A stretch of DNA of 64,000 nt from Candidatus Poribacteria bacterium (GCA_003635195.1 PYIY01000203.1:781-64780), one strand, 5' to 3'; shown: positions 1 to 64,000, numbered from the stretch's first letter. Program-made: numbers and translations. Notes: generated by a model from the sequence alone, not told the origin.

Positions 1-322
1 GGCATTATGCCACAGCGTCCCGGAGATTCATCATTCCGATCAAGGCGTGCAGTATCTTTCAAAAACTTATATCGCAACACTCCAAGCACATGGTGTTGAG
101 ATTTCCGTCGCCCGTCGCGGACGGCCTTGGGAGAACGGATATGCTGAAAGACTCATCCGCACGCTCAAAGAGGAAGAAGTTGACATCAATGAGTATCAAA
201 ACATCACCGAGGCGAGAGATCGCATCGGACAGTTTATCACACAAGTCTATAATCAGAAACGCCCACATTCAGCGTTAGGGTATTTGACACCTATGGAATT
301 TCAACGAAGAACCTTATCTTAA
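1..322 (+). mobile_element. IS3-family-like DDE (rve) transposase, C-terminal part; 5' end off-window
   Basis: The frame is open from nt 2 and reads ..EIHHSDQGVQYLS.. (the HSDQGxQY DDE block). It continues with RGRPWENGYAERLIRTLKEEE and KRPHSALGYLTPMEF, the integrase-core C-terminal signature. Stop TAA at 320-322. Confidence 0.75.
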
Positions 323-324
323 CT

Positions 325-606
325 TTGCGAAATTGTGGTCTAAATAAGCGTATGCACTTCAATTTACGGTCCCTTCAAGCGCACCCATCGCCATCGGCTG
401 ATGCGACAGCTGCCTATTCTACAGATTCAAACGCCCCAGAATGTCCCGTGCTGCCTTTCCCAATCGGTACAACCCTGAAGGAGATGGAGAAGTCAATTAT
501 CTTGGCAACTTTGGCGCGCGAAGACGGGAATAAATCAAAAACGGCGGCGGTTTTGGGGATTAGCCGGGGCACCTTGCGCACCAAGTTACATGCCTATAAT
601 GAATAG
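325..606 (+). pseudogene. Fis-type HTH C-terminal remnant of a sigma-54-dependent activator (alternative: stand-alone Fis-like protein)
   Basis: C-terminus is TLKEMEKSIILATLAREDGNKSKTAAVLGISRGTLRTKLHAYNE, the NtrC/Fis HTH pattern. It is preceded by a P/S/A-rich linker. No AAA+ or receiver domain is present. The ORF opens 3 nt after the transposase stop with only a TTG start and no RBS. Confidence 0.45.
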
Positions 607-645
607 GGTTTTTGTCAAAGCGCGCTTCCAGCTGAACGATTTGCT

Positions 646-706
646 TTGGACAAATTTTTACCAGTTCTTTGGACAAAATTTGCCCAATTGGACAAATTTT
701 TACCAG
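646..706 (+). promoter_or_regulatory. Array of TTGGACAAA sites (candidate enhancer/UAS)
   Basis: TTGGACAAATTTTTACCAG occurs at 646-664 and 688-706, 19/19 identical and 42 bp apart. TTGGACAAA-A-TTTGCCCAA at 669-687 is an 8/9 dyad. An inverted TTGGACAA lies at 816-823. Confidence 0.4.
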
Positions 707-748
707 CTGAAAAAATGGCGAGATCTCGGCAGGGTGCGGTTTCTCATA

Positions 749-765
749 TTGGCATGATATTTGCT
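749..765 (+). promoter_or_regulatory. sigma-54 (-24/-12) promoter
   Basis: TTGGCATGATATTTGCT matches YTGGCACGrNNNTTGCW at all but one position, with correct GG-N10-GC spacing. It lies 45-100 bp downstream of the repeat array. Confidence 0.6.
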
Positions 766-1021
766 ACTACTATAATGGACATTTCCTTGAAAACGCAACG
801 CCCACAAGACAAGAATTGTCCAAACTTTAGTATAAATAACAAAAAACTTGACTTATTATAATACAATTGCTGGTTGTAAGTTTAAGCGAAACCCAACATC
901 TCACTTTTATCAAACTCACGTTACAATAAAGTTCCTTTATTGCAGGATCTGTTAGATTGTGGCTTTATGGAACGTGATCCGTTTATATCAAGCTCACGTT
1001 TAAGATCATCTAATTTGAGAG

Positions 1022-1822
1022 GTGATTGATTGTATGTTACGCGATGTTTTTCCAAGCAAAGCGATCCTCATAGGAATCATTTTCTTTGGCATGGTTGTCG
1101 GCGGAACCCAACTTTATTATTGGCATGTCCGACGCACTGGTGAAGCTGAGTTGGAACGGACAAAGCAGATGGTGCAGGCACTCGAAGAGACGGAAAAAAA
1201 ACGCCCTGCTACGAACGCTGACGTTCCGATTGATACCTATACATCTGATACATCGGAAATGCCTATTGTTTTCAATGACACGCAGCCGATGGCTGAGGAG
1301 CGGGAGGCCTTACCGAGCAGCGAAGCAGAGAGTGATGAGTTGTTGGACGCTTTTTTAGTTGATGAAATACTGTCAACAGAAGGAACCGACGAAGTGCTGG
1401 TCTCACCCTTTGGTTTTGGAGCGTATCCAGAAGTGCCACCCGATTTTCCTGAACGTTTTATGCCTATATGGACATGGTCAGATGAAAAGAGAGCGAAAGC
1501 CGGGAGCAGCGAGATAGACTTTGAGTTGATGCATCGTGTTCTCATCAAACTCTGGAACCAAGGCGACCGCAGTTTCATTGGAGTAAAACGACAAGACCAC
1601 GACGGCAAGGTTTATCCTATCTATCGAAATGTCATGTACGTTGTGAATTGGATAGAGCGCCGAAATGGCACAGTTCGGCTCCCCGCTTCGTTTTTTGGAC
1701 AATCTGATGAAGACATCAGCGTTGTAGATATAATGCAATATGAACGCATTCCTACGGGTATTACCTTCATAGATGCTCATACAGAAGGATACGATCCTTA
1801 CCAATTTTTAGGTTTGCAATAG
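1022..1822 (+). CDS. hypothetical membrane-anchored protein
   Basis: 266-aa ORF. The likely start is ATG 1034, behind GAGAGGTGA. It has one N-terminal TM (AILIGIIFFGMVVGG), an acidic linker and a conserved-looking C-terminal domain. I recognise no family. Confidence 0.6.
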   Translation: MIDCMLRDVFPSKAILIGIIFFGMVVGGTQLYYWHVRRTGEAELERTKQMVQALEETEKKRPATNADVPIDTYTSDTSEMPIVFNDTQPMAEEREALPSSEAESDELLDAFLVDEILSTEGTDEVLVSPFGFGAYPEVPPDFPERFMPIWTWSDEKRAKAGSSEIDFELMHRVLIKLWNQGDRSFIGVKRQDHDGKVYPIYRNVMYVVNWIERRNGTVRLPASFFGQSDEDISVVDIMQYERIPTGITFIDAHTEGYDPYQFLGLQ

Positions 1823-1831
1823 GAGGAAAAC

Positions 1832-2206
1832 ATGTTTTTTTTACGCAGCTTAGGGATAATGATACTTTGCTTATTCTTGATATCCATCACTTATATATTA
1901 GTAGATGCAGCAGCACCACAGACAAGTGATGATGATACAGATAGTTACTACGTTCCTGCAAATCCGAATGAACCATTTGACGCATTAAACGTGTTTAAAA
2001 TACGCCACATTGCTTGGGCCTACGCGAAAAATACTGACCCTGAACATAATGTCGGTTGGTATTCTGTATGGGCGGAAGTCGATAAGGATAGATATCGTAA
2101 TGGTGGCACCTACACAGGAATACTAAATGAACATGCATATAAGGAGAAAGATCGTTTCGTCTGGCAAGCAGCACTATCTATGTTTTCTGATTCTTTCTGC
2201 AATTGA
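1832..2206 (+). CDS. hypothetical small secreted/membrane protein
   Basis: AGGAGG sits 6 nt upstream of the ATG. N-terminal hydrophobic signal is LGIMILCLFLISITYIL. It starts 9 nt after the preceding gene. Confidence 0.6.
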   Translation: MFFLRSLGIMILCLFLISITYILVDAAAPQTSDDDTDSYYVPANPNEPFDALNVFKIRHIAWAYAKNTDPEHNVGWYSVWAEVDKDRYRNGGTYTGILNEHAYKEKDRFVWQAALSMFSDSFCN

Positions 2207-2414
2207 CGCTTAAGAACAACACCCAGAAAATCCGAACTAATACCTGTTTTACTATATCAGGACGGACACAATGCGTAATGAATTACGCGACTACGAACCA
2301 CATGAGTTTTGAAAAACACCCGTTCTTCCAAGGTGCTTTTGTTAGTAGTAAAACGATTTATCGCCTATTTGCGTCCGTCGTATATAAAGGTTTTACGCAG
2401 CGATGTTTGAAAGT

Positions 2415-3347
2415 TTACGACTTCATCCTCCCCAAACTTGCCGGTGGGCGCGATGTCCCTACGAACCCGACCAGCACGACCATTGTTAAAATATAGGGGA
2501 GACTGTGTAGCAGTTGTCCGGGGATGTTCCATCGGTTTGCGAGTTCTAAGGCGGTGGCGAGTCCAAAGAGGAAACACGCTGCTACGCCGCTTAACGGTCG
2601 CCAGTTCCCGAAGATGACAGCTGCAAGCGCAAGATACCCCCGCCCGGCTGTCATTCCCTTTGTGAAGTAGTGGACTTCGGATGCTAGGAAACATCCGCCT
2701 GCTCCTGCTAAGAGTCCACTTAATAGTATCCCAAGATATTGCCATTTCGCCCGGCTTAGACTCAGTGCCGCCAGTGCTTCCGTTGATTCGCCTGCCGCAC
2801 ACAATCGTAAGCCCCACGGCGTTTTAAATAGAAGAATATGGCTTGCCACCATCAATACTGGTAACAAATAGACTATGAAACTATATGAACCGATGAGTGG
2901 CAGCTGCCAGTGCGGAAGTCCTCCTACCTGTTTAGAGGGAGGTAAAAGATATTCTGTGATCCCTAACGCCAAAATGTTGATGCCTATTCCGGTGACAACC
3001 TGCTCGGCGTGAAACGTAACCGTTGCAATAGCATGTAACAAAGCCATTGCTACCCCGAAACTTATGCCGACAAGCAATCCGATCCATATTGAACCGGAAC
3101 CTTGTGTGCCGATAACGTAACCGAAGGCACCCATCAGCATCATGCCTTCTAAGGCGAGGTTGATGACCCCGGCGCGCTCTGAATAAATACCGCCGAGTGC
3201 AGCAAATCCTAAAGGTGTCGCCATTCGCAATGTACTTGGAATCATTTTAATTTTCCTTGCGGTTCGGTGAGGCATGTTTAGATTTTGACGCGCCTTTCCG
3301 TAGAACCGCTCTCCACTTCGTTTCGAGCTAAGTCTTTTTTTTAACAA
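2415..3347 (-). CDS. ABC transporter permease, Bmp/nucleoside-type (second permease)
   Basis: ATPLGFAALGGIYSERAGVINLALEGMMLMGAF is the motif of BPD_transp_2 permeases, and the protein is polytopic. The first 34 codons lie inside the 100-bp tandem repeat, so the real start may be ATG 3245. Confidence 0.85.
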   Translation of the reverse strand: MLKKRLSSKRSGERFYGKARQNLNMPHRTARKIKMIPSTLRMATPLGFAALGGIYSERAGVINLALEGMMLMGAFGYVIGTQGSGSIWIGLLVGISFGVAMALLHAIATVTFHAEQVVTGIGINILALGITEYLLPPSKQVGGLPHWQLPLIGSYSFIVYLLPVLMVASHILLFKTPWGLRLCAAGESTEALAALSLSRAKWQYLGILLSGLLAGAGGCFLASEVHYFTKGMTAGRGYLALAAVIFGNWRPLSGVAACFLFGLATALELANRWNIPGQLLHSLPYILTMVVLVGFVGTSRPPASLGRMKS

Positions 3348-3457
3348 GCAAGTTCCTTGCGGTTCGGTGAGGCATGTTTAGATTTTGACGCGCCTTTCCG
3401 TAGAATTGAAGAAACACCCCAGCAAATACCCTCCACTTCGTTTCGGGCTTAGTCTCC
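3253..3457. repeat. Tandem duplication of an intergenic repeat element
   Basis: 53 bp are identical at 3253-3305 and 3353-3405, an exact 100-bp offset. CTCCACTTCGTTTCG(A/G)GCT(A/T)AGTCT is repeated at 3311-3335 and 3431-3455. The second unit carries an extra GAAGAAACACCCCAGCAAATACC word. Confidence 0.9.
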
Positions 3458-3473
3458 TGTTTCAAAAAAGTGT

Positions 3474-4553
3474 CTATTTTCGTGAAATACCTTCTATGCA
3501 AACCAACCAGATAATCAGCATACCTTGACCGGCAAGGAATAGACCGCGCGGGATCCCCAACAAAATATCGATATCCAAAGCGACTTTGTTCAGTAATCCG
3601 AATAACACGGCTGCAGATAGAATACCAAAAGGGTTATTTCTCCCTAAGAGCGCGACCGCTATGCCAGTAAAGCCCCAACCTGATGAAAAGTTATCCAAAT
3701 ATCGGTAACGGTATCCCATCACCTCAGCGACACCGGCTAATCCAGCAACTGCACCGCTTAGTGCCATGACCCATACAGTCACAGTACGCGGGTTGATCCC
3801 CCCATAAGAGGCGACATCGCGAGCATTTCCTACCAAACGGAGTTCGTATCCCCAACGCGTATAGGTCAAGAAGATATAGCAGAGTACAACAGCCCCGCAG
3901 GCAATCAGGAAACTCGCGTTTAATGGGTTGCTTTGCGGGAGGAAGGGAATTAAAGATGCCAATCGTGGGATTCGTGCCGTTTCATGAATCTGTGGAGTCT
4001 GCGGAATCATCTGTCCTTGTTCTTGGTAGACTGATGTGACGAGATAGTTCATGAGGGCGAAAGCGATGAAGTTCATCATAATTGTATTGATAACTTCATG
4101 CGCACCGTATCTTGCCTTTAAAAAACCCGGTATCGCACCCCACCCGGCACCAGCAATCATCGCTGCTCCTATACAAAGTGGGATCAGTAGGAAAGCAGGC
4201 AGGTTTAAGTGCATACCGACCCACGCAGCAGCGAATGCGGCGACGTAGAGTTGCCCCTCACAACCGATATTAAACAGACCACTTCTATAGCCGATAGCGA
4301 CAGCGAGTCCTGTAAACACCAAAGGTGTCGCGTTGAATAAGACATATCCGAATTCATCAAAACTCGCGAACCCGCTGGAAAGAATGATCTTATAAAATTC
4401 CAGTGCGTCTTGCCCGCGGAAATGGACGACAATCCCACACGAGAGAAAAAACACAAAGATAGCGAGCAGCGGAGGTATACAACTTAGGAAAAATTTTCTG
4501 GATTGAGACGTTTTGTCTCCAACCAGCGAGACAAACAATTTTCGGATGTTCAA
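3474..4553 (-). CDS. ABC transporter permease, Bmp/nucleoside-type (first permease)
   Basis: 359-aa polytopic protein. FNIGCEGQLYVAAFAAAW and the C-terminal GFTGIAVALLG blocks are typical of the family. Confidence 0.85.
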   Translation of the reverse strand: MNIRKLFVSLVGDKTSQSRKFFLSCIPPLLAIFVFFLSCGIVVHFRGQDALEFYKIILSSGFASFDEFGYVLFNATPLVFTGLAVAIGYRSGLFNIGCEGQLYVAAFAAAWVGMHLNLPAFLLIPLCIGAAMIAGAGWGAIPGFLKARYGAHEVINTIMMNFIAFALMNYLVTSVYQEQGQMIPQTPQIHETARIPRLASLIPFLPQSNPLNASFLIACGAVVLCYIFLTYTRWGYELRLVGNARDVASYGGINPRTVTVWVMALSGAVAGLAGVAEVMGYRYRYLDNFSSGWGFTGIAVALLGRNNPFGILSAAVLFGLLNKVALDIDILLGIPRGLFLAGQGMLIIWLVCIEGISRK

Positions 4554-4577
4554 GAGTTTTCGGTCTCTTTACTAAAT

Positions 4578-4607
4578 TTGACAAAAGTTCTCAGGACGTG
4601 TTATTAT
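4578..4607 (+). promoter_or_regulatory. sigma-70-type promoter candidate
   Basis: TTGACA (4578-4583), an 18-nt spacer, then TG-T-TATTAT (4599-4607). It lies about 95 nt upstream of the DegT-family gene. Confidence 0.4.
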
Positions 4608-4703
4608 ACATGATGTTATTACCAGCAAGATGCCTGTTAGTATAACACAGACATCGGATTAAAACAAATCGCTGATTATTCAGAGGATAGCGAGGAGCGC
4701 ACT

Positions 4704-6116
4704 ATGGAGAGAAACAGAAGTGAGTCATCTGATCATGAAAGTAACGCAACAGGTCTTCCTGCCGTTTTGGGCGGAACGCCAGTCTTTGAAATAACACCTG
4801 ATGCACCCTATCCACAACTTGACCAGTGGCAGCAAATCACTGAGGAGGAAGCACAGGTCGTTTATGAGATGACACTTCGGAATGAACTCTCAGGTACCTC
4901 TACGACTGTTCAGGAGTTTGAGCGTATTTGGTGTGAACGCCATAAAACCGAATTTGCTTTGAGTCTGACCAACGGTACGGCAGCCTTACATAGCGCAATG
5001 TTTGGGCTCGGTGTCGGTCCCGGCGATGAAGTGATTTGTCCAACTTATACATGGATGGGGTCAATTACGCCAGCACTCACCTTGATGGCAACACCTATTT
5101 TCTGTGAGGTGGATCCGGGAACACTGCTTATTGATGTAGATGACGTTCGGCAGCGCATTACGCCACGAACTAAGGCGATCATCGCGGTGCATCTGTGGGG
5201 TAATGTCTGTGATATGGACGCACTCATGGCACTCAGTGATGAGACAGGCATACCTGTCATAGAGGACTGCTCACATGCGCACGGTGCCTCTTACAAAGGG
5301 GTGCCGTGTGGAAGCATTGGGCAGGTAGGGGCGTGGAGTTTACAAGGCAACAAGTCGATCAGCGGTGGTGAAGGGGGGATGCTTGCTACCAACGACGTGA
5401 CAGTTTTTGAACGGGCGTGTCTGCTGGGTCAAGTCAATCGTTCTCCTAACGTTGAAGGAGAAGCAGCAGAGGCATTACAATACGCGCATCTTCCACCGAT
5501 GGGACTCGGCGTTAAATTTCGTGCCCATCCGCTCGCTATCGGTATCGCTTCGGTGCAGCTGAAAAAGCTTGATGCCCTCAATGCCAATCGTCGCGCTTAT
5601 ATACAAGAAATTTCCGATGGATTACAAGAAATTTCGGGCGTTTCTCCTATTGAGACTTATGGAGGAACTGAGCCAGCTGGATTCTATGGGTTTCCTATCC
5701 GTTACCATGAAGATGAGATGCATGGGCTGCCTGCCCCGCTATTTGCTGAGGCACTCCGGAGAGAAGGTGTATTGGCAAACAATAACCCCTATCCGCTTCT
5801 TGTTGGAGATGGCATACCACTTTTTTCAGGAAGTCTACCGACCAATAGCAATCCGTATCCGCTTCTACATACTTTGCCGCTCTTCACGCATGGACTTGAT
5901 ATCTACATGAATGGTCGAGGCTCTCTCTGTACACCGGATATGGGGGGAACATTTAAAGGTTATACTGCAGGAGATTTACCTGTGACTGAGAAAGCTTGTT
6001 CGCAGCTGATATTTTTACCTTTATTGACGAAACCGGTAGCGGGTGCCGCGTCGCGAATCCTGACTGCTATTCGTAAAGTCTCTTTACATAGCCATTCGAT
6101 AGCTGCGGGTAAGTAG
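4704..6116 (+). CDS. DegT/DnrJ/EryC1/StrS-family PLP aminotransferase
   Basis: LTNGTAALHSAMFGLGVGPGDEVICPTYTW block, HLWG, and the Lys context SLQGNKSISGGEGGML. Confidence 0.85.
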   Translation: MERNRSESSDHESNATGLPAVLGGTPVFEITPDAPYPQLDQWQQITEEEAQVVYEMTLRNELSGTSTTVQEFERIWCERHKTEFALSLTNGTAALHSAMFGLGVGPGDEVICPTYTWMGSITPALTLMATPIFCEVDPGTLLIDVDDVRQRITPRTKAIIAVHLWGNVCDMDALMALSDETGIPVIEDCSHAHGASYKGVPCGSIGQVGAWSLQGNKSISGGEGGMLATNDVTVFERACLLGQVNRSPNVEGEAAEALQYAHLPPMGLGVKFRAHPLAIGIASVQLKKLDALNANRRAYIQEISDGLQEISGVSPIETYGGTEPAGFYGFPIRYHEDEMHGLPAPLFAEALRREGVLANNNPYPLLVGDGIPLFSGSLPTNSNPYPLLHTLPLFTHGLDIYMNGRGSLCTPDMGGTFKGYTAGDLPVTEKACSQLIFLPLLTKPVAGAASRILTAIRKVSLHSHSIAAGK

Positions 6117-6122
6117 ACAAAG

Positions 6123-7841
6123 ATGTCAACAGAATTTTCAGCCCGCACTCGGGCAAACAATATTAAAACGCTCAGCACTGAACCTTTGGATGTTTTGGTT
6201 ATTGGTGGTGGTATCGTTGGTGCGGGTTTAATTCGCGATCTTGCCCTCAACGGGGGTATCAAAGCAGGCTTAATTGAACAGGGCGATTTCGCAAACGGGA
6301 CAAGTAGTGCGACCTCGCAGCTTGTTCACGGGGGTTTTCGCTATCTGCTTAGACGCGACATTGACCTCGTTAAGAAATCGCGCAAGGAACGAGAGATTCT
6401 CCGCCGCATTGCCCCGAATCTTGTCAAACCGATACCCATCGCACTGCTCAATTACAAAGGGGATCCCTACCCGTTGACGGGGATCCAACTCGCTGCACAT
6501 TACTACAATCGTCTCTTTAAAGCAGATGAAGCGGAGAAAACAGTCGTAATTCGTGACGTGCAAAAAGTGCGAGGTTTGGTTGGCACCATTGCCACTGATA
6601 CACTAAGAGGATGTGTCCTATTATGGGATAGCATGGTTGACGACGCAAGATTGACACTCGCGACACTCAAAGATGCACACCGGCACGGTGCCATTATCAC
6701 AAATTATGTCCGTTTCCTCGATTTTGTCGAGCAATCGGATACTGTTGCTGGAAATCGGGTGTCAAGGATAGCTGCTGAAGATGTTATTTCCGGACAGCGT
6801 TTTGAGATAACTGCTCGAAAAATTGTAGCAGCAACAGGGCCTTGGAGCGACGAAATATGGTGTAAAGATCCGAGTTACGATGGCGTTCCACGCTTGCTGA
6901 CGAAAAATGCGAAAGGTATCCATCTCGTCGTGCCTCGCTGCGGAAAGCAGCACGACTCAGAAGCGTACGGGCTGATTGCCTGCACACGTTCAGAAAAACA
7001 ACGCAAACGTAATCCGCGTGTTATTTTTATTTTGCCCGGTGCCCACAATACTTCTATTGTCGGGACCACTGAAACTACGCCCCAAGAGGCACTCGAATCA
7101 GTCCGCCCATCAGCAGATGAAACAGACTATCTACTTTCAGAAACGCGACGTATTTTTCCAGATAAATCTCTTGACAACGACGCGATCATCGCTGCGTATG
7201 CTGGTACCCGGCCCCTCATTGCAGCAAACAGATACAAGCGAGGCGTTGCAAGAACGGGTTTTGTTTCAAGGGATCATTTAATCACAGAGAGCCCAAGCGG
7301 TGTCATGTATCTCTATGGTGGGAAACTCACCACACACCGCCAGATGGCAGAAGAGACGGTAGACCACTTGGCAACGTTTTTGAATGTCCCGCGCCATTGT
7401 AAAACGGATACTGTTCCGTTGTTGAATGTATCAGCCGAGGCATTGTCCCGAGAGTCCACACGCGACTCTCGTACCGGAAACGCAAATCACGCTTTGCTGT
7501 CGAGTGTTGACACGGAACGCCTCATTAAACGCTATGGAGATGGGTATCAGAAGATTCTTAAGTTTATCAACGCCGATGCCGCGCTTGCTGAACCGATAAC
7601 CTCGTCTTTACCTTTCATGAAAGCCGAACTTCTTTACGCCTATTGGGGCGAGATGGCGATCACGTTGGACGACCTTCTTTGGCGACGTACCCGAATCGGT
7701 TGGACACCCGGTCAAGGGCTTGACATTGCGCCCCAAATCGCACAATTCGTAAGTGAGAAAAACAATTGGGATCAAGTGAGGACCACAGCAGAGGTTGAGG
7801 CGTATCGCGAACACATTCGGTGGCTGAATTTTTATCTGTAA
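6123..7841 (+). CDS. glpD: FAD-dependent glycerol-3-phosphate dehydrogenase/oxidase-like
   Basis: N-terminal dinucleotide fold DVLVIGGGIVGAGLIRDLALNG. GTSSATSQLVHGGFRYL block. 572 aa with a C-terminal helical domain. Confidence 0.75.
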   Translation: MSTEFSARTRANNIKTLSTEPLDVLVIGGGIVGAGLIRDLALNGGIKAGLIEQGDFANGTSSATSQLVHGGFRYLLRRDIDLVKKSRKEREILRRIAPNLVKPIPIALLNYKGDPYPLTGIQLAAHYYNRLFKADEAEKTVVIRDVQKVRGLVGTIATDTLRGCVLLWDSMVDDARLTLATLKDAHRHGAIITNYVRFLDFVEQSDTVAGNRVSRIAAEDVISGQRFEITARKIVAATGPWSDEIWCKDPSYDGVPRLLTKNAKGIHLVVPRCGKQHDSEAYGLIACTRSEKQRKRNPRVIFILPGAHNTSIVGTTETTPQEALESVRPSADETDYLLSETRRIFPDKSLDNDAIIAAYAGTRPLIAANRYKRGVARTGFVSRDHLITESPSGVMYLYGGKLTTHRQMAEETVDHLATFLNVPRHCKTDTVPLLNVSAEALSRESTRDSRTGNANHALLSSVDTERLIKRYGDGYQKILKFINADAALAEPITSSLPFMKAELLYAYWGEMAITLDDLLWRRTRIGWTPGQGLDIAPQIAQFVSEKNNWDQVRTTAEVEAYREHIRWLNFYL

Positions 7842-7889
7842 ATGGAGTTATCGGTTATCAGTTAAGCGTTTGGCAAGGAAAATCAAAAA

Positions 7890-8885
7890 ATGGAAGTTTA
7901 CCGCTGGGAAGACCGGAAATTTGGAAAACTTGAGCCACTGCGCTTTGGCGCAGAGCGTGACTTTGAGGACCTTCTCGAAAAGGATGCGACGCTCATCCTT
8001 GGTGAATCTCTCTGCGTTATTAGTAGACAACCACCGCTGAGTACATCAAAGCAAAAAATTGACCTACTCGCGCTTGACCGGCAAGGTAATTCCGTGATTA
8101 TTGAACTCAAGCGCGGTAAACCTTCAAGGACAGCAATCACCCAGATTTTAGAGTATGCTGCTGGCGTTTCTCAGCTCTCTTTTATAGAATTAGAGCAGCT
8201 CGCTTACCGATGGTGCCTGCAGCAGGGCAAAGAATTCTCAACACTTACCGCGCTGCATAGCGAATTTTTTGGATATGAACCCGGTGATATCCGCAAATCC
8301 GCGTTCAATCAACGGCAGCGGCTGGTCCTTATTTCGGAGGGCGTGGACACGCGGGTTTTAGAGGTCGCTGAATATCTGCGGGCATTGGGACTGGATCTCA
8401 CTTATATATCTTATTTTTCTTATCACGCGCCTGATGAAATTCTGGTCGCAACCGAAACTGTTCTCGGAGGGACAGTCGTCAAGGAGGAAGAACGGAGTTA
8501 CGGCAGTGCTACACAACAATTTATGACGCTCGCGTCGTTTATTGAGACGCTACAGGTGAACGAGGAACTCCTACAAATCGCCAACGAATTTTTAGCGTAT
8601 GTTGACACATGCGGTGCAACGCTTCGCCCGCGTATCGCGAAACTCCGAATGACCATCGGTGGATGCTGGTGGCTTGATACGTACCCTTCAAGAAGAGCCA
8701 CCCATTTCAGGGTGGATGTCCACGGGGACTTCACACCGCTGCATATCGTTGAGTGCAGAGCCAACTTGCCTAACGTAACGGTCAAAAATTTCGGTATCTC
8801 TTTCAACATCGCTACTAAAGCACATCTGGATTATGCGATTGAAATTTTTGAACGTGTTCGGAATTCTATTCTATCTTCCTTATAG
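7890..8885 (+). CDS. NucS/DUF91-like PD-(D/E)xK nuclease-fold protein with uncharacterised C-terminal domain
   Basis: IDLLALDRQGNSVIIELKRGKPSRTAITQILEY carries the D..E-x-K core followed by the Q..Y helix. Confidence 0.5.
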   Translation: MEVYRWEDRKFGKLEPLRFGAERDFEDLLEKDATLILGESLCVISRQPPLSTSKQKIDLLALDRQGNSVIIELKRGKPSRTAITQILEYAAGVSQLSFIELEQLAYRWCLQQGKEFSTLTALHSEFFGYEPGDIRKSAFNQRQRLVLISEGVDTRVLEVAEYLRALGLDLTYISYFSYHAPDEILVATETVLGGTVVKEEERSYGSATQQFMTLASFIETLQVNEELLQIANEFLAYVDTCGATLRPRIAKLRMTIGGCWWLDTYPSRRATHFRVDVHGDFTPLHIVECRANLPNVTVKNFGISFNIATKAHLDYAIEIFERVRNSILSSL

Positions 8886-8955
8886 TCTTTTGAGAACTGA
8901 ACGTTGGAATGAATTATCTTTCCAATGATGCCATCTTCGTCAGAAACCCGTTTTT

Positions 8956-8984
8956 TTGACCAACAACTCGGCTCCGAATATAAT
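8956..8984 (+). promoter_or_regulatory. sigma-70-type promoter
   Basis: TTGACC (8956-8961), a 17-nt spacer, then TATAAT (8979-8984). It lies 65 nt upstream of the VWA gene. Confidence 0.55.
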
Positions 8985-9048
8985 AGCGTAAGGCACGAGT
9001 TATTGGTCAAAACGGAAAAAACGGCGCGAAAACCTAATAATTAAAAAA

Positions 9049-10077
9049 ATGAACTGGCTCCGTTTTGGCAATCCCGAATATCTCCATTTTCTATGGGCAG
9101 TACCCCCTCTAATTTTCCTATTGCTCTTTGGGCTGCGACAGAAGCGGAATGCCCTGCTGCGATTCCACAGCAATGTCAATCCGACGCATCTCAAACACCA
9201 TAGAATCCAAGCTGGATTGTTGCTCCTAAGTTATATCTGTATCACGCTTGCAATCGCGCGTCCGCAGTGGGGTGCGAAATCCGAATCAGTCGCTGAGAGG
9301 TTAGATGTTATAATCGCACTTGATATTTCAACGAGCATGCTCGCGGAAGATGAGGAATCCGTTCGACGACTTGATCAAGCCAAAACGTTCATATTCTCAC
9401 TATTAGATGAACTTGAGGGTGATAGGGTCGGATTACTCTACTTTGCAGAGGCAAGTTTTGTGGTATGTCCGCTGACGAGCGATACTGTCACACTCAGAGA
9501 ATTCTTAGCGGCGATAACCGCAGAAACACTTGCGCACAGTGGCACCCGTATCCGTAATGCGATTGAAACAGCAATAGACCGACTTGTTTCGGATCAAAAC
9601 CGGACAGCCATCGCGCCCGATTTCGGTGGACAGAAGGTCCTGATTCTTTTTACAGACGGGGAGGATCACGGAGGAGAGGCGATTGAGGCGGCGAAAACAG
9701 CGACCCAGAAAGGCGTGCATATCTATTGCGTCGGCGTTGGTGACTCTATCAAGTCTGTGCCTATACCACTGCAAGGTGATGCTGGGACAGAAGTTACGCC
9801 CTACAAGCGCGATGCTAACGGACAACTCGTGCTAACAGCATTAGATGAAACGCGTCTGAAAGAAATCGCCAAAGCCGGAGACGGCACCTATTACCCTGCA
9901 ACAGCGGGGATTACCCAGTTAGCAACGGATTTGGCACGACTTGAAAAACAAAAGTTTAGAATCCGCGCTGATGGCAACTATCAAGAACGCTTTCAATGGT
10001 TTGTTGCCGGGGCGTTAATTTTGCTCATCTGTGAGGTGCTGCACTTTATGCTGTTGTCTCGCAAACCGCGGCGTTAA
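9049..10077 (+). CDS. VWA domain protein, BatA/BatB-like
   Basis: N-terminal MNWLRFGNPEYLHFLW plus TM. MIDAS motif DISTSM. A C-terminal TM helix. Confidence 0.8.
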   Translation: MNWLRFGNPEYLHFLWAVPPLIFLLLFGLRQKRNALLRFHSNVNPTHLKHHRIQAGLLLLSYICITLAIARPQWGAKSESVAERLDVIIALDISTSMLAEDEESVRRLDQAKTFIFSLLDELEGDRVGLLYFAEASFVVCPLTSDTVTLREFLAAITAETLAHSGTRIRNAIETAIDRLVSDQNRTAIAPDFGGQKVLILFTDGEDHGGEAIEAAKTATQKGVHIYCVGVGDSIKSVPIPLQGDAGTEVTPYKRDANGQLVLTALDETRLKEIAKAGDGTYYPATAGITQLATDLARLEKQKFRIRADGNYQERFQWFVAGALILLICEVLHFMLLSRKPRR

Positions 10078-10123
10078 GAACCGATCGGGATTAAAAGTTG
10101 AGCAGGTTTGGACTCGGCTGGTA

Positions 10124-11122
10124 TTATGCTTTTTTCAAGGATAATCCGCTTGGACGGAAGCGCATCAAGAGGATGAGGATGATCCCGAAGATGAGGTATC
10201 GAGCGTTGCCGAATTGGTAGGGAATGATGAAGCCGGGTCTCAAAACTTCACCTAAAGAACCGAGAATCGCTGCGCCTATCATGGCACCTCTGATGCTTCC
10301 CATACCGCCGAGGACTACCATACACAAGATCAGGATAGATTCCCAAAATTCAAAGAATGGTGCGCTGATATTAACCTGGAATTGGGCGATAAACGCCCCA
10401 CCGAGGGCTCCGATCGCAGCACTCACGGCAAACGCCAGCGATTTATAGCGACTGACGTTAATTCCCATACTCTCTGCGGCTTGCTCATCTTCACGGATAG
10501 CGACCCATGCCCTACCGACACGGGAATGCTGTAGCCGATAGGTGATAAAAATTACTAAGGTTAGCAGGATAAGAATATGGTAGTAGTTGTGCCAATTTTG
10601 ATTGAAGGTTATTCCAAAAAGTGTAGGAGAGGGGATACCGCGCAGCTGACCGTTTGGCGCGCCGACCAACCACTGTTCGTTCCTGATAATACGGAAGAAC
10701 AGTTCGGCGAAGCCGAACGTAACAATGGCAAAATAATCGCCTGTAAGCCGCAAAGTGGGTGCGCCGCGCAATAGTCCCCAGGCCGTCCCGTGTAGGACAG
10801 CGAGTGGGAGGGCAACCCAATAACTTACCCCAAGCCTTGCCATCAATATCCCGGCTGTATAACCGCCGATGAGGTAAAAACAGACATAGCCCAGATCCAA
10901 CAATCCCGTAAATCCGCATACAATGTTCAATCCGACCGCGAGGAGCATATAGACGCATGCCCGAACGATAATCCGTAGCATATACTCGCCCCCTGGCCAG
11001 CCGAGATAGATATCGGATCGTGACAAGAAATCGACGATGTCGTCTATTCCATACATCAATAGCGGTAGGAAACAGATCAGTAAGCCAAGGATAATGTTTT
11101 TTGGTGTGAGTTTATCTTTCAT
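10124..11122 (-). CDS. livM: branched-chain amino acid ABC transporter permease
   Basis: LivM-type polytopic permease (GLLDLGYVCFYLIGGY). I chose the start at MKDKL, adjacent to the livH stop. Confidence 0.85.
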   Translation of the reverse strand: MKDKLTPKNIILGLLICFLPLLMYGIDDIVDFLSRSDIYLGWPGGEYMLRIIVRACVYMLLAVGLNIVCGFTGLLDLGYVCFYLIGGYTAGILMARLGVSYWVALPLAVLHGTAWGLLRGAPTLRLTGDYFAIVTFGFAELFFRIIRNEQWLVGAPNGQLRGIPSPTLFGITFNQNWHNYYHILILLTLVIFITYRLQHSRVGRAWVAIREDEQAAESMGINVSRYKSLAFAVSAAIGALGGAFIAQFQVNISAPFFEFWESILILCMVVLGGMGSIRGAMIGAAILGSLGEVLRPGFIIPYQFGNARYLIFGIILILLMRFRPSGLSLKKA

Positions 11123-11123
11123 G

Positions 11124-12047
11124 CTAAGCTCGTGTTCCCGTTGATTTTCCGAACAGTCCGGATGGACGGATAACAATGACTGCGATCATGATAATATAGG
11201 CGATCGCTAACCGGTAACCTCCAGAGATATAGCCAGCCCCAAACACTTCTGCTAACCCGATGATGATACCCCCGAGCATTGCCCCTGTAATGTTGCCAAT
11301 GCCGCCGAGAACGGCAGCTGCAAACGCTGCAACCCCTTTGTAGTATCCCATAGTAGGTGTAATATTTTCGCTCAAACCTACCATTATGCCAGCAATTGCC
11401 CCTAAAGCGGAACCAATAGCAAATGTTACCGCAATGACTTGGTTTGTCTTAATCCCCATTAAATTTGACGCGACACGGTTTTGTGCACAAGCCCGCATAG
11501 CTTTACCGATTTTAGTCAGGTAAATCAGTCTGTTTAAGGCGATCATTAAGACAACTGCCAGTAAGAGAATGCATACATCACGATAAGGGAGAACACCACC
11601 GCCAGGTAGCGGTATGGCGTTTAAAATCTCGCCTGTTTGCATATTGACTTCGCTGACGAGAAATGCTGGAAGCGTTTCGGTTGGAAATAGCCGGGGTCTC
11701 GCTGACCAAATCATCCGGGCGAGGTTTTGTAACACAAGGGATATGCCTATCGCTGTAATTAATGCCGATAAGCGCGGCGCATCCCGAAGGGGACGGTACG
11801 CTACGAGGTCTATCAACATTCCTAACATTGCACATAGGAGCATACTGGCGGGTACTGCTATCCAAAACGGTATATTGAAAACCGTTATAAGCATCAGGGC
11901 GAGGTAGGCACCAAACATAAAAATTTCGCCATGGGCGAAGTTAATCAATTGGATAATGCCGTAGACCATGGTGTAGCCTACGGCAATAAGCGCGTAGATG
12001 CCACCTAACACCAACCCGTTAATAAATTGTTCCAATAATTGCGCCAT
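11124..12047 (-). CDS. livH: branched-chain amino acid ABC transporter permease
   Basis: MAQLLEQFINGLVLGGIYALIAVGYTMVYG and INFAHGE blocks. Confidence 0.9.
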   Translation of the reverse strand: MAQLLEQFINGLVLGGIYALIAVGYTMVYGIIQLINFAHGEIFMFGAYLALMLITVFNIPFWIAVPASMLLCAMLGMLIDLVAYRPLRDAPRLSALITAIGISLVLQNLARMIWSARPRLFPTETLPAFLVSEVNMQTGEILNAIPLPGGGVLPYRDVCILLLAVVLMIALNRLIYLTKIGKAMRACAQNRVASNLMGIKTNQVIAVTFAIGSALGAIAGIMVGLSENITPTMGYYKGVAAFAAAVLGGIGNITGAMLGGIIIGLAEVFGAGYISGGYRLAIAYIIMIAVIVIRPSGLFGKSTGTRA

Positions 12048-12130
12048 AATGCTCTTCTGTTAGTGTTAACCTCGTAGAAAAAAGACTCTGAACGTTGCTC
12101 TGTTCTACCTGCTTCTTTGAACAAAACCGC

Positions 12131-13333
12131 TTACTTCAATTCACGCAGCTGTTTCTCTGCGGCAACAAATTGTCCATCTTTGACAATTTTTACGTAAGCC
12201 GGTTTGTTGACGGTATCACCATTTATATCAAAATAGGTTAACCCGGTAACCCCTTCGTAGCCTTCTTCAGGTGTGTCTAAGGATGCTAAATGCTCCCGAA
12301 TGGCTTTTCGGTTATCTTCGATGGATGCTTCAGCGTTGTAAGTTTTTTCAAGTGCTTCCTTAATCATTCCGACAGCATCATAGGTCAATGCGGCCCATGT
12401 ATCTGGGGTTACACCGTGAAGTGCCTTGAAATTAGCTTCCATCTGTTTCGCTTCTGTGCCGCCTGCACCAAATGTAAAAGGTGTGGTTAGATAAGTTCCC
12501 TCTGCGGCGGACCCCGCGACTGTGAGAAAATCTGGTGAATCCACGCCATCGGCTCCGAAAAACTGGGCGGTAATTCCGGCTTCACGTCCCTGTTTAACGA
12601 TTAAGCCGGCTTCCGTGAAGAGTCCAGAGATAAAAATAGCGTCAGGATTTTTGGCTTTAATGCTCGTCAGCTGCGCCTTAAAATTAGTACTGTCTCTTTC
12701 ATAGGCTTCCGAAGCGACGAGATTAAGTCCTATTCTTTCGGCTTCTGCTACGAATGCGTTTCTTAAACCTCGACCGTAGTCGTCGTTATCAAAGAAAACA
12801 GCAACCGATTCAATATCCGTCAAGACGTTATCAATATATTGCGCGATGAATTTCCCCTGAAAACCGTCGTGGTACAAATTTCGGAAAGTCCAGGGACTTC
12901 TTTCACAAACTTCTACAGCCGTTGAGCCGGGGGAGAGTTCAACAATACCTACACGGTCGTAAATCTCTTGACCTGCTAATGAGCAGGTACTGTTAAAATG
13001 TCCGACAACCGCGACAATTTTTTGCGGGCTGTTGACGATACGTTCTGCGACGAGGCTTGCCTCTGAACCTTTGCCAGCATCATCTTCAAAAAGTAGCGTC
13101 AGTTTCATACCGTTGATGCCCCCTGCCTCGTTAATTTCTTTTTGTCTCAGCTCAGCACCGCGTCGGATCATTTCTCCGAACGCTGCAGCACTACCTGTAT
13201 ACGGTGCTGCAACAGCGACTTTTAACTCTTTCTGTGTTGTCTGTGTTGTGCTTGTATTCTTCTTATCTTGGGGTTGACATCCCAAAACGGACACAAACCC
13301 CACTATTAGCAGCCCTACAAACCAATTTCTCAT
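12131..13333 (-). CDS. ABC substrate-binding lipoprotein, LivJ/K (type I PBP) family
   Basis: The lipobox VLGC follows MRNWFVGLLIVGF. GAAGGGAG RBS precedes ATG 13333. LKVAVAAPYTGSAAAFG...INGMKL block. The longer ORF reaching 13522 is an artefact. Confidence 0.85.
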   Translation of the reverse strand: MRNWFVGLLIVGFVSVLGCQPQDKKNTSTTQTTQKELKVAVAAPYTGSAAAFGEMIRRGAELRQKEINEAGGINGMKLTLLFEDDAGKGSEASLVAERIVNSPQKIVAVVGHFNSTCSLAGQEIYDRVGIVELSPGSTAVEVCERSPWTFRNLYHDGFQGKFIAQYIDNVLTDIESVAVFFDNDDYGRGLRNAFVAEAERIGLNLVASEAYERDSTNFKAQLTSIKAKNPDAIFISGLFTEAGLIVKQGREAGITAQFFGADGVDSPDFLTVAGSAAEGTYLTTPFTFGAGGTEAKQMEANFKALHGVTPDTWAALTYDAVGMIKEALEKTYNAEASIEDNRKAIREHLASLDTPEEGYEGVTGLTYFDINGDTVNKPAYVKIVKDGQFVAAEKQLRELK

Positions 13334-13397
13334 GTTATCTATGCTCCCTTCATTTTCCGGCAAGTCTTGTGTGCTATCAATCCGAAGTATGCTTATT

Positions 13398-14168
13398 TTA
13401 CGGCAAGACCTGCCTGAAGTCAATTTTAAATTCCAATTTATCTGCTTTACCATTTGAGCCGATGATCCGAATGTCCGGCGCAATAATTCTGAGGTCGGTC
13501 GCCTGACTCTCAAGACGGTCAAAAATTAAGAAACCGCTCCGTTTCGCACCGGAGAACAGTTTACCGCTTTCAAAAACAGTGTCCTCTATCACAATACGTC
13601 CCCACTCTAACGCCTCAGCGTCTACATAAGATTGATAATATCCGTAGTAGGAGGGATAAACAGGAGCGGCATACGGATGATATGCGGCACGCCCAGGGTC
13701 GCCCTGCAAGACGTTCACGTTGTCGTAAAGTGAATCAAAGTAATCATTAGGTAAATTCGCGTATTGCGCGCCGTTTGCATCCATGAGTATGGCTATGTCT
13801 CCAACAAGCACACGGCGATGCTCGCGATTGTGGACTATAAGTTCAAACACCGTATAGATAGGTTCAACGTCACCATTCCTCTTGACGATGAGGTACGGAT
13901 TCATTTTCGGATCTTCAGTGAGTGCGAACAGTTCCACCTCATCAAGTGGTTTGAGGGTAACAGCGACTCCCTTTTTCACCACCGTTGCGGCACCTGTCTC
14001 TGCATCAATTTTGGCGTTAAAACGTCCCGTAATGGGTTCCACATAAACATCGATTGAGGGTTGTGGTGCAGCGGCACATCCTGCCAATAGTGCTCCCGTG
14101 AGCAGAAGCAAACCGATACTGCCCATAAGTTGATACCGGAAATTGACGCGATTTTTCCTGCGAGTCAT
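13398..14168 (-). CDS. hypothetical lipoprotein
   Basis: Signal peptide plus lipobox LLAGC. 256 aa. I recognise no family. Confidence 0.6.
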   Translation of the reverse strand: MTRRKNRVNFRYQLMGSIGLLLLTGALLAGCAAAPQPSIDVYVEPITGRFNAKIDAETGAATVVKKGVAVTLKPLDEVELFALTEDPKMNPYLIVKRNGDVEPIYTVFELIVHNREHRRVLVGDIAILMDANGAQYANLPNDYFDSLYDNVNVLQGDPGRAAYHPYAAPVYPSYYGYYQSYVDAEALEWGRIVIEDTVFESGKLFSGAKRSGFLIFDRLESQATDLRIIAPDIRIIGSNGKADKLEFKIDFRQVLP

Positions 14169-14193
14169 GAGTCTTACCCTCCCATGTAATTAT

Positions 14194-14222
14194 ATTTTAC
14201 GCAATGTGAATTTCATTGTCAA
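14194..14222 (-). promoter_or_regulatory. sigma-70-type promoter (minus strand)
   Basis: The minus strand reads TTGACA, 17 nt, TAAAAT. It lies about 25 nt upstream of the lipoprotein gene start. Confidence 0.5.
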
Positions 14223-14280
14223 GGTTTTTATTTTTAATAAATGTAGGTTGATGGAACTACCTGTAGTGCTCAACCCACAG

Positions 14281-14898
14281 CTAAAACTCCCATTTTAACA
14301 ATGTGGCGCGATTATGCCAGACGAGTACCCCTGTTGCAGTACCGATTGCCGCGCCAACGAGTACATCTGAAGTATAGTGCCGTCCTAAATAGATTCGCGA
14401 GAAGCCAACGAGTCCTGCCCCGATATAGAGTGGAATTCGCCATTTCGGATACCGATACCCTAAAATAGTCGCAACGCTGAATGTAATGGATGCGTGCCCT
14501 GATGGCATTGCTGGATTTCCGAGTGTTTCGTCAAGCGGTCGTTTCCTGCCGACCAACCTTTTCATCCCATACGTTATAATCCCTGCTCCCATGTATGCCG
14601 AAGACAAAAGTTTTCCAGTTTCCCGATGGGATTCATTTCCATAAGAAAATAGGAGGATTGAAGCACCCATCAGGCCTCGGTAATCTCCGAGCCTTGAGAT
14701 GCCTTTCATGCCTGTCCATATCGGTTCTTGATGTGGTGGCGCGTCGTAGATACGATCAAAGAGTGTTTGGTCCCAGCGCGATAAGAAGTTTTCAGCAGTT
14801 GCATCTGAACCTGTTATAAAACCACAGAGAATCCAGCTGCATATAAACCACGGTTTAAAGTATCTCGCGAGGACGTAACTAATACACCGATGCTGCAT
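14281..14898 (-). CDS. PAP2-family phosphatase
   Basis: The three PAP2 motifs are KRLVGRKRP, PSGH and SRIYLGRHYTSD. Confidence 0.85.
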   Translation of the reverse strand: MQHRCISYVLARYFKPWFICSWILCGFITGSDATAENFLSRWDQTLFDRIYDAPPHQEPIWTGMKGISRLGDYRGLMGASILLFSYGNESHRETGKLLSSAYMGAGIITYGMKRLVGRKRPLDETLGNPAMPSGHASITFSVATILGYRYPKWRIPLYIGAGLVGFSRIYLGRHYTSDVLVGAAIGTATGVLVWHNRATLLKWEF

Positions 14899-14946
14899 TA
14901 TGAATTCTGCTTGACCTATGAAGTTCTATCTCTTATAATTTCGTGA

Positions 14947-15137
14947 GATGAAAATTAAATTAATTCGGTAATTTCTTGTGAAAGTCCGGTGCGGTTCATG
15001 AAGATTAAAAAATTAATTCGGTAATTTTTTGGGGTAGTCCGGTGCGGTTCCAAACCGCACCTACCGGGCCTGGGGTGAATTAGAATTACCGATTTAAATA
15101 ATTAAATTTCATCAAACCGCACCTACCGGCCTGGGGG
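14947..15137. repeat. MITE-like composite repeat with terminal inverted repeats and internal hairpins
   Basis: Left arm GATGAAAATTAAATTAATTCGGTAATT (14947-) is approximately the reverse complement of the arm ending at 15113. AATTAATTCGGTAATTT..GTCCGGTGCGGTTC is repeated directly. Hairpin GGTGCGGTT-CCA-AACCGCACC. AAACCGCACCTACCGG(G)CCTGGGG occurs twice (15052-15075 and 15114-15137). Confidence 0.6.
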
Positions 15138-15142
15138 AAAAG

Positions 15143-15433
15143 ATGCAGATACGCAATGCCGTGGTTGAGTATGATCTGGAGGAAGCGGGGAAGATGCTGG
15201 ATATCTCACCTACAGTCCTCAAACGCGCAGTTGACGCTGAGTATCTACAATATTACTATCGACGCGGCAAAAATGATTATCGGTTCCATGAAGCGAGTCT
15301 CCGCGCGAATAAGGAGTTACTCTCAGAAGACGATTATCGCACCGAGTTACTAAAAACGTTTTCGGTTTCAGAGGCTACCACGGTGCCTGACGCTCAGGAA
15401 ACGGATCCGCCGTCCAAGCCATCCGATCCATAG
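15143..15433 (+). CDS. small HTH (excisionase/MerR-like) protein, hypothetical
   Basis: DLEEAGKMLDISPTVLKRAVDAEYLQ..YRFHE resembles HTH_17-type DNA-binding domains. This is weak. Confidence 0.4.
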   Translation: MQIRNAVVEYDLEEAGKMLDISPTVLKRAVDAEYLQYYYRRGKNDYRFHEASLRANKELLSEDDYRTELLKTFSVSEATTVPDAQETDPPSKPSDP

Positions 15434-15465
15434 TCCTTTTCTCCTCAGGACTTGCGAGAATTTGA

Positions 15466-15490
15466 TAGGCGCGCTGATGCAGCGCGCCTA
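15466..15490. terminator. GC-rich stem-loop between convergent genes
   Basis: TAGGCGCGCTG-ATG-CAGCGCGCCTA forms a perfect 11-bp stem. The U-tracts are only weak or distant. Confidence 0.5.
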
Positions 15491-15522
15491 CTGGAAAATG
15501 GTTTGAATTTTTCCCATTTTCG

Positions 15523-16347
15523 TTAGTTTGCTTTAAGCCTGCCCCAGGTTGTCGCAAGTTTACCTTGCGCTTCTACTGCAGTAAACGTTGCTGCGATGCC
15601 ATTGTTCATAATATTCTTGACTTCTTCCTCTGTCAAACCGCGTTTCCAAAGGTTAAAGTCGTCCATCAGCCCGGTGAAAGGTCGCTTGTTGTCGATGTTA
15701 AAGCCGACACGTGCGCCTTGTCCCCAGTTGTCTGCGATCGGCGTGTCAAGGCGAGACTTTTCTTCACCGACCTTTTCACCGTTGATGTAGAGAACGGCTA
15801 ATCCGTCTGCGCGACTGTATGTGCCACCGTAATGTATCCATTCATTTGCCTTATTTTCACCAGCCCGGATATCAAATATCGTCCGCCCGGGGTTAGGTCC
15901 CCGATTCAGCCAACGATAGTTTCCGTCGCCCCGTGCCTCTGGGTGAACAAGCCAGGTGCCATCGGTTGCGCGGGCGTTGAAAAGTGCCATATCCGATACG
16001 GCTTCAACGTTAATCCACGCGAGAAGACTCATGCCTTCAGTGGGAATATCCTCGGCCTTAACATTGGGACCATCTAAATCGAGGAAGCTGCCGGCTGCGA
16101 AGTGGGCGGCTTTGCCGAATTTCCCATCATTGGATTGTGTGACATCGCCCTTAATCTCGCCATCATAGCCACGTCCAGACTTTTCAAGGACGGTATTTCC
16201 GTCGAAGTCCTCATAGTCGAAATACAGGACCAAATCCGCATCTAAAATCTGAGCGGATGCTTCTTGAATTTCGGCCATAAGCAAACAGAGCGTGCTTATC
16301 AGAAGTAAGCACATCAAACAAGCGGTTAGTATAGGATTTCGTTTCAT
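15523..16347 (-). CDS. secreted LamG/ConA-like protein, tail GKLATTWGRLKAN (tandem copy 1)
   Basis: Signal peptide. LamG-like LVLYFDYEDFDGNTVLEKSGRGYDGEI..GKFGKAAHF pattern. AAGGAGG RBS. Confidence 0.85.
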   Translation of the reverse strand: MKRNPILTACLMCLLLISTLCLLMAEIQEASAQILDADLVLYFDYEDFDGNTVLEKSGRGYDGEIKGDVTQSNDGKFGKAAHFAAGSFLDLDGPNVKAEDIPTEGMSLLAWINVEAVSDMALFNARATDGTWLVHPEARGDGNYRWLNRGPNPGRTIFDIRAGENKANEWIHYGGTYSRADGLAVLYINGEKVGEEKSRLDTPIADNWGQGARVGFNIDNKRPFTGLMDDFNLWKRGLTEEEVKNIMNNGIAATFTAVEAQGKLATTWGRLKAN

Positions 16348-16380
16348 CTTTTAAGGTCCTCCTTTAGATGAACCATTCTT

Positions 16381-17205
16381 TTACTTTGATGCCTTAAGTT
16401 TTCCCCAAGTCGTTGCGAGTTTGCCGCGTGCTTCCACAGCAAGAAACGCTTCGACACTATCGTTCATAATAGCATTGACTTCTTCTTCTGTCAAGCCACG
16501 TTTCCAGACGTTAAGTTCATCCATAAGTCCGGTGAAAGGTCGTTTGTTGTCGATGTTAAAGCCGACCCGTGCGCCCTGCCCCCAGTTGTCTGCGATCGGC
16601 GTGTCAAGGCGAGACTTTTCTTCACCGACCTTGTTGCCGTTGATGTAGAGGACAGCTAATTCGTCTGCGCGACTGTATGTGCCAGCGTAATGCTGCCATT
16701 TATTGGCTTCGTTTTTACCTGCCCGGATATCAAATATCGTCCTACCGGGATTAGGTCCCCGATTCAGCCAACGATAGTTTCCGTCGCCCCGTGCCTCTGG
16801 GTGAACAAGCCACGTGCCATCGGCTGCGCGGGCATTGAAAATTGCCATATCCGATATGGCTTCAACGTTAATCCATGCGACAACACTCATACCTTCAGTC
16901 GGAATGTCATCAGGGTCAACGTTGGCTCCATCTAAATCGAGAAAGCTGCCGGCTGCGAACAGACCGGCTTTGCCAAACTTTCCATCATCGGATTGTGTGA
17001 CCTTCCCATTAATCTCGCCATCGTAACCACGTCCAGATTTTTCAAGGACGGTACCACCCTTAAAATCTTCGTAATCAAAATACAGGACCAAATCCGGATC
17101 TAAAGCCTCAGCGGATGTGTCCTGCTTTTCTGCCATAAACAGACAGAGTGTGCCTATGAGAAATAAGCACATCAGATAAGACGTGAATATAAAGTTCCGT
17201 TTCAT
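16381..17205 (-). CDS. secreted LamG/ConA-like protein, tail GKLATTWGKLKASK (tandem copy 2)
   Basis: About 98% identical to copy 3 over the mature part. Its stop is exactly 858 bp from the stops of copies 1 and 3. Confidence 0.85.
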   Translation of the reverse strand: MKRNFIFTSYLMCLFLIGTLCLFMAEKQDTSAEALDPDLVLYFDYEDFKGGTVLEKSGRGYDGEINGKVTQSDDGKFGKAGLFAAGSFLDLDGANVDPDDIPTEGMSVVAWINVEAISDMAIFNARAADGTWLVHPEARGDGNYRWLNRGPNPGRTIFDIRAGKNEANKWQHYAGTYSRADELAVLYINGNKVGEEKSRLDTPIADNWGQGARVGFNIDNKRPFTGLMDELNVWKRGLTEEEVNAIMNDSVEAFLAVEARGKLATTWGKLKASK

Positions 17206-17238
17206 CTTTTAAGGTTCTCCTTTAGATAAACCATTCCT

Positions 17239-18078
17239 TTACTTTGATGCCTTAAGTTTTCCCCAAGTCGTTGCGAGTTTACCGTGTGCTTCCACAGCAA
17301 GAAAGGCTTCAACACTATCGTTCATAATAGCATTAACTTCTTCCTCTGTCAAGCCACGTTTCCAGACGTTAAGTTCATCCATAAGCCCGGTGAAAGGTCG
17401 TTTGTTGTCGATGTTAAAGCCGACCCGTGCGCCCTGCCCCCAGTTGTCTGCGATCGGCGTGTCAAGGCGAGACTTTTCTTCACCGACCTTGTTGCCATTG
17501 ATGTAGAGGACAGCTAATTCGTCTGCGCGGCTGTACGTGCCAGCGTAATGCTGCCATTTATTGGCTTCGTTTTTACCTGCCCGGATATCAAATATCGTCC
17601 TACCGGGGTTGGGCCCCCGATTCAGCCAACGATAATTTCCATCGCCACGGGCTTCGGGGTGTACAAGCCATGTGCCATCGGCTGCGCGGGCATTGAAAAT
17701 TGCCATATCCGATATGGCTTCAACGTTAATCCATGCGATGACACTCATGCCTTCGGTAGGAATGTCATCAGGGTCAACATTGGCTCCATCTAAATCGAGA
17801 AAGCTGCCGGCTGCGAACAGACCGGCTTTGCCAAACTTCCCATCATCGGATTGCGTGACCTTTCCATTAATCTCACCATCGTACCCGCGTCCGGATTTTT
17901 CAATGACGGTATCACCCTTGAATTCTTCATAATCGAAATATAGTACTAAATCCGGGTCTAAGGGTTCAGGTGATGCGAATTCTGTCGTATGTAGACAGAG
18001 CGCGCCTATCAGAAGTAAGCACACCAAATAAGGGGTGAGTTTACAATCCGATATTACAAATCTTAAGTTGCGTTTCAT
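17239..18078 (-). CDS. secreted LamG/ConA-like protein, tail GKLATTWGKLKASK (tandem copy 3)
   Basis: I chose the start at MKRNLRF (ATG 18078), behind AAGGAG. The ORF extends to 18117. Confidence 0.85.
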   Translation of the reverse strand: MKRNLRFVISDCKLTPYLVCLLLIGALCLHTTEFASPEPLDPDLVLYFDYEEFKGDTVIEKSGRGYDGEINGKVTQSDDGKFGKAGLFAAGSFLDLDGANVDPDDIPTEGMSVIAWINVEAISDMAIFNARAADGTWLVHPEARGDGNYRWLNRGPNPGRTIFDIRAGKNEANKWQHYAGTYSRADELAVLYINGNKVGEEKSRLDTPIADNWGQGARVGFNIDNKRPFTGLMDELNVWKRGLTEEEVNAIMNDSVEAFLAVEAHGKLATTWGKLKASK

Positions 18079-18270
18079 TTCAAAGTCTCCTTTGATTTTG
18101 ACGAACTGTTCGTTCACTTTTTTACAAACGACTACTCATATTAAAAGTTTACCACTTTTCCAGACGGGTCTGCAACGAAAAACGAAAATTTTCTTGATTT
18201 TAACTTCGTTTTACGGTAAACTGATTTAGAATATGGATGGAAAATTTAAGGTATCTAAAGGGAGCTCAGG

Positions 18271-18999
18271 TTGCAAAGTGTAGGAATTATCCCAGCTCGC
18301 TATGCCTCAAGCCGTTTTGAAGGCAAGCCGTTGGTGAATCTCCTCGGCAAGCCGATGGTGCAACACGTCTACGAAAGCGCGTGTTGCGCAGAAACGCTGG
18401 ATGAAGTCATTATCGCAACGGACGACCACCGGATTTATGACGCTGTAACCAAATTCGGTGGAAACGTTCAGATGACCGGCGAATGCGAAACCGGCACCGA
18501 ACGCGTCGCTGTTGTGGCAAAACAGTTGAAATGCGATGTTGTCGCCAATATTCAAGGTGACGAGCCGTTACTCAAACCTGACCAGATAGACCTGATGCTG
18601 CAACCTCTCCTTGACAATCCCGAGGTACAGGTTTGCACATTAAAACAACGGGTTAAAACGCCAGTAGATTATCGAGATATCAACGTCGTGAAGGTTGTTA
18701 CAAATACTTGTGGCAACGCGTTATACTTCTCGCGTGCCTCCATCCCCGGTAAAATCGCTGAAGCGGAGCTGCACAAATTTCCTGTATTTCGACATGTAGG
18801 TTTGTATGCTTATAGGCGCGAGCAGCTCCTTGCTTTCACAAGTTGGGATAGAACGCCTTACGAGCTGGCAGAGGGTTTGGAACAACTGCGATTTTTGGAA
18901 AACGGTGTTCCTATTCATGTTGTCGAAACGGATACGCCACTGATTGGCGTTGATGTTCCCGCCGACTTGGAACGGGTAAAACGGATTTTAGGAGGGTGA
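18271..18999 (+). CDS. kdsB: 3-deoxy-manno-octulosonate cytidylyltransferase
   Basis: IIPARYASSRFEGKPL, IQGDEPL. 242 aa. TTG start behind AAGGGAG. Confidence 0.9.
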   Translation: MQSVGIIPARYASSRFEGKPLVNLLGKPMVQHVYESACCAETLDEVIIATDDHRIYDAVTKFGGNVQMTGECETGTERVAVVAKQLKCDVVANIQGDEPLLKPDQIDLMLQPLLDNPEVQVCTLKQRVKTPVDYRDINVVKVVTNTCGNALYFSRASIPGKIAEAELHKFPVFRHVGLYAYRREQLLAFTSWDRTPYELAEGLEQLRFLENGVPIHVVETDTPLIGVDVPADLERVKRILGG

Positions 19000-19003
19000 T
19001 GTA

Positions 19004-19237
19004 ATGACTGTCCAGGAATTAAAAGAAGTTTTGGAACAGCGTTTTGAGCGTCTTGAGACGGATCTAAAAGAGATTCGCGATGATATGCGTGATTTACGGA
19101 GTAAATTAGACCAAGCTTTAGAGTTGCTAAATTACCAGCGCGGTCAACAAGAGTTCTCTGCACGTTTTTGGAAACATGCTGCGTGGATTGTCCCGACTTC
19201 GATCGCCCTAGTGGCACTTATCAAAACTTTTCTTTGA
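19004..19237 (+). CDS. hypothetical coiled-coil protein with C-terminal TM
   Basis: 77 aa. It starts 4 nt after kdsB. C-terminal WIVPTSIALVALI. Confidence 0.4.
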   Translation: MTVQELKEVLEQRFERLETDLKEIRDDMRDLRSKLDQALELLNYQRGQQEFSARFWKHAAWIVPTSIALVALIKTFL

Positions 19238-19282
19238 AGAACAACATAAGGAGCATGCTACAGGTAGCACTATTATATAAAA

Positions 19283-20914
19283 ATGACAAAATACATTTTT
19301 GTGACAGGCGGCGTTATCTCAGGCATCGGCAAAGGCATCACAACGGCATCTCTTGGCAGATTGCTTATCAATCGCGGGTTCAAGGTGATTGTCGTCAAAA
19401 TTGATCCGTATCTCAACGTCGATGCGGGTGTGATGAATCCATTCCAACATGGTGAGGTTTTCGTCACCCGTGATGGCGCGGAAACCGATCTTGATCTTGG
19501 GAATTATGAGCGGTTTCTCGGCATCGATCTGAACAAATATTCTAACTTTACGACAGGTTCCGTCTATAAGGAAGTGATTGAGAAAGAGCGACGGGGGGAC
19601 TATCTCGGCGAAACGGTGCAGCTGATTCCACATATTACGGATGAGATCAAGCGCCGCATCTACCAGATCGGTGAGGATAATGAGGCTGAAATCGTCATTA
19701 CGGAAATAGGCGGAACTATCGGCGACTTTGAGATGCCGCCGTTCGTCGAAGCCATCCGACAAATGGCAGTTGAGGTCGGACGCGAGAATGCGATGTTCCT
19801 TCATGTGTCGCTCATTTATACTTTACCCAAGGGCGAAAGCAAGAGTAAACCGACACAGCACAGCATCCGCAAACTTCAAGAACTGGGGGTCCTACCAGAT
19901 GTCCTGCTCTGTCGGACGAGTCAGACGTTGGAGGAAGCCTTTCGTCGGAAAATCGCGCTCCTCTGCGGTATCTCTGAAGAATGTATTTTTGAAGGATTAG
20001 ACACAAAATGCGTTGATGAAATTCCTCTTAATTTTGAACGCCAAGGGATGGGACATCTCGTTTCAAAGAAGCTTGGACTTGAAGCACGCGCCCCCATGGA
20101 TGCCGAATGGTCGGCGATGGTCGAAAAGCTGAAAAACCCGAAACGACACGTCCGAGTTGCGATTGTCGGAAAATACACAACAGGCAACGATGCCTATATC
20201 AGTGTACAGGAAGCCCTCAAACACGGTGGGATTGCTAACGAAGCATCTGTTGAAATTGAGTGGATTGAAGCGGAGTCGCTCACGGAACATCCGAACCTTG
20301 ATTCCGTGTTTGAAGATATTGACGGTATCCTCGTCCCTGGTGGATTCGGCTATCGAGGGATTGAAGGGATGTTGGTTGCCGTGCAATATGCCCGTGAAAA
20401 TAGAATTCCGTATTTAGGGTTATGCCTCGGTATGCAGTGTCTCGTAATTGAGTTTGCTCGGCACGTGGCGAACCTTGAAAAGGCAAATAGCACAGAAGTA
20501 GATGAGAAAACACCTTATCCGGTTATAGACTTAATGCCTGAACAACGCTCAATAGCCGACCTCGGCGCAACAATGCGACTCGGACATTATCCATGTGTAC
20601 TTAAAGAAGATACCAAAAGTTATACCGCTTATCAGCAGCCTATTATTCTCGAACGACACCGTCATCGCTATGAATTAAATAATTTATATCGCTCGCAATT
20701 AGAATCGGCAGGGCTCTGCTTTAGCGGGTTGTCGCCGGATGAAAGTCTCGTCGAAATCGCTGAGGTAACGGATCATCCGTGGATGGTCGGTTCACAATTC
20801 CACCCTGAATTTCAATCGAAACCGCTGGCACCGCATCCGCTTTTCCGTGAATTCATCGCAGCGGTCCTTTCTTATCAGCTGAAAAATAAAGATATAGAGG
20901 GAGATAAAAAATAA
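19283..20914 (+). CDS. pyrG: CTP synthase
   Basis: MTKYIFVTGGVISGIGKGITTASLG and the GATase block GLCLGMQ. 543 aa. Confidence 0.97.
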   Translation: MTKYIFVTGGVISGIGKGITTASLGRLLINRGFKVIVVKIDPYLNVDAGVMNPFQHGEVFVTRDGAETDLDLGNYERFLGIDLNKYSNFTTGSVYKEVIEKERRGDYLGETVQLIPHITDEIKRRIYQIGEDNEAEIVITEIGGTIGDFEMPPFVEAIRQMAVEVGRENAMFLHVSLIYTLPKGESKSKPTQHSIRKLQELGVLPDVLLCRTSQTLEEAFRRKIALLCGISEECIFEGLDTKCVDEIPLNFERQGMGHLVSKKLGLEARAPMDAEWSAMVEKLKNPKRHVRVAIVGKYTTGNDAYISVQEALKHGGIANEASVEIEWIEAESLTEHPNLDSVFEDIDGILVPGGFGYRGIEGMLVAVQYARENRIPYLGLCLGMQCLVIEFARHVANLEKANSTEVDEKTPYPVIDLMPEQRSIADLGATMRLGHYPCVLKEDTKSYTAYQQPIILERHRHRYELNNLYRSQLESAGLCFSGLSPDESLVEIAEVTDHPWMVGSQFHPEFQSKPLAPHPLFREFIAAVLSYQLKNKDIEGDKK

Positions 20915-22179
20915 TGGCCAACGCAGCCCCTGTCCGTTCCCGAGCATGGTACGGAGATGAGGAACTGACTTTGAATTTTCCGACCAGTTGGGAAGTCGAA
21001 GTGTTGGGTCCTAAAGACGCGCCTGCGCTTTCTGATGCACAAATTGAACAGGCATTTGCTGAACCGATCGGCACGCCTCGTATGTCGGAACTCGCGAAGG
21101 GCAAAAGGAGTGCTGCTATTGTCGTTGACGACTTGAGTCGTCCGACGCCTGCGGCGAAAGTTATCCCGTTTATCCTGCGTGAGTTAGCATCGGGGGGTAT
21201 CCCTAAATCCGAAATTCGGTTCGTTTTCGGGGTCGGGGCGCATCGTCCCCTAAGAGACGAAGATATAATCAAAAAGATTGGTGCGGACATCGCCGCTGAA
21301 TATGAGGTATCCAACCATAACTTTATGAGCGGTGACCTACGTTCATTCGGCAGCCTTGAGAACGGCATGCCTATCTACCTCAATCGCGTTGTCGCTGATG
21401 CGGATTTCAAAATCTGTCTCGGTGGTATCTATCCTCACAGTTCCGTCGGTTTTAGTGGCGGTGCGAAGTTAATTGTCCCCGGTATCTCAGGCTTTACTAC
21501 CATGTTCTATTTCCATACATTTCCACCTGGCCGAGGTCCCGCAATAATTGAGGGAGAGAGTGATGAACCGGATCGTCGCGATTGTGCTGAATTAACGGCT
21601 GGCGTGTTAGGACTTGATATTATCGCCAATGTTGTGCTTAATAGTCGTCGTGAAATTTGTGGGTTGTTCGTGGGTAATTTTATAAAGGCGCATCGTAAAG
21701 GCGCGCATTTTGCAATGGATACCTACAGCACAGAGATACCAGAGACGAATCAAACAGCATCAGATCTGGTGGTGATTAACTGCTATCCGCTTGATGCTGA
21801 TGCTATCCAACTTGATAAAGCATTGGGGGCTTTAACCTATTTTGAAAACGCTTATACAATGGCACTCTACCCCGCGAGCGACAGTAGCTGCTACCACGGA
21901 CTGTTTGATCGGATTGATTATACGCGCTATCTTCGGCAGCGAGCGGAACAGGTGCCCCCTGAACTGCCCACACCGAAAATCGGGCGTCGCGGGCAACTGC
22001 ATGTCTGGTCTGAGTATTTTCTGGCAGATGATTTCTACAAGGAATATCCAGCCTCGCTACTCTTCCGCGACTTAGAACAACTGATTCAATTGTTCGCAGC
22101 GGAGCTGCCAGCACGTGCTAAAGTTACGATTCTACCTGTCGCCGGGACTCAGGTGCTAATACCGGCTGCTTCTGAATAA
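20914..22179 (+). CDS. LarA-like (DUF2088) nickel-pincer-dependent racemase/epimerase family protein 1
   Basis: EPIGTPRMSELAKGKRSAAIVVDDLSRPTP, GVGAHRP, YPHSSVGFSGGAKLIVPGI. These are the positions of LarA His108, His174 and Lys184. The ATG overlaps the pyrG TAA (TAATG). Confidence 0.75.
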   Translation: MANAAPVRSRAWYGDEELTLNFPTSWEVEVLGPKDAPALSDAQIEQAFAEPIGTPRMSELAKGKRSAAIVVDDLSRPTPAAKVIPFILRELASGGIPKSEIRFVFGVGAHRPLRDEDIIKKIGADIAAEYEVSNHNFMSGDLRSFGSLENGMPIYLNRVVADADFKICLGGIYPHSSVGFSGGAKLIVPGISGFTTMFYFHTFPPGRGPAIIEGESDEPDRRDCAELTAGVLGLDIIANVVLNSRREICGLFVGNFIKAHRKGAHFAMDTYSTEIPETNQTASDLVVINCYPLDADAIQLDKALGALTYFENAYTMALYPASDSSCYHGLFDRIDYTRYLRQRAEQVPPELPTPKIGRRGQLHVWSEYFLADDFYKEYPASLLFRDLEQLIQLFAAELPARAKVTILPVAGTQVLIPAASE

Positions 22180-22233
22180 AACAAGGTAATCTTTCCCTAT
22201 ATTCTTAAATCCGCGATCCAAAAATGGAGGGCA

Positions 22234-23496
22234 ATGATGAACGACACTGCTACAGTTTACTCTCGTGCTTGGTACGGGGATGAAGAACTGACTTTAAATT
22301 TTCCAACCGGCTGGGAAGTAGAGGTGCTTGGACCGAAAGACGCGCCCGTGCTTTCGGATACACAAATTGAACAGGCATTTGCCGAACCGATCGGCACACC
22401 CCGTATATCGGAACTCGCGAAAGCGAAAAAAAGTGCTGCTATCGTTGTTGATGACCTGAGCCGTCCGACCCCAGCAGCGAAGGTTATCCCCGTACTTCTG
22501 CGTGAATTAGCCGGCGCAGGGGTACCGAAGTCCGAAATCCGATTTGTTGTGGGTGGTGGTTCTCACCGACCCCTCACTGCTGAAGAGGTAGCGAAGAAGA
22601 TTGGGGCGGGTGTCGCTGCTGAATATGAGGCAACGAGCCACGACTTTATGAGCGGTGATCTGCGTGCCTTAGGAAATCTTAGTAACGGGATGCCTATTTA
22701 TCTCAATCGTGTCGTTGCTGATGCGGATTTCAAAATTTGTCTTGGCGGTATCTATCCACACGGGTCCGTCGGTTTCGGTGGCGGCGCGAAATTGGTCGTG
22801 CCGGGCATCGCCGGTTTCGCCACAATGTTCTATTTCCATACTTTCTCACCCGGACGCGGACACGCTGTTATAGAAAGAAAAGGTAGTGAACCGGATCATC
22901 GCGATTTCGCTGAGGAAGTAGCGGGTGTCCTCGGACTTGATGTAATTGTCAACACGGTACTCAACAGTCGCCGTGAAATCTGTGGGTTGTTCGTAGGTGA
23001 TTTTGTGCAGGCGCATCGTCAAGGCGCGCATTTCGCTTTAGACACTTATGGCACAGAGATACCGGAAACGAGTCGAAAAGAGACCGATCTGGTTGTCCTC
23101 AACTGCTATCCACTTGACAGCGATCCGATCCAAACGGGTAAAGCGTTGTGGGCGACGCATTATTTTGAGAAGGCCTATAAAATGGCACTCAACCCCGCGT
23201 CAGACGGTATCTGCTATCATGGGCTGTTTGAGGAGATTGATTATGCACGCTTCTCACAACAGAGGGCGGAGAGAACGCAATCTGAGCTCCCACCCCCACA
23301 ACTCGGAACGCAAGATCAACTGCACGTCTGGTCAGAACACTTTTTAGTGGATGACTTTTACAAGAAACACCCGGGTGCCCTCCTCTTTAGAGACCTCGAT
23401 CAGTTGATCGCTCTGTTCGCTGAGAAACTACCATCGCAGGCGAAAGTTGCTGTTCTGCCTTCCGCTGGAATTCAGGTGTTAGCACCGGAGAAATAG
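22234..23496 (+). CDS. LarA-like (DUF2088) protein 2, tandem paralog
   Basis: Same blocks as the first copy: DDLSRPTP, GGGSHRP, YPHGSVGFGGGAKLVVPGI. Confidence 0.75.
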   Translation: MMNDTATVYSRAWYGDEELTLNFPTGWEVEVLGPKDAPVLSDTQIEQAFAEPIGTPRISELAKAKKSAAIVVDDLSRPTPAAKVIPVLLRELAGAGVPKSEIRFVVGGGSHRPLTAEEVAKKIGAGVAAEYEATSHDFMSGDLRALGNLSNGMPIYLNRVVADADFKICLGGIYPHGSVGFGGGAKLVVPGIAGFATMFYFHTFSPGRGHAVIERKGSEPDHRDFAEEVAGVLGLDVIVNTVLNSRREICGLFVGDFVQAHRQGAHFALDTYGTEIPETSRKETDLVVLNCYPLDSDPIQTGKALWATHYFEKAYKMALNPASDGICYHGLFEEIDYARFSQQRAERTQSELPPPQLGTQDQLHVWSEHFLVDDFYKKHPGALLFRDLDQLIALFAEKLPSQAKVAVLPSAGIQVLAPEK

Positions 23497-24039
23497 ATGC
23501 AGATACCTCAAGAAAGCCCTACGGGTAATGCTTTCCTGCAAAACGTTAATACTTTCCTCGGTAAAATCGAAACCGGCGCGTTGTGTCTCATTGTCGCGAT
23601 GATGCTCGGACTCGCGATCCTCAAAATCGTCATGCGGTATGTGTTCAGCGCGAGTCTGTTATGGAGCGATATAATGCTGCAACACTTGACGCTCTGGCTC
23701 TGCTTCTTCGGTGCAGCACTCGCTACCTGTGAGAGACGACATATTAGTATTGATGTCCTGAATCGGATTCTACCGGGAAGCGTCACGCGCTGGACGAACC
23801 TCGTTATTGACTGTATTGCCTTGGTCGTTGTCGGGATTTTAGCGTATTACGGGTTTCTCTTTATTGAAGATGAGAAGTCCAGCGAGGCGATATTAATTGG
23901 GAGTGTTCCATTATGGTGGGCGAAAACTATTATTCCATACGGTTTGGTTCTCATCGGTGTTCATGTGGTGCTTCAGATTGGTATCTATCTAACAAATAGT
24001 GCGGATACGCCAGATGCTATTGAAGGAGAATCCGACTGA
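23497..24039 (+). CDS. dctQ: TRAP transporter small permease
   Basis: 180 aa with 4 TM. It abuts the preceding stop and overlaps dctM (TGATG). Confidence 0.8.
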   Translation: MQIPQESPTGNAFLQNVNTFLGKIETGALCLIVAMMLGLAILKIVMRYVFSASLLWSDIMLQHLTLWLCFFGAALATCERRHISIDVLNRILPGSVTRWTNLVIDCIALVVVGILAYYGFLFIEDEKSSEAILIGSVPLWWAKTIIPYGLVLIGVHVVLQIGIYLTNSADTPDAIEGESD

Positions 24040-25325
24040 TGGGACTCATAATCGGCATCGGTTTGATAGGCTTTGCCCTTCTCGGTGGTGCGCTTTTCGT
24101 TTTACTCGGTGGTGCCTCAATTATTGGCTACGCCATGGCAGGCGAACCCATCTCAACAATCCTGATTGATTTCAATCGGCTCACCCGGAATTCGACAATC
24201 CTGATTATCCCGCTCTTCACCTTTGCAGGATACATTATCGCTGAGGGGAAGGCACCGCAACGATTGGTGGCATTCGCACGTGCGAGTGTCGGCTGGTTAC
24301 CGGGCGGTATTGCTGTGGTCGTCCTCGGTACATGTGCTTTCTTTACCACTTTCACAGGCGCGTCTGGCGTAACGATTATCGCACTCGGCGGGTTGGTCTA
24401 TCCGATTCTACGGCAAACCTATAATGAAAAATTTTCGCTCGGCTTGATAACGGCTTCTGGGAGTATCGGACTTCTCTTTCCACCGAGCGTTCCCCTCATC
24501 CTCTATGCGATTATTGCCCAGGTTCCTATTGACAGGATGTTCCTCGCGGGTATTATTCCGGGTATCCTGATTCTCGGTATCCTGAGTCTCTACTGTTGCG
24601 GATGGAGTGTTCGCAAAAAGACTGAGACAACACCGTTTGATTTGACGATTTTCCTGAAAACGCTTTGGGAAGCGAAATGGGAACTCCTGCTGCCGTTTAT
24701 TGTGTTAGGTGGTATTCTGTCTGGTGTCGTTACACTCGACGAGGCGGCTGCTTTAACTGCTATCTATGCCTGTGTCGTAGAAATAGGCATCCACCGTTCG
24801 ATTTCGTTGAAAGTGTTACCGCGCATCGTCAAGGAGAGTACTTTACTTGTCGGTGCGATTCTCATTATTCTCGGTATCGCTTTGGGGTTAACAAACTACC
24901 TCATTACGCTTGATGTGCCGACAGCCGTCCTCGACTGGATCCAATCAACAACAGAGAGTCGCATTATTACACTCATCGGACTCAACGTCTTCCTGCTCAT
25001 TATTGGGTGTCTGATGGACATCTTTTCAGCGATAATTATTGTGGTGCCGTTGCTATTGCCTATTGCTGAGCAATTTGGGATTGACAAGGCGCATCTCGGC
25101 ATCATCGTCTTAACCAACCTCGAAATCGGATATTTGACCCCGCCTGTCGGAATGAATCTGTTTATCTCGAGTATGAAATTTGATCGGTCTGTCGTGCTGC
25201 TTTACCGTTCTGTTCTCTTATTTATCGCGCTGTTGTTGGTAGCACTCGTCTTGGTGACGTATGTGCCGGCGTTGAGTCTCTGGCTCCCGCAAGTCTTTGG
25301 AAAAACATCAGCACCGCTTCTCTAA
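24039..25325 (+). CDS. dctM: TRAP transporter large permease
   Basis: 428-aa polytopic protein with DctM-type blocks (FTGASGVTIIALGG, LEIGYLTPPVGMNLF). Confidence 0.9.
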   Translation: MGLIIGIGLIGFALLGGALFVLLGGASIIGYAMAGEPISTILIDFNRLTRNSTILIIPLFTFAGYIIAEGKAPQRLVAFARASVGWLPGGIAVVVLGTCAFFTTFTGASGVTIIALGGLVYPILRQTYNEKFSLGLITASGSIGLLFPPSVPLILYAIIAQVPIDRMFLAGIIPGILILGILSLYCCGWSVRKKTETTPFDLTIFLKTLWEAKWELLLPFIVLGGILSGVVTLDEAAALTAIYACVVEIGIHRSISLKVLPRIVKESTLLVGAILIILGIALGLTNYLITLDVPTAVLDWIQSTTESRIITLIGLNVFLLIIGCLMDIFSAIIIVVPLLLPIAEQFGIDKAHLGIIVLTNLEIGYLTPPVGMNLFISSMKFDRSVVLLYRSVLLFIALLLVALVLVTYVPALSLWLPQVFGKTSAPLL

Positions 25326-25362
25326 ACCACTTCCGCTTCTATTGACAAGATTTCCGCGTAGG

Positions 25363-25520
25363 ATTCGGTTCGGTTAGGAAACCGCGAAGAAATACGCAGA
25401 AACACCCAAGCAATACGCAGAAATACCCAAGCAAAAACACCCCTATCAAAAACTCTACCGGACCTGGGTATCCAGGCGGTTGTTTTTTCTAAAATTGACA
25501 CTTATGGTGCGGTTTCCAAC
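25363..25520. repeat. Dispersed mosaic repeat (same family as 31005-31379)
   Basis: 25388-25435 is 48/48 identical to 31042-31089. 25475-25507 is 32/33 identical to 31319-31351. A GGTTCGGTT-AGGA-AACCGCG hairpin remnant and CTACCGGACCTGGG are also present. Confidence 0.85.
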
Positions 25521-25533
25521 TGCCCCCGACCCG

Positions 25534-25568
25534 AAAAAAATAAGTCTGGCGATAGAATCACCAGACTT
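25534..25568 (-). terminator. Rho-independent terminator (minus strand)
   Basis: AAGTCTGG / CCAGACTT forms a perfect 8-bp stem with an 11-nt loop. On the minus strand it is followed by ATTTTTTT. It lies 40 nt past the stop of the 25608 gene. Confidence 0.7.
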
Positions 25569-25607
25569 AGAAAGCACGGTTTATACTTCAGCATTCAGGA
25601 ATATGGT

Positions 25608-26402
25608 TTATTGGGTTGCCTTCAATTTACCCCACGTAACAGCCAGTTTTCCGACGGCTTCGACATCCAAACTGACTGCCATCATATCCTTAATCTCGTT
25701 TTCCTCTAAGGCACGTGCCCAAAATGAGATTTCGTCAATGATACCGTCTGCTCCGTTGGTCAGCGCGATATACTGAACGGTTTCCCAACCGAATCTCGGT
25801 TTTTCGTGAAGTGCTGGAAAGCCTCCGCCAATCTTGCGGCTTGTTGCTTGCTCTTTACCATCAATATAGATAAATGGGGGTTCGCCGCCGAAATCCCACG
25901 TGACAGCACAATGGAACCATTCCTCTTTTTTGATGATACCTGTCGGGTCGAATTCGACATCTTGCCAGTCGCCGTCGTCTGCTGCTTCAAAATAGAACCC
26001 GAACTCTGCCGGTGTGATGTCTGGGTGTGCAGACCCTTTTCCTACGAAGAAGTAGATACCACCAAGACTCGCATCAAAAAGCCTGTAGTCGTCGTCATCT
26101 TTGCCATCCCAATCCGGTTTGAACCAGAACAGCAGACTTCCCGCTTCTGTAATAACTTTGGGTACTTCAAGATAGGTTTCCTTGCCTCTGAGGGAAATAC
26201 CAGCACCATATTTACCTTGGCCAGGAACCCATTTCGCTGCGCCACCAAATGTGCCATCCTTGCCGTTCCCTGTGCCATCAACTGCTTTATTGCCGCTGCC
26301 TTCACCAATCCACAGCAGGATATCTTTATCATTAGGGATGCCAGCAAACGCGGAAACGATGACAAATGTACTGATAAGTAAAACCAAATAAACTTGTTTC
26401 AT
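25608..26402 (-). CDS. secreted LamG-like protein, tail GKLAVTWGKLKATQ
   Basis: Signal peptide. LamG pattern GNKAVDGTGNGKDGTFGG..GKYGAGISL. Confidence 0.8.
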   Translation of the reverse strand: MKQVYLVLLISTFVIVSAFAGIPNDKDILLWIGEGSGNKAVDGTGNGKDGTFGGAAKWVPGQGKYGAGISLRGKETYLEVPKVITEAGSLLFWFKPDWDGKDDDDYRLFDASLGGIYFFVGKGSAHPDITPAEFGFYFEAADDGDWQDVEFDPTGIIKKEEWFHCAVTWDFGGEPPFIYIDGKEQATSRKIGGGFPALHEKPRFGWETVQYIALTNGADGIIDEISFWARALEENEIKDMMAVSLDVEAVGKLAVTWGKLKATQ

Positions 26403-26463
26403 AGCCTCTTAACCTCCGAATGCTTAAATTTGAGGAGAATTTTAGCAGCATTCGTAAATTAGG

Positions 26464-26709
26464 TCAACTACTTTTCTTCGGTGCTGTGGATTCTGAGTCA
26501 ACTGCCCCCTCTGGTGAAATGTTCTGTTCTGGCTTTACTGTCATTGATGCTGGGGCTTGTTTTTTCGTAGCGGGTTGTCCTTGACTTAATTTCGGGCGGG
26601 CACGGAACTGGGGAAGCGGTCGCGGCGGCTCATAAGTTGCGTGTATGGGCCGCTGACCTACCGAGTGCTCGATACCGTTTTCTCTGGTTTCAATGGGTTG
26701 TTCTTTCAT
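26464..26709 (-). CDS. small proline/lysine-rich hypothetical protein
   Basis: ATG 26709 overlaps the upstream TGA (ATGA coupling). The 81-aa product is predicted disordered (PPRPLPQFRARPKLSQGQP). Confidence 0.45.
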   Translation of the reverse strand: MKEQPIETRENGIEHSVGQRPIHATYEPPRPLPQFRARPKLSQGQPATKKQAPASMTVKPEQNISPEGAVDSESTAPKKSS

Positions 26710-27236
26710 ATAATCATATCTCCCATCTGTTGATTCAATTTTTCCTGAACCTGCTGGCGGCGGCGGCGCGTCAAAAGGAAATCGTCCTTTAGCATTTGCG
26801 AACCGACCAATAACCATTCTCGATACTGTTCAAATGTAGTCTTGAATGGTTCCAGCGGAAAATCGGGGTTCACTTCCATGTCATAGATGAACCGTTCTAA
26901 ATTGAGGCGTAAGCTCTTGAAGTATTGGGCATTGTGACTCAAATCGGCTATACGATCTGAAATTTTAAGGATAATGTGCAAAAGTGCTAAGAATGCGGCG
27001 CATCCAGCTATAATCAGCCATGTTAATTTGCCTGTTGGTGTTCCCCATAACATCCATCCTATCATAACTGAACCGATGGTTGTAATCGTTACAATGCTCT
27101 TAATGAACCCATCTATCGGTCTCCATATCTGAAGCACTGAGGTCATAAGACTTTCGGCGTAAGCGACGCGGTAGAAGGTTTCAAGTGCTGTCTGCCAAAG
27201 TAGGTCTTTCTGATATTCTTCAGCAGTTTTTTGCAT
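26706..27236 (-). CDS. 2-TM helical-hairpin membrane protein (SLATT/DUF4231-like architecture, tentative)
   Basis: AAGGAG RBS before ATG 27236. An N-terminal helix is followed by two adjacent TMs (IVTITTIGSVMIGWMLWG, LTWLIIAGCAAFLALLHIIL) and a helical tail. Confidence 0.55.
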   Translation of the reverse strand: MQKTAEEYQKDLLWQTALETFYRVAYAESLMTSVLQIWRPIDGFIKSIVTITTIGSVMIGWMLWGTPTGKLTWLIIAGCAAFLALLHIILKISDRIADLSHNAQYFKSLRLNLERFIYDMEVNPDFPLEPFKTTFEQYREWLLVGSQMLKDDFLLTRRRRQQVQEKLNQQMGDMII

Positions 27237-27443
27237 ATAAGAAGGTCTCCTTTTAGAGATGCATTCCACCACAATGGCAGGCACATCTTAGGTGCTGGTA
27301 CATAGATTTTTTGTAGGTTCTACATCCATTGGTACTTAACGAAAGAAGTTGAGATTCGGTGACACGTTCCTCTTTTCCGTCCCCGAGTAGCGAGAATATA
27401 TAGAAAAGGTTAAGATTCGGAGAATGCTCCTCCAGTTTTGTTA

Positions 27444-28586
27444 TCACACTCGGTGATGCTTTAGCAAGTCCCAATTCGGTTCAAAACCGATGCCGGGACG
27501 GGGCGGAACTGTGACATATCCATCAGCATCTAAAATCATCTGTGGGAGGAACATTTCACCACGCAACGGATCTACAGCCGGTGGATAGTATTCCAACATC
27601 AGACCGTTATCCCGGCTTGCAGCGATATGGATTTGCAATTCTTGCGCGCCGTGGGGGGCAATCAACTTTTTGGCTCCCAACGCTTCTTCGACGACTTGTA
27701 TCGCTGGCTCATAACCGGGAAGGATGGCGACATCCAGATTGAATACATCCGCCCCGTCATAATCAATGAGTGTTTGGAAATAGTGTAACCCGTACCCATT
27801 TTCTCCGGTGGCGATTCGTATGCTATAGTCTTCTGCTGTTTCCCGCAAGACCTTGTGTCCGCGATAATCGTGGCTATGAATCGGCTCTTCAAACCAGAAG
27901 ATATTGTTCGCCTGCAGCGCGGGCAGAAACGCACGCGCCTTTTCGATTGACAATGCACAATTTGCATCTACCATCACGGTAATATCGGAACCGACTGTTT
28001 CACGAACTACCTCAATTCGTTTGATGTCCGTTTCAAGACCTGCATCAGGGTCCCCAATCTTCATTTTAACCGCGGTGGCATTGAACGCATTTATATTCCG
28101 CGCCATCTCTTCGCGGAGTTCATCAAACCCTTTCTCTCGACCGTAATAACCACCGGCAATATAGGTGCGGATGCGTTGCTGTGTACCACCAAGTAAAGCG
28201 TGAACAGACTTCCCTTCTATTTTCCCACGGACATCCCAGCACGCTTGGTTTATCGCTGCGAGTACCTGTGTGTGATACCCACCGGGTCCATAGATTTTGT
28301 AGTTTTCAGCTAACCGTGAGACATAGGCAGTATCGGTTACATCGTGACCCATCAAGGTCGGACGGAATAGGTCTACAAACTTGGGGAATATGGAGAGTGG
28401 ACGGGTCGCAGCAGTTCCACCATTGAAACCGTATCCGACGAGTTCTTCGGTTCCACTTTTCGCGGTTACCTTTATTAGATGCAGCCTGCCTTTATCGTAG
28501 ACATGCATGCCGTTCCAGATGGGCGGTTTATCCCATTCATAGAGTTGGCTTTCAACGGTGGTAATTCTGAAGGTAGGTGTAGACAT
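27444..28586 (-). CDS. enolase-superfamily enzyme (mandelate racemase/muconate lactonizing family)
   Basis: TVMVDANCALS and NIFWFEEPI metal-ligand blocks. 380 aa. Confidence 0.85.
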   Translation of the reverse strand: MSTPTFRITTVESQLYEWDKPPIWNGMHVYDKGRLHLIKVTAKSGTEELVGYGFNGGTAATRPLSIFPKFVDLFRPTLMGHDVTDTAYVSRLAENYKIYGPGGYHTQVLAAINQACWDVRGKIEGKSVHALLGGTQQRIRTYIAGGYYGREKGFDELREEMARNINAFNATAVKMKIGDPDAGLETDIKRIEVVRETVGSDITVMVDANCALSIEKARAFLPALQANNIFWFEEPIHSHDYRGHKVLRETAEDYSIRIATGENGYGLHYFQTLIDYDGADVFNLDVAILPGYEPAIQVVEEALGAKKLIAPHGAQELQIHIAASRDNGLMLEYYPPAVDPLRGEMFLPQMILDADGYVTVPPRPGIGFEPNWDLLKHHRV

Positions 28587-28592
28587 TGTTTT

Positions 28593-29810
28593 CTATTTCG
28601 GGACTTCCCAGATGGATCTTGATGCGAAAATTGTTAGGCGTAATTCTTCGTCAAAGATTTCGTAGATAGGTGTTTTTCCGCTCAATTCCTGGCTTTCGTT
28701 TAGGATGATACCAACGCCTTCACCTCGACGTTCTAAGAAGTGGCGACGAACCACCTGTTTTCTCATGTCATCGTTCAGTATGATTTCAGAAAGTAATCGG
28801 GCGAGGAGTTCATTACGGGTGGCTTGGCTGTAGCGTAGGTTATCTACCGTCACCGTATTTGCCAATGCCCCTGGTGAATAAAGTTCGATCCGATTGTCAA
28901 ACATAAAAAACCGAATTTTGGAACCTGTTTTTGAATAATCTCTATGCACAACGGCGTTAACAATTGCCTCAAAAATGGCGCGCATACTGTATTGTGGTAG
29001 ATCGACTCTGCCAATATCTTTCCGTGCAGCAACGGCGTTATATCTTTTGGCGAATCGCATCGTTTGAATGATCTGTTGATCTAATGGTCCCGTAAAATCC
29101 TGAGAATCAATCTGGTGGTCGGCATCCTTTTCTTCTCCGCTATATACAACCGCTTGAATAAAACTGTTGTAAAGGTAGTCATCGGGTTTCTCGTAACACA
29201 TCAGTACACCGGCTACAGAAGCGCGGATTTCCTGACCTTCCTTGACGAGCAAACGTCTTTTAAGCAGTAAATCGTCCACTTCATCTTCAGTCGCGCTTTC
29301 TGTGATAAATCGCTGATAGAGATTTTTTCTTAATGTGTCTTTATCTGTGTTTGGGACGAACTGTTCATCGAAAGCGATGATGCGAGCTTGTGAGCGGGTT
29401 TGGAACAAGCGCGCTAACTGTTCAGTTGGCATCTCGCGTTTACTACTTCCCCGACGAATGAAGTAACCGTCAGCGGTTTTGTGAACGAACAGGCTCCTCG
29501 GCACCTCTATTTTTAACAGGTTTTTATTATCAATCCGCAGTTTTTCTGTAAAAATGAGAACGATTGGATCAATACTGTCCTGACATATTTCGACGACAGT
29601 TTTTTCGGCTTTGTCCAGTTCTTGTCGGTCAACTCCGACGATTTCCGCGTTGTCGTCAATGCCGATTAATATAACGCCACCTCTCGCGTTGGCAAAGGCA
29701 GCGATTTCGTCAGCGAGGCTGTTTCTGTGCGGGAGCTCTCTTTTGAATTCGATCGTTGCATCTTCGCCGAGATGTATTTTTTCAATGAGTTCGGTTATGC
29801 TCTCAAACAT
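28593..29810 (-). CDS. AlbA_2 (Schlafen-like) plus HATPase_c_4 ATP-binding protein
   Basis: N-terminus EDATIEFKRELP..LADEIAAFANARGGVILIGIDD. C-terminus IFEAIVNAVVHRDYS..IELYSPG. Confidence 0.75.
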   Translation of the reverse strand: MFESITELIEKIHLGEDATIEFKRELPHRNSLADEIAAFANARGGVILIGIDDNAEIVGVDRQELDKAEKTVVEICQDSIDPIVLIFTEKLRIDNKNLLKIEVPRSLFVHKTADGYFIRRGSSKREMPTEQLARLFQTRSQARIIAFDEQFVPNTDKDTLRKNLYQRFITESATEDEVDDLLLKRRLLVKEGQEIRASVAGVLMCYEKPDDYLYNSFIQAVVYSGEEKDADHQIDSQDFTGPLDQQIIQTMRFAKRYNAVAARKDIGRVDLPQYSMRAIFEAIVNAVVHRDYSKTGSKIRFFMFDNRIELYSPGALANTVTVDNLRYSQATRNELLARLLSEIILNDDMRKQVVRRHFLERRGEGVGIILNESQELSGKTPIYEIFDEELRLTIFASRSIWEVPK

Positions 29811-29964
29811 TGCTGATTTCTCATTTTATCTTGCTTTGTGAAGTGTAAGATGGGATGTTCTGTTTGGCGAGCGAAACTTTCCGTTATTAACAGAATAGAA
29901 ACTTATTATAACCAAAATGTTGTTTGGTGAGACATCTGTTAATTAAGGTGGCCCGATATAGATG

Positions 29965-29997
29965 CCTTAAAATGTTACACTAGTGTAACATTTAAGG
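29965..29997. promoter_or_regulatory. Palindromic operator-like site
   Basis: CCTTAAAATGTTACAC-TA-GTGTAACATTTAAGG. A third GTGTAACATTT half-site lies at 30092-30102. The palindrome is 155-190 bp upstream of the AlbA_2 gene start. Confidence 0.45.
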
Positions 29998-30121
29998 TTC
30001 TGCGTATGTATCTGTAAACCTACGTGTCGTCTGGCTTTCGAGGCGTTTTCGGTGTGGGTCTTCCGTTTGAAAAAAAATAATTTGTTGGAAAGTGTAACAT
30101 TTGTAAATATATAAACAGATG

Positions 30122-30847
30122 CTACAATCGCTGCTTGATTCTTCCCCAAGTGGTGGCGAGTTTGTCTGAGGCAGAAACTGCTTGAGGTTTACCAGCCGTT
30201 TCGCCTTCACCGTCTCCCATTTCAATGTCATCGATATAATTTGTCAGAGCGGTGGGGTGGTCCCAACCGAAGAAGATCCAGCTTAGACTCGGATTCACGC
30301 CGCCTTTGCCGCCCTCGCCTCTAAAACCGAAATCATCGGCGACCTGTTCGTCATCGACGTAAAAGTCATAAGTTCTATCTTTAAAGTCAAGCACGATACG
30401 GAGATGATGCCATTCACCGAATTTTCCCTGCGCCACTTGTTGTCCTGCAGTGCCGTCGAGTGCGTGGATTGTGGCATCCGGCTTAATGTTAAATACGGCA
30501 GCCCCACCCCACTTGAGGGCATCTCCACCGATATAAAACAGCATTGTGCCTGCGCCCTTTTCCCGTTGTGTGAATAATGAAGTGTACTGAATTCCATCAT
30601 GCGTACCGTCAAAACTTCTGGTGACCATTGTGTTTTCTGTGACCAGAATACTTTTGCCTGTGTCCCCGCGCGTTACCTCGCTTCCAATTTGGCAAGTTTT
30701 TTGGTTCATTGCGGTTTTCCAATCATCTTGCCCAGCGATGTCACCATCTTTGAAGTTGTCAAAATTCTCACTGTACCACACGTCGCCAAATGCATTGAAC
30801 GCCAAAAACAAGAGTCCGAGACTGAATACCAAACTTCGCTTTAACAT
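30122..30847 (-). CDS. secreted protein of unassigned (probably jelly-roll) fold, tail DKLATTWGRIKQRL
   Basis: Signal peptide MLKRSLVFSLGLLFLAFNAFG. 241 aa. The body is unlike the tandem LamG copies. Confidence 0.75.
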   Translation of the reverse strand: MLKRSLVFSLGLLFLAFNAFGDVWYSENFDNFKDGDIAGQDDWKTAMNQKTCQIGSEVTRGDTGKSILVTENTMVTRSFDGTHDGIQYTSLFTQREKGAGTMLFYIGGDALKWGGAAVFNIKPDATIHALDGTAGQQVAQGKFGEWHHLRIVLDFKDRTYDFYVDDEQVADDFGFRGEGGKGGVNPSLSWIFFGWDHPTALTNYIDDIEMGDGEGETAGKPQAVSASDKLATTWGRIKQRL

Positions 30848-31004
30848 GATTATAAACCTCCTGAAATTTTTGTTATTGTCCTGTATCAGGTGTCAGGTTG
30901 CAACTCTCGTCGATCAGATACGCCTATTATACCAGAATTTCTGGCCGAAGTCAAGCATTTTAGAACGTTTTAGTTTTCAGTAATCAGCCGTCAGTAAGAT
31001 CGCG

Positions 31005-31379
31005 CGCAGGGAGAAATCCGAAGAAATCCACAGAAATAGGCAGAAATACGCAGAAACACCCAAGCAATACGCAGAAATACCCAAGCAAAGACACCTATCA
31101 AAGCCCCCAAGCAAATACCCCAAGCAAATACCCCTACGGGGCTTGATTCTTGTTGGACACGCGTTTCTACAAAAATGCCGAAGAAATCCGCAGAAACACC
31201 CTATCAAAGATACCAAGCAAATAAACCCTACGGGACTAAAGAGGGTTGTGAGGTCTTCAAGGTTTCTGTGTAAAACCCGGTTCGGTTGGGAAACCGAACC
31301 TACCGGTCTGGAGGGCGCGGCGGTTATTTTTTCTAAAATTGACACTTATGGGTACGCCGCAAAACCGCGCCTACCCGGG
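31005..31379. repeat. Large mosaic intergenic repeat cluster
   Basis: Five phased decamers (G/A/C)AGAAAT(A/C)NN at 31011-31060. CCAAGCAAATACC words. Hairpin GGTTCGGTT-GGGA-AACCGAACC plus TACCGGTCTGG (31278-31311). Blocks are shared with 25363-25520. Confidence 0.85.
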
Positions 31380-31401
31380 TGTGATTTGGTATGAGGGTTT
31401 G

Positions 31402-32079
31402 TCAATTGAGTGTTTCTGCCCATTCGCTGAGGACCCGTGCCATTTCTACGAAAACGTCTTCTTCGGTTTTACGACGTTTGAGTACCTTGAACCCATGGTC
31501 TGCTGTGTCCAGCAGATGTAAGGTCGCCTTGTTGCCGAGTTTTTCGCAGACGGGTTCCAACAATTCAAGTACGGCTAACTTATCACGGGTGCCAGAGAGG
31601 AATAGCATTGGAATTGTGACATCAGCGAGGTGTTCGGCGCGCTCTGTGCCTTCTCTACCAGATGGATGCAGCGGAAATGCGAAAAATACGAGACCTTTGA
31701 CCTGCGCAATCGGTTCCTTCGCTGCGGACATTGAGGACATACGTCCGCTATAGGAGTGTCCACCGACGAGAATGGATAAATCGCTTGCAGCCTCGTGTGC
31801 AGCAGCTGCAGCAGATCGGACAGTTTGCAGCGCGACTGCCTCTGATTCTCGACCACCACCACCGCGTTCCATGTAAGGGAACTGGTAACGAAACGTTGCA
31901 ATACCGATATCCGCTAACCGTTCTGAGATGGTCTGGAGTGTTGCGCTACGCATGTTTGTGCTTGCCCCGTGTCCGAGCACGAGCAGCCATTTCGCGTCGT
32001 CTGGACGCATTAGGATTGAGGAAACTTCGCCTTTTTCTGGCGTTGCGATGAATTTGGATTCGATTGTTTCGTAACTCAT
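31402..32079 (-). CDS. alpha/beta hydrolase family protein
   Basis: Nucleophile elbow GGHSYSG. LVLGHGAST. GGAG RBS before ATG 32079. Confidence 0.75.
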   Translation of the reverse strand: MSYETIESKFIATPEKGEVSSILMRPDDAKWLLVLGHGASTNMRSATLQTISERLADIGIATFRYQFPYMERGGGGRESEAVALQTVRSAAAAAHEAASDLSILVGGHSYSGRMSSMSAAKEPIAQVKGLVFFAFPLHPSGREGTERAEHLADVTIPMLFLSGTRDKLAVLELLEPVCEKLGNKATLHLLDTADHGFKVLKRRKTEEDVFVEMARVLSEWAETLN

Positions 32080-32108
32080 TTTTTTACTCCTCAAAGCAAA
32101 ATGTGTCA

Positions 32109-32405
32109 TCAATCTAACCAACCAAATCCCGGAAGACGGTATCCTCTTACCATCTGCTGGAACTGAATGTGTTGGCTTTCATTTGCTTGTTTGCCAGCGA
32201 GCCCCTCTGCAAGACTCAGTGGGTCTCCATGATAGAAAACGTCTTGACGTGCGTAGGGTAAGCTTTCAATTTTCTTTTGTAGTGCCACTGCTTCATCTGG
32301 TGGTTCAGCGAAAAAATCGGTCAGACATCTGCGTACCAGTTCCCAGTATGCATCTACATAGGGACGAGACAAAGGAACATTCGGGTCTTTTACAGCCATT
32401 ATCAT
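32109..32405 (-). CDS. small hypothetical protein (partner of DUF3990 gene)
   Basis: 96-98 aa. The GGAGGT RBS favours ATG 32399. Contains the motif VFYHGDPLSLAEGLAG. I recognise no family. Confidence 0.5.
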   Translation of the reverse strand: MIMAVKDPNVPLSRPYVDAYWELVRRCLTDFFAEPPDEAVALQKKIESLPYARQDVFYHGDPLSLAEGLAGKQANESQHIQFQQMVRGYRLPGFGWLD

Positions 32406-32426
32406 ACCTCCGTGTCAAACTCAGTT

Positions 32427-32960
32427 TTATAGATTATAGGTTGGTGTTCCTTGACTGTGTAAAATTGGTGCCGGGAGTATTTCCAATGCTGCTTCCGTAT
32501 GAAAACTTATCTGATCAGCATCTTTGATGACTAACCTTTGCGGCCAAAGGGTAACAGGTCCAAAAACAATATCATAATTTCTATCACCATATAGCAAGTG
32601 AGGGCCCACCTGATTACGGCAATGCTCAACAAAATCCCGATAGTCTGAACTTGGACCGTCTGTCACAAAACATAAACTCGACAAAGATGCTAATTGATTT
32701 CTGTCCACCTCAAATCTAAGGACCACCGCCCGAGTCAATTCCTTGGTTCTGCTGGACAAGTATCTAAACTGCCTGTCTGCCCAATCTTCTGCCTGTGTTA
32801 GAACTGTCGTTAGGTAGAAACCTTGACCAAAATCTGCCTTTGGGTTACAAAGTGTCAGATCAATACTATGAGGTCTTGAGTCTGAAGGTATGCTTATAGT
32901 TGATGCTGCAGTATTAGTAGTCCCGTGATAAAGCACGAGGGGCCGATTTGTCCAGGCCAC
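32427..32960 (-). CDS. DUF3990-like protein (ADP-ribosyltransferase-like H-Y-[E] motif order)
   Basis: LVLYHGT near the N-terminus, DFGQGFYLTT, YDIVFGPV and QISFHTEAAL blocks. 177 aa. Confidence 0.65.
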   Translation of the reverse strand: MAWTNRPLVLYHGTTNTAASTISIPSDSRPHSIDLTLCNPKADFGQGFYLTTVLTQAEDWADRQFRYLSSRTKELTRAVVLRFEVDRNQLASLSSLCFVTDGPSSDYRDFVEHCRNQVGPHLLYGDRNYDIVFGPVTLWPQRLVIKDADQISFHTEAALEILPAPILHSQGTPTYNL

Positions 32961-33044
32961 TAATTTTCTCCTTAATTTGCTCTCCTATTACTAATATCAT
33001 TATACCGCAGATAGCGTCGTAATGTCAATCTTTTGAACGTGTTT

Positions 33045-33647
33045 TTATCCCTCCTTTAAGCACTGTTGTACGATAGCCCGGTAGGTTTCTAATCCTGCAG
33101 TCTCTAAGCCTTTGACTTTTGCGAGATCGTCCCATCGGCGTAAAGTGAGCGCGTCTTGGAAATGCGGGATCTGTTCAAACGCCTCCCGCTCCTCATCAGA
33201 CATGGCACCGCCCTGAACGATGAGACTCCTTTTTGATGCTTCGGATAACCCGTCGTGGTAAGACGTATCGGTTGCACAGAGATACCGCTTCGCTGGGACA
33301 TGCAACCGGATCGGTGTTGTGACAGCATCTGGGAAAAAGGGTGCCAGATACTCCGCACCAATCGCTTCATGATTTAGATCTATGTCAAGGAAGGCTTTAT
33401 CGGCGTTGTGTTCGTCTAAAATAATGTGTCCGATATCGTGGAGTAATGCTCCTGTAATCAGTGTTGGACTTGCATCGTGCTGTTTTGCGAGTGCGGCGCA
33501 TTGGAGTGCGTGTTCTAACTGTGTCACTACCTCATCGTAGAATGACTGTCCCCGTTTTTCCATGTAGTCGAATAGGACATCAACCTTTTGCTGTGCGGTT
33601 GCACCTATCATTTCCTGTGCGAGGTTCGGATCAACGTAATTTTGCAT
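33045..33647 (-). CDS. phnZ: PhnZ-like HD-domain oxygenase/phosphohydrolase
   Basis: QLEHALQCAALA, GALLHDIGH, HVPAKRYL, QGGAMS..E, RRWDDLAK. This is the block order of PhnZ/TmpB. Confidence 0.7.
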   Translation of the reverse strand: MQNYVDPNLAQEMIGATAQQKVDVLFDYMEKRGQSFYDEVVTQLEHALQCAALAKQHDASPTLITGALLHDIGHIILDEHNADKAFLDIDLNHEAIGAEYLAPFFPDAVTTPIRLHVPAKRYLCATDTSYHDGLSEASKRSLIVQGGAMSDEEREAFEQIPHFQDALTLRRWDDLAKVKGLETAGLETYRAIVQQCLKEG

Positions 33648-34422
33648 GGTTTACTGTTTTCCCTTGAAAATGTGCGATTTTGCTAATTTGTTTGTCTCGG
33701 TTGGAATTGTCTTCGGTATACTCTGAAAAAGCCTGCCGTTTGTCGGTATAATACTGCTCACGCCAATCGCCTTGTGATCCGGCGTTGTAGGTAAGATAGA
33801 CGATGCGTCTCGGTTGGTCAGAGCGATTTGTCGGACTCTTGTGTGGGATATAAGAACCGAAAAGGAGAATGTCGCCCGGATCTGTTGGCACTGCAATCCA
33901 TTCCATCGTTGCGGCGGTTTCAGGTGCGACACACCCCTTTTCGTCCAGCGCGATGAACCCTTCTTGATGCCGACCCGACGCGAAATAGAGACACCCACTC
34001 TCAGGTGTCGCTGGATCCACCGAAATTAGACAGGTGATATGGTAGTCGATAAACTCGTAGGCAGGCGCGTCTTGATGGGCAGCATAGCCGCCGCCACCGG
34101 GATATTTGTAGTTGATTTTCTCTTTGTAAAGGACGGCGGGTTCTTCCATCAACTCGGAGACAACGGCTAACACTTTACCACTCGTCACGGTGGCTTTCAT
34201 ATCACTGTGATACGGCACAAAATTTTCTGAACGAGAAAGCCGTGCGCCGTCCGGTGTGGATTCGTAGTGATGCATCCACTTGTCGGATGTCGGTTCCCAA
34301 TCTGAGATTTCAGAGACCCATGCTTGTAAATCCGCCACCTCTTCGGTGGAGAAAAAGCGCGGAATCTTCAGATAACCGTTGGTTTTCCAGTCTTGGTGAA
34401 GTTCCGTATTCAGGTAAGACAT
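33631..34422 (-). CDS. PhyH-family Fe(II)/2-oxoglutarate dioxygenase, PhnY-like
   Basis: HxD triad in AAHQDAPAY and a distal His in SYIPHKSP. It overlaps the HD gene by 17 nt. Confidence 0.65.
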   Translation of the reverse strand: MSYLNTELHQDWKTNGYLKIPRFFSTEEVADLQAWVSEISDWEPTSDKWMHHYESTPDGARLSRSENFVPYHSDMKATVTSGKVLAVVSELMEEPAVLYKEKINYKYPGGGGYAAHQDAPAYEFIDYHITCLISVDPATPESGCLYFASGRHQEGFIALDEKGCVAPETAATMEWIAVPTDPGDILLFGSYIPHKSPTNRSDQPRRIVYLTYNAGSQGDWREQYYTDKRQAFSEYTEDNSNRDKQISKIAHFQGKTVNHAKLR

Positions 34423-34514
34423 AACTCTTTTCCTTGCGGATAATTTTCTTAGGTGTCAGTATAACGTGTAAAAGGCCTTTTGTCAAATTTTGAAGGCTGT
34501 ATCCAGTCAACCGC

Positions 34515-36311
34515 TTAATCTTGGGAATCGGTGGGTTGCGTGCTGAACTCCAGAACGTCTGTAGCGTCGGCAACTTCCATCCGATAATCCCACCATCCAT
34601 TATAATCTCCAGACAGGATCGTCAAGGTGTTCCAACCCGCTTTCAACGGCAATTCAAAGTGTGCCCAGCCAGAAAATAGATGTTTACCCGGGATAGCAGC
34701 ACCGGAAATCTCAACGCCGTTAAGATAGAGTCTTCCAAGATTACTTCCCCATCCGATTTGTGCAAAAACACGCCGCGCATCAGGACTCTTGATATAGGAG
34801 GTCCCAAAACCATACGCCAACTCAGCGTCCCCAAAAGCATCATTTAAATTGATACGTTCCGATTCAGAACGATGCTCTTGCCAAGTAATTTCCCCTGATT
34901 GGCCTTGATAAGTCTTATCAGGATTGGGTTCCAGTAATGGTATTTCGAGAAAGCTTTGTGGGACCTCGTTCCGGTCTGCGGGTGCCTCTGTTACACCGAG
35001 GACAAAGGGGCCGAGGAGCATCCAATCTTTAAGGATCCGCATATCTTCTCTGCTGATCGGGTGAAACAAGTTCCTACTGTTTAACAATTGTTCACCGCCA
35101 TAGAGTGCTGAATAATTGTAGATGGGGAGCGGGAGAAAATCATTCGATGGCACTGAAAAGGCGACAGTTGTTTTTGTCGTTTGCCCGGGTTTAACTTGAA
35201 AAGAGAGTTGATTTGGGGAGATTTGCCAATTCTCATTTGGGTTGAAAACGATTTCAAACTCCAGTAGTTTTTCAAGCGTGTTTTCGAGGGTTATTTCAAG
35301 GTTGCCGTTGGAGAACGGTTGACCTCTATTGAGGTTGAACTGTGGTTTAAAAGTAAGCAGGTTCCCGAGTCGATCTTTGAATGCTGTCGTTGAGATGTCC
35401 GCAGGATGGATATTCCCGGGTTCAATAATCGCGATGTTAACCTCTTCGTCATCTACGGTTACGATACTATAATGATCAAATGCGCCGTATTCTCGCACCT
35501 CCTGGGGTGTAAATCCGCCGCCGGTAGCACCAAGGACGAAGTATCGATGGTCGTTGCGAGTATGCAAGGTCAAGTTATGGTAGTGTCCAGCAAAAACAGT
35601 ATACGCTCGATTTCCGAGTGCTTCCTCAATCTGCTCCCAACCTGAGTTTTCGTATAACCAGATCGGTCTGTGCATCAAGACAAACGTATGCCGTACATCC
35701 GGGTGTTTTGCCAATTGATCTTCCACATATTTCGTCTGCTCTTCTCCGAACCAACCTTTCTCCCAGTCCCATCCCTCTGCCTGTGTCGGGTGATGCCACT
35801 CCTCAGTATTCAGCATTATAAACAGACAATTTTTATATGTAAACGCCGAATAGGTGCGTCCGAGGTGCTCTTTCCAATATTCATACATCACTGGGTTGGT
35901 AATGTCGTGATTGCCGGGTAAAGGTAGAAACGGAACGATTAAATCGGATTCATGTTGCCAAAATTCTTTCCATTCCGCTGCGAGTTGTTCAAGGTCTCTT
36001 GTGTCGCCTTGTATGAGGTCGCCAACCATGATGGCGAAGTCAGGTTTCAATGTATTGATCTCGTCTATGGCGCGGTCAAATACTGGCCACTTATCTAAAC
36101 CGCCACCCGTTTTATCGCCGATAATTGCGAAACTGAACTTATCTGGGTCGTCCGAGAAGGGACGTTCAACGATTGGCATCCGTTCTGGAAAATTTGGAGT
36201 CTGAGCGGTAAGTGTAGCAGTGATAGCAAGGTATAAAATGGATATTGCTATAATCTTAGAGCAACTTATTGATTTCCGAGATGGCATCGTCTGTTTGTAG
36301 GTGTGGGACAT
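34515..36311 (-). CDS. secreted calcineurin-like metallophosphoesterase with C-terminal beta-sandwich region
   Basis: FAIIGDKTGG, MVGDLIQGD, GNHD, MHRP, GHYH. N-terminal signal peptide. Confidence 0.8.
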   Translation of the reverse strand: MSHTYKQTMPSRKSISCSKIIAISILYLAITATLTAQTPNFPERMPIVERPFSDDPDKFSFAIIGDKTGGGLDKWPVFDRAIDEINTLKPDFAIMVGDLIQGDTRDLEQLAAEWKEFWQHESDLIVPFLPLPGNHDITNPVMYEYWKEHLGRTYSAFTYKNCLFIMLNTEEWHHPTQAEGWDWEKGWFGEEQTKYVEDQLAKHPDVRHTFVLMHRPIWLYENSGWEQIEEALGNRAYTVFAGHYHNLTLHTRNDHRYFVLGATGGGFTPQEVREYGAFDHYSIVTVDDEEVNIAIIEPGNIHPADISTTAFKDRLGNLLTFKPQFNLNRGQPFSNGNLEITLENTLEKLLEFEIVFNPNENWQISPNQLSFQVKPGQTTKTTVAFSVPSNDFLPLPIYNYSALYGGEQLLNSRNLFHPISREDMRILKDWMLLGPFVLGVTEAPADRNEVPQSFLEIPLLEPNPDKTYQGQSGEITWQEHRSESERINLNDAFGDAELAYGFGTSYIKSPDARRVFAQIGWGSNLGRLYLNGVEISGAAIPGKHLFSGWAHFELPLKAGWNTLTILSGDYNGWWDYRMEVADATDVLEFSTQPTDSQD

Positions 36312-36350
36312 TTAATTTTTTGCCTCCTCAGCAATTTTCTTCTTCGGTTT

Positions 36351-37208
36351 TCAATCGGATTCTGGGATCGGTAAAACGTCGCGATAGACGGGTTCCATTT
36401 TTTCTGAGTATGTATCCCCGCGCACCCACATCACAGGACGCACATTTTTTCTATCCTTTTTAGGGATACGTTCTGCATTTGCAGTAATATAATGCGCGAC
36501 ATTACACCGTCGAAAGCGTAGACTGTGGTTATCCGTGCTTTTATGGAGGAGTTGGTTGTTGAACCAAACGACGCCGCCAGGTGGTACTTCAACGGCGATG
36601 CCATCTTCATCTCGTGCCCCGCGTGCGATCTTAAACTCACTTTGTTGTGAGCCTTCAAGGTCCTCATGTTCAAGAATGCCATATTTATGGCTGCCGGGAA
36701 TAACGTATAGACACCCGTTGTCTCGATCTGCTGGATCAATAGCAGTCCACGTTCCGACTGTCATTTCAGTTTTATACTGATGGTTAAAATACCATTTGTC
36801 TTGGTGCCAGGGAAATCCTAAGCCAATTTTGGGTGCTTTCCAGATGTACAGATTGTTGAGACCGAGGATATTTGGACCGAGTAGGTCAACAATTGGATCC
36901 GTTAGCCTTGGATCACGTACGCGGGCGAGGAATTCAGAAATATAACAACTTACATGATGAATCTTGTGCATGGCGTGGATACCCGATTCTTCAACTTTTC
37001 TATCTCTAACCAATGCGTTTTGATTAATATTAGCCGCCGGGAATTCTCGTTTTCCATCAACAATGTCGTCAGCGATTTGACGTATCACGTCGTTTTCTTC
37101 TTCGGTAAAAACCTTGAGGCGGACAAAGTATCCGTTTTCGTTCCAAGCGGCTCGTTCTTCAGGTGTCAGTTTAAACTTCCGTTCTTCGGTGGTTGTGTTT
37201 ATGTCCAT
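36351..37208 (-). CDS. phytanoyl-CoA dioxygenase (PhyH) family protein
   Basis: FPWHQDKWYF (HxD) and LLHKSTDN. It is a tandem paralog of the next gene. Confidence 0.85.
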   Translation of the reverse strand: MDINTTTEERKFKLTPEERAAWNENGYFVRLKVFTEEENDVIRQIADDIVDGKREFPAANINQNALVRDRKVEESGIHAMHKIHHVSCYISEFLARVRDPRLTDPIVDLLGPNILGLNNLYIWKAPKIGLGFPWHQDKWYFNHQYKTEMTVGTWTAIDPADRDNGCLYVIPGSHKYGILEHEDLEGSQQSEFKIARGARDEDGIAVEVPPGGVVWFNNQLLHKSTDNHSLRFRRCNVAHYITANAERIPKKDRKNVRPVMWVRGDTYSEKMEPVYRDVLPIPESD

Positions 37209-37216
37209 TCATGCTC

Positions 37217-38068
37217 CTATTCTAAAATCGGTATAACGTCCCATTGAACTTCATCTGCCATACCGGGGTAGGTTTTACCGCGAATCCACATAGGGGGTCT
37301 TTTCTTATTGACAGCCTCGGGACGTGTCCATTCTGCTGTTGCTTTGATATAATGTGCGATGTTGGAGCGTCTGAAACGTTCACTGTGGTTATCGGTGCTT
37401 TTATGGAGAACTTGACTATTGAACCAGATGACGGCTCCGGCGGGGATTTCGACCGCGACACCATCTTCATCACGCGCCCCTTCCGCCTGTCTAAACTCTC
37501 CTTGTTGGGACCCTTCAAGTTCCTTATGGTCCCGAACGCCATGTTTATGGCTACCTGGGATAACGTATAGACACCCGTTTTCTTTATCTGCGTCATCAAT
37601 AGCAGTCCATGTTGCGACTGTCGTTCCGGTTTTATACTGATGGTTAAAGTACCATTTATCTTGATGCCACGGGAATCCTAAACCGATTTTTGGCGGTTTC
37701 CAAATATAGAGGTTGTTGAGACCGAGGAGATCTGGTCCGAGGATGTCAACAACCGGATCGGTGAGCCGCGGATCGCGCGTACGCGCGAGGAATTCAGGGC
37801 AATTACAGCTCACGTATTGGATATTGTGCATCGCGTGGACCCCTTGTGCTTCGATTTTACCGTCTCTGACTAATGCGTTTTCAAAGATATGATAATCTGG
37901 GAAGGATCGTTTGCCGAGGGCGATGTCATCAGCGATTTGACGTATCACGTCGTTTTCTTCTTTTGTAAAAACATCGTAACGGACAAAATATCCGTTCTCG
38001 CTCCAAGAGGATTGTTCTTCAGGTGTCAGTTTAAACTTCCGTTCTTCAGGCGTTGTACGTGTGTCCAC
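37217..38068 (-). CDS. phytanoyl-CoA dioxygenase (PhyH) family protein
   Basis: Same blocks as the preceding gene. The two are separated by an 8-nt gap. Confidence 0.85.
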   Translation of the reverse strand: MDTRTTPEERKFKLTPEEQSSWSENGYFVRYDVFTKEENDVIRQIADDIALGKRSFPDYHIFENALVRDGKIEAQGVHAMHNIQYVSCNCPEFLARTRDPRLTDPVVDILGPDLLGLNNLYIWKPPKIGLGFPWHQDKWYFNHQYKTGTTVATWTAIDDADKENGCLYVIPGSHKHGVRDHKELEGSQQGEFRQAEGARDEDGVAVEIPAGAVIWFNSQVLHKSTDNHSERFRRSNIAHYIKATAEWTRPEAVNKKRPPMWIRGKTYPGMADEVQWDVIPILE

Positions 38069-38209
38069 GAATCCTCCTACTGATCAATTTTAGGTAGTAT
38101 TGCTAATTAGGACGTGGCGCGCCAATGCTTTGTAAAATTGCACCAGATTGGCATAAATGAAATCAAGGGGACAATTTACAAAAATAGGGTGCTGAGGCGT
38201 GTAAGCAGT

Positions 38210-38238
38210 GTCTGTAGTTACCGGAGGCAACTACAGAC
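38210..38238 (-). terminator. stem-loop just past the stop of the 38249 gene
   Basis: GTCTGTAGTT / AACTACAGAC forms a perfect 10-bp stem with a 9-nt loop. There is no U-tract. Confidence 0.3.
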
Positions 38239-38248
38239 ATCCAATAGG

Positions 38249-38902
38249 CTACATGGAGAAGTCACCGACAAAGACGTTGTTCTCAGCACCGCTTTGCTGC
38301 CACATCACCGGGAGGTGATTGTCTTTATAGTGATAGACTTCAGATTTACCGACGATGGGATTCTGAAGCGTTGTTAATGGTTTATACCAAATCTGATGTG
38401 GTTGTGTGCAGCCTGCGCACGGATAACGATTGGCTGAGAGTGCGAGGGTTTTTCCAACCGTTACATCGTATTTGGTTCCATTTTTCGTAAACGTGATAGG
38501 CGCAGTTTGGGTTGCAACGACTTCGCCTAAAACGTCTGCGCGTTTTGTTGTTAACAGGTCTTTGAGCGCAGCACGTTGTTCTGGCGTAGTGCTTGTGTCA
38601 ACATACAACACACTCTTGCGGGTTTTGGTATCGATTGCCAAATTGTTTTTCGCACTGATAACAGCGACGACAGTTAAATCGTTCAGTGAAACGCCGTTCC
38701 AATTTCCTTCATGGATGTTCCAGACAACTGTCGCTTCTCTTCCGCCTTCAACATATTCGGCACCGAAATGGCACGCACCGACATATACACTCGCGGATCG
38801 GGCTTCAATATATTCGCCTTGGACGGTTGCTGTTTCGGTTGCGGAGGCAAATCCCGATACGAGCATCAGAGCGAGTGTCGTCAAAACAAGTGTACCTTTC
38901 AT
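38249..38902 (-). CDS. hypothetical secreted protein
   Basis: AAGGAGGA RBS before ATG 38902. Signal peptide MKGTLVLTTLALMLVSGFASA. The longer ORF reaching 39031 is an artefact. Confidence 0.6.
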   Translation of the reverse strand: MKGTLVLTTLALMLVSGFASATETATVQGEYIEARSASVYVGACHFGAEYVEGGREATVVWNIHEGNWNGVSLNDLTVVAVISAKNNLAIDTKTRKSVLYVDTSTTPEQRAALKDLLTTKRADVLGEVVATQTAPITFTKNGTKYDVTVGKTLALSANRYPCAGCTQPHQIWYKPLTTLQNPIVGKSEVYHYKDNHLPVMWQQSGAENNVFVGDFSM

Positions 38903-39478
38903 GCAGTTTTCCTCCTTACGCTTTGCTTTAGTGGAGTGTAGTCTACAAATTGAGTTCGCGTTACCGGTCGCGAACGAGATACGACACCGTTTAATGTCAT
39001 TATACCGTGACAGATGTGATACAACCCACACGCTAAAGCGTGGGGCTTCGGCTTCATAGCGACTGCGGTTTTCGCAAAGCGTCCACCGTCTTATTATCGC
39101 TCCACCCGCGGGTTCTTATTCCGTTTCCGCCGCATTGTCCCACAAGCCCACATGCGGCTTGCGTTGGAAGTTGCGATCGAACGGTTTTATCTGGCTTAGG
39201 TCCAGGGTACCCCAACCCGCCTCGTCCAAATCGACGAAATAATGAGAGGTAGCAATACAAGGCGCGTGTGGTAATGACTTCCACACTCCGTCTGACATGA
39301 ATGCTAATGCGTAGGAATATTATACAACATTTTTGACTGAATATCAAGTTTTTTGGAGGTGTTTCATCCCTACCCTAAAGGGAGACCGGGCTTTCACACC
39401 TCAACGTGAGGTAAAATGTCAACTTTTTTCTTTATCACGCCAGAGGCGTTCAATTTCCCATTTTTTAACCTGAGTTGA

Positions 39479-40141
39479 TCACGGCACCTTATATTCATCA
39501 TCAGCAAAATATTGCGATCCATCGATTTGTTGAATGCGCCACTTGCCTGACTTTTTTGTGAAGTAAAAACGTCCGATAGCATTGTAACAGCTGTCTTCTA
39601 CAAGCACACGATCCGGTAGATAGTAGAACATTTGGCCTCTCGCGCTCGCTTCTGTCCAAGGCACCCTAACATGCTGAGGACGGATGTAGAAATCTGTCAG
39701 TTCCCAATTTGGATCGCCCTTGCAATCGGATATCGACCAGTTTGTTTGAATATAAGTTCTGACATTGTGCCATCCATAGACGATACCGGTGGTGCTCCCG
39801 TATTCAATGCCTGCTGTGATATCCAATGTATTTTGGAGTGCCGTCATGTCTTCTTCAACATAGGCTTTAATGAAAGCACGGTAGACCTCCTGAATCGCTG
39901 CTTTCTCGACTTCAAAATCAAGGTCTCTAACTACGACTTCCTCTTCCGGCACTTTTTCTACGTAGGACTTATCAATGTAAGGTGCTGTCGGAAAAAGGAC
40001 AAATTCAATAAATTTGAGGGGTTCCTCGGTCTGTTTTTCGTCAATGTCCAGGTCAACATCACCACAACTCAAAAGGCATACTGATACAACTATCATCAAT
40101 AGCAGAATCATTCCAGTCTCAAAACTTTTTTTAGAACACAC
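39479..40141 (-). CDS. hypothetical lipoprotein, possibly NTF2/SnoaL-like
   Basis: Lipobox LLSCG. The IQEVYRAFIKAYVEEDMTAL helix is typical of NTF2-like folds. This is weak. Confidence 0.55.
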   Translation of the reverse strand: MCSKKSFETGMILLLMIVVSVCLLSCGDVDLDIDEKQTEEPLKFIEFVLFPTAPYIDKSYVEKVPEEEVVVRDLDFEVEKAAIQEVYRAFIKAYVEEDMTALQNTLDITAGIEYGSTTGIVYGWHNVRTYIQTNWSISDCKGDPNWELTDFYIRPQHVRVPWTEASARGQMFYYLPDRVLVEDSCYNAIGRFYFTKKSGKWRIQQIDGSQYFADDEYKVP

Positions 40142-40163
40142 GATTTCGCCTCCAGAAAATGTG

Positions 40164-40883
40164 CTAATAAGCGAGCATATTGAGATTTAGAGAAAAAGTG
40201 AGAATCTCGTCGTTGAATATTATCTCGCTCGGGTCATCAACTCTTATCATCCTGGCACTACCGGAATTCACTGTGAAGTCAATACTCCAGTGAGAGAATA
40301 ATTCATAACCGATACCCCCTGAGACAGAGACCCCGGTCTGCCTGGCATTTTCCAATGTAAGCGGGGGTTGCCACGTTACGAGTGTTGCCAACCCGATGTT
40401 GCCGACGAGGTAAAGACCTATCCTTCGGAATGGAAAAAGCATGAATCCCATTCCGGCTGCCCCATTAGCAACCGTGGTATCCTTGGTGAAATGCTGGAGC
40501 GGGAGCCATGAAATACGGCTCGTGTAGTAGAGTAGAAACTGGTCGTTGAACCCGTGCCCGATTTTCAACTCTGTTACCAAGGCGGATCTTGTTTGACGCT
40601 TGGTTGACCATTCGCTTTCGTCCGTGTATCTCCAATAGTATTCCGCGAACGGTTTCGTGAAACTGGTCTGACCGACACCGGCACTAAGCCCAAAAATAAA
40701 GCCTTTACGCCTCCCACGGTAGTTTTTTCTTACCAACCGGACAAGTGTGTCTTTGCGTTCTTCGTAGATGAAGCCGCGCTCTTGATCTCTGAAAGCGTGG
40801 GCATTATCGAATGGATAGAGTAGAAAAAAAGTGGCAATTAATACAAAATATCCCAACGGTAATGTGATTGTTTTCATTTGCAT
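40164..40883 (-). CDS. putative outer-membrane beta-barrel protein
   Basis: Signal peptide, alternating hydrophobic strands, and a C-terminal aromatic residue (..LNMLAY). Confidence 0.55.
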   Translation of the reverse strand: MQMKTITLPLGYFVLIATFFLLYPFDNAHAFRDQERGFIYEERKDTLVRLVRKNYRGRRKGFIFGLSAGVGQTSFTKPFAEYYWRYTDESEWSTKRQTRSALVTELKIGHGFNDQFLLYYTSRISWLPLQHFTKDTTVANGAAGMGFMLFPFRRIGLYLVGNIGLATLVTWQPPLTLENARQTGVSVSGGIGYELFSHWSIDFTVNSGSARMIRVDDPSEIIFNDEILTFSLNLNMLAY

Positions 40884-40907
40884 TGTCTCTACGTCTCTTT
40901 TGGTCTG

Positions 40908-41387
40908 TCATCTATTTGCGCGTGAGAAAATTAAAATCACTATGATAACACAAAGGATTAGCACCCAGTACATAGGGACGGGACTTTCGAGAAAGTCAAG
41001 GATAGTGTCCTTTTTGGTCATCTTGAGCGGGACGTAGTGATCTCCGCCATTAACAACTGTTACAGCTTTACCGAGTCGATCACCGTATCCTTCTTTGTAG
41101 ATACTGATAAGGTATCTGCCTGCGGGGATGCCAGCGTGTTCATAATCGCCGTTGGCATCTGTTGTTGTTATGTATTCCTCTCCACCTGCAGCAACGATCC
41201 TAACCTCAACACCTTCAATTGGGTTCTGCATTTCGGTTGTATCAACAATCTGTCCACGGATGGTTCCACCGGGTTGTGTGAGGTCGTCTATAGTTCCGCG
41301 ATGTAGGGAGTCGTTTTGTGCCAAGACAATACCAACAGAGAGAACCAGATATACAACACAGATTAACGCTAAATTTAAACGGGTCAT
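40908..41387 (-). CDS. carboxypeptidase-regulatory-like domain protein with C-terminal TM
   Basis: GTIRGQIVD..GVEVRIV..TTDANGDYEHAGIPAGRYLISIYKEGY. Confidence 0.65.
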   Translation of the reverse strand: MTRLNLALICVVYLVLSVGIVLAQNDSLHRGTIDDLTQPGGTIRGQIVDTTEMQNPIEGVEVRIVAAGGEEYITTTDANGDYEHAGIPAGRYLISIYKEGYGDRLGKAVTVVNGGDHYVPLKMTKKDTILDFLESPVPMYWVLILCVIIVILIFSRANR

Positions 41388-41432
41388 CTGTCTATCCTCC
41401 TTTAATTTTGTGGTCGTCCTTTACAAGAGAGG

Positions 41433-42284
41433 CTACCTATTTCCCGCCTCATCCAACAACCGTTGAAGCGTTCCGCCTAAAATCTCCGCTTTATCTTGAT
41501 CTGGAATAAACGTACAATGCGTCCGAAACGCCTCAAGTGCGTGCTGATAGGTCATGAAATTGCGAACAACCGGATAGTCGGATCCCCAACAGAGACGACC
41601 GGGCCCAAAATGTTCGTAAAGGGCACGCACAATCCAATGAGTATCCGAATGCGGATAGTCCCACGAGACCTGCGAGACATAAGCAAAACCTGACATCTTA
41701 ATATGAATATTCGGGACATTTGCTGAGGCGAGTACCTGTTTGAGTTGCGGATACGGATGTTCCTCACCTGCCCGCGCACCGCCCATGTGATGGCACAGGA
41801 ATGGGATACTCGGGAACTCTGCGGCGACTTTACGGAGTGCCTCATGTTGGTGGCTTGCCATAGCGATGCTCGCGATCAATCCCATTTCGGATGTTGTGTG
41901 AAAGAAGCGTTCGCCCTCTTCGGAGAAAAACCAACTCCCATCGTCCTCGCCTCTGAGGTAGTGCGTGTAGCCTTTGAGGGTGTATGTTTCTGCTGCCGTT
42001 TTCAACCGATCGGCGGCACCATCTGTGTGATATGTATCTGTCCATGAGCAATCCACATCAGCGAATTGGATCAACCGTTCAGGGTAACGTTTGACGCACG
42101 CTGCGACGTAATCGTTATTATCAGGATTTCTGTCAATGCGTGCACAGATAAGCACTGCCTTGTCGACATTGTGCAGATCCATCTCGTGGAGGAGTTGTTC
42201 AATTTTACCGCGGCTTTCGTCATCGGGCACGGGCGGTTGGTAGGGCCACCGGGGCCATGCGTGTGTATGTGAATCAATTATCAT
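41433..42284 (-). CDS. amidohydrolase-2 family metal-dependent hydrolase
   Basis: MIIDSHTHAW start. HHMGG and WGSDYP blocks. Confidence 0.8.
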   Translation of the reverse strand: MIIDSHTHAWPRWPYQPPVPDDESRGKIEQLLHEMDLHNVDKAVLICARIDRNPDNNDYVAACVKRYPERLIQFADVDCSWTDTYHTDGAADRLKTAAETYTLKGYTHYLRGEDDGSWFFSEEGERFFHTTSEMGLIASIAMASHQHEALRKVAAEFPSIPFLCHHMGGARAGEEHPYPQLKQVLASANVPNIHIKMSGFAYVSQVSWDYPHSDTHWIVRALYEHFGPGRLCWGSDYPVVRNFMTYQHALEAFRTHCTFIPDQDKAEILGGTLQRLLDEAGNR

Positions 42285-42302
42285 TTTTTCTCCTATTAAT
42301 GC

Positions 42303-42335
42303 AACCCCCTAAATCCCCTTCTCAGGGGGACTTTA
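42303..42335. repeat. short dispersed repeat AACCCCCTAAA..TCAGGGGGACT
   Basis: The same two end words occur at 51141-51151 and 51260-51270. There is an internal CCCCT-TCTC-AGGGG hairpin. Confidence 0.5.
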
Positions 42336-42356
42336 AGACGGAATGCGTAAGTCCTA

Positions 42357-43886
42357 TTAATTCAACCCCAGCATCAAGGCACCTAATTCTTGTTTATTAG
42401 TCTCTGTAGGTTTCACAGTCCCAACAATCTTGCCATCATACATGACTGCGATTCTGTCGCTAAGATGGAGCAATTCATCTAATTCAGAGGACACCAGTAA
42501 AACCGCTTTGCCACGGTTGCGGGCATAAATAAGTCGCGTATGGACGAATTCTGCTGCGTGAATGTCTAAACCGCGCGTCGGATGCGCGGCAATGATCACT
42601 TCAGGATTTGCCTCTAACTCCCGCGCGACAACGACTTTCTGTTGATTGCCACCAGAGAGCGTTCTAATCGGATGCGTGATATTCCCTACACGAATCTGGT
42701 ATTTATCAAGTGCGTTCAAAGCAGCCCGCTGAATTGATTTTCGTTGCAGCAGCCCGTTACGACAAAACCGTCTTTTTTTGTGGTGACCGATGATAAAATT
42801 ATCATCAACACGATCGTTTAAACTAATTCCGTGTCGGTGTCTATCAGCAGGTATGTGTGCAACCCGTTCGCCGTTTAATGTGAGTGTGCCACTATCGATT
42901 TGTCGTAGGCCTGTCAATACTTGGACCAGTTCTGTCTGTCCGTTCCCTTCCACGCCTGCTATCCCGACGATTTCACCGGGGAATACTTCAAGATTGACTG
43001 CATTGAGGTGCCGTTTGCCGGAACCCCTATTTGACAGGGCTTTCTTCCATTTATGTTTCCTTACGGCCTCTGAACTTTTAGAGAGCGTAACACCTTCCAT
43101 CCGAACCATCGGCGTTGTGTTCTCGATCTGTTCGCGTGTCACGGCGGTTGGAATGATAGGTTCACCAAGAATCATTTCCGCCAACATTGCCGGATCGGTG
43201 TCAGCGATGGGGCAGCTGTGGACAAATTGCCCGCGTCGCATCACTGTGACAGTGTCCGCGATTGCCATCACTTCATCGAGTTTGTGTGTGATGATGATGA
43301 GGCTCTTTCCCTCACTTTTGAGGCTACGCATACAGTTGAAAAGCCCTTCGACCTCTTGTGGAGCAAGCACTGCTGTGGGTTCGTCCATGATGAGAATGTC
43401 CGCGCCGTGATAAAGGACTTTCAAAATTTCCGTGTGCTGCTGCGTCCCAATCGGTAGAGATTCAACAGGTACGTTCAGCGGCACGTCAAATCCAAGCTGC
43501 GCCGCGAGTGCTGTAATCCTTTTTTCTGCCTGCTGGTAATCCAGTAGTGCACCCAATTTGCGGGGTTCCTTGGCAAGAACAATGTTCTGAAGGGTAGTGA
43601 ACACCGGAATGAGTGTGAAGTGTTGCTGTACCATTCCCAAACCGAGCTGCATTGCACGCCGCGGAGCGGGTATATTTACGCGATTTCCGTTAACGAAAAT
43701 CTCACCCGCATCGGGTTGGTATAGTCCATAGAGGATTTTCATCAGCGTAGATTTACCTGCACCGTTTTCGCCAACAATTGCGTGAATTTCGCCGCGTTGG
43801 AGCGTGAAGTCCACCGAGTCGTTTGCTTGTACGTGTCCAAACTGTTTGCTGATGCTGCGCATCTCGATGATGGGTGCGTCTGCCAT
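42357..43886 (-). CDS. ABC transporter ATP-binding protein, duplicated NBD (Bmp/sugar type)
   Basis: Walker A GENGAGKST and GVEGNGQTE. Signature LSGGNQQK. 509 aa. Confidence 0.9.
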   Translation of the reverse strand: MADAPIIEMRSISKQFGHVQANDSVDFTLQRGEIHAIVGENGAGKSTLMKILYGLYQPDAGEIFVNGNRVNIPAPRRAMQLGLGMVQQHFTLIPVFTTLQNIVLAKEPRKLGALLDYQQAEKRITALAAQLGFDVPLNVPVESLPIGTQQHTEILKVLYHGADILIMDEPTAVLAPQEVEGLFNCMRSLKSEGKSLIIITHKLDEVMAIADTVTVMRRGQFVHSCPIADTDPAMLAEMILGEPIIPTAVTREQIENTTPMVRMEGVTLSKSSEAVRKHKWKKALSNRGSGKRHLNAVNLEVFPGEIVGIAGVEGNGQTELVQVLTGLRQIDSGTLTLNGERVAHIPADRHRHGISLNDRVDDNFIIGHHKKRRFCRNGLLQRKSIQRAALNALDKYQIRVGNITHPIRTLSGGNQQKVVVARELEANPEVIIAAHPTRGLDIHAAEFVHTRLIYARNRGKAVLLVSSELDELLHLSDRIAVMYDGKIVGTVKPTETNKQELGALMLGLN

Positions 43887-43888
43887 TT

Positions 43889-44920
43889 TTACTGCCGTTC
43901 ATGCGGAACGACAATATCGCCCGCGATAATTTTCGCCTTGAACGCCTCGACCTGTTTCAAAATCTCGTCCGGAAGAAGTTCGCGGTTCACATCGTCAACG
44001 ATATACTCAACACCGCCTTCTTTGAGTCCGTAATCCTTTAAACCACCAGAAAAATTGCCTTCTTGGACACTCTTTATTGTTTCATAGACAGATATTTCCA
44101 CACCTTTGATGACGCTCGTTAGTACTAAACCTGGGGCGAGATTGTTGCCGTTAGAATCTACCCATATAATTGATTTTTTTTTCGCTTTTGCGGCTTCAAG
44201 CACGCCGAGTCCGCTCGCCCCCGCGGCAGCGAGAATAATATCTATCCCGCGATTGTATTGTGTGAGGGCAAGTTCCTTAGCTTTCGCGGGGTCGTTGAAT
44301 GCTTGCGGCGTAACACCGACGTAATCCGCTACGAATTTAATGTCTGGATTCGTAGCCTTAATGCCTGCGCCGAAACCGATTTCAAATGCCTCGACCAGCG
44401 GCACCTTCATCCCGCCGATAAAGCCGATCTGCTTTGTCTCTGTTTTCAAGGCTGCGATAACACCCGCAAGGAAGGTACCTTCGTGTGCACGATAGGTAAG
44501 CGACGCGACATTCGGTTGTTCTATAATCGCGTCGATCAAGGCAAACTTAACATCTGGAAATTCGTTTGCGACCCGTTTCATCGGTTCTTGAAAAAGAAAT
44601 CCGACCCCGATGATTAGATCATATTTCAGTTTTGCTAACCTACGAAGCGTTAATTCGGAATCAGTGCTTTGGCTTGGGGTGACTTCTGTGAGTTTAAATC
44701 CCCATTCGTCCTCTGCTTTTTTCGCGCCAGCATAGGCAGCATCACAAAATGAGAGATCGCCGCGTCCGGTGACATCGTAGATAAGACCGACTTTCAGTGC
44801 CGCTGGTGCTGTCTCTATCAGAGCAAAACAGGCGATAAAAACTGTAATTAAAATCCTTATGTGCACAATATTTCCTTTCCATCTGGTAATTTTTGATAAA
44901 TACGGAAGGGTGTGGCTCAA
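43889..44920 (-). CDS. BMP-family ABC substrate-binding protein
   Basis: LKVGLIYDVTGRGDLSFCDAAYAGAKKA block. N-terminal hydrophobic signal. 3-nt gap to the ATPase gene. Confidence 0.85.
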   Translation of the reverse strand: MSHTLPYLSKITRWKGNIVHIRILITVFIACFALIETAPAALKVGLIYDVTGRGDLSFCDAAYAGAKKAEDEWGFKLTEVTPSQSTDSELTLRRLAKLKYDLIIGVGFLFQEPMKRVANEFPDVKFALIDAIIEQPNVASLTYRAHEGTFLAGVIAALKTETKQIGFIGGMKVPLVEAFEIGFGAGIKATNPDIKFVADYVGVTPQAFNDPAKAKELALTQYNRGIDIILAAAGASGLGVLEAAKAKKKSIIWVDSNGNNLAPGLVLTSVIKGVEISVYETIKSVQEGNFSGGLKDYGLKEGGVEYIVDDVNRELLPDEILKQVEAFKAKIIAGDIVVPHERQ

Positions 44921-45098
44921 TACTATCTATCATATATCATCGCAGCTTCAAATGCAAGTGTTATTACTTCCCTGAAGTTTCTGTTGACTTTTTTACTTTT
45001 TAAAGGTATTCTATTGATAAAATTCCTGCTGTTGTTGGAATAGTGAGGAATGGATTGACGAATGTCTATATGCTATTGACAAAAATGGAGGAAAGACT

Positions 45099-45779
45099 AT
45101 GAGAACAGTTATCACGGTGCCGAAATTAGCGGCATTAAGTCTCGTTGTGCTTTTTGGTATGGTACTTTCGCTGCCAACGTATGCAGGCACCCAATTGTGG
45201 GATTTTGAAAAGAAAACCGATGACTGGAAAGTTGCCAATGGGAATTGGGAAGTCGCAAAAGGGGTCTACCACGTTGACAAGGGTGGACAAGCGGAACACT
45301 CTCTCGTTGGTGAAGAGGACTGGGACAACTACACCATTGAGGCGAAAGTTCGCTTAGATAATCACCATTGAGCGGGTATTGTTTTCCGCGCCGAAAGCGA
45401 GATGGAATACTACGTCTACTATCTCAACGTCCCAAATAACAAAACGGAGCTTTGGCGACACAAAGATGGTGCCTGGAATGCCCGCGACAATATCGCGCAA
45501 ATTCCAGCTGTCGAAAAGGTCCAGATAAAGAACGGCGAATGGATTGATATGAAGGTCGTCGTTGAGGGGAGTGAATTTCAGATCCATCTCAACGGTAAAC
45601 TTCAGGGTGAACATAAAGATGATGCCTACAAAACCGGCCAAGTCGGTGTGTGGGCATGGGAAACCGAGGCGAGTTTTGATGATTTCACTGTTATGGGTGA
45701 TAATATCAAGGATACCCTTGCTGTTGAGCCGAATAACAAGCTCGCAACGACATGGGGTCGCCTCAAACGGGTTTACTAA
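45099..45779 (+). pseudogene. DUF1080/LamG-like secreted protein interrupted by one in-frame TGA (45369-45371); tail NKLATTWGRLKRVY
   Basis: ORFs 45099-45371 and 45402-45779 are in the same frame. ..VRLDNHH*AGIVFRA.. aligns with ..VRLDEGNWAGVVYRA.. of the paralog, so the TGA sits at the Trp codon. Confidence 0.7.
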
Positions 45780-45868
45780 TTTTGACTAAGGTTTAGCCTC
45801 AGAAGTCTTCTACGTGAAAACCGCGTCGAAGACTTTTGAGGCAATTTTCTATAAAAAGGAGCGGTATT

Positions 45869-46534
45869 ATGAAATATCTGTTTTCAACTGTTGTAAGTTG
45901 TTGCCTCGTGCTCGTGGCATCTTTTGCTTTTGCAGGTGAACAGACGTGGTCATTTGATTCAGATGCGGACGATTGGGAAGTTGCTAATGGGAATTGGAGT
46001 GTTGAGGACGGCACTTATAAACTCGCTAAAGGCGGTAGAGCCGAACACTCCCTCGTCGGTGATGCCGAATGGGAAGATTACACCGTTGAAGCGAAAGTTC
46101 GACTTGACGAGGGCAACTGGGCAGGGGTTGTTTATCGCGCCCAAAGCGAGAAGGAATATTATGTTTACTATCTCAACGTTCCAAATAACAAGACTGAGCT
46201 TTGGCGACATAAGGAAAGTGCGTGGGACTCTCGCGACAAGATAGGTGAACTTCAAGGTGCCAACATCAAAATTGCGAATGGCGAGTGGTTTGACATGCGC
46301 ATCGTCGTGGCGGGCAATTCAATGAAACTCTGGATTAACGGTGAAGACCAAGGCGAACTTAAGGATGAAACCGATGCCGGATACCCCGCTGGGCAGATCG
46401 GTGTCTGGGCGTGGGAGACTGCTGCGAGCTTTGATGATGTCAAGGTCGCTGGAGATGCTATCGTCAACCTTACGCCAGTGGAACCGTTGGATAAATTGGC
46501 TACCACATGGGGTCGCCTCAAACAGCGTTTTTAG
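45869..46534 (+). CDS. DUF1080/LamG-like secreted protein, tail DKLATTWGRLKQRF
   Basis: AAAGGAG RBS before ATG 45869. Signal peptide. DDWEVANGNWSVEDG..EDYTVEAKVRL pattern. Confidence 0.8.
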   Translation: MKYLFSTVVSCCLVLVASFAFAGEQTWSFDSDADDWEVANGNWSVEDGTYKLAKGGRAEHSLVGDAEWEDYTVEAKVRLDEGNWAGVVYRAQSEKEYYVYYLNVPNNKTELWRHKESAWDSRDKIGELQGANIKIANGEWFDMRIVVAGNSMKLWINGEDQGELKDETDAGYPAGQIGVWAWETAASFDDVKVAGDAIVNLTPVEPLDKLATTWGRLKQRF

Positions 46535-46574
46535 ACGGCGTTTCATCGCTTAAGGATACGGAGAACGGTAGCAC

Positions 46575-48422
46575 GTGTCACTGAAACTTTCCTATTATGC
46601 AGTTGCATGGGTGGTACTCGTCGGGTACCACTTTACCCTCTATCAGCTTCCAGACGCGTTCTGCCAAGATATAGATGCCTTAGATGTCACAACGCAGCTT
46701 CGCGCGTATAAAGCGCAACTCGCTGCAGACGGCACGCAGAATGAAGTTCGCTTGAAACTCGCTAAAATGTACCTCCAAATTGAGGCTTACGCCGAAGCGG
46801 TTAGCGAGTACCAGCAGGTCATAGCAGCTACAGCACCAGACAGAGTTCTGGGAACCACAACGATTGCACACGATCCCGATATTCCAGCGGCTTACTACGG
46901 TTTGGGGTTGGCATATACTGGGCTTGAAAAGTTTGAGGATGCCATTGCGGCATACCAGCGAGCCATCGCATCCGCTCCTGATTGGGCGCATATACACGCG
47001 GCTTTAGGGAGTGCTTACGCGAATACACACCGTTACGCCGAAGCACTTGACGCTTACAAAGTAGCGGTTGCGTTGGATCCGCGGGATAAGATGATTCATC
47101 ATCAACTTGGCAATGTCTATAGTAAACGCGGAGAAAACGCAGCTGCGGTCCGGCACCAACTGCGGGCGATCGCCATTGCTCCGAAATTCGCGGCTGCACA
47201 CTATCAGTTAGGCCTGCTCTACGCACACGAAAAGCGATGGGAGGACGCTATCAACGCATATCGCACTGCCTATCAGAACGATCCAGCACTCGTTGAGTCA
47301 CTGTATAACCTGGCACAAGCGTATCTCCGCACTGGAGATACTGCAGCAGCGCGTGAACAGATGGCGCTATTTGAGGAACGGAAGGCAGCTCTTCATCCAC
47401 TCCACGAGCTACGCGGTGCCCTGCAGCGGACACAAGGTGCAACTGAACGCGCACAAATTCTCGCCAATATCGGCAGATTTTACCTCAAAGGCGGACACTA
47501 TGAGAAAGCCGTCTCAGAGTATCAAAAAGCAATCGGGATGGATCCACAACTCGTATCCGCCTATAACGGCATCGGTGTCGCCTATACAATGCTTGAGAAA
47601 TACGAGGCGGCGATCGCTGTACAACAGAAAGCGTTGGAACTTCAACCGGATTTCCCGAAGGCACACGCGGGCATCGGATTGGCGTATTTCAGGCAGAATA
47701 AACCGAAACTCGCTTTAAAACATTACCGACAGGCAGTCACACTGGCCCCCCAATTTTTAGAAGCGCATCTAAAACTTGCGACAATTTTGTTGCGTCAGGA
47801 GCGTCATGCGGAGGCAACTGAGGCGTATCTAACGATTATCGCGCTGAAACCGGACGATGCAGAAGCGTATCACAATCTCGGTTTATGTTATGCGTATCAG
47901 GCAATAGGGGACGGTAATACCCGTCAACAACCCGATGCGGATTTAACCACTGCAGCACTCACTGCCCTTGAAAAGGCTGTTGATCTCTCGTTATCTGTTA
48001 CTGATGCCATGAAACTGACGGAGCAGCCGCCTGTTCAACCACCATTTTTGGTAGAAACCTATTATCTTATGGGTGAACTTCGCGCGAGTCAAGGTGATTT
48101 CGGTGCGGCAGAGAAGGCATATCTGTCGTCTGGTTTACCGAAGGCGTATCATGCTTTGGCGCAGTTAAGCGCGAAGGCTGCCAGCAGAGAGAAAGCAGAT
48201 CCCAAACGCGGGTTAGAGACAGCGCGGCGTTATGCACAGGAGGCGATTCATTTGGATCCGAATGTCGCGAGTTACTACAATACGCTTGCCCTCATTGAAT
48301 TCCAGCGCGGCGATTATCGGCAAGCTGAGCAGGCGATCCAAAAGGCTTTGGAACTTGAACCCGGAAATCGGAACTATCAACAAGGATTGAAACAGATTTC
48401 TGACAAATTGACGACAGACTGA
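46575..48422 (+). CDS. TPR repeat protein with N-terminal hydrophobic anchor
   Basis: More than 10 TPR units (A..Y..A..L.P pattern). GTG start 40 nt after the preceding gene. Confidence 0.85.
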   Translation: MSLKLSYYAVAWVVLVGYHFTLYQLPDAFCQDIDALDVTTQLRAYKAQLAADGTQNEVRLKLAKMYLQIEAYAEAVSEYQQVIAATAPDRVLGTTTIAHDPDIPAAYYGLGLAYTGLEKFEDAIAAYQRAIASAPDWAHIHAALGSAYANTHRYAEALDAYKVAVALDPRDKMIHHQLGNVYSKRGENAAAVRHQLRAIAIAPKFAAAHYQLGLLYAHEKRWEDAINAYRTAYQNDPALVESLYNLAQAYLRTGDTAAAREQMALFEERKAALHPLHELRGALQRTQGATERAQILANIGRFYLKGGHYEKAVSEYQKAIGMDPQLVSAYNGIGVAYTMLEKYEAAIAVQQKALELQPDFPKAHAGIGLAYFRQNKPKLALKHYRQAVTLAPQFLEAHLKLATILLRQERHAEATEAYLTIIALKPDDAEAYHNLGLCYAYQAIGDGNTRQQPDADLTTAALTALEKAVDLSLSVTDAMKLTEQPPVQPPFLVETYYLMGELRASQGDFGAAEKAYLSSGLPKAYHALAQLSAKAASREKADPKRGLETARRYAQEAIHLDPNVASYYNTLALIEFQRGDYRQAEQAIQKALELEPGNRNYQQGLKQISDKLTTD

Positions 48423-48460
48423 AGCACAGACGATAGAGCGAAAATAATAGGTTACCTACG

Positions 48461-48502
48461 CTGATATTACTGATTGCTGACTGCCGGTTGCTGACTGCTA
48501 AT
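48461..48502. repeat. heptanucleotide tandem repeat
   Basis: CTGATAT TACTGAT TGCTGAC TGCCGGT TGCTGAC TGCTAAT. It ends 20 bp upstream of the UbiD-family gene. Confidence 0.5.
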
Positions 48503-48521
48503 TAAAATAGAAAGGATTCAC

Positions 48522-49967
48522 ATGGCATACGATAGCCTCGCAGAGTTTGTGAAAGCCTTGGATCGGGCAGGCGAACTCAAACGCATTAAAACGACTGTAT
48601 CCCCGGACCTCGAAATTGCCGAAATCACCGATCGCGTGAGTAAAGCAGAGGGGCCCGCCCTTCTGTTTGAAAAGGTTGAAGGCAGCGAAATGCCGCTCCT
48701 GATTAATACTTACGGTTCATATCGGCGGATGGCGATGGCACTCGGTGTTGACGATCTCGGACAGGTTGCGTCCGAAATTGAGAGCATGATTAAATTGGAT
48801 GCACCGGATACCCTCCTCGATAAAGTGAGGATCCTTCGGATGCTGTCCCAACTGACGAACTTTCCACCGAAAACAGTCAAAAAGGGCGCGTGTCAAGAGG
48901 TCGTCCTGACCGGTGAGGATGCGTCCTTGGATGTTCTGCCTCTCATTAAATGTTGGCCCCTTGATGCTGACCGATATATCACCTTGCCCCAAGTTTTTAC
49001 GCATAGCCTCAAAACAGGTCAACGCAATGTGGGAACGTATCGTTTGCAGAAAATAACGCCACACGCATTAGCCATGCATTGGCAGATTCACCACGACGGT
49101 GCCGCGCATCATCGCGAATATCGTCAAGCGGGGCAACAGATGCCGGTGGCAATCGCGCTCGGCGGCGATCCGGTGATGTCTTATATCGGTACGGCACCGC
49201 TGCCATCTGGTATTGATGAGCTTCTGTTTGCAGGATTTCTCCGCAAATCGAATGTTGAGATGGTGCCTGCCAAAACGATTGATATGCTTGTCCCCGCAGA
49301 TGCCGACATCGTAATTGAGGGGTATATTGAGCCAGATGAAACTTGCATAGAAGGCCCCTTTGGCGATCATACGGGGTTTTATTCTTTAGCAGATGAGTAC
49401 CCGCTGCTGCACATCACAGCGATTACGCATCGTAAAAATCCGATCTATCAGACGATTATCGTCGGTAAACCACCGATGGAGGATTGCTACATGGGGAAGG
49501 CGACTGAGCGGATCTTTATGCCGTTGATTAAGACGCAGCTCCCAGAACTCGTGGATATGAATCTGCCCTTGTTCGGCGTATTCCACAATTTCGCGCTGAT
49601 TTCTATCGACAAACGCTACCCTTATCAGGCGAAAAAGATGATGCACAGTTTCTGGGGACTCGGGCAGCTGATGTTCAGCAAAATCATCATTGTTGTTGAT
49701 AAAGATGTTGATGTTCAGAATGTTGAAGAGGTGCTTTTCTATGTTGGCAGCAATGTTGATCCGAAACGGGATGTAACAATTGTTGAAGGACCTGTTGATG
49801 TGCTGGATCACGCTTCACCGCTTATGGGTGCCGGGTCTAAGATGGGTATTGATGCTACAACGAAGTGGGCAGAGGAAGGGTATCAACGCGAGTGGCCTGA
49901 AGAAATCCGAATGTCTGACGACGTGATTGCTTTAGTTGATGAGAAGTGGAAAAAATATGGGTTTTGA
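48522..49967 (+). CDS. UbiD-family decarboxylase (menaquinone/futalosine-associated type likely)
   Basis: LAEFVKALDRAGELKRIKTTVSPDLEIAEITDRV start. 481 aa. UbiD blocks are present throughout. Confidence 0.9.
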   Translation: MAYDSLAEFVKALDRAGELKRIKTTVSPDLEIAEITDRVSKAEGPALLFEKVEGSEMPLLINTYGSYRRMAMALGVDDLGQVASEIESMIKLDAPDTLLDKVRILRMLSQLTNFPPKTVKKGACQEVVLTGEDASLDVLPLIKCWPLDADRYITLPQVFTHSLKTGQRNVGTYRLQKITPHALAMHWQIHHDGAAHHREYRQAGQQMPVAIALGGDPVMSYIGTAPLPSGIDELLFAGFLRKSNVEMVPAKTIDMLVPADADIVIEGYIEPDETCIEGPFGDHTGFYSLADEYPLLHITAITHRKNPIYQTIIVGKPPMEDCYMGKATERIFMPLIKTQLPELVDMNLPLFGVFHNFALISIDKRYPYQAKKMMHSFWGLGQLMFSKIIIVVDKDVDVQNVEEVLFYVGSNVDPKRDVTIVEGPVDVLDHASPLMGAGSKMGIDATTKWAEEGYQREWPEEIRMSDDVIALVDEKWKKYGF

Positions 49968-50034
49968 GAAATAGGATTTAGGTGGGAATCGGGGTTACAG
50001 ACCCCTCCTACAATGAGAAGTTAGGAGAAGAACG

Positions 50035-51105
50035 ATGGCAGAAACGATTTACGATGTCGCAGTCATTGGTGCGGGACCTGCTGGCGCGCAAGCCGCAGTT
50101 TCAGCGAGCCATCAGATGCGGCACGTTTTGGTACTACACTCTGGAAAAGTGAGTTTTAGTCGCGGACGCGCTTATTGGTCAAAGTCGGTGGAGATTGAAG
50201 ACGCCCCCGTCTTTCCCGGTATCATCGGCCCCCATTTTGCGAAAGAACTCATGAAATGGATGGAGAGCCGACCGGTTGTTGACTTCATGCTCGGATCGGA
50301 GAAACGCAAAACAGGCATTGATGTCCGCGATGGATTGGTACAAAAACTCACACACAACGGCGATTTCTTTGAACTCGAAGCATCTACAAAAACACTGAAA
50401 CAAAATACACCTTTAGAGATCGAACATTTTAAAGCGCACACTGTTGTCGTCGCCGCTGGGTTTGATGACAAATGGCCTGATATCGAGTTTGAACCTGGTG
50501 AAGAGCGGCTCTACAAGCAGTATGCAACCGTCTTCCGCTACGCCGGTAACAAAAAAGGGTGGCACGTCTGTATTCGTTGCGATGGACACCTCCATGTTAA
50601 TGAACATTTGGCACTCCTCGGTGTTGGCGATTATATCTATGAGGCGGCGATCGGTGCGCAAGACTTTACCGATAAAATCACAATCCTAACAAACGGCAGA
50701 CCTCACGGTATGTCGCCACCTGTGTTAGAACAGGTAAAAGCACGTAAAATTAATATCATTGAAACGGAGATTAAACGGCACATTGGCGAGAAAACTGACC
50801 TTTTGGGATTTGAAATGATTGATGGCACTGAACTGTTTTTCCACGGTTTCCTCGTTGATGAAGGGTTAATCCCGAATACGAAATTCCTTGAAGGATGGGA
50901 TTACCAGAAAGACGAAGAAGGTTTGATTATCGCAAACGAAGATATGCAGATGTTAGATAACAATGGGGACCCGATTCCTGGGCTCTTTGCCGCGGGTGAT
51001 ATTATATCCGGTGAGCGAAACCTAATTGCAACAGCATTCGCGCTCGGACAAGAGGCGGGTTTATCAGCATCAGACTCCTTGCGCCGCTGGCATTTTCCGC
51101 ATTGA
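50035..51105 (+). CDS. FAD/NAD(P)-dependent oxidoreductase (thioredoxin-reductase-like fold)
   Basis: YDVAVIGAGPAGAQAA N-terminal fold and C-terminal LFAAGDI. Confidence 0.8.
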   Translation: MAETIYDVAVIGAGPAGAQAAVSASHQMRHVLVLHSGKVSFSRGRAYWSKSVEIEDAPVFPGIIGPHFAKELMKWMESRPVVDFMLGSEKRKTGIDVRDGLVQKLTHNGDFFELEASTKTLKQNTPLEIEHFKAHTVVVAAGFDDKWPDIEFEPGEERLYKQYATVFRYAGNKKGWHVCIRCDGHLHVNEHLALLGVGDYIYEAAIGAQDFTDKITILTNGRPHGMSPPVLEQVKARKINIIETEIKRHIGEKTDLLGFEMIDGTELFFHGFLVDEGLIPNTKFLEGWDYQKDEEGLIIANEDMQMLDNNGDPIPGLFAAGDIISGERNLIATAFALGQEAGLSASDSLRRWHFPH

Positions 51106-51158
51106 GGGCATTGCTAACACAGTGGTTTTGCTTTGGAAGAAACCCCCTAAAGAATCAG

Positions 51159-51248
51159 AATCAACGGTATGAAGCCCGTGTGGGCTTCAAATCAACGGTA
51201 TTCATGCCGTGTGGCATGAACCGGGGTATGAATGCCTTATGGGCATTC
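51159..51248. repeat. three tandem ~30-bp stem-loop units
   Basis: TGAAGCCC-GTGT-GGGCTTCA (51170-51189), TTCATGCC-GTGT-GGCATGAA (51201-51220) and GAATGCC-TTATG-GGCATTC (51230-51248). The first two are each preceded by AATCAACGGTAT. Confidence 0.7.
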
Positions 51249-51311
51249 CCCGCCCTTTATCAGGGGGACTGACTGTATCCCTTTCCGCATTAGGAGGCAT
51301 CTATAAAAATA

Positions 51312-54185
51312 ATGCAGAACGACCAAAAAGATACCGTCTATATTATTGATACACACGCCGAAATATTTCGCGCGTATTACGCGATTCGTAGTGGATTGAC
51401 AAGTAGCGTCACCGGTGAAGCGACGCACGCTGTCTTCGGATTCGCTGGGACGCTGATTAGAATTTTAACCGAGCTTCAGGCAAAGTATATCGTCGCTGCA
51501 ATTGATACACCCGGCGACACGTTTCGCAATGAACTCTATTCGGAATACAAGGCGAATCGTTCGCCTCCGCCTGATGACCTCGTAACCCAGATTCATCGCA
51601 TCCTCCAGCTGCTTGAGGCGTTTGGTATCTTGACGCTCGGTAAACCGGAATTGGAGGCAGACGACATCATCGCCTCTGTTACACAGGCAATCCTTGACGA
51701 TCCAAATGCCGAGGATATTGATGTCTCTATCATTTCGAGAGACAAAGACCTTGAACAGTTGATCGGGGACCGGGTGACAATGCTCGACCTCCACAACAAT
51801 AAGACTATTGATGAACAATCGTTGTGGGAGACAAAAGGTATAAAACCCGAACAGGTCATTGATGTCCTCGCGTTGATGGGTGATACCTCTGACAATATCC
51901 CCGGTGTCGAAAAAATAGGCCTGAAAACGGCTGCACAATTAATCCAGCAGTACGGCTCTATTGACGGTATTTTTGAAAATATTGATGAGATTAAAGGGAA
52001 ACGTCGTGAGAATTTGGAAAAGGCACAATCGCAACTTCCACTTTCAAAGCGGTTGGTAACTTTGATACGGGACGCTGATTTGAACTTTTCCTTAGAGCAG
52101 GCACGCGTCAAACCGCTTGACCTTCAGAAAATTCGCCCATTACTTCAGGAATTGGAACTCAAACGTTATGAGGAAGTGGTAACGAAACTGGCGGGTGAAG
52201 ATGCTGAATCCGTAACTGCGCCGACGACGCGCAAGGAACGCGTCGCGGAATTGGAGCAGAAAACCGATGCTATTCTGGCCAAGGGCGACTATGAAACCGC
52301 TGCAACAGGTGACTACTCGGCGATTGTGACCCTTGACGAATTAAATGATCTCGTTGAGACGTTATCAACACAGGAAATCATCTGTTTTGATACTGAAACG
52401 GATGGTTTGGGGCGTGAGGCGACGCTTTGTGGATTAAGTTTCGCATGGAAACCGAAAGAAGGTGTTTACGTGCCAGTGCGTTCACCTCAGCCTGAAAACC
52501 ATTTGGATATAGATACCGTCCTTTCTGCACTCAAGCCGATTCTTGAAAACCCCGCGCTACCAAAATGTGGACATAACCTGAAGTTTGACGCAAGTATTCT
52601 TATTAGGAACGGTGTTAAACTTCAAGGTGTCGTTTTTGATACATTGCTTGCGAGCCAATTGGTCGATGCGCGGACACCGTCCCACAACCTTGATACGCTG
52701 GCACTGCTCCATTTGGAACACAAGATGATCTCTTTTGAGGAACTCACAACGGATACAAGTGATCCAACGTCTACTGACGAAACCAATAATCAAGGTAAAC
52801 TGTTAGATACAGAAGACTCGCAACAAAAAACAATTGATGAAGTGCCTTTGGAGCGAGCCACGATTTACGCTGCAGAAGATGCGGACATCACGCTCCGTCT
52901 CTATCACTTCCTTATACCGAAACTTGAGGAGACAGGTATTACAGAATTGGTGCACGATATAGAATCACCGCTCGCGCCTATCCTCGCTGAGATGGAATAT
53001 AACGGCATCGTTTGCGATAAGGATGAACTCAAACGCCAAAGTGGTGTCATTGAAAAACTCGTTAATGATCGGCAAAAAGAGATTCACGAAATAGTGGGGT
53101 ATCCCTTTAATATTGATTCACCAAACCAGTTGGCGCAAGTGCTGTTTGATGAACTCGGTTTCAAACCAGTAAAACGTACACGCGGCGGCAAAGTTTCTAC
53201 GGATGTCACTGTATTAGAAGCACTTTCCCTCAGAGAGGATGTCAACGCCCCGAAGACGAGTGTACCCCGCTTAATTATTGAATATCGCCAATATCGTAAG
53301 TTACAGAGCACCTATCTCGCCCAACTCCAGAGTGCTATTGACACCAGAACCGACCGTATCCATACACATCTCTATCAGTTAACGACGGCAACAGGGCGTT
53401 TGAAGTCCGACGGTCCAAACCTCCAGAACATTCCGGTCCGTACGGAGATTGGTAGACAGTTACGGCGTGCGTTTAGGGCACCAGAGGGACATAAGTTAAT
53501 CTGTGCAGATTACTCGCAAATTGAACTCCGTATCTTGGCACACTTTAGTGAAGATGAAAGTTTGATTGAGACGTTCACCCAAGATTTGGACATCCATACG
53601 GCTGTTGCCTCACAGGTATTTCAGATGCCGCCAGAATTAGTTACACGGGAACTCCGCGATAAGGCGAAAACCATCAATTTCGGTATCATCTATGGAGTCT
53701 CCCCGACAGGTCTCTCGCGTCGAATTAAGGGAATGCGTGTAAAGGAGGCATCGACGCTGATTGACGATTACAAAACGCGCTTTCCGGGGATAGATCGTTT
53801 TCTGCAGCAATGTGTCCAGCAAGCGTCGGATCACGGATATGTGCGTACACTCACCGGTAGACGCCGTGCTATTCCTGAAATTTATTCCACCAACAGAAGT
53901 CGGCGTAGTCTCGGTGAACGCTTGGCGATCAATACTGTCGTGCAGGGTTCTGCTGCGGATCTGATGAAAGCGGCGATGGTACATGTGCAACGTCGAATTG
54001 ATGCAGATAAATTGCCGTTAAAAATGCTCCTACAGATTCATGACGAATTGGTGCTTGAGGCACCGGAACCCCTCGCTGCGGAGCAGGCTGAGATTGTTTG
54101 TGAAGAGATGGAAAATGCGATGTCGTTGCTCGTACCGCTTCGGACAGAGGCAGGGATCGGAGATAATTGGATGACCGCAAAGTAA
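51312..54185 (+). CDS. polA: DNA polymerase I
   Basis: 957 aa with 5'-nuclease, 3'-5' exonuclease and polymerase domains (DYSQIELRILAH, QVHDEL-type IHDELVLE). Confidence 0.97.
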   Translation: MQNDQKDTVYIIDTHAEIFRAYYAIRSGLTSSVTGEATHAVFGFAGTLIRILTELQAKYIVAAIDTPGDTFRNELYSEYKANRSPPPDDLVTQIHRILQLLEAFGILTLGKPELEADDIIASVTQAILDDPNAEDIDVSIISRDKDLEQLIGDRVTMLDLHNNKTIDEQSLWETKGIKPEQVIDVLALMGDTSDNIPGVEKIGLKTAAQLIQQYGSIDGIFENIDEIKGKRRENLEKAQSQLPLSKRLVTLIRDADLNFSLEQARVKPLDLQKIRPLLQELELKRYEEVVTKLAGEDAESVTAPTTRKERVAELEQKTDAILAKGDYETAATGDYSAIVTLDELNDLVETLSTQEIICFDTETDGLGREATLCGLSFAWKPKEGVYVPVRSPQPENHLDIDTVLSALKPILENPALPKCGHNLKFDASILIRNGVKLQGVVFDTLLASQLVDARTPSHNLDTLALLHLEHKMISFEELTTDTSDPTSTDETNNQGKLLDTEDSQQKTIDEVPLERATIYAAEDADITLRLYHFLIPKLEETGITELVHDIESPLAPILAEMEYNGIVCDKDELKRQSGVIEKLVNDRQKEIHEIVGYPFNIDSPNQLAQVLFDELGFKPVKRTRGGKVSTDVTVLEALSLREDVNAPKTSVPRLIIEYRQYRKLQSTYLAQLQSAIDTRTDRIHTHLYQLTTATGRLKSDGPNLQNIPVRTEIGRQLRRAFRAPEGHKLICADYSQIELRILAHFSEDESLIETFTQDLDIHTAVASQVFQMPPELVTRELRDKAKTINFGIIYGVSPTGLSRRIKGMRVKEASTLIDDYKTRFPGIDRFLQQCVQQASDHGYVRTLTGRRRAIPEIYSTNRSRRSLGERLAINTVVQGSAADLMKAAMVHVQRRIDADKLPLKMLLQIHDELVLEAPEPLAAEQAEIVCEEMENAMSLLVPLRTEAGIGDNWMTAK

Positions 54186-54256
54186 ATTTTTTCCATCACT
54201 GATTGCCGAGGGCTCATGAGAAAAAACGCAATATTTTTCCTATCAATAAAATTTTA

Positions 54257-54285
54257 TTGACAAATGCTAAAGGTTGTGATATAAT
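54257..54285 (+). promoter_or_regulatory. consensus sigma-70 promoter with extended -10
   Basis: TTGACA (54257-54262), a 17-nt spacer, then TG-A-TATAAT (54277-54285). Confidence 0.75.
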
Positions 54286-54638
54286 TTATTGTAAATTTTA
54301 AGGAAAATGTGATAGTGTCCGCTGGCAAAGTTACGAGTAGTGTTTTGACAGTTTTACAGTTTGGAACCAAAATCACTCTCTTTTATGAGAGAGGACAAGG
54401 CTTCCGACAAGAGATTGATGATCGCTAATTTTGCAATCTTTCCTACGCTTGCTGCCAAATTTCTGCCTTTGAAAATGCTGACAGTGCTCAGTTTTCTCAT
54501 TTTCCCGTATTTTCATTACCCTATGCCGGTGTATTGTTAAATACCGGTCCGCGTGGGGGCAGTGTGTGTCCTTGCAGTGTCCCGTGTATCCTTATGGCAT
54601 CGGTTAGGGTGCATATAATTTCTAAAAGGAGAAACGAG
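54286..54638 (+). other. long structured 5' leader of the RRM protein gene
   Basis: About 350 nt lie between the promoter and ATG 54639. Hairpins include CTCTCT-TTTATG-AGAGAG and CCGGTGTATT-GTTA-AATACCGG. There is no convincing ORF. Confidence 0.4.
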
Positions 54639-54947
54639 ATGAATATCTACGTTGGCAACGTACCTTACGCCGCCACGGAAGAAGACCTCGAAGCGCTCTT
54701 TGGTGAGTATGGTCCAGTTGCTACCGCTACGATTATCCGTGACCGGTACGACGGTCGCTCCAAAGGGTTTGGATTCGTTGAAATGGAAAACCAAGAGGAT
54801 GGCGAGCGAGCAATAGAGGCGTTGGATGGTCAAGAGATGATGGGACGTCCCCTGAAAGTCAACCCTGCACGCCCTCGTACAGAACGCCGTGAGCCGCGTC
54901 GGTACGACGATAGGGACAACAACAGTGACGACGATATGGAAATATAG
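54639..54947 (+). CDS. RRM-type RNA-binding protein
   Basis: RNP2 IYVGNV and RNP1 KGFGFVEM. AAAGGAG RBS. C-terminal R/D-rich tail. Confidence 0.85.
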   Translation: MNIYVGNVPYAATEEDLEALFGEYGPVATATIIRDRYDGRSKGFGFVEMENQEDGERAIEALDGQEMMGRPLKVNPARPRTERREPRRYDDRDNNSDDDMEI

Positions 54948-55152
54948 GTTGTTTCCTATTGGCTTCGGTGCTACTGCGCTGCATGAATCTCTAAAGTAGG
55001 AAGGAAAAATGCCGCGAAGCATGCAATATCTTCTGCGGCTCATAAGTTTTGCCCCGGTCTCGAACCGGGGCTTATCTGTACAACAGGTGGGGAAGCGGGG
55101 AAGCGGTACCGCGTACCGTTTCCCCGACATTCCGTCCGCTCCTCAGAGGTGT

Positions 55153-55929
55153 CTAATAATTTTCCTGCTTGAGAGAACCCCAAGTTACAGCAAGTTTACC
55201 CGCCGGTTCTACTGCAACACCTAAAGCGTTCAAGCCGTTATTCATTAGGTCAGCGATATCTGCATCGGTCAAAGGTGCGTGGAAAAGACCGACCTCGTCC
55301 ATGACCCCTGTGAACCAGTTGCCGCTACCGTCCCAAACGCCACAGCCACCGATATTTACATTAAAATTGGATCTGCCGTGATTTATCCAGTTTCCTTCTT
55401 TCGTTGTCGCGGTGCCGTCAATGTAGACCTTCGTGAAGGTTCGGGTGGCGACAGCGGCGATGTGGTGCCACTCACCGGGTGGATGTTCGTAGGGATTATT
55501 ATTACTCCCGGCTGTGGGAGTCCATAGTGCAACGGTAGTAGGATTAATAAAACCGAATTCCGGGGAGTCGTTCTGACCTATCAACCCCACGCGATTGGCG
55601 GTGATATTCCCGGGTTTCACCCAAGCAACGACTGTGAATTCACGCACCCCGTTGAGGAGTCTTCTGTTGGTATTCACGCAGTTGCTTGCCCCGTCAAAGC
55701 CTAAGGCACCGCCAAATCGACCATCTACCCAGATCGGTGCGTTGACAATCGTACCGTGATTGTTATTTCCGGACGAGTCCATCGCCACGTTTCCTGCGCC
55801 ATCGTCGAACAGCCAAATACCAACAACATCTTTCTGGTTGATTTCGGCATCACTGCTATTCACAGCGACGAGACTCAAAGCCATCAGTCCCAGACTGAAC
55901 AGGACAACTGTTAAAGTATTAAATTTCAT
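55153..55929 (-). CDS. secreted LamG-like protein, tail GKLAVTWGSLKQENY
   Basis: Signal peptide MKFNTLTVVLFSLGLMALSL. DSSGNNNHGTIVNAPIWVDGRFGGALGFDG LamG pattern. Confidence 0.8.
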   Translation of the reverse strand: MKFNTLTVVLFSLGLMALSLVAVNSSDAEINQKDVVGIWLFDDGAGNVAMDSSGNNNHGTIVNAPIWVDGRFGGALGFDGASNCVNTNRRLLNGVREFTVVAWVKPGNITANRVGLIGQNDSPEFGFINPTTVALWTPTAGSNNNPYEHPPGEWHHIAAVATRTFTKVYIDGTATTKEGNWINHGRSNFNVNIGGCGVWDGSGNWFTGVMDEVGLFHAPLTDADIADLMNNGLNALGVAVEPAGKLAVTWGSLKQENY

Positions 55930-56333
55930 TTTAATTCCTCTCACTTTCTTTAAAGATTGACCGCGACACAGCGCGGATCTGTTTCATTGCCTAATCCGCT
56001 TTTGTAAGACTATCAGCGCGCGTTAGATTGCCTGATGTTCCCCGCAACGTTAAAAATAGGAGATATAAATATTTTCACATATTTTGCATAAAAATGCAAG
56101 TTTTTTTTTTGGGGGACGCTATTTTTAATAATTATAACATATTTCTATATCAATTTCAACGCAAATTTATCCCTCAATTTATGAAATAGAAACCTATTAT
56201 ATTTCACCAGTGGAATTTTTCCGCGTCTCTGTGAGGGCAATTGGGTGAGGTTTAAAAAATATTTCGGTAATTCTATAAAGCGGAAACGTCTCTCTAATCC
56301 TGTGAATCCTGATTCAGACAACTCTCACTGCAA

Positions 56334-56368
56334 GGCAAACTGATGACTGACAACTGATAATTGACATC
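56334..56368. repeat. heptanucleotide tandem repeat
   Basis: GGCAAAC TGATGAC TGACAAC TGATAAT TGACATC. Confidence 0.45.
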
Positions 56369-56438
56369 TTCCGGTTTTCTTGATAAACTTAAAGACATAA
56401 CCTTAAACCCTATTTTGTTGAAAAGGAAGAACACCACA

Positions 56439-58346
56439 ATGAAAACGGCACTGTTTTCTATCTTTTTGATACTGTTTGTCCTCTTAATTGGATATCTGCC
56501 AAATACCTATGCCCAAGACTACACACGATGGAAATTACCGGAAGGTGCGATAGCGCGCCTTGGTAAAGGTCCAGTAAGGGATATTGCATTTTATCCAGAT
56601 GGCACGCATTTCGCTGTCGCCAGTTCCATCGGTATTTGGTTATATAATACTGATACTTATCAAGAGGCGGCATTATTAACAGGGCATACGGGATATTTTG
56701 AAGTTGGAGCTTTAACCATCAGTTCAGATGGCCGCACGTTGGCCGCAGCGAGTGGTAATACAATCCGTCTGTGGGATACTGCAACCAGTGAACTCGAAAA
56801 AACACTTACAGCAGACAGCAGAGAAGGCATCTCCAGTTTAGCGTTTAGCTCTGATGGACAAACACTCGCAAGTGCAAGTTGGGATGAAGTTATCCGTCTG
56901 TGGGATATTAACACTGGTGAACTCCGAAAAACTCTCAGAGGACATACGGATCCTAACCCCAATTTTGCAATTGGGCCCAGTGTGGTATTCAGGTTTGATG
57001 ATCAAACGCTGGTAAGTGGAGGTGAGGACGGAACTATCCGTCTGTGGGATCCAGGAACAGGTGAACTCCGAAATACAATAAAAGGACATACAGATAAAGT
57101 CACCAGTGTAGTGTTCAGTCCTGACGGTCAGACGTTGGTAAGTGGAGGTGGGGACGGAATGATCCACCTCTGGAATCCTATAACCGGTGAACTCCAGAAA
57201 ACTCTCAGAGGACATCACAGGGATATCAACAACATAGTGTTCAGCCCTGATGGACAAACACTGGTGAGCGCGAGTATGGATGGGAGCGTCCGTCTATGGA
57301 ATGCTACAACCGGCAAATTCCGCCACCGTAAGACTTTCAGGGATGCCAGAGGCTTTATTGGAAATGTAGTCTTCAGTGCTGATGGACAAACACTCGCTTG
57401 CGGTAGTACGGAAGCAATCTGGTTGTGGGACGCTGCCTCAGGCGAACCTCAAACGACAATTACTGGACATACGTGGTACCTATACAGTGTAGTGTTCAGT
57501 CCTGATGGACAGACGATCGCTTGCGGAAGTGGGGATGGTAGCCATCTGTGGGATGCCGAAACTCATGAACTTCGGAGAACCATTCTGGAACCAAGTTTGA
57601 ATGTCATCAGTGTGGCTTTTAGTCCCGATGGACAGACCTTGGCGAGTGGTGGCTCGTCCGACATCCATCTGTGGAATCCTGCAACTGGTGAACTCCGAGC
57701 AGAACTTGAAGGGCACGGTGCTTATATCCGCAGCGTTGCATTCAGTCCTGACGGTCAAATGTTAGCAAGTGGCGCGGATGACAAAACCGTTCGCCTATGG
57801 AATGCTACGACTGGTGAACTTCAAAAAACAATTACTGAACATACTGGTGCTGTCTGGAGTGTTGCATTCAGTTCTGATGGTCAAACGTTAGCAACTGGTG
57901 GGAACGACGAAACCATCCGCCTCTGGGACCGCGCAACCGGTGAACTCCAGAAAACAATCACTGGATATACGGGATGGGTCTTCAGTTTGGCATTTAGTCC
58001 TAATGGACAGACCTTGGCGAGTGGGAATAGAACAGGTATTATCTCCTTATGGGATGCCGTAACCGGAGCACACCGCGAAACGCTCACAGGACACACATAT
58101 ACAGTTGCGGACATCACATTCAGTCCTGATGGACAGACCTTGGCGAGTGGAAGTCAGGACGGAACTATTCACTTATGGGATACCACAACGGGCGAACTTA
58201 AAAAAACATTCAGAGGACACATGAGGGGTGTTGATGGCGTAGCGTTTAGTCCTGACGGTCAAACGCTGGCAAGCGGCAGTAGTGATGGAACCATACTGCT
58301 GTGGGATCCGACATTCATGACCAGCGTTCCACCCGATCAAAAATAA
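56439..58346 (+). CDS. WD40 repeat protein (~14 blades) with N-terminal signal/anchor
   Basis: Start at MKTALFSIFLILFVLLIGYL. It carries ~42-aa units of GHT..V.SVAFSPDGQTLASGS.DGTIRLWD..TGEL.KTL. Confidence 0.9.
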   Translation: MKTALFSIFLILFVLLIGYLPNTYAQDYTRWKLPEGAIARLGKGPVRDIAFYPDGTHFAVASSIGIWLYNTDTYQEAALLTGHTGYFEVGALTISSDGRTLAAASGNTIRLWDTATSELEKTLTADSREGISSLAFSSDGQTLASASWDEVIRLWDINTGELRKTLRGHTDPNPNFAIGPSVVFRFDDQTLVSGGEDGTIRLWDPGTGELRNTIKGHTDKVTSVVFSPDGQTLVSGGGDGMIHLWNPITGELQKTLRGHHRDINNIVFSPDGQTLVSASMDGSVRLWNATTGKFRHRKTFRDARGFIGNVVFSADGQTLACGSTEAIWLWDAASGEPQTTITGHTWYLYSVVFSPDGQTIACGSGDGSHLWDAETHELRRTILEPSLNVISVAFSPDGQTLASGGSSDIHLWNPATGELRAELEGHGAYIRSVAFSPDGQMLASGADDKTVRLWNATTGELQKTITEHTGAVWSVAFSSDGQTLATGGNDETIRLWDRATGELQKTITGYTGWVFSLAFSPNGQTLASGNRTGIISLWDAVTGAHRETLTGHTYTVADITFSPDGQTLASGSQDGTIHLWDTTTGELKKTFRGHMRGVDGVAFSPDGQTLASGSSDGTILLWDPTFMTSVPPDQK

Positions 58347-58366
58347 AAAATTGTGTTTTACTGGGT

Positions 58367-59368
58367 TCAACGCACACCGACGGCCTTGCGGACCTTCGCC
58401 AGAATTGGCCCCGCGATAGCGCGTGCTTTTTTTGCGCCTTCTGCAAGTATTTTATCCAATTCATCGGTATTGTCCATCAGCGCATTATACCGGTCGCGTT
58501 TGTCGGAAAAAGTGGATTCCAGTAACTCGAATAGTTCCTGTTTCATTGCGCCATACGCGAGTCCACCCTCAAGATATAATTCCCGCTTTGCAGCAACGGC
58601 ATCGGCATCGGCGAAGTGCTGATAGATTGCAAAGATGTTACACGCATCCGGGTCTTTGGGTTCTTCGGGTCGCTTGGAATCGGTTACAATACGCTTAACA
58701 GGTTTAAGCACTTGGTTCGATGGTGCGAAGATCGGGATGACGTTGTTATAACTTTTGCTCATCTTTCTACCATCAATACCGGGGATAGTCATCACCTCTT
58801 TCCGAATGACGGCTTCTGGGATCGTCAAGACGTTGCCATAGGTATTATTGAAGGTCAGCGCGACATCGCGCGTAATTTCGAGGTGTTGTTGTTGGTCAAG
58901 CCCCACTGGCACAACATGTGTACCAAAGAGTAGGATATCTGCCGCCATCAAAACAGGGTAGGTAAAAAGCCCAATGTTAATGTTCTTGTCCTCTTCGCGC
59001 CCCTCAGCAATGTTGTCGTCAACTATCGCTTTGTAGGCGTGTGAGCGGTTCAGCAAGCCTTTTGCTGTGAAACAGGACAATACCCACGCCAACTCAAACA
59101 CTTCAGGGATATCCGATTGCCGGTAGATGATTGCTTCATCGGGATTTAACCCCAATGCTATCCATGTTGCTGTTGCTTGGTAGGTGAGATTGGTCAACTC
59201 TTTTCGATCTCTGACTGTGGTCAAGGCGTGATAATCCGGTATGAAATAGAGTGCCTGATACTTTTCTGCCAGTTCCAGCGCCGGTCTAATCATACCGAGG
59301 TAATTTCCGATATGCGGGGGACCTGTCGGTTTGAGTCCTGTTAAAGTAATCTGTTCCAATTTTTCCAT
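58367..59368 (-). CDS. trpS: tryptophan--tRNA ligase
   Basis: TGLKPTGPPHIGNYLG (HIGH-type) and KMSKS. 333 aa. Confidence 0.93.
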   Translation of the reverse strand: MEKLEQITLTGLKPTGPPHIGNYLGMIRPALELAEKYQALYFIPDYHALTTVRDRKELTNLTYQATATWIALGLNPDEAIIYRQSDIPEVFELAWVLSCFTAKGLLNRSHAYKAIVDDNIAEGREEDKNINIGLFTYPVLMAADILLFGTHVVPVGLDQQQHLEITRDVALTFNNTYGNVLTIPEAVIRKEVMTIPGIDGRKMSKSYNNVIPIFAPSNQVLKPVKRIVTDSKRPEEPKDPDACNIFAIYQHFADADAVAAKRELYLEGGLAYGAMKQELFELLESTFSDKRDRYNALMDNTDELDKILAEGAKKARAIAGPILAKVRKAVGVR

Positions 59369-59415
59369 CCTCCTTTTTGTTCCTCACTTTATTATACCCC
59401 GCTCAGGCGGATATG

Positions 59416-60231
59416 TCAATCGGACCACTGAATTTCAACAACATCACCCCACTTTAACCCTAAACCCACTTCGGCACTTCCTCCATTTATAGCGATTTCT
59501 AACACCCCAAGGCTCCCGATAATTGCCAGAGGCTCGCCGACTGTAGATTCGGCGTAGGCACGGTTGAGGCGCGTAAGCCGCGTATCCGCAACTCTAATGT
59601 CATAAGCAGATGCTGCCTCGGTCAGCGTCCTTTCCGAGATATTTGTTATCGCATTTCCAAATCTGTCAAGTTTGATGATCTGCCCGATTATTCTGTTCTT
59701 AGACACTTGTGGTGTCAGTATCGGGAATTCAACGAGATCTTGTACCGACGGACCGATATTTGTAAGCGGCACACCCAGCGATAAATGCGCAGCGACGGGT
59801 GCAAAAATATCTCTGCCGTGAAATGTGTCGCTTATCTCCGGTAGAAAGTAACTTGCGTTCTGGATCGCCACCGCATTCATCGGGAATGCCGTGTTGTTGC
59901 CAATATCCTGCAGCACATAACTCAATACCCCGTTATCTGGGCAGACGAAAAAGGTGTCCTCTATTTCGCAAACGATCGCCTGCCGATGGGTCCCTACTCC
60001 CGGATCTACGACGATCGTATGAATCGCGTTTTTCGGAAAATAGCGGTAGGCAGAATAGATTGTGAAAGCCGCTTCGTGAATGTCCTGTGGCGGAATGGCA
60101 TGCGTAAGATCAACCACCTGCACGCCTGGGTTGATACCGAGGATCACTCCCTTCATGATCCCGACATAAGCATCACTTGTGCCAAAGTCGGTTGTTAGTG
60201 TGATGATACGCGATGGGGCGTTCATTAGCAA
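59416..60231 (-). CDS. SAM hydrolase / SAM-dependent halogenase family (DUF62)
   Basis: ITLTTDFGTSDAYVGIMKGVI and DTFHGRDIFAPVAA blocks. Confidence 0.85.
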   Translation of the reverse strand: MLMNAPSRIITLTTDFGTSDAYVGIMKGVILGINPGVQVVDLTHAIPPQDIHEAAFTIYSAYRYFPKNAIHTIVVDPGVGTHRQAIVCEIEDTFFVCPDNGVLSYVLQDIGNNTAFPMNAVAIQNASYFLPEISDTFHGRDIFAPVAAHLSLGVPLTNIGPSVQDLVEFPILTPQVSKNRIIGQIIKLDRFGNAITNISERTLTEAASAYDIRVADTRLTRLNRAYAESTVGEPLAIIGSLGVLEIAINGGSAEVGLGLKWGDVVEIQWSD

Positions 60232-61032
60232 TTATAGGTTTGCCTGCATCCAAGCAAAGCTTTTCCGCTGACCTGTGCCATCGTTTTCTCTACCCTCATA
60301 CTCGCAGCACCAGACCCCGTCGTAGCCCGCCTCTCTCAAGCAGCGGATTGCCTTCGCGAGATCTATTTCACCTTCGCCGAGTGCCTCGCCGCGATAATCA
60401 CCACGTGAACCTGTTCCATCTTTCAGATGTGTGTGCAATGTATATGGCGCGACGATTTCATAGTATCTGCCTACTGTCTCTAAATCGTGACCTGCCCAGC
60501 GGTAATTCATGGTATCCATATTCGCGCCGACATATTTAGAACCGACCTGTTCAAAGAGTTCTACCTGCAAATCGCCATCGTTTGTGACGATACCGTGGTT
60601 ATCTACCGCCAAGTAGACCTCGTCACGTTCAGCAAATTCGAGGCATCGCTTTAGGCAGCCCGCCATCGCTTCGACCCACCGACTTTCCGGGACGGCATCT
60701 TTCGCGGCACCGCCTTCTGTACGGAGTACTGAAGTGCCAAGCAGTTTAGCGAGTCCTGCAATCCGTTCCATCCGGTCAACTTGGGAACGGATCGTCTCTT
60801 CTTCGAGCACGACAAAATCGTTCCCAGCTGCGAGTGCCGAAACTTGCAAGTTATAACCTTCAACTTGTGCTCTTACGGCTTCGGCGTTCTTTTCAGGATC
60901 AGCCGTTTCTGAATTCCATACATCACCGATCTGGAGTTCAACATAACCGAAGCCTGTTTCACTCGTAAATTTCAGGAAATCGTCAAGCGATTTGCTTGCG
61001 TAGTTGTAGTGAATAAGTCCTAATTTCGACAT
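60232..61032 (-). CDS. sugar phosphate isomerase/epimerase (xylose-isomerase-like TIM barrel)
   Basis: GFGYVELQ, HTHLKD and CCEYE blocks. 266 aa. Confidence 0.8.
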   Translation of the reverse strand: MSKLGLIHYNYASKSLDDFLKFTSETGFGYVELQIGDVWNSETADPEKNAEAVRAQVEGYNLQVSALAAGNDFVVLEEETIRSQVDRMERIAGLAKLLGTSVLRTEGGAAKDAVPESRWVEAMAGCLKRCLEFAERDEVYLAVDNHGIVTNDGDLQVELFEQVGSKYVGANMDTMNYRWAGHDLETVGRYYEIVAPYTLHTHLKDGTGSRGDYRGEALGEGEIDLAKAIRCLREAGYDGVWCCEYEGRENDGTGQRKSFAWMQANL

Positions 61033-61138
61033 AAATTAATCTGCTCCTCTTTGCGTAGCTGTATAGACCTCTATTGGTAGACGTGCTTTGGCAACGCTCA
61101 GATTGATGGTGTATCCTTAATTGTAAAATCTATTGTAA

Positions 61139-61173
61139 TTGCTGACAGCCAACTGTTGACAACTGATAACTCA
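61139..61173. repeat. heptanucleotide tandem repeat
   Basis: TTGCTGA CAGCCAA CTGTTGA CAACTGA TAACTCA. It shares CTGATAAC with the complement of 7847-7867. Confidence 0.45.
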
Positions 61174-61181
61174 AAAAAGAC

Positions 61182-61210
61182 TTGCATCTTTAAGGTCGTT
61201 ATGCTATAAT
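61182..61210 (+). promoter_or_regulatory. sigma-70 promoter with extended -10
   Basis: TTGCAT (61182-61187), a 17-nt spacer, then TG-C-TATAAT (61202-61210). Confidence 0.65.
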
Positions 61211-61314
61211 ACCTGTAGTCAGATACAAGTGTCAAGTAATTTTTCACTTTATTATAGCAAGTTTTGGCTTGCGAGTTTCGCCAAGAATTGAGAATCGACT
61301 CAGGATAAAAAATA

Positions 61315-62451
61315 ATGGAGCACTATAGTCGTTTTACGGACCCGAAATTGCCTGCTATCTATAAAAAAGTCAAGGCAGAAGAGCGGCTCTCTTTTGAGGA
61401 AGGGGTCGCACTTTATGAAAGCCCGGATATTACCGGTGTTGGGTTCATTGCTAACCATGTCCGTGAACGTTTAAATGGGAACGTTGCCTACTATAATATC
61501 AATCAACACATCGACTATTCAAATGTTTGTATCCTTCATGCCCGGTGCCACTTCTGTGCTTTTGCACGAAAAAACATGCAAACCGAGGGCGCGTGGGAAA
61601 TGAGCGTTGATGAATTTTTGGATAAAGCGATGTATTCCATAGAAAACGGATGCACCGAAATTCACAGTGTCGGCGGATTGCACCCTAAACTGCCGTTTGA
61701 TTATTACCTCGATATTATCCGTGGTCTCAAAGAGCGGATGCCACAGGTACACCTCAAATTCTTCACAGCTGTCGAAATTCACCACTTCTCACGCATCTTT
61801 AAAATGTCGGTGGAGGCAGTTTTAATGGCACTGCGTGAAGCAGGTTTAGACTCCTTACCGGGTGGCGGTGCTGAGATTTTTGCGGAGGCGACGCGTGAGA
61901 AAATTTGTCCAGGAAAACTCAGTGCTGACGGTTGGTTAGAGATTCACGAGATAGCCCATCGCCTCGGTATCTCTACAAACGCCACGATGCTGTATGGACA
62001 TCTTGAGACGAACGAAGATCGGGTAGACCATCTGATACGACTCCGGGAACAACAAGATAAATCTGGTGGCTTTGTGACGTTTATTCCGCTCGCTTTCCAC
62101 CCTGCTAATACGCGTATGGCATATCTGCCTTCAACAACGGGATTAACAGATCTCAGGAACATCGCGGTCGCACGCTTGATGCTTGATAACGTCCCGCATA
62201 TTAAAGTCTATTGGATTATGACCGGTTTGAAAACTGCCCAAGTTGCGCTCCGTTTTGGTGCTGACGACATTGATGGGACCGTGACCGAGGAAAAAATTAC
62301 ACACATGGCAGGTGCGGATACGCCGGAATCAGTTTCCGTTTCGTCGTTAACGCACCTCATTGAGGAAGCCGGCTTCGTTCCTGTTGAGCGCGATACGCTG
62401 TACAATGAAATCATTCGAGAGGGGGATCGGTGGTACAGAAAAGCCGCTTAA
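61315..62451 (+). CDS. radical-SAM menaquinone (futalosine pathway) enzyme, MqnE/MqnC family
   Basis: CofH/MqnE-like N-terminus and cluster motif NVCILHARCHFCAF. 378 aa. It is adjacent to mqnA. Confidence 0.75.
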   Translation: MEHYSRFTDPKLPAIYKKVKAEERLSFEEGVALYESPDITGVGFIANHVRERLNGNVAYYNINQHIDYSNVCILHARCHFCAFARKNMQTEGAWEMSVDEFLDKAMYSIENGCTEIHSVGGLHPKLPFDYYLDIIRGLKERMPQVHLKFFTAVEIHHFSRIFKMSVEAVLMALREAGLDSLPGGGAEIFAEATREKICPGKLSADGWLEIHEIAHRLGISTNATMLYGHLETNEDRVDHLIRLREQQDKSGGFVTFIPLAFHPANTRMAYLPSTTGLTDLRNIAVARLMLDNVPHIKVYWIMTGLKTAQVALRFGADDIDGTVTEEKITHMAGADTPESVSVSSLTHLIEEAGFVPVERDTLYNEIIREGDRWYRKAA

Positions 62452-63269
62452 GGGTAGGCGCGGTTTCGTTTCTGAACACCAAACCGCTCATCTATCCCCT
62501 GTTAAACAAGGAAATCCAAACGGATATTGCGCTCAGTGTTAATGTACCGAGCCGTGTTGCTGCGCTTTTAAGTGAAGGTGAACTTGATGTCGGACTGATT
62601 CCGATTATCGAATATTTTCGCGCGAATCCTTCTGACCCGAATTACTGTATTCTACCTGACATATCAATTGCATCGCACGGGAGCGTCCGAAGCATCCAAC
62701 TGTTCAGTCGTGTGCCAATTCAAGACATTCGACGCGTTGCCCTTGATACCAGTTCACGCACCTCCGTCGCGCTCTTAAAGGTCCTGCTCGCTGAAAGATA
62801 TGGTGTTTCACCCGCGTTCACAACATGTGCCCCGACAGTAATTCCAAGCACAGCACTTCAAAATCGTCAGTATCCACCTTTTGAGGCGGTCCTCTTGATT
62901 GGAGACCCCGCACTCAGACACCTCGGTTCAACGGAATATAGTGTTGATCTCGGTGAGGCGTGGTATAAGTTAACGGGGTTGCCGTTCGTCTATGCCTGTT
63001 GGGTGGCAAGAGAAGAGGCGTGCCTCGGGGATTTAACGCAGGTATTGCTGCAATCAAAAGAACGTGGGGTCGCACAAATTCCAGAGATCGCACGGATTGA
63101 GGCGCAGAAGTTAGGTTTACCTGAAACACTTTGCCTCGACTATCTGGAAAATCGTATCAAATATGACCTTGACGTATCTGCAATTGATGGTATTGAACTC
63201 TTTTATAAGTATGCTGTAAAAAACGATCTTGCGCCGCCATGCCGTTCTCTTACTTTTAAATCCTGCTGA
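62430..63269 (+). CDS. mqnA: chorismate dehydratase (futalosine pathway)
   Basis: LRVGAVSFLNTKPLIYPL start and GLPFVYACW block. GTG start overlaps the previous gene by 22 nt. Confidence 0.8.
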   Translation: MVQKSRLRVGAVSFLNTKPLIYPLLNKEIQTDIALSVNVPSRVAALLSEGELDVGLIPIIEYFRANPSDPNYCILPDISIASHGSVRSIQLFSRVPIQDIRRVALDTSSRTSVALLKVLLAERYGVSPAFTTCAPTVIPSTALQNRQYPPFEAVLLIGDPALRHLGSTEYSVDLGEAWYKLTGLPFVYACWVAREEACLGDLTQVLLQSKERGVAQIPEIARIEAQKLGLPETLCLDYLENRIKYDLDVSAIDGIELFYKYAVKNDLAPPCRSLTFKSC

Positions 63270-63272
63270 AAG

Positions 63273-63782
63273 GTGTGGAAGATGGAAACTGTTGATAAAT
63301 CCACTGATAATATTGAGTTTGAAAAGCAGTTTGAGGACTATCTGAAAAGTTGTGGACTCCGTTTAACACAAAAGCGATTGGATGTTTTAAACCAAGTCTT
63401 CGACTATCCGGGCCATTTCCAAACAGAAGACCTTTTGGTTCAGATGCGTCGAAACGGCTACTTAGTCTCGCGACCGACGATCTATCGAACGCTCCCTCTG
63501 CTTGTGCAAAGTGGGTTGTTAACAGAATTTATTGACGCGCAGAAAAACACCCGCTATGAGAGCATCCATTCGTTGCGGGAACATGCACACCTTATCTGTC
63601 TACGGTGCAATCAGATTGTTGAGTTTAAAGAGCCGGGGATTGATGACTTACAAAAGGCGGTGTGTGAAGCGCACAACTTTAAAGCCGTGCGCTTCCGTAA
63701 TGAGATCATCGGTTATTGTGCGGAATGCCAAGCGGAGTTAGAGCCAAAAACATCTGATGAAGATGATGGAACTACTGCTTAA
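63273..63782 (+). CDS. Fur-family metalloregulator
   Basis: LRLTQKRLDVL..RPTIYRTL winged helix. HAHLICLRC and CAEC metal sites. Confidence 0.85.
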   Translation: MWKMETVDKSTDNIEFEKQFEDYLKSCGLRLTQKRLDVLNQVFDYPGHFQTEDLLVQMRRNGYLVSRPTIYRTLPLLVQSGLLTEFIDAQKNTRYESIHSLREHAHLICLRCNQIVEFKEPGIDDLQKAVCEAHNFKAVRFRNEIIGYCAECQAELEPKTSDEDDGTTA

Positions 63783-64000
63783 GCTGTGCCCACGTTGTGG
63801 TGAGTAGCCCTTCAGGATTCACGTCCGTAGCCCCTGCTTCGGCATTCTCGTAATCTGCGTCTGTCGGTTCATAGTCCAAATCACTTGACCAGCAGAAAAC
63901 GTCGTATTGCGTCTGGTTCGAGCTCTGTCGTGTCCATATCATCATGACGTTTTCCCCGTCTTGTAATGTGTTGACCGTGCCACCATCCTTTCCAAAATCG
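63772..64000 (-). CDS. 3' end of a further tail-bearing protein (..VNPEGLLTTTWAQLKQ*), 5' part off-window
   Basis: My own translation of the minus strand gives an open frame from 64000 to the TAG at 63772-63774. The ORF is absent from the track because it has no long Met-initiated segment. It overlaps the Fur-gene 3' end by 11 nt. Confidence 0.6.
   Translation of the reverse strand, partial: DFGKDGGTVNTLQDGENVMMIWTRQSSNQTQYDVFCWSSDLDYEPTDADYENAEAGATDVNPEGLLTTTWAQLKQ

Follow-up and report, generated by a model that had tools for sequence, protein, structure and literature searches.

In the sponge-associated phylum Poribacteria, numerous exported, lectin-like proteins share an unnamed C-terminal tag. 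Since it matches the conserved linker that precedes type-IX-secretion (T9SS)-like sorting domains of these organisms, it is probably a minimal tag for sorting or attachment. Poribacteria are dominant symbionts of sponges and have not been brought into culture. The tag occurs in nine of the roughly sixty genes of the window (i.e., the whole 64-kb stretch of Candidatus Poribacteria DNA analyzed here), and about one further tag gene per 12 kb was found in related loci, the seeding copy not counted; a large share of the exported lectin-like proteins therefore bears one address label. No published description of the tag was found in the literature searched, and tag proteins are currently annotated only as “LamG domain-containing” or “hypothetical”, for which the tag provides a simple sequence rule or HMM.

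Tagged proteins in the window and related loci

The full tag spans ~20 residues, i.e., [LF][AP]V[ED][PA]xxKLA[TV]TWGx[LI]K plus 1–5 polar or basic residues. Nine copies had been reported for the window in an earlier note, and a six-frame translation returned the same nine: TW[GAS]x[LIVM][KR] matched exactly nine times, always where that note had placed the tail, with a stop codon 1–4 residues after the motif in 9/9 copies. As a degenerate DNA pattern, KLA[TV]TWGx[LI]K was found eight times, against 0.00 expected (100 shuffles).

On the minus strand, protein A (15523..16347), a LamG (Laminin_G_3) protein with a signal peptide, ends in TAVEAQGKLATTWGRLKAN (15526-15582) and is accompanied by the tandem LamG paralogs B (16381..17205; LAVEARGKLATTWGKLKASK at 16384-16443) and C (17239..18078; likely ATG at 18078 in an ORF reaching 18117; tail at 17242-17301). 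Also on this strand are protein D (25608..26402), a divergent LamG protein with a signal peptide and the tail LDVEAVGKLAVTWGKLKATQ (25611-25670), protein E (30122..30847), with a signal peptide, the tail QAVSASDKLATTWGRIKQRL (30125-30184) and a body giving no significant Pfam match and only a weak Sialidase-like CBM resemblance, and protein H (55153..55929), a LamG protein with a signal peptide and the tail VAVEPAGKLAVTWGSLKQENY (55156-55218). The last minus-strand copy is a partial gene (63772..64000) of which the 3' end, with TDVNPEGLLTTTWAQLKQ at 63775-63828, lies inside the window edge; its full-length relative P0181 has 233 aa and a signal peptide. Two DUF1080 (3keto-disac_hyd) genes with signal peptides form a plus-strand pair, F (45099..45779; LAVEPNNKLATTWGRLKRVY at 45717-45776) and G (45866..46534, ATG at 45866; TPVEPLDKLATTWGRLKQRF at 46472-46531). 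Gene F had been listed as starting at 45402; it does have a signal peptide of its own, but its true start is 45099, and since an in-frame TGA at 45369-45371 breaks the reading frame, it either is a pseudogene or carries a sequencing error.

We then considered a related set of 120 loci and a tag logo built from 175 copies, for which Trp was required by the search pattern. In these loci, 163/169 copies lie 1–5 residues before the stop. A profile of the nine tails compared with 1.84 billion representative proteins gave 408 matches at E ≤ 1e-3, and among the matches listed, the motif ended 1–5 residues from the C-terminus in 132 of the 147 in which it was located. In its exact form, the consensus is characteristic of Candidatus Poribacteria MAGs. 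Window proteins have signal-peptide-like N-termini, as had been proposed, and so do 148/156 complete tag ORFs from related loci, both by a hydrophobicity heuristic rather than SignalP. The bodies fall into 32 BLAST clusters and include Laminin_G_3, DUF1080, F5/8-C, CBM9, DUF3108-like, Kelch, PD40, and ankyrin types. The earlier description of different folds within the window held in part: the bodies assignable by Pfam all belong to the ConA-like lectin/glucanase clan (Laminin_G_3, 3keto-disac_hyd) and two have no Pfam assignment, and the folds do differ once related loci are included. Across window and related loci, Sec-exported proteins whose bodies are unrelated thus carry the tail as a modular tag, strictly at the C-terminus.

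Conservation of the tag is far above that of the bodies. Trp is invariant in 175/175 copies, as the search pattern itself demanded, and Gly (+1), Thr (-1), both Lys, and an upstream V-E-P block are near-invariant. The V-E-x segment, previously taken as a mere linker before the motif, is part of the conserved motif, with V at -10 in 169/175 copies and P/A at -8 in 163/175. Synonymous codon differences between copies had been read as peptide-level selection, and this was confirmed on 172 instances, in which the conserved residues are encoded by all synonymous codons; such scrambling indicates selection on the peptide.

In AlphaFold2 (AF2) models, the LamG body of protein H has pLDDT > 90, while its tail (<50) is an unstructured appendage outside the lectin fold; the tag is thus predicted to be a flexible appendage. 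Kyte-Doolittle means over 10 residues reach at most 1.44 in the tails (mean 0.38), and no TM helix was detected by this hydropathy measure, as had been noted; the accompanying claim that no basic cluster follows the motif needs qualification, since R is the commonest residue there and the 175 copies show a weak basic bias (mean net charge +0.6).

Relation to the linker before T9SS-like domains

In other Poribacterial proteins, the motif AVEPxG[LK]x[VA]TT[LW]Gx[VIL]K joins the passenger to a T9SS type-A / FlgD-Ig-like C-terminal domain (CTD). An hhalign comparison of short tails with these pre-CTD segments aligned 19 columns in register (probability 97.5%, E 6.4e-12), and the two logos have identical spacing, position by position. 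Judged from these profiles, the tail and the conserved linker that immediately precedes the T9SS type-A / FlgD_ig CTD in Poribacteria are homologous. The full motif stands directly before ALLQNFPNPFNPETW in 69 of 99 Poribacteria-like CTD proteins. The residue at the Trp position is always Trp in short tails and mostly Leu in long forms.

No model in Pfam or NCBIfam covers the tail itself (hmmscan with eight complete window proteins against both, and with eight isolated tails against NCBIfam). The earlier impression that it resembles no named signal therefore stands as regards existing models, but not as regards the linker homology. That note had also set mapping to the start of a described sorting domain against its own reading, and the tail comes close to this: it abuts the TIGR04183 / PF18962 model without overlap. 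The model match begins at “NFPNPF”, downstream of the motif, and short tails end 1–5 residues past a Lys located 6 positions ahead of QNFPNPFNPETW, with which the TIGR04183 match starts. In the AF2 model of the long form P0324, the CTD (pLDDT 86-98) matches the PorU CTD, PorZ CTD, FlgD, and a T9SS substrate CTD in the PDB, and the linker motif falls below 50-55 with no secondary structure.

Both forms are encoded on the same contigs. At locus L124, a LamG protein ending in FAVEPTDKLTTTWGKVKRGL and a stop adjoins four FG-GAP proteins with internal VTTLGKVKQTALLQNFPNPFNPETW, and L079 also contains short-tail and CTD forms. Among 79 metagenome loci chosen by the CTD alone, 10 also have short-tail ORFs; these loci contain 18 short-tail ORF ends, of which ~17 are convincing, with about one expected by chance on a rough estimate. 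Downstream of short tails, a CTD coding remnant was found in 0/161 cases, so that the short form is no artefact of truncation. In metagenomes, ~80/88 PNPFNPET-type CTDs are without the motif, which is therefore no general part of T9SS recognition.

Candidate pathway and comparison with known signals

We give roughly even odds to the tail being a CTD-less, Trp-optimised copy of the linker that is recognised in trans by the envelope sorting/attachment pathway of CTD cargo. Tagged proteins would be exported by Sec with a cleavable signal peptide and fold in the periplasm, where the exposed C-terminal peptide would be bound in trans by a linker-recognising component of that pathway, i.e., either a C-terminal peptidase/sortase resembling PorU or a receptor for shuttling or anchoring. 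The small lectin-like protein would then reach the cell envelope or surface by sorting and be attached or docked there; the last few residues may be removed, or the tail may mimic the C-terminus of long-form cargo after CTD removal. We infer the recognising component, its identity, cleavage or attachment, and the final location from the linker relationship. In P. gingivalis, PorU cuts the linker N-terminal of the CTD and the new C-terminus is transferred to A-LPS (PMC10202324). No PorU-like T/E/D/N|G/A/S site follows the final Lys of the tails, and among neighbors of tag genes no conserved gene qualifies as recognising protein, peptidase, or translocon. Poribacteria carry TIGR04183-like domains, and no T9SS structural genes were found in their single-cell genomes (Kamke et al. 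2014, PMC3909097), so that the pathway itself is hypothetical in this phylum. The secretion determinants of the characterised T9SS are motifs D/E at the CTD end, not the linker (PMC10202324), a point against this reading as regards passage of a CTD-less protein across the outer membrane.

A broader proposal, which we hold only tentatively, is that a ~17-residue linear peptide with neither TM segment nor folded domain could by itself suffice for envelope/surface sorting and attachment in a diderm. A large part of the exported proteins, perhaps hundreds in each genome, would use it, and T9SS-related or T9SS-replacing machinery would read it. If true, no smaller outer-envelope sorting tag would be known, and the peptide would offer a way to find the machinery. 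More generally, the linker connection allows one to test what takes care of CTD proteins in a phylum where T9SS is reportedly absent, whether the linker rather than the CTD is the processing or anchoring determinant, and which proteins decorate the host-facing symbiont surface.

Among known signals, the T9SS type A CTD (TIGR04183 / PF18962 Por_Secre_tail, FlgD_ig-like) shares with the tag a C-terminal position, Sec signal peptides, and adhesin- or lectin-like passengers, in addition to the linker homology and side-by-side occurrence above. It is, however, an Ig-like beta-sandwich of 70-100 residues, whereas the tag has ~20 residues, no Ig-like domain, none of the motifs B, D, and E that mediate secretion, and no match to the models, in a phylum where T9SS machinery is not known (PMC3909097). 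The tripartite LPXTG/sortase, PEP-CTERM/exosortase, GlyGly-CTERM/rhombosortase, and MYXO-CTERM/myxosortase signals are, like the tag, lineage-restricted, place one short C-terminal signature on many cargo types of unrelated function, and have a basic bias at the extreme end. Unlike the tag, which has only 1–5 residues after the motif, they include a TM segment between motif and C-terminus; its absence makes a membrane-embedded sorting protease unlikely, and none of the NCBIfam CTERM models matches the tag (hmmscan). On general knowledge, the tag also resembles the PTS1 signal read by the Pex5 TPR and the OMP YxF signal read by the DegS PDZ in being a short, unstructured C-terminal peptide presumably read in trans. 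Those signals are read from a free carboxylate at a fixed distance, whereas 1–5 variable residues follow the tag motif. As an outer-membrane beta-signal the tag was rejected: the last residue is aromatic in only 31/175 copies (R, Q, or K in 100/175), and the bodies are soluble lectin or propeller folds, not beta-barrels.

Alternative readings and neighboring genes

The most probable alternative, which we nevertheless consider unlikely, is that the tail acts independently as a docking peptide. Such a short linear motif would hold small lectin-like proteins by non-covalent contact at a scaffold in the periplasm or outer membrane, e.g., a secreted TPR or beta-propeller protein, with no processing and no functional link to the CTD pathway, the likeness to the linker reflecting common descent only. 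The predicted flexibility fits such a peptide, as do a 615-aa TPR gene that follows the DUF1080 pair in the window and two related MAGs, FG-GAP/ASPIC-like and TPR genes adjoining tail genes of at least four body families, and the expansion in Poribacteria of TPR and WD40 families whose members have signal peptides or TM helices (PMC3909097). Plain docking, however, needs no place within five residues of the C-terminus, yet nearly all copies are there, and the neighbor links are largely orthologous synteny in loci that had been chosen for tails. Both receptors put forward in the earlier note lost ground: the TPR protein has only its synteny with the DUF1080 pair in its favor, and Poribacterial relatives of the WD40 protein commonly carry motif and CTD themselves and therefore look like cargo.

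Slightly less probable again is a short amphipathic helix with a Leu/Trp/Leu face and Lys flanks, which would anchor the protein peripherally to a membrane leaflet or LPS. Anchoring of this kind by an amphipathic helix at the C-terminus is seen in some periplasmic and cytoplasmic proteins, and Trp with flanking Lys/Arg, as seen here, is typical of interfacial peptides; AF2 places a low-confidence helix at residues 246-256 of protein H, and the tails have a mean helical hydrophobic moment of ~0.40 over ~13 residues with a mean hydrophobicity of 0.34. Only ~11 residues are available for a helix, however, and lipid binding would not select the near-invariant Gly, Thr, Lys, and V-E-P positions; this invariance, seen at the sequence level, argues for protein recognition. 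In long forms, moreover, the segment is a linker with Leu for Trp that leads into a folded domain.

A regulatory or quality-control tag, through which a periplasmic protease or sensor would read the C-terminus and couple protein abundance to ECF-sigma signalling, by analogy with the sensing of OMP C-termini by DegS, appears improbable. It would account for the large ECF-sigma-TM-BNR fusion proteins beside same-strand arrays of 2-6 tail genes (L060, L100, L106, L066, and L116) and for two ECF-sigma fusion proteins at metagenome locus L132 with tail-like ends, LPKNWGEIKTKD and LPTRWGGLKTTTKEDKK, the first of which has Sigma70 and Kelch domains by Pfam. Against this, the carboxylate distance is variable, the terminal residues are polar or basic and not hydrophobic or aromatic, the tag is constitutive on very many proteins, and the adjacency may be mere transcriptional control of the arrays.

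Non-functional remnants after CTD loss, or a structural part of the passenger fold, are very improbable: short tails do stop where a CTD would begin, and the WD40 protein at 56361-58346 in the window apparently ends in half a motif, but conservation of the tail far exceeds that of the bodies and its codons are scrambled, Trp is invariant (as the pattern required) against mostly Leu in long forms, 161/161 tails have no downstream CTD remnant, and the tag sits on unrelated folds and is disordered in AF2.

A conserved C-terminal peptide on exported proteins of many folds

The nine tail genes of the window share a C-terminal peptide of about 20 residues with the core KLA[TV]TWGx[LI]K. In a six-frame translation, the pattern TW[GAS]x[LIVM][KR] matched exactly nine times, always (9/9) 1–4 residues ahead of a stop and at the positions reported in the earlier note, while the core itself, searched as a degenerate DNA pattern, matched eight times in the window (G+C 47%) compared to 0.00 expected from shuffles. 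The eight complete tail proteins comprised five with Laminin_G_3, two with a 3-keto-disaccharide-hydrolase/DUF1080 domain, and one without significant Pfam match. Neither Pfam nor NCBIfam gave a match reaching over the tail in the window proteins, the isolated tail peptides matched no NCBIfam model, exact-protein look-ups for two window proteins found no match, and a tail profile run against the PDB gave chance matches only.

Scanning one genome per GTDB species with the DNA pattern yielded at least 120 matching loci; among the 120 listed, 109 were titled Candidatus or uncultured Poribacteria, 10 “uncultured bacterium”, and one Deltaproteobacteria. This last locus, a 3.7-kb MAG contig (L092, JAFDHL010000343.1) and the only named non-Poribacterial title among those listed, carries the tail on nothing more than a 20-codon ORF and may thus be mis-binned or a decayed piece. 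A separate scan of viral contigs gave three matches, one being an ORF with a tail end and uninformative on the tag; in an IMG/VR predicted viral contig (L121, 300–329, +), one ORF ends in PKLATTWGHLKSGK*, three residues ahead of the stop.

Six-frame translation of the 120 loci listed gave 169 copies of the core motif, 163 of which lay within 1–5 residues of a stop, bearing out the C-terminal bias proposed from the window. A signal-peptide-like N-terminus was found by a hydrophobicity heuristic in 148 of the 156 complete tail ORFs, most of which were 203–297 aa long. The tail logo, [LTF][AP]-V-[ED]-[PA]-x-x-K-L-A-[TV]-T-W-G-x-[LI]-K and then 1–5 residues (mode 3) among which R, Q, S, and K are frequent, shows a conserved stretch longer than the search pattern required. 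All synonymous codons are in use at every conserved residue, so the constraint acts on the peptide, as the earlier note had argued. Nor is the tail restricted to one paralog family: the tail-stripped bodies formed 32 BLAST clusters, including, beyond LamG and DUF1080, F5/8 type C, CBM9, DUF3108-like, Kelch and PD40 beta-propellers, a 622-aa ankyrin protein, and several families without Pfam match, with a variant tail (...VSPSAEKQTTLWGRLKQ...) on a PD40 family.

Searched against 1.84 billion representative proteins, a profile built from the nine tails of the window retrieved 408 at E ≤ 1e-3; 48-aa queries retrieved only short fragments of 42–86 aa. Where the motif was found among the listed profile matches, it ended 1–5 residues from the C-terminus in 132 of 147, and the handful of “internal” ones resemble read-through. 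NCBI names these proteins only “LamG domain-containing protein” or “hypothetical protein” [Candidatus Poribacteria], and literature string searches for the tail motif and “PNPFNPET” found nothing relevant. The analysis thus confirmed an unnamed, undescribed tag with a much broader occurrence than the window, and showed it to be modular, flexible, selected as a peptide, and placed strictly near the C-terminus of Sec-exported proteins.

Homology to the linker ahead of a T9SS-like domain

Kamke et al. (2014) reported TIGR04183-like domains in Poribacteria (PMC3909097). A search of the loci for the signature “NPFNP” of such domains gave one instance in a related locus (L079) that encodes both forms, i.e., short proteins ending at the tag and a long one in which a linker motif precedes a T9SS type-A/FlgD_ig C-terminal domain (CTD); the 20 residues preceding this instance are PFAVNPTSLTLTTLGEVKTT. 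A homolog search with the L079 C-terminus retrieved 500 proteins with FlgD_ig/Por_Secre_tail domains, several of them named [quoted passage not shown]. Among the 99 homologs with enough upstream sequence, 69 carried A-V-E-P-x-G-[LK]-x-[VL]-T-T-[LW]-G-x-[VI]-K-R-T ahead of ALLQNFPNPFNPETW, i.e., a segment that agrees with the short tail in both residues and spacing, including Trp in some long forms (e.g., PVEPAGKQMVTWGEVKKTELYQNFPNPF in homolog P0390). Profile–profile comparison of short tails and pre-CTD segments gave a probability of 97.5% (E 6.4e-12) with 19 columns in register, and an HMM of the short tails picked 64 of 120 real long forms vs 86 of 2400 shuffled ones.

These data show that the tail is homologous to a conserved linker ahead of a T9SS-like CTD and co-occurs with this CTD. 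T9SS-like C-terminal sorting regions contain this linker, and the tail, being a free-standing variant of it, is not categorically new. The earlier note had set the tail apart from described sorting domains, and this stood in part: TIGR04183 and PF18962 matches begin only at “NFPNPF”, with a few residues between it and the end of the upstream motif, so the tail abuts the described domain without overlapping either model.

In an AlphaFold2 model of the LamG tail protein H (55153–55929, −) built from an 81-sequence alignment, the LamG sandwich had pLDDT above 90 and the tail (residues 240–258) fell below 50 with only a tentative helix. Together with the occurrence of the tail on unrelated folds, this identifies it as a flexible add-on to the protein, which has to act in trans. 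For the long form P0324, AlphaFold2 predicted an Ig-like CTD (pLDDT 86–98) preceded by a disordered linker motif (pLDDT around 50) without secondary structure; the CTD model matched in the PDB the CTDs of PorU and PorZ, FlgD, and a T9SS substrate CTD.

We also scanned JGI metagenomes for the CTD, which gave 79 loci. Most PNPFNPET-type CTDs there follow a different, generic sequence ([IL]PxxSxLLQNYP), and only six have a full tail-like linker. Short-tail proteins of ~255 aa with the variants KLSVTWG, KLSTTWG, and KAATTWG are encoded as well in ten of the 79 loci, whose G+C ranges between 36% and 64%; 18 ORF ends matched, ~17 of them convincing, vs about one expected by chance on our rough estimate. 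The exact tail consensus is thus a mark of Poribacteria, but variant tails probably extend to related or other lineages. Both forms can also be neighbors: in L124, a LamG protein ending in FAVEPTDKLTTTWGKVKRGL is followed by four same-strand FG-GAP proteins ending in ...VTTLGKVKQTALLQNFPNPFNPETW...KMLILK.

Candidate readers and alternative roles of the tail

We infer that so conserved a disordered segment, shared by the short and the long form, must have a protein reader. In characterized T9SS, the sortase-like peptidase PorU cleaves at the linker and transfers cargo to anionic LPS (PMC10202324). In the simplest model, one shared reader would serve short and long forms, and short-tail proteins would form a CTD-less class of cargo. 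The invariant Trp of short tails, mostly Leu in long forms, may offset the absent CTD, and the short-tail end, 1–5 residues past the Lys, would resemble the long-form C-terminus expected after CTD removal. However, known T9SS have their secretion determinants at the end of the CTD and not in the linker, which counts against the model. Its weak points are that no PorU-like T/E/D/N|G/A/S cleavage site was seen after the final Lys of the tails, that no reader protein was found, and that T9SS genes are reportedly absent: Kamke et al., the only work returned by a literature search on Poribacteria with sorting and T9SS terms, did not find Por/T9SS structural genes in Poribacterial single-cell genomes (PMC3909097).

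The earlier note had proposed two window proteins, speculatively, as candidate receptors. The WD40 protein (56361–58346, +; signal anchor, 12 matched WD40 repeats by Pfam) ends in ...LLWDPTFMTSVPPDQK (...TSVPPDQK), like the first half of the linker motif, and in its Poribacterial relatives the sequence continues with the full motif and a T9SS-like CTD. WD40 proteins therefore look like cargo rather than receptors, and the window copy may be a truncated cargo gene; the convergent TrpRS gene lies just 20 nt away. The TPR gene (46575–48422) is also found in synteny with the two DUF1080 genes in a pair of related MAGs, which is weak evidence for its product as a putative receptor.

Instead of a cargo signal shared with long forms, the tail could be a plain docking motif, or an amphipathic membrane or LPS anchor, as its moment of about 0.40 would allow. 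A regulatory or quality-control tag is suggested by ECF-sigma fusion proteins neighboring tail genes, and a remnant or structural element is disfavored. Short tails are not truncated, read-through, or split-CTD genes, since a downstream CTD coding remnant was found in 0/161, and a ribosome-arrest or mRNA-level role was rejected given the variable Trp-to-stop distance and scrambled codons.

Genomic surroundings of tail genes

Tail genes in the window are surrounded by ordinary housekeeping genes (PolA, TrpRS, UbiD, CTP synthase, ABC and TRAP transporters, Fur), and are thus dispersed along the chromosome and not gathered in one island. Between them lie two adjacent Lar_N (lactate-racemase-like) paralogs and a Schlafen AlbA_2/HATPase_c_4 protein (20914–23496, +, and 28593–29810, −). 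The LamG-tail genes at 15523–18117 (−) form a tandem triplication, of which copies B and C are nearly identical across most of their length, which suggests recent duplication or gene conversion. Gene F, the first of the DUF1080 pair (45099–45779, +), is full length (226 codons) and 93% identical to its ortholog in L080; the earlier note had listed it at 45402, but its true start is 45099, with its own signal peptide. Because an in-frame TGA (45369–45371) replaces a conserved Trp codon, retained as Trp in the paralog, gene F either is a pseudogene or contains a sequencing error.

Conserved-neighbor analysis of the tail loci yielded no general partner. The neighbors that recur (PhyH, GFO/IDH, FG-GAP/ASPIC, TPR, ECF-sigma fusions, and DUF6785/DUF6784 membrane proteins) either belong to families common in Poribacteria or reflect orthologous synteny. 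In L060, L100, L106, L066, and L116, same-strand arrays of 2–6 tail genes, which represent several body families (PD40, LamG-like, Kelch), are bordered by ~980-aa proteins that combine an ECF sigma domain at the N-terminus with a TM segment and BNR-like repeats. In metagenome locus L132, two ECF-sigma fusion proteins (3464–5401 and 6451–8313, +) themselves have tail-like ends, ...LPTRWGGLKTTTKEDKK and ...LPKNWGEIKTKD, so that the tag also occurs on membrane-tethered sensor proteins; the second was assigned Sigma70 and Kelch by Pfam, while the first was similar to Kelch and to ECF-fusion ORFs by BLAST only.

Secreted FG-GAP/ASPIC-like proteins of ~560 aa, often with a ~430-aa TPR protein, adjoin tail genes of at least four body families (L019, L028, L057, L072, L077, L090, L070, L089, L097, L066, L114), and much of this adjacency is orthologous synteny. 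A 642-aa polytopic membrane protein (DUF6785 + DUF6784) lies one or two genes from tail genes in Poribacterial loci (L043, 2623–4551, with two copies; L048, 3664–5592; L103; L112), and is found equally close to tail genes in a distant metagenome contig (L140, 1461–3383) at 39% identity.
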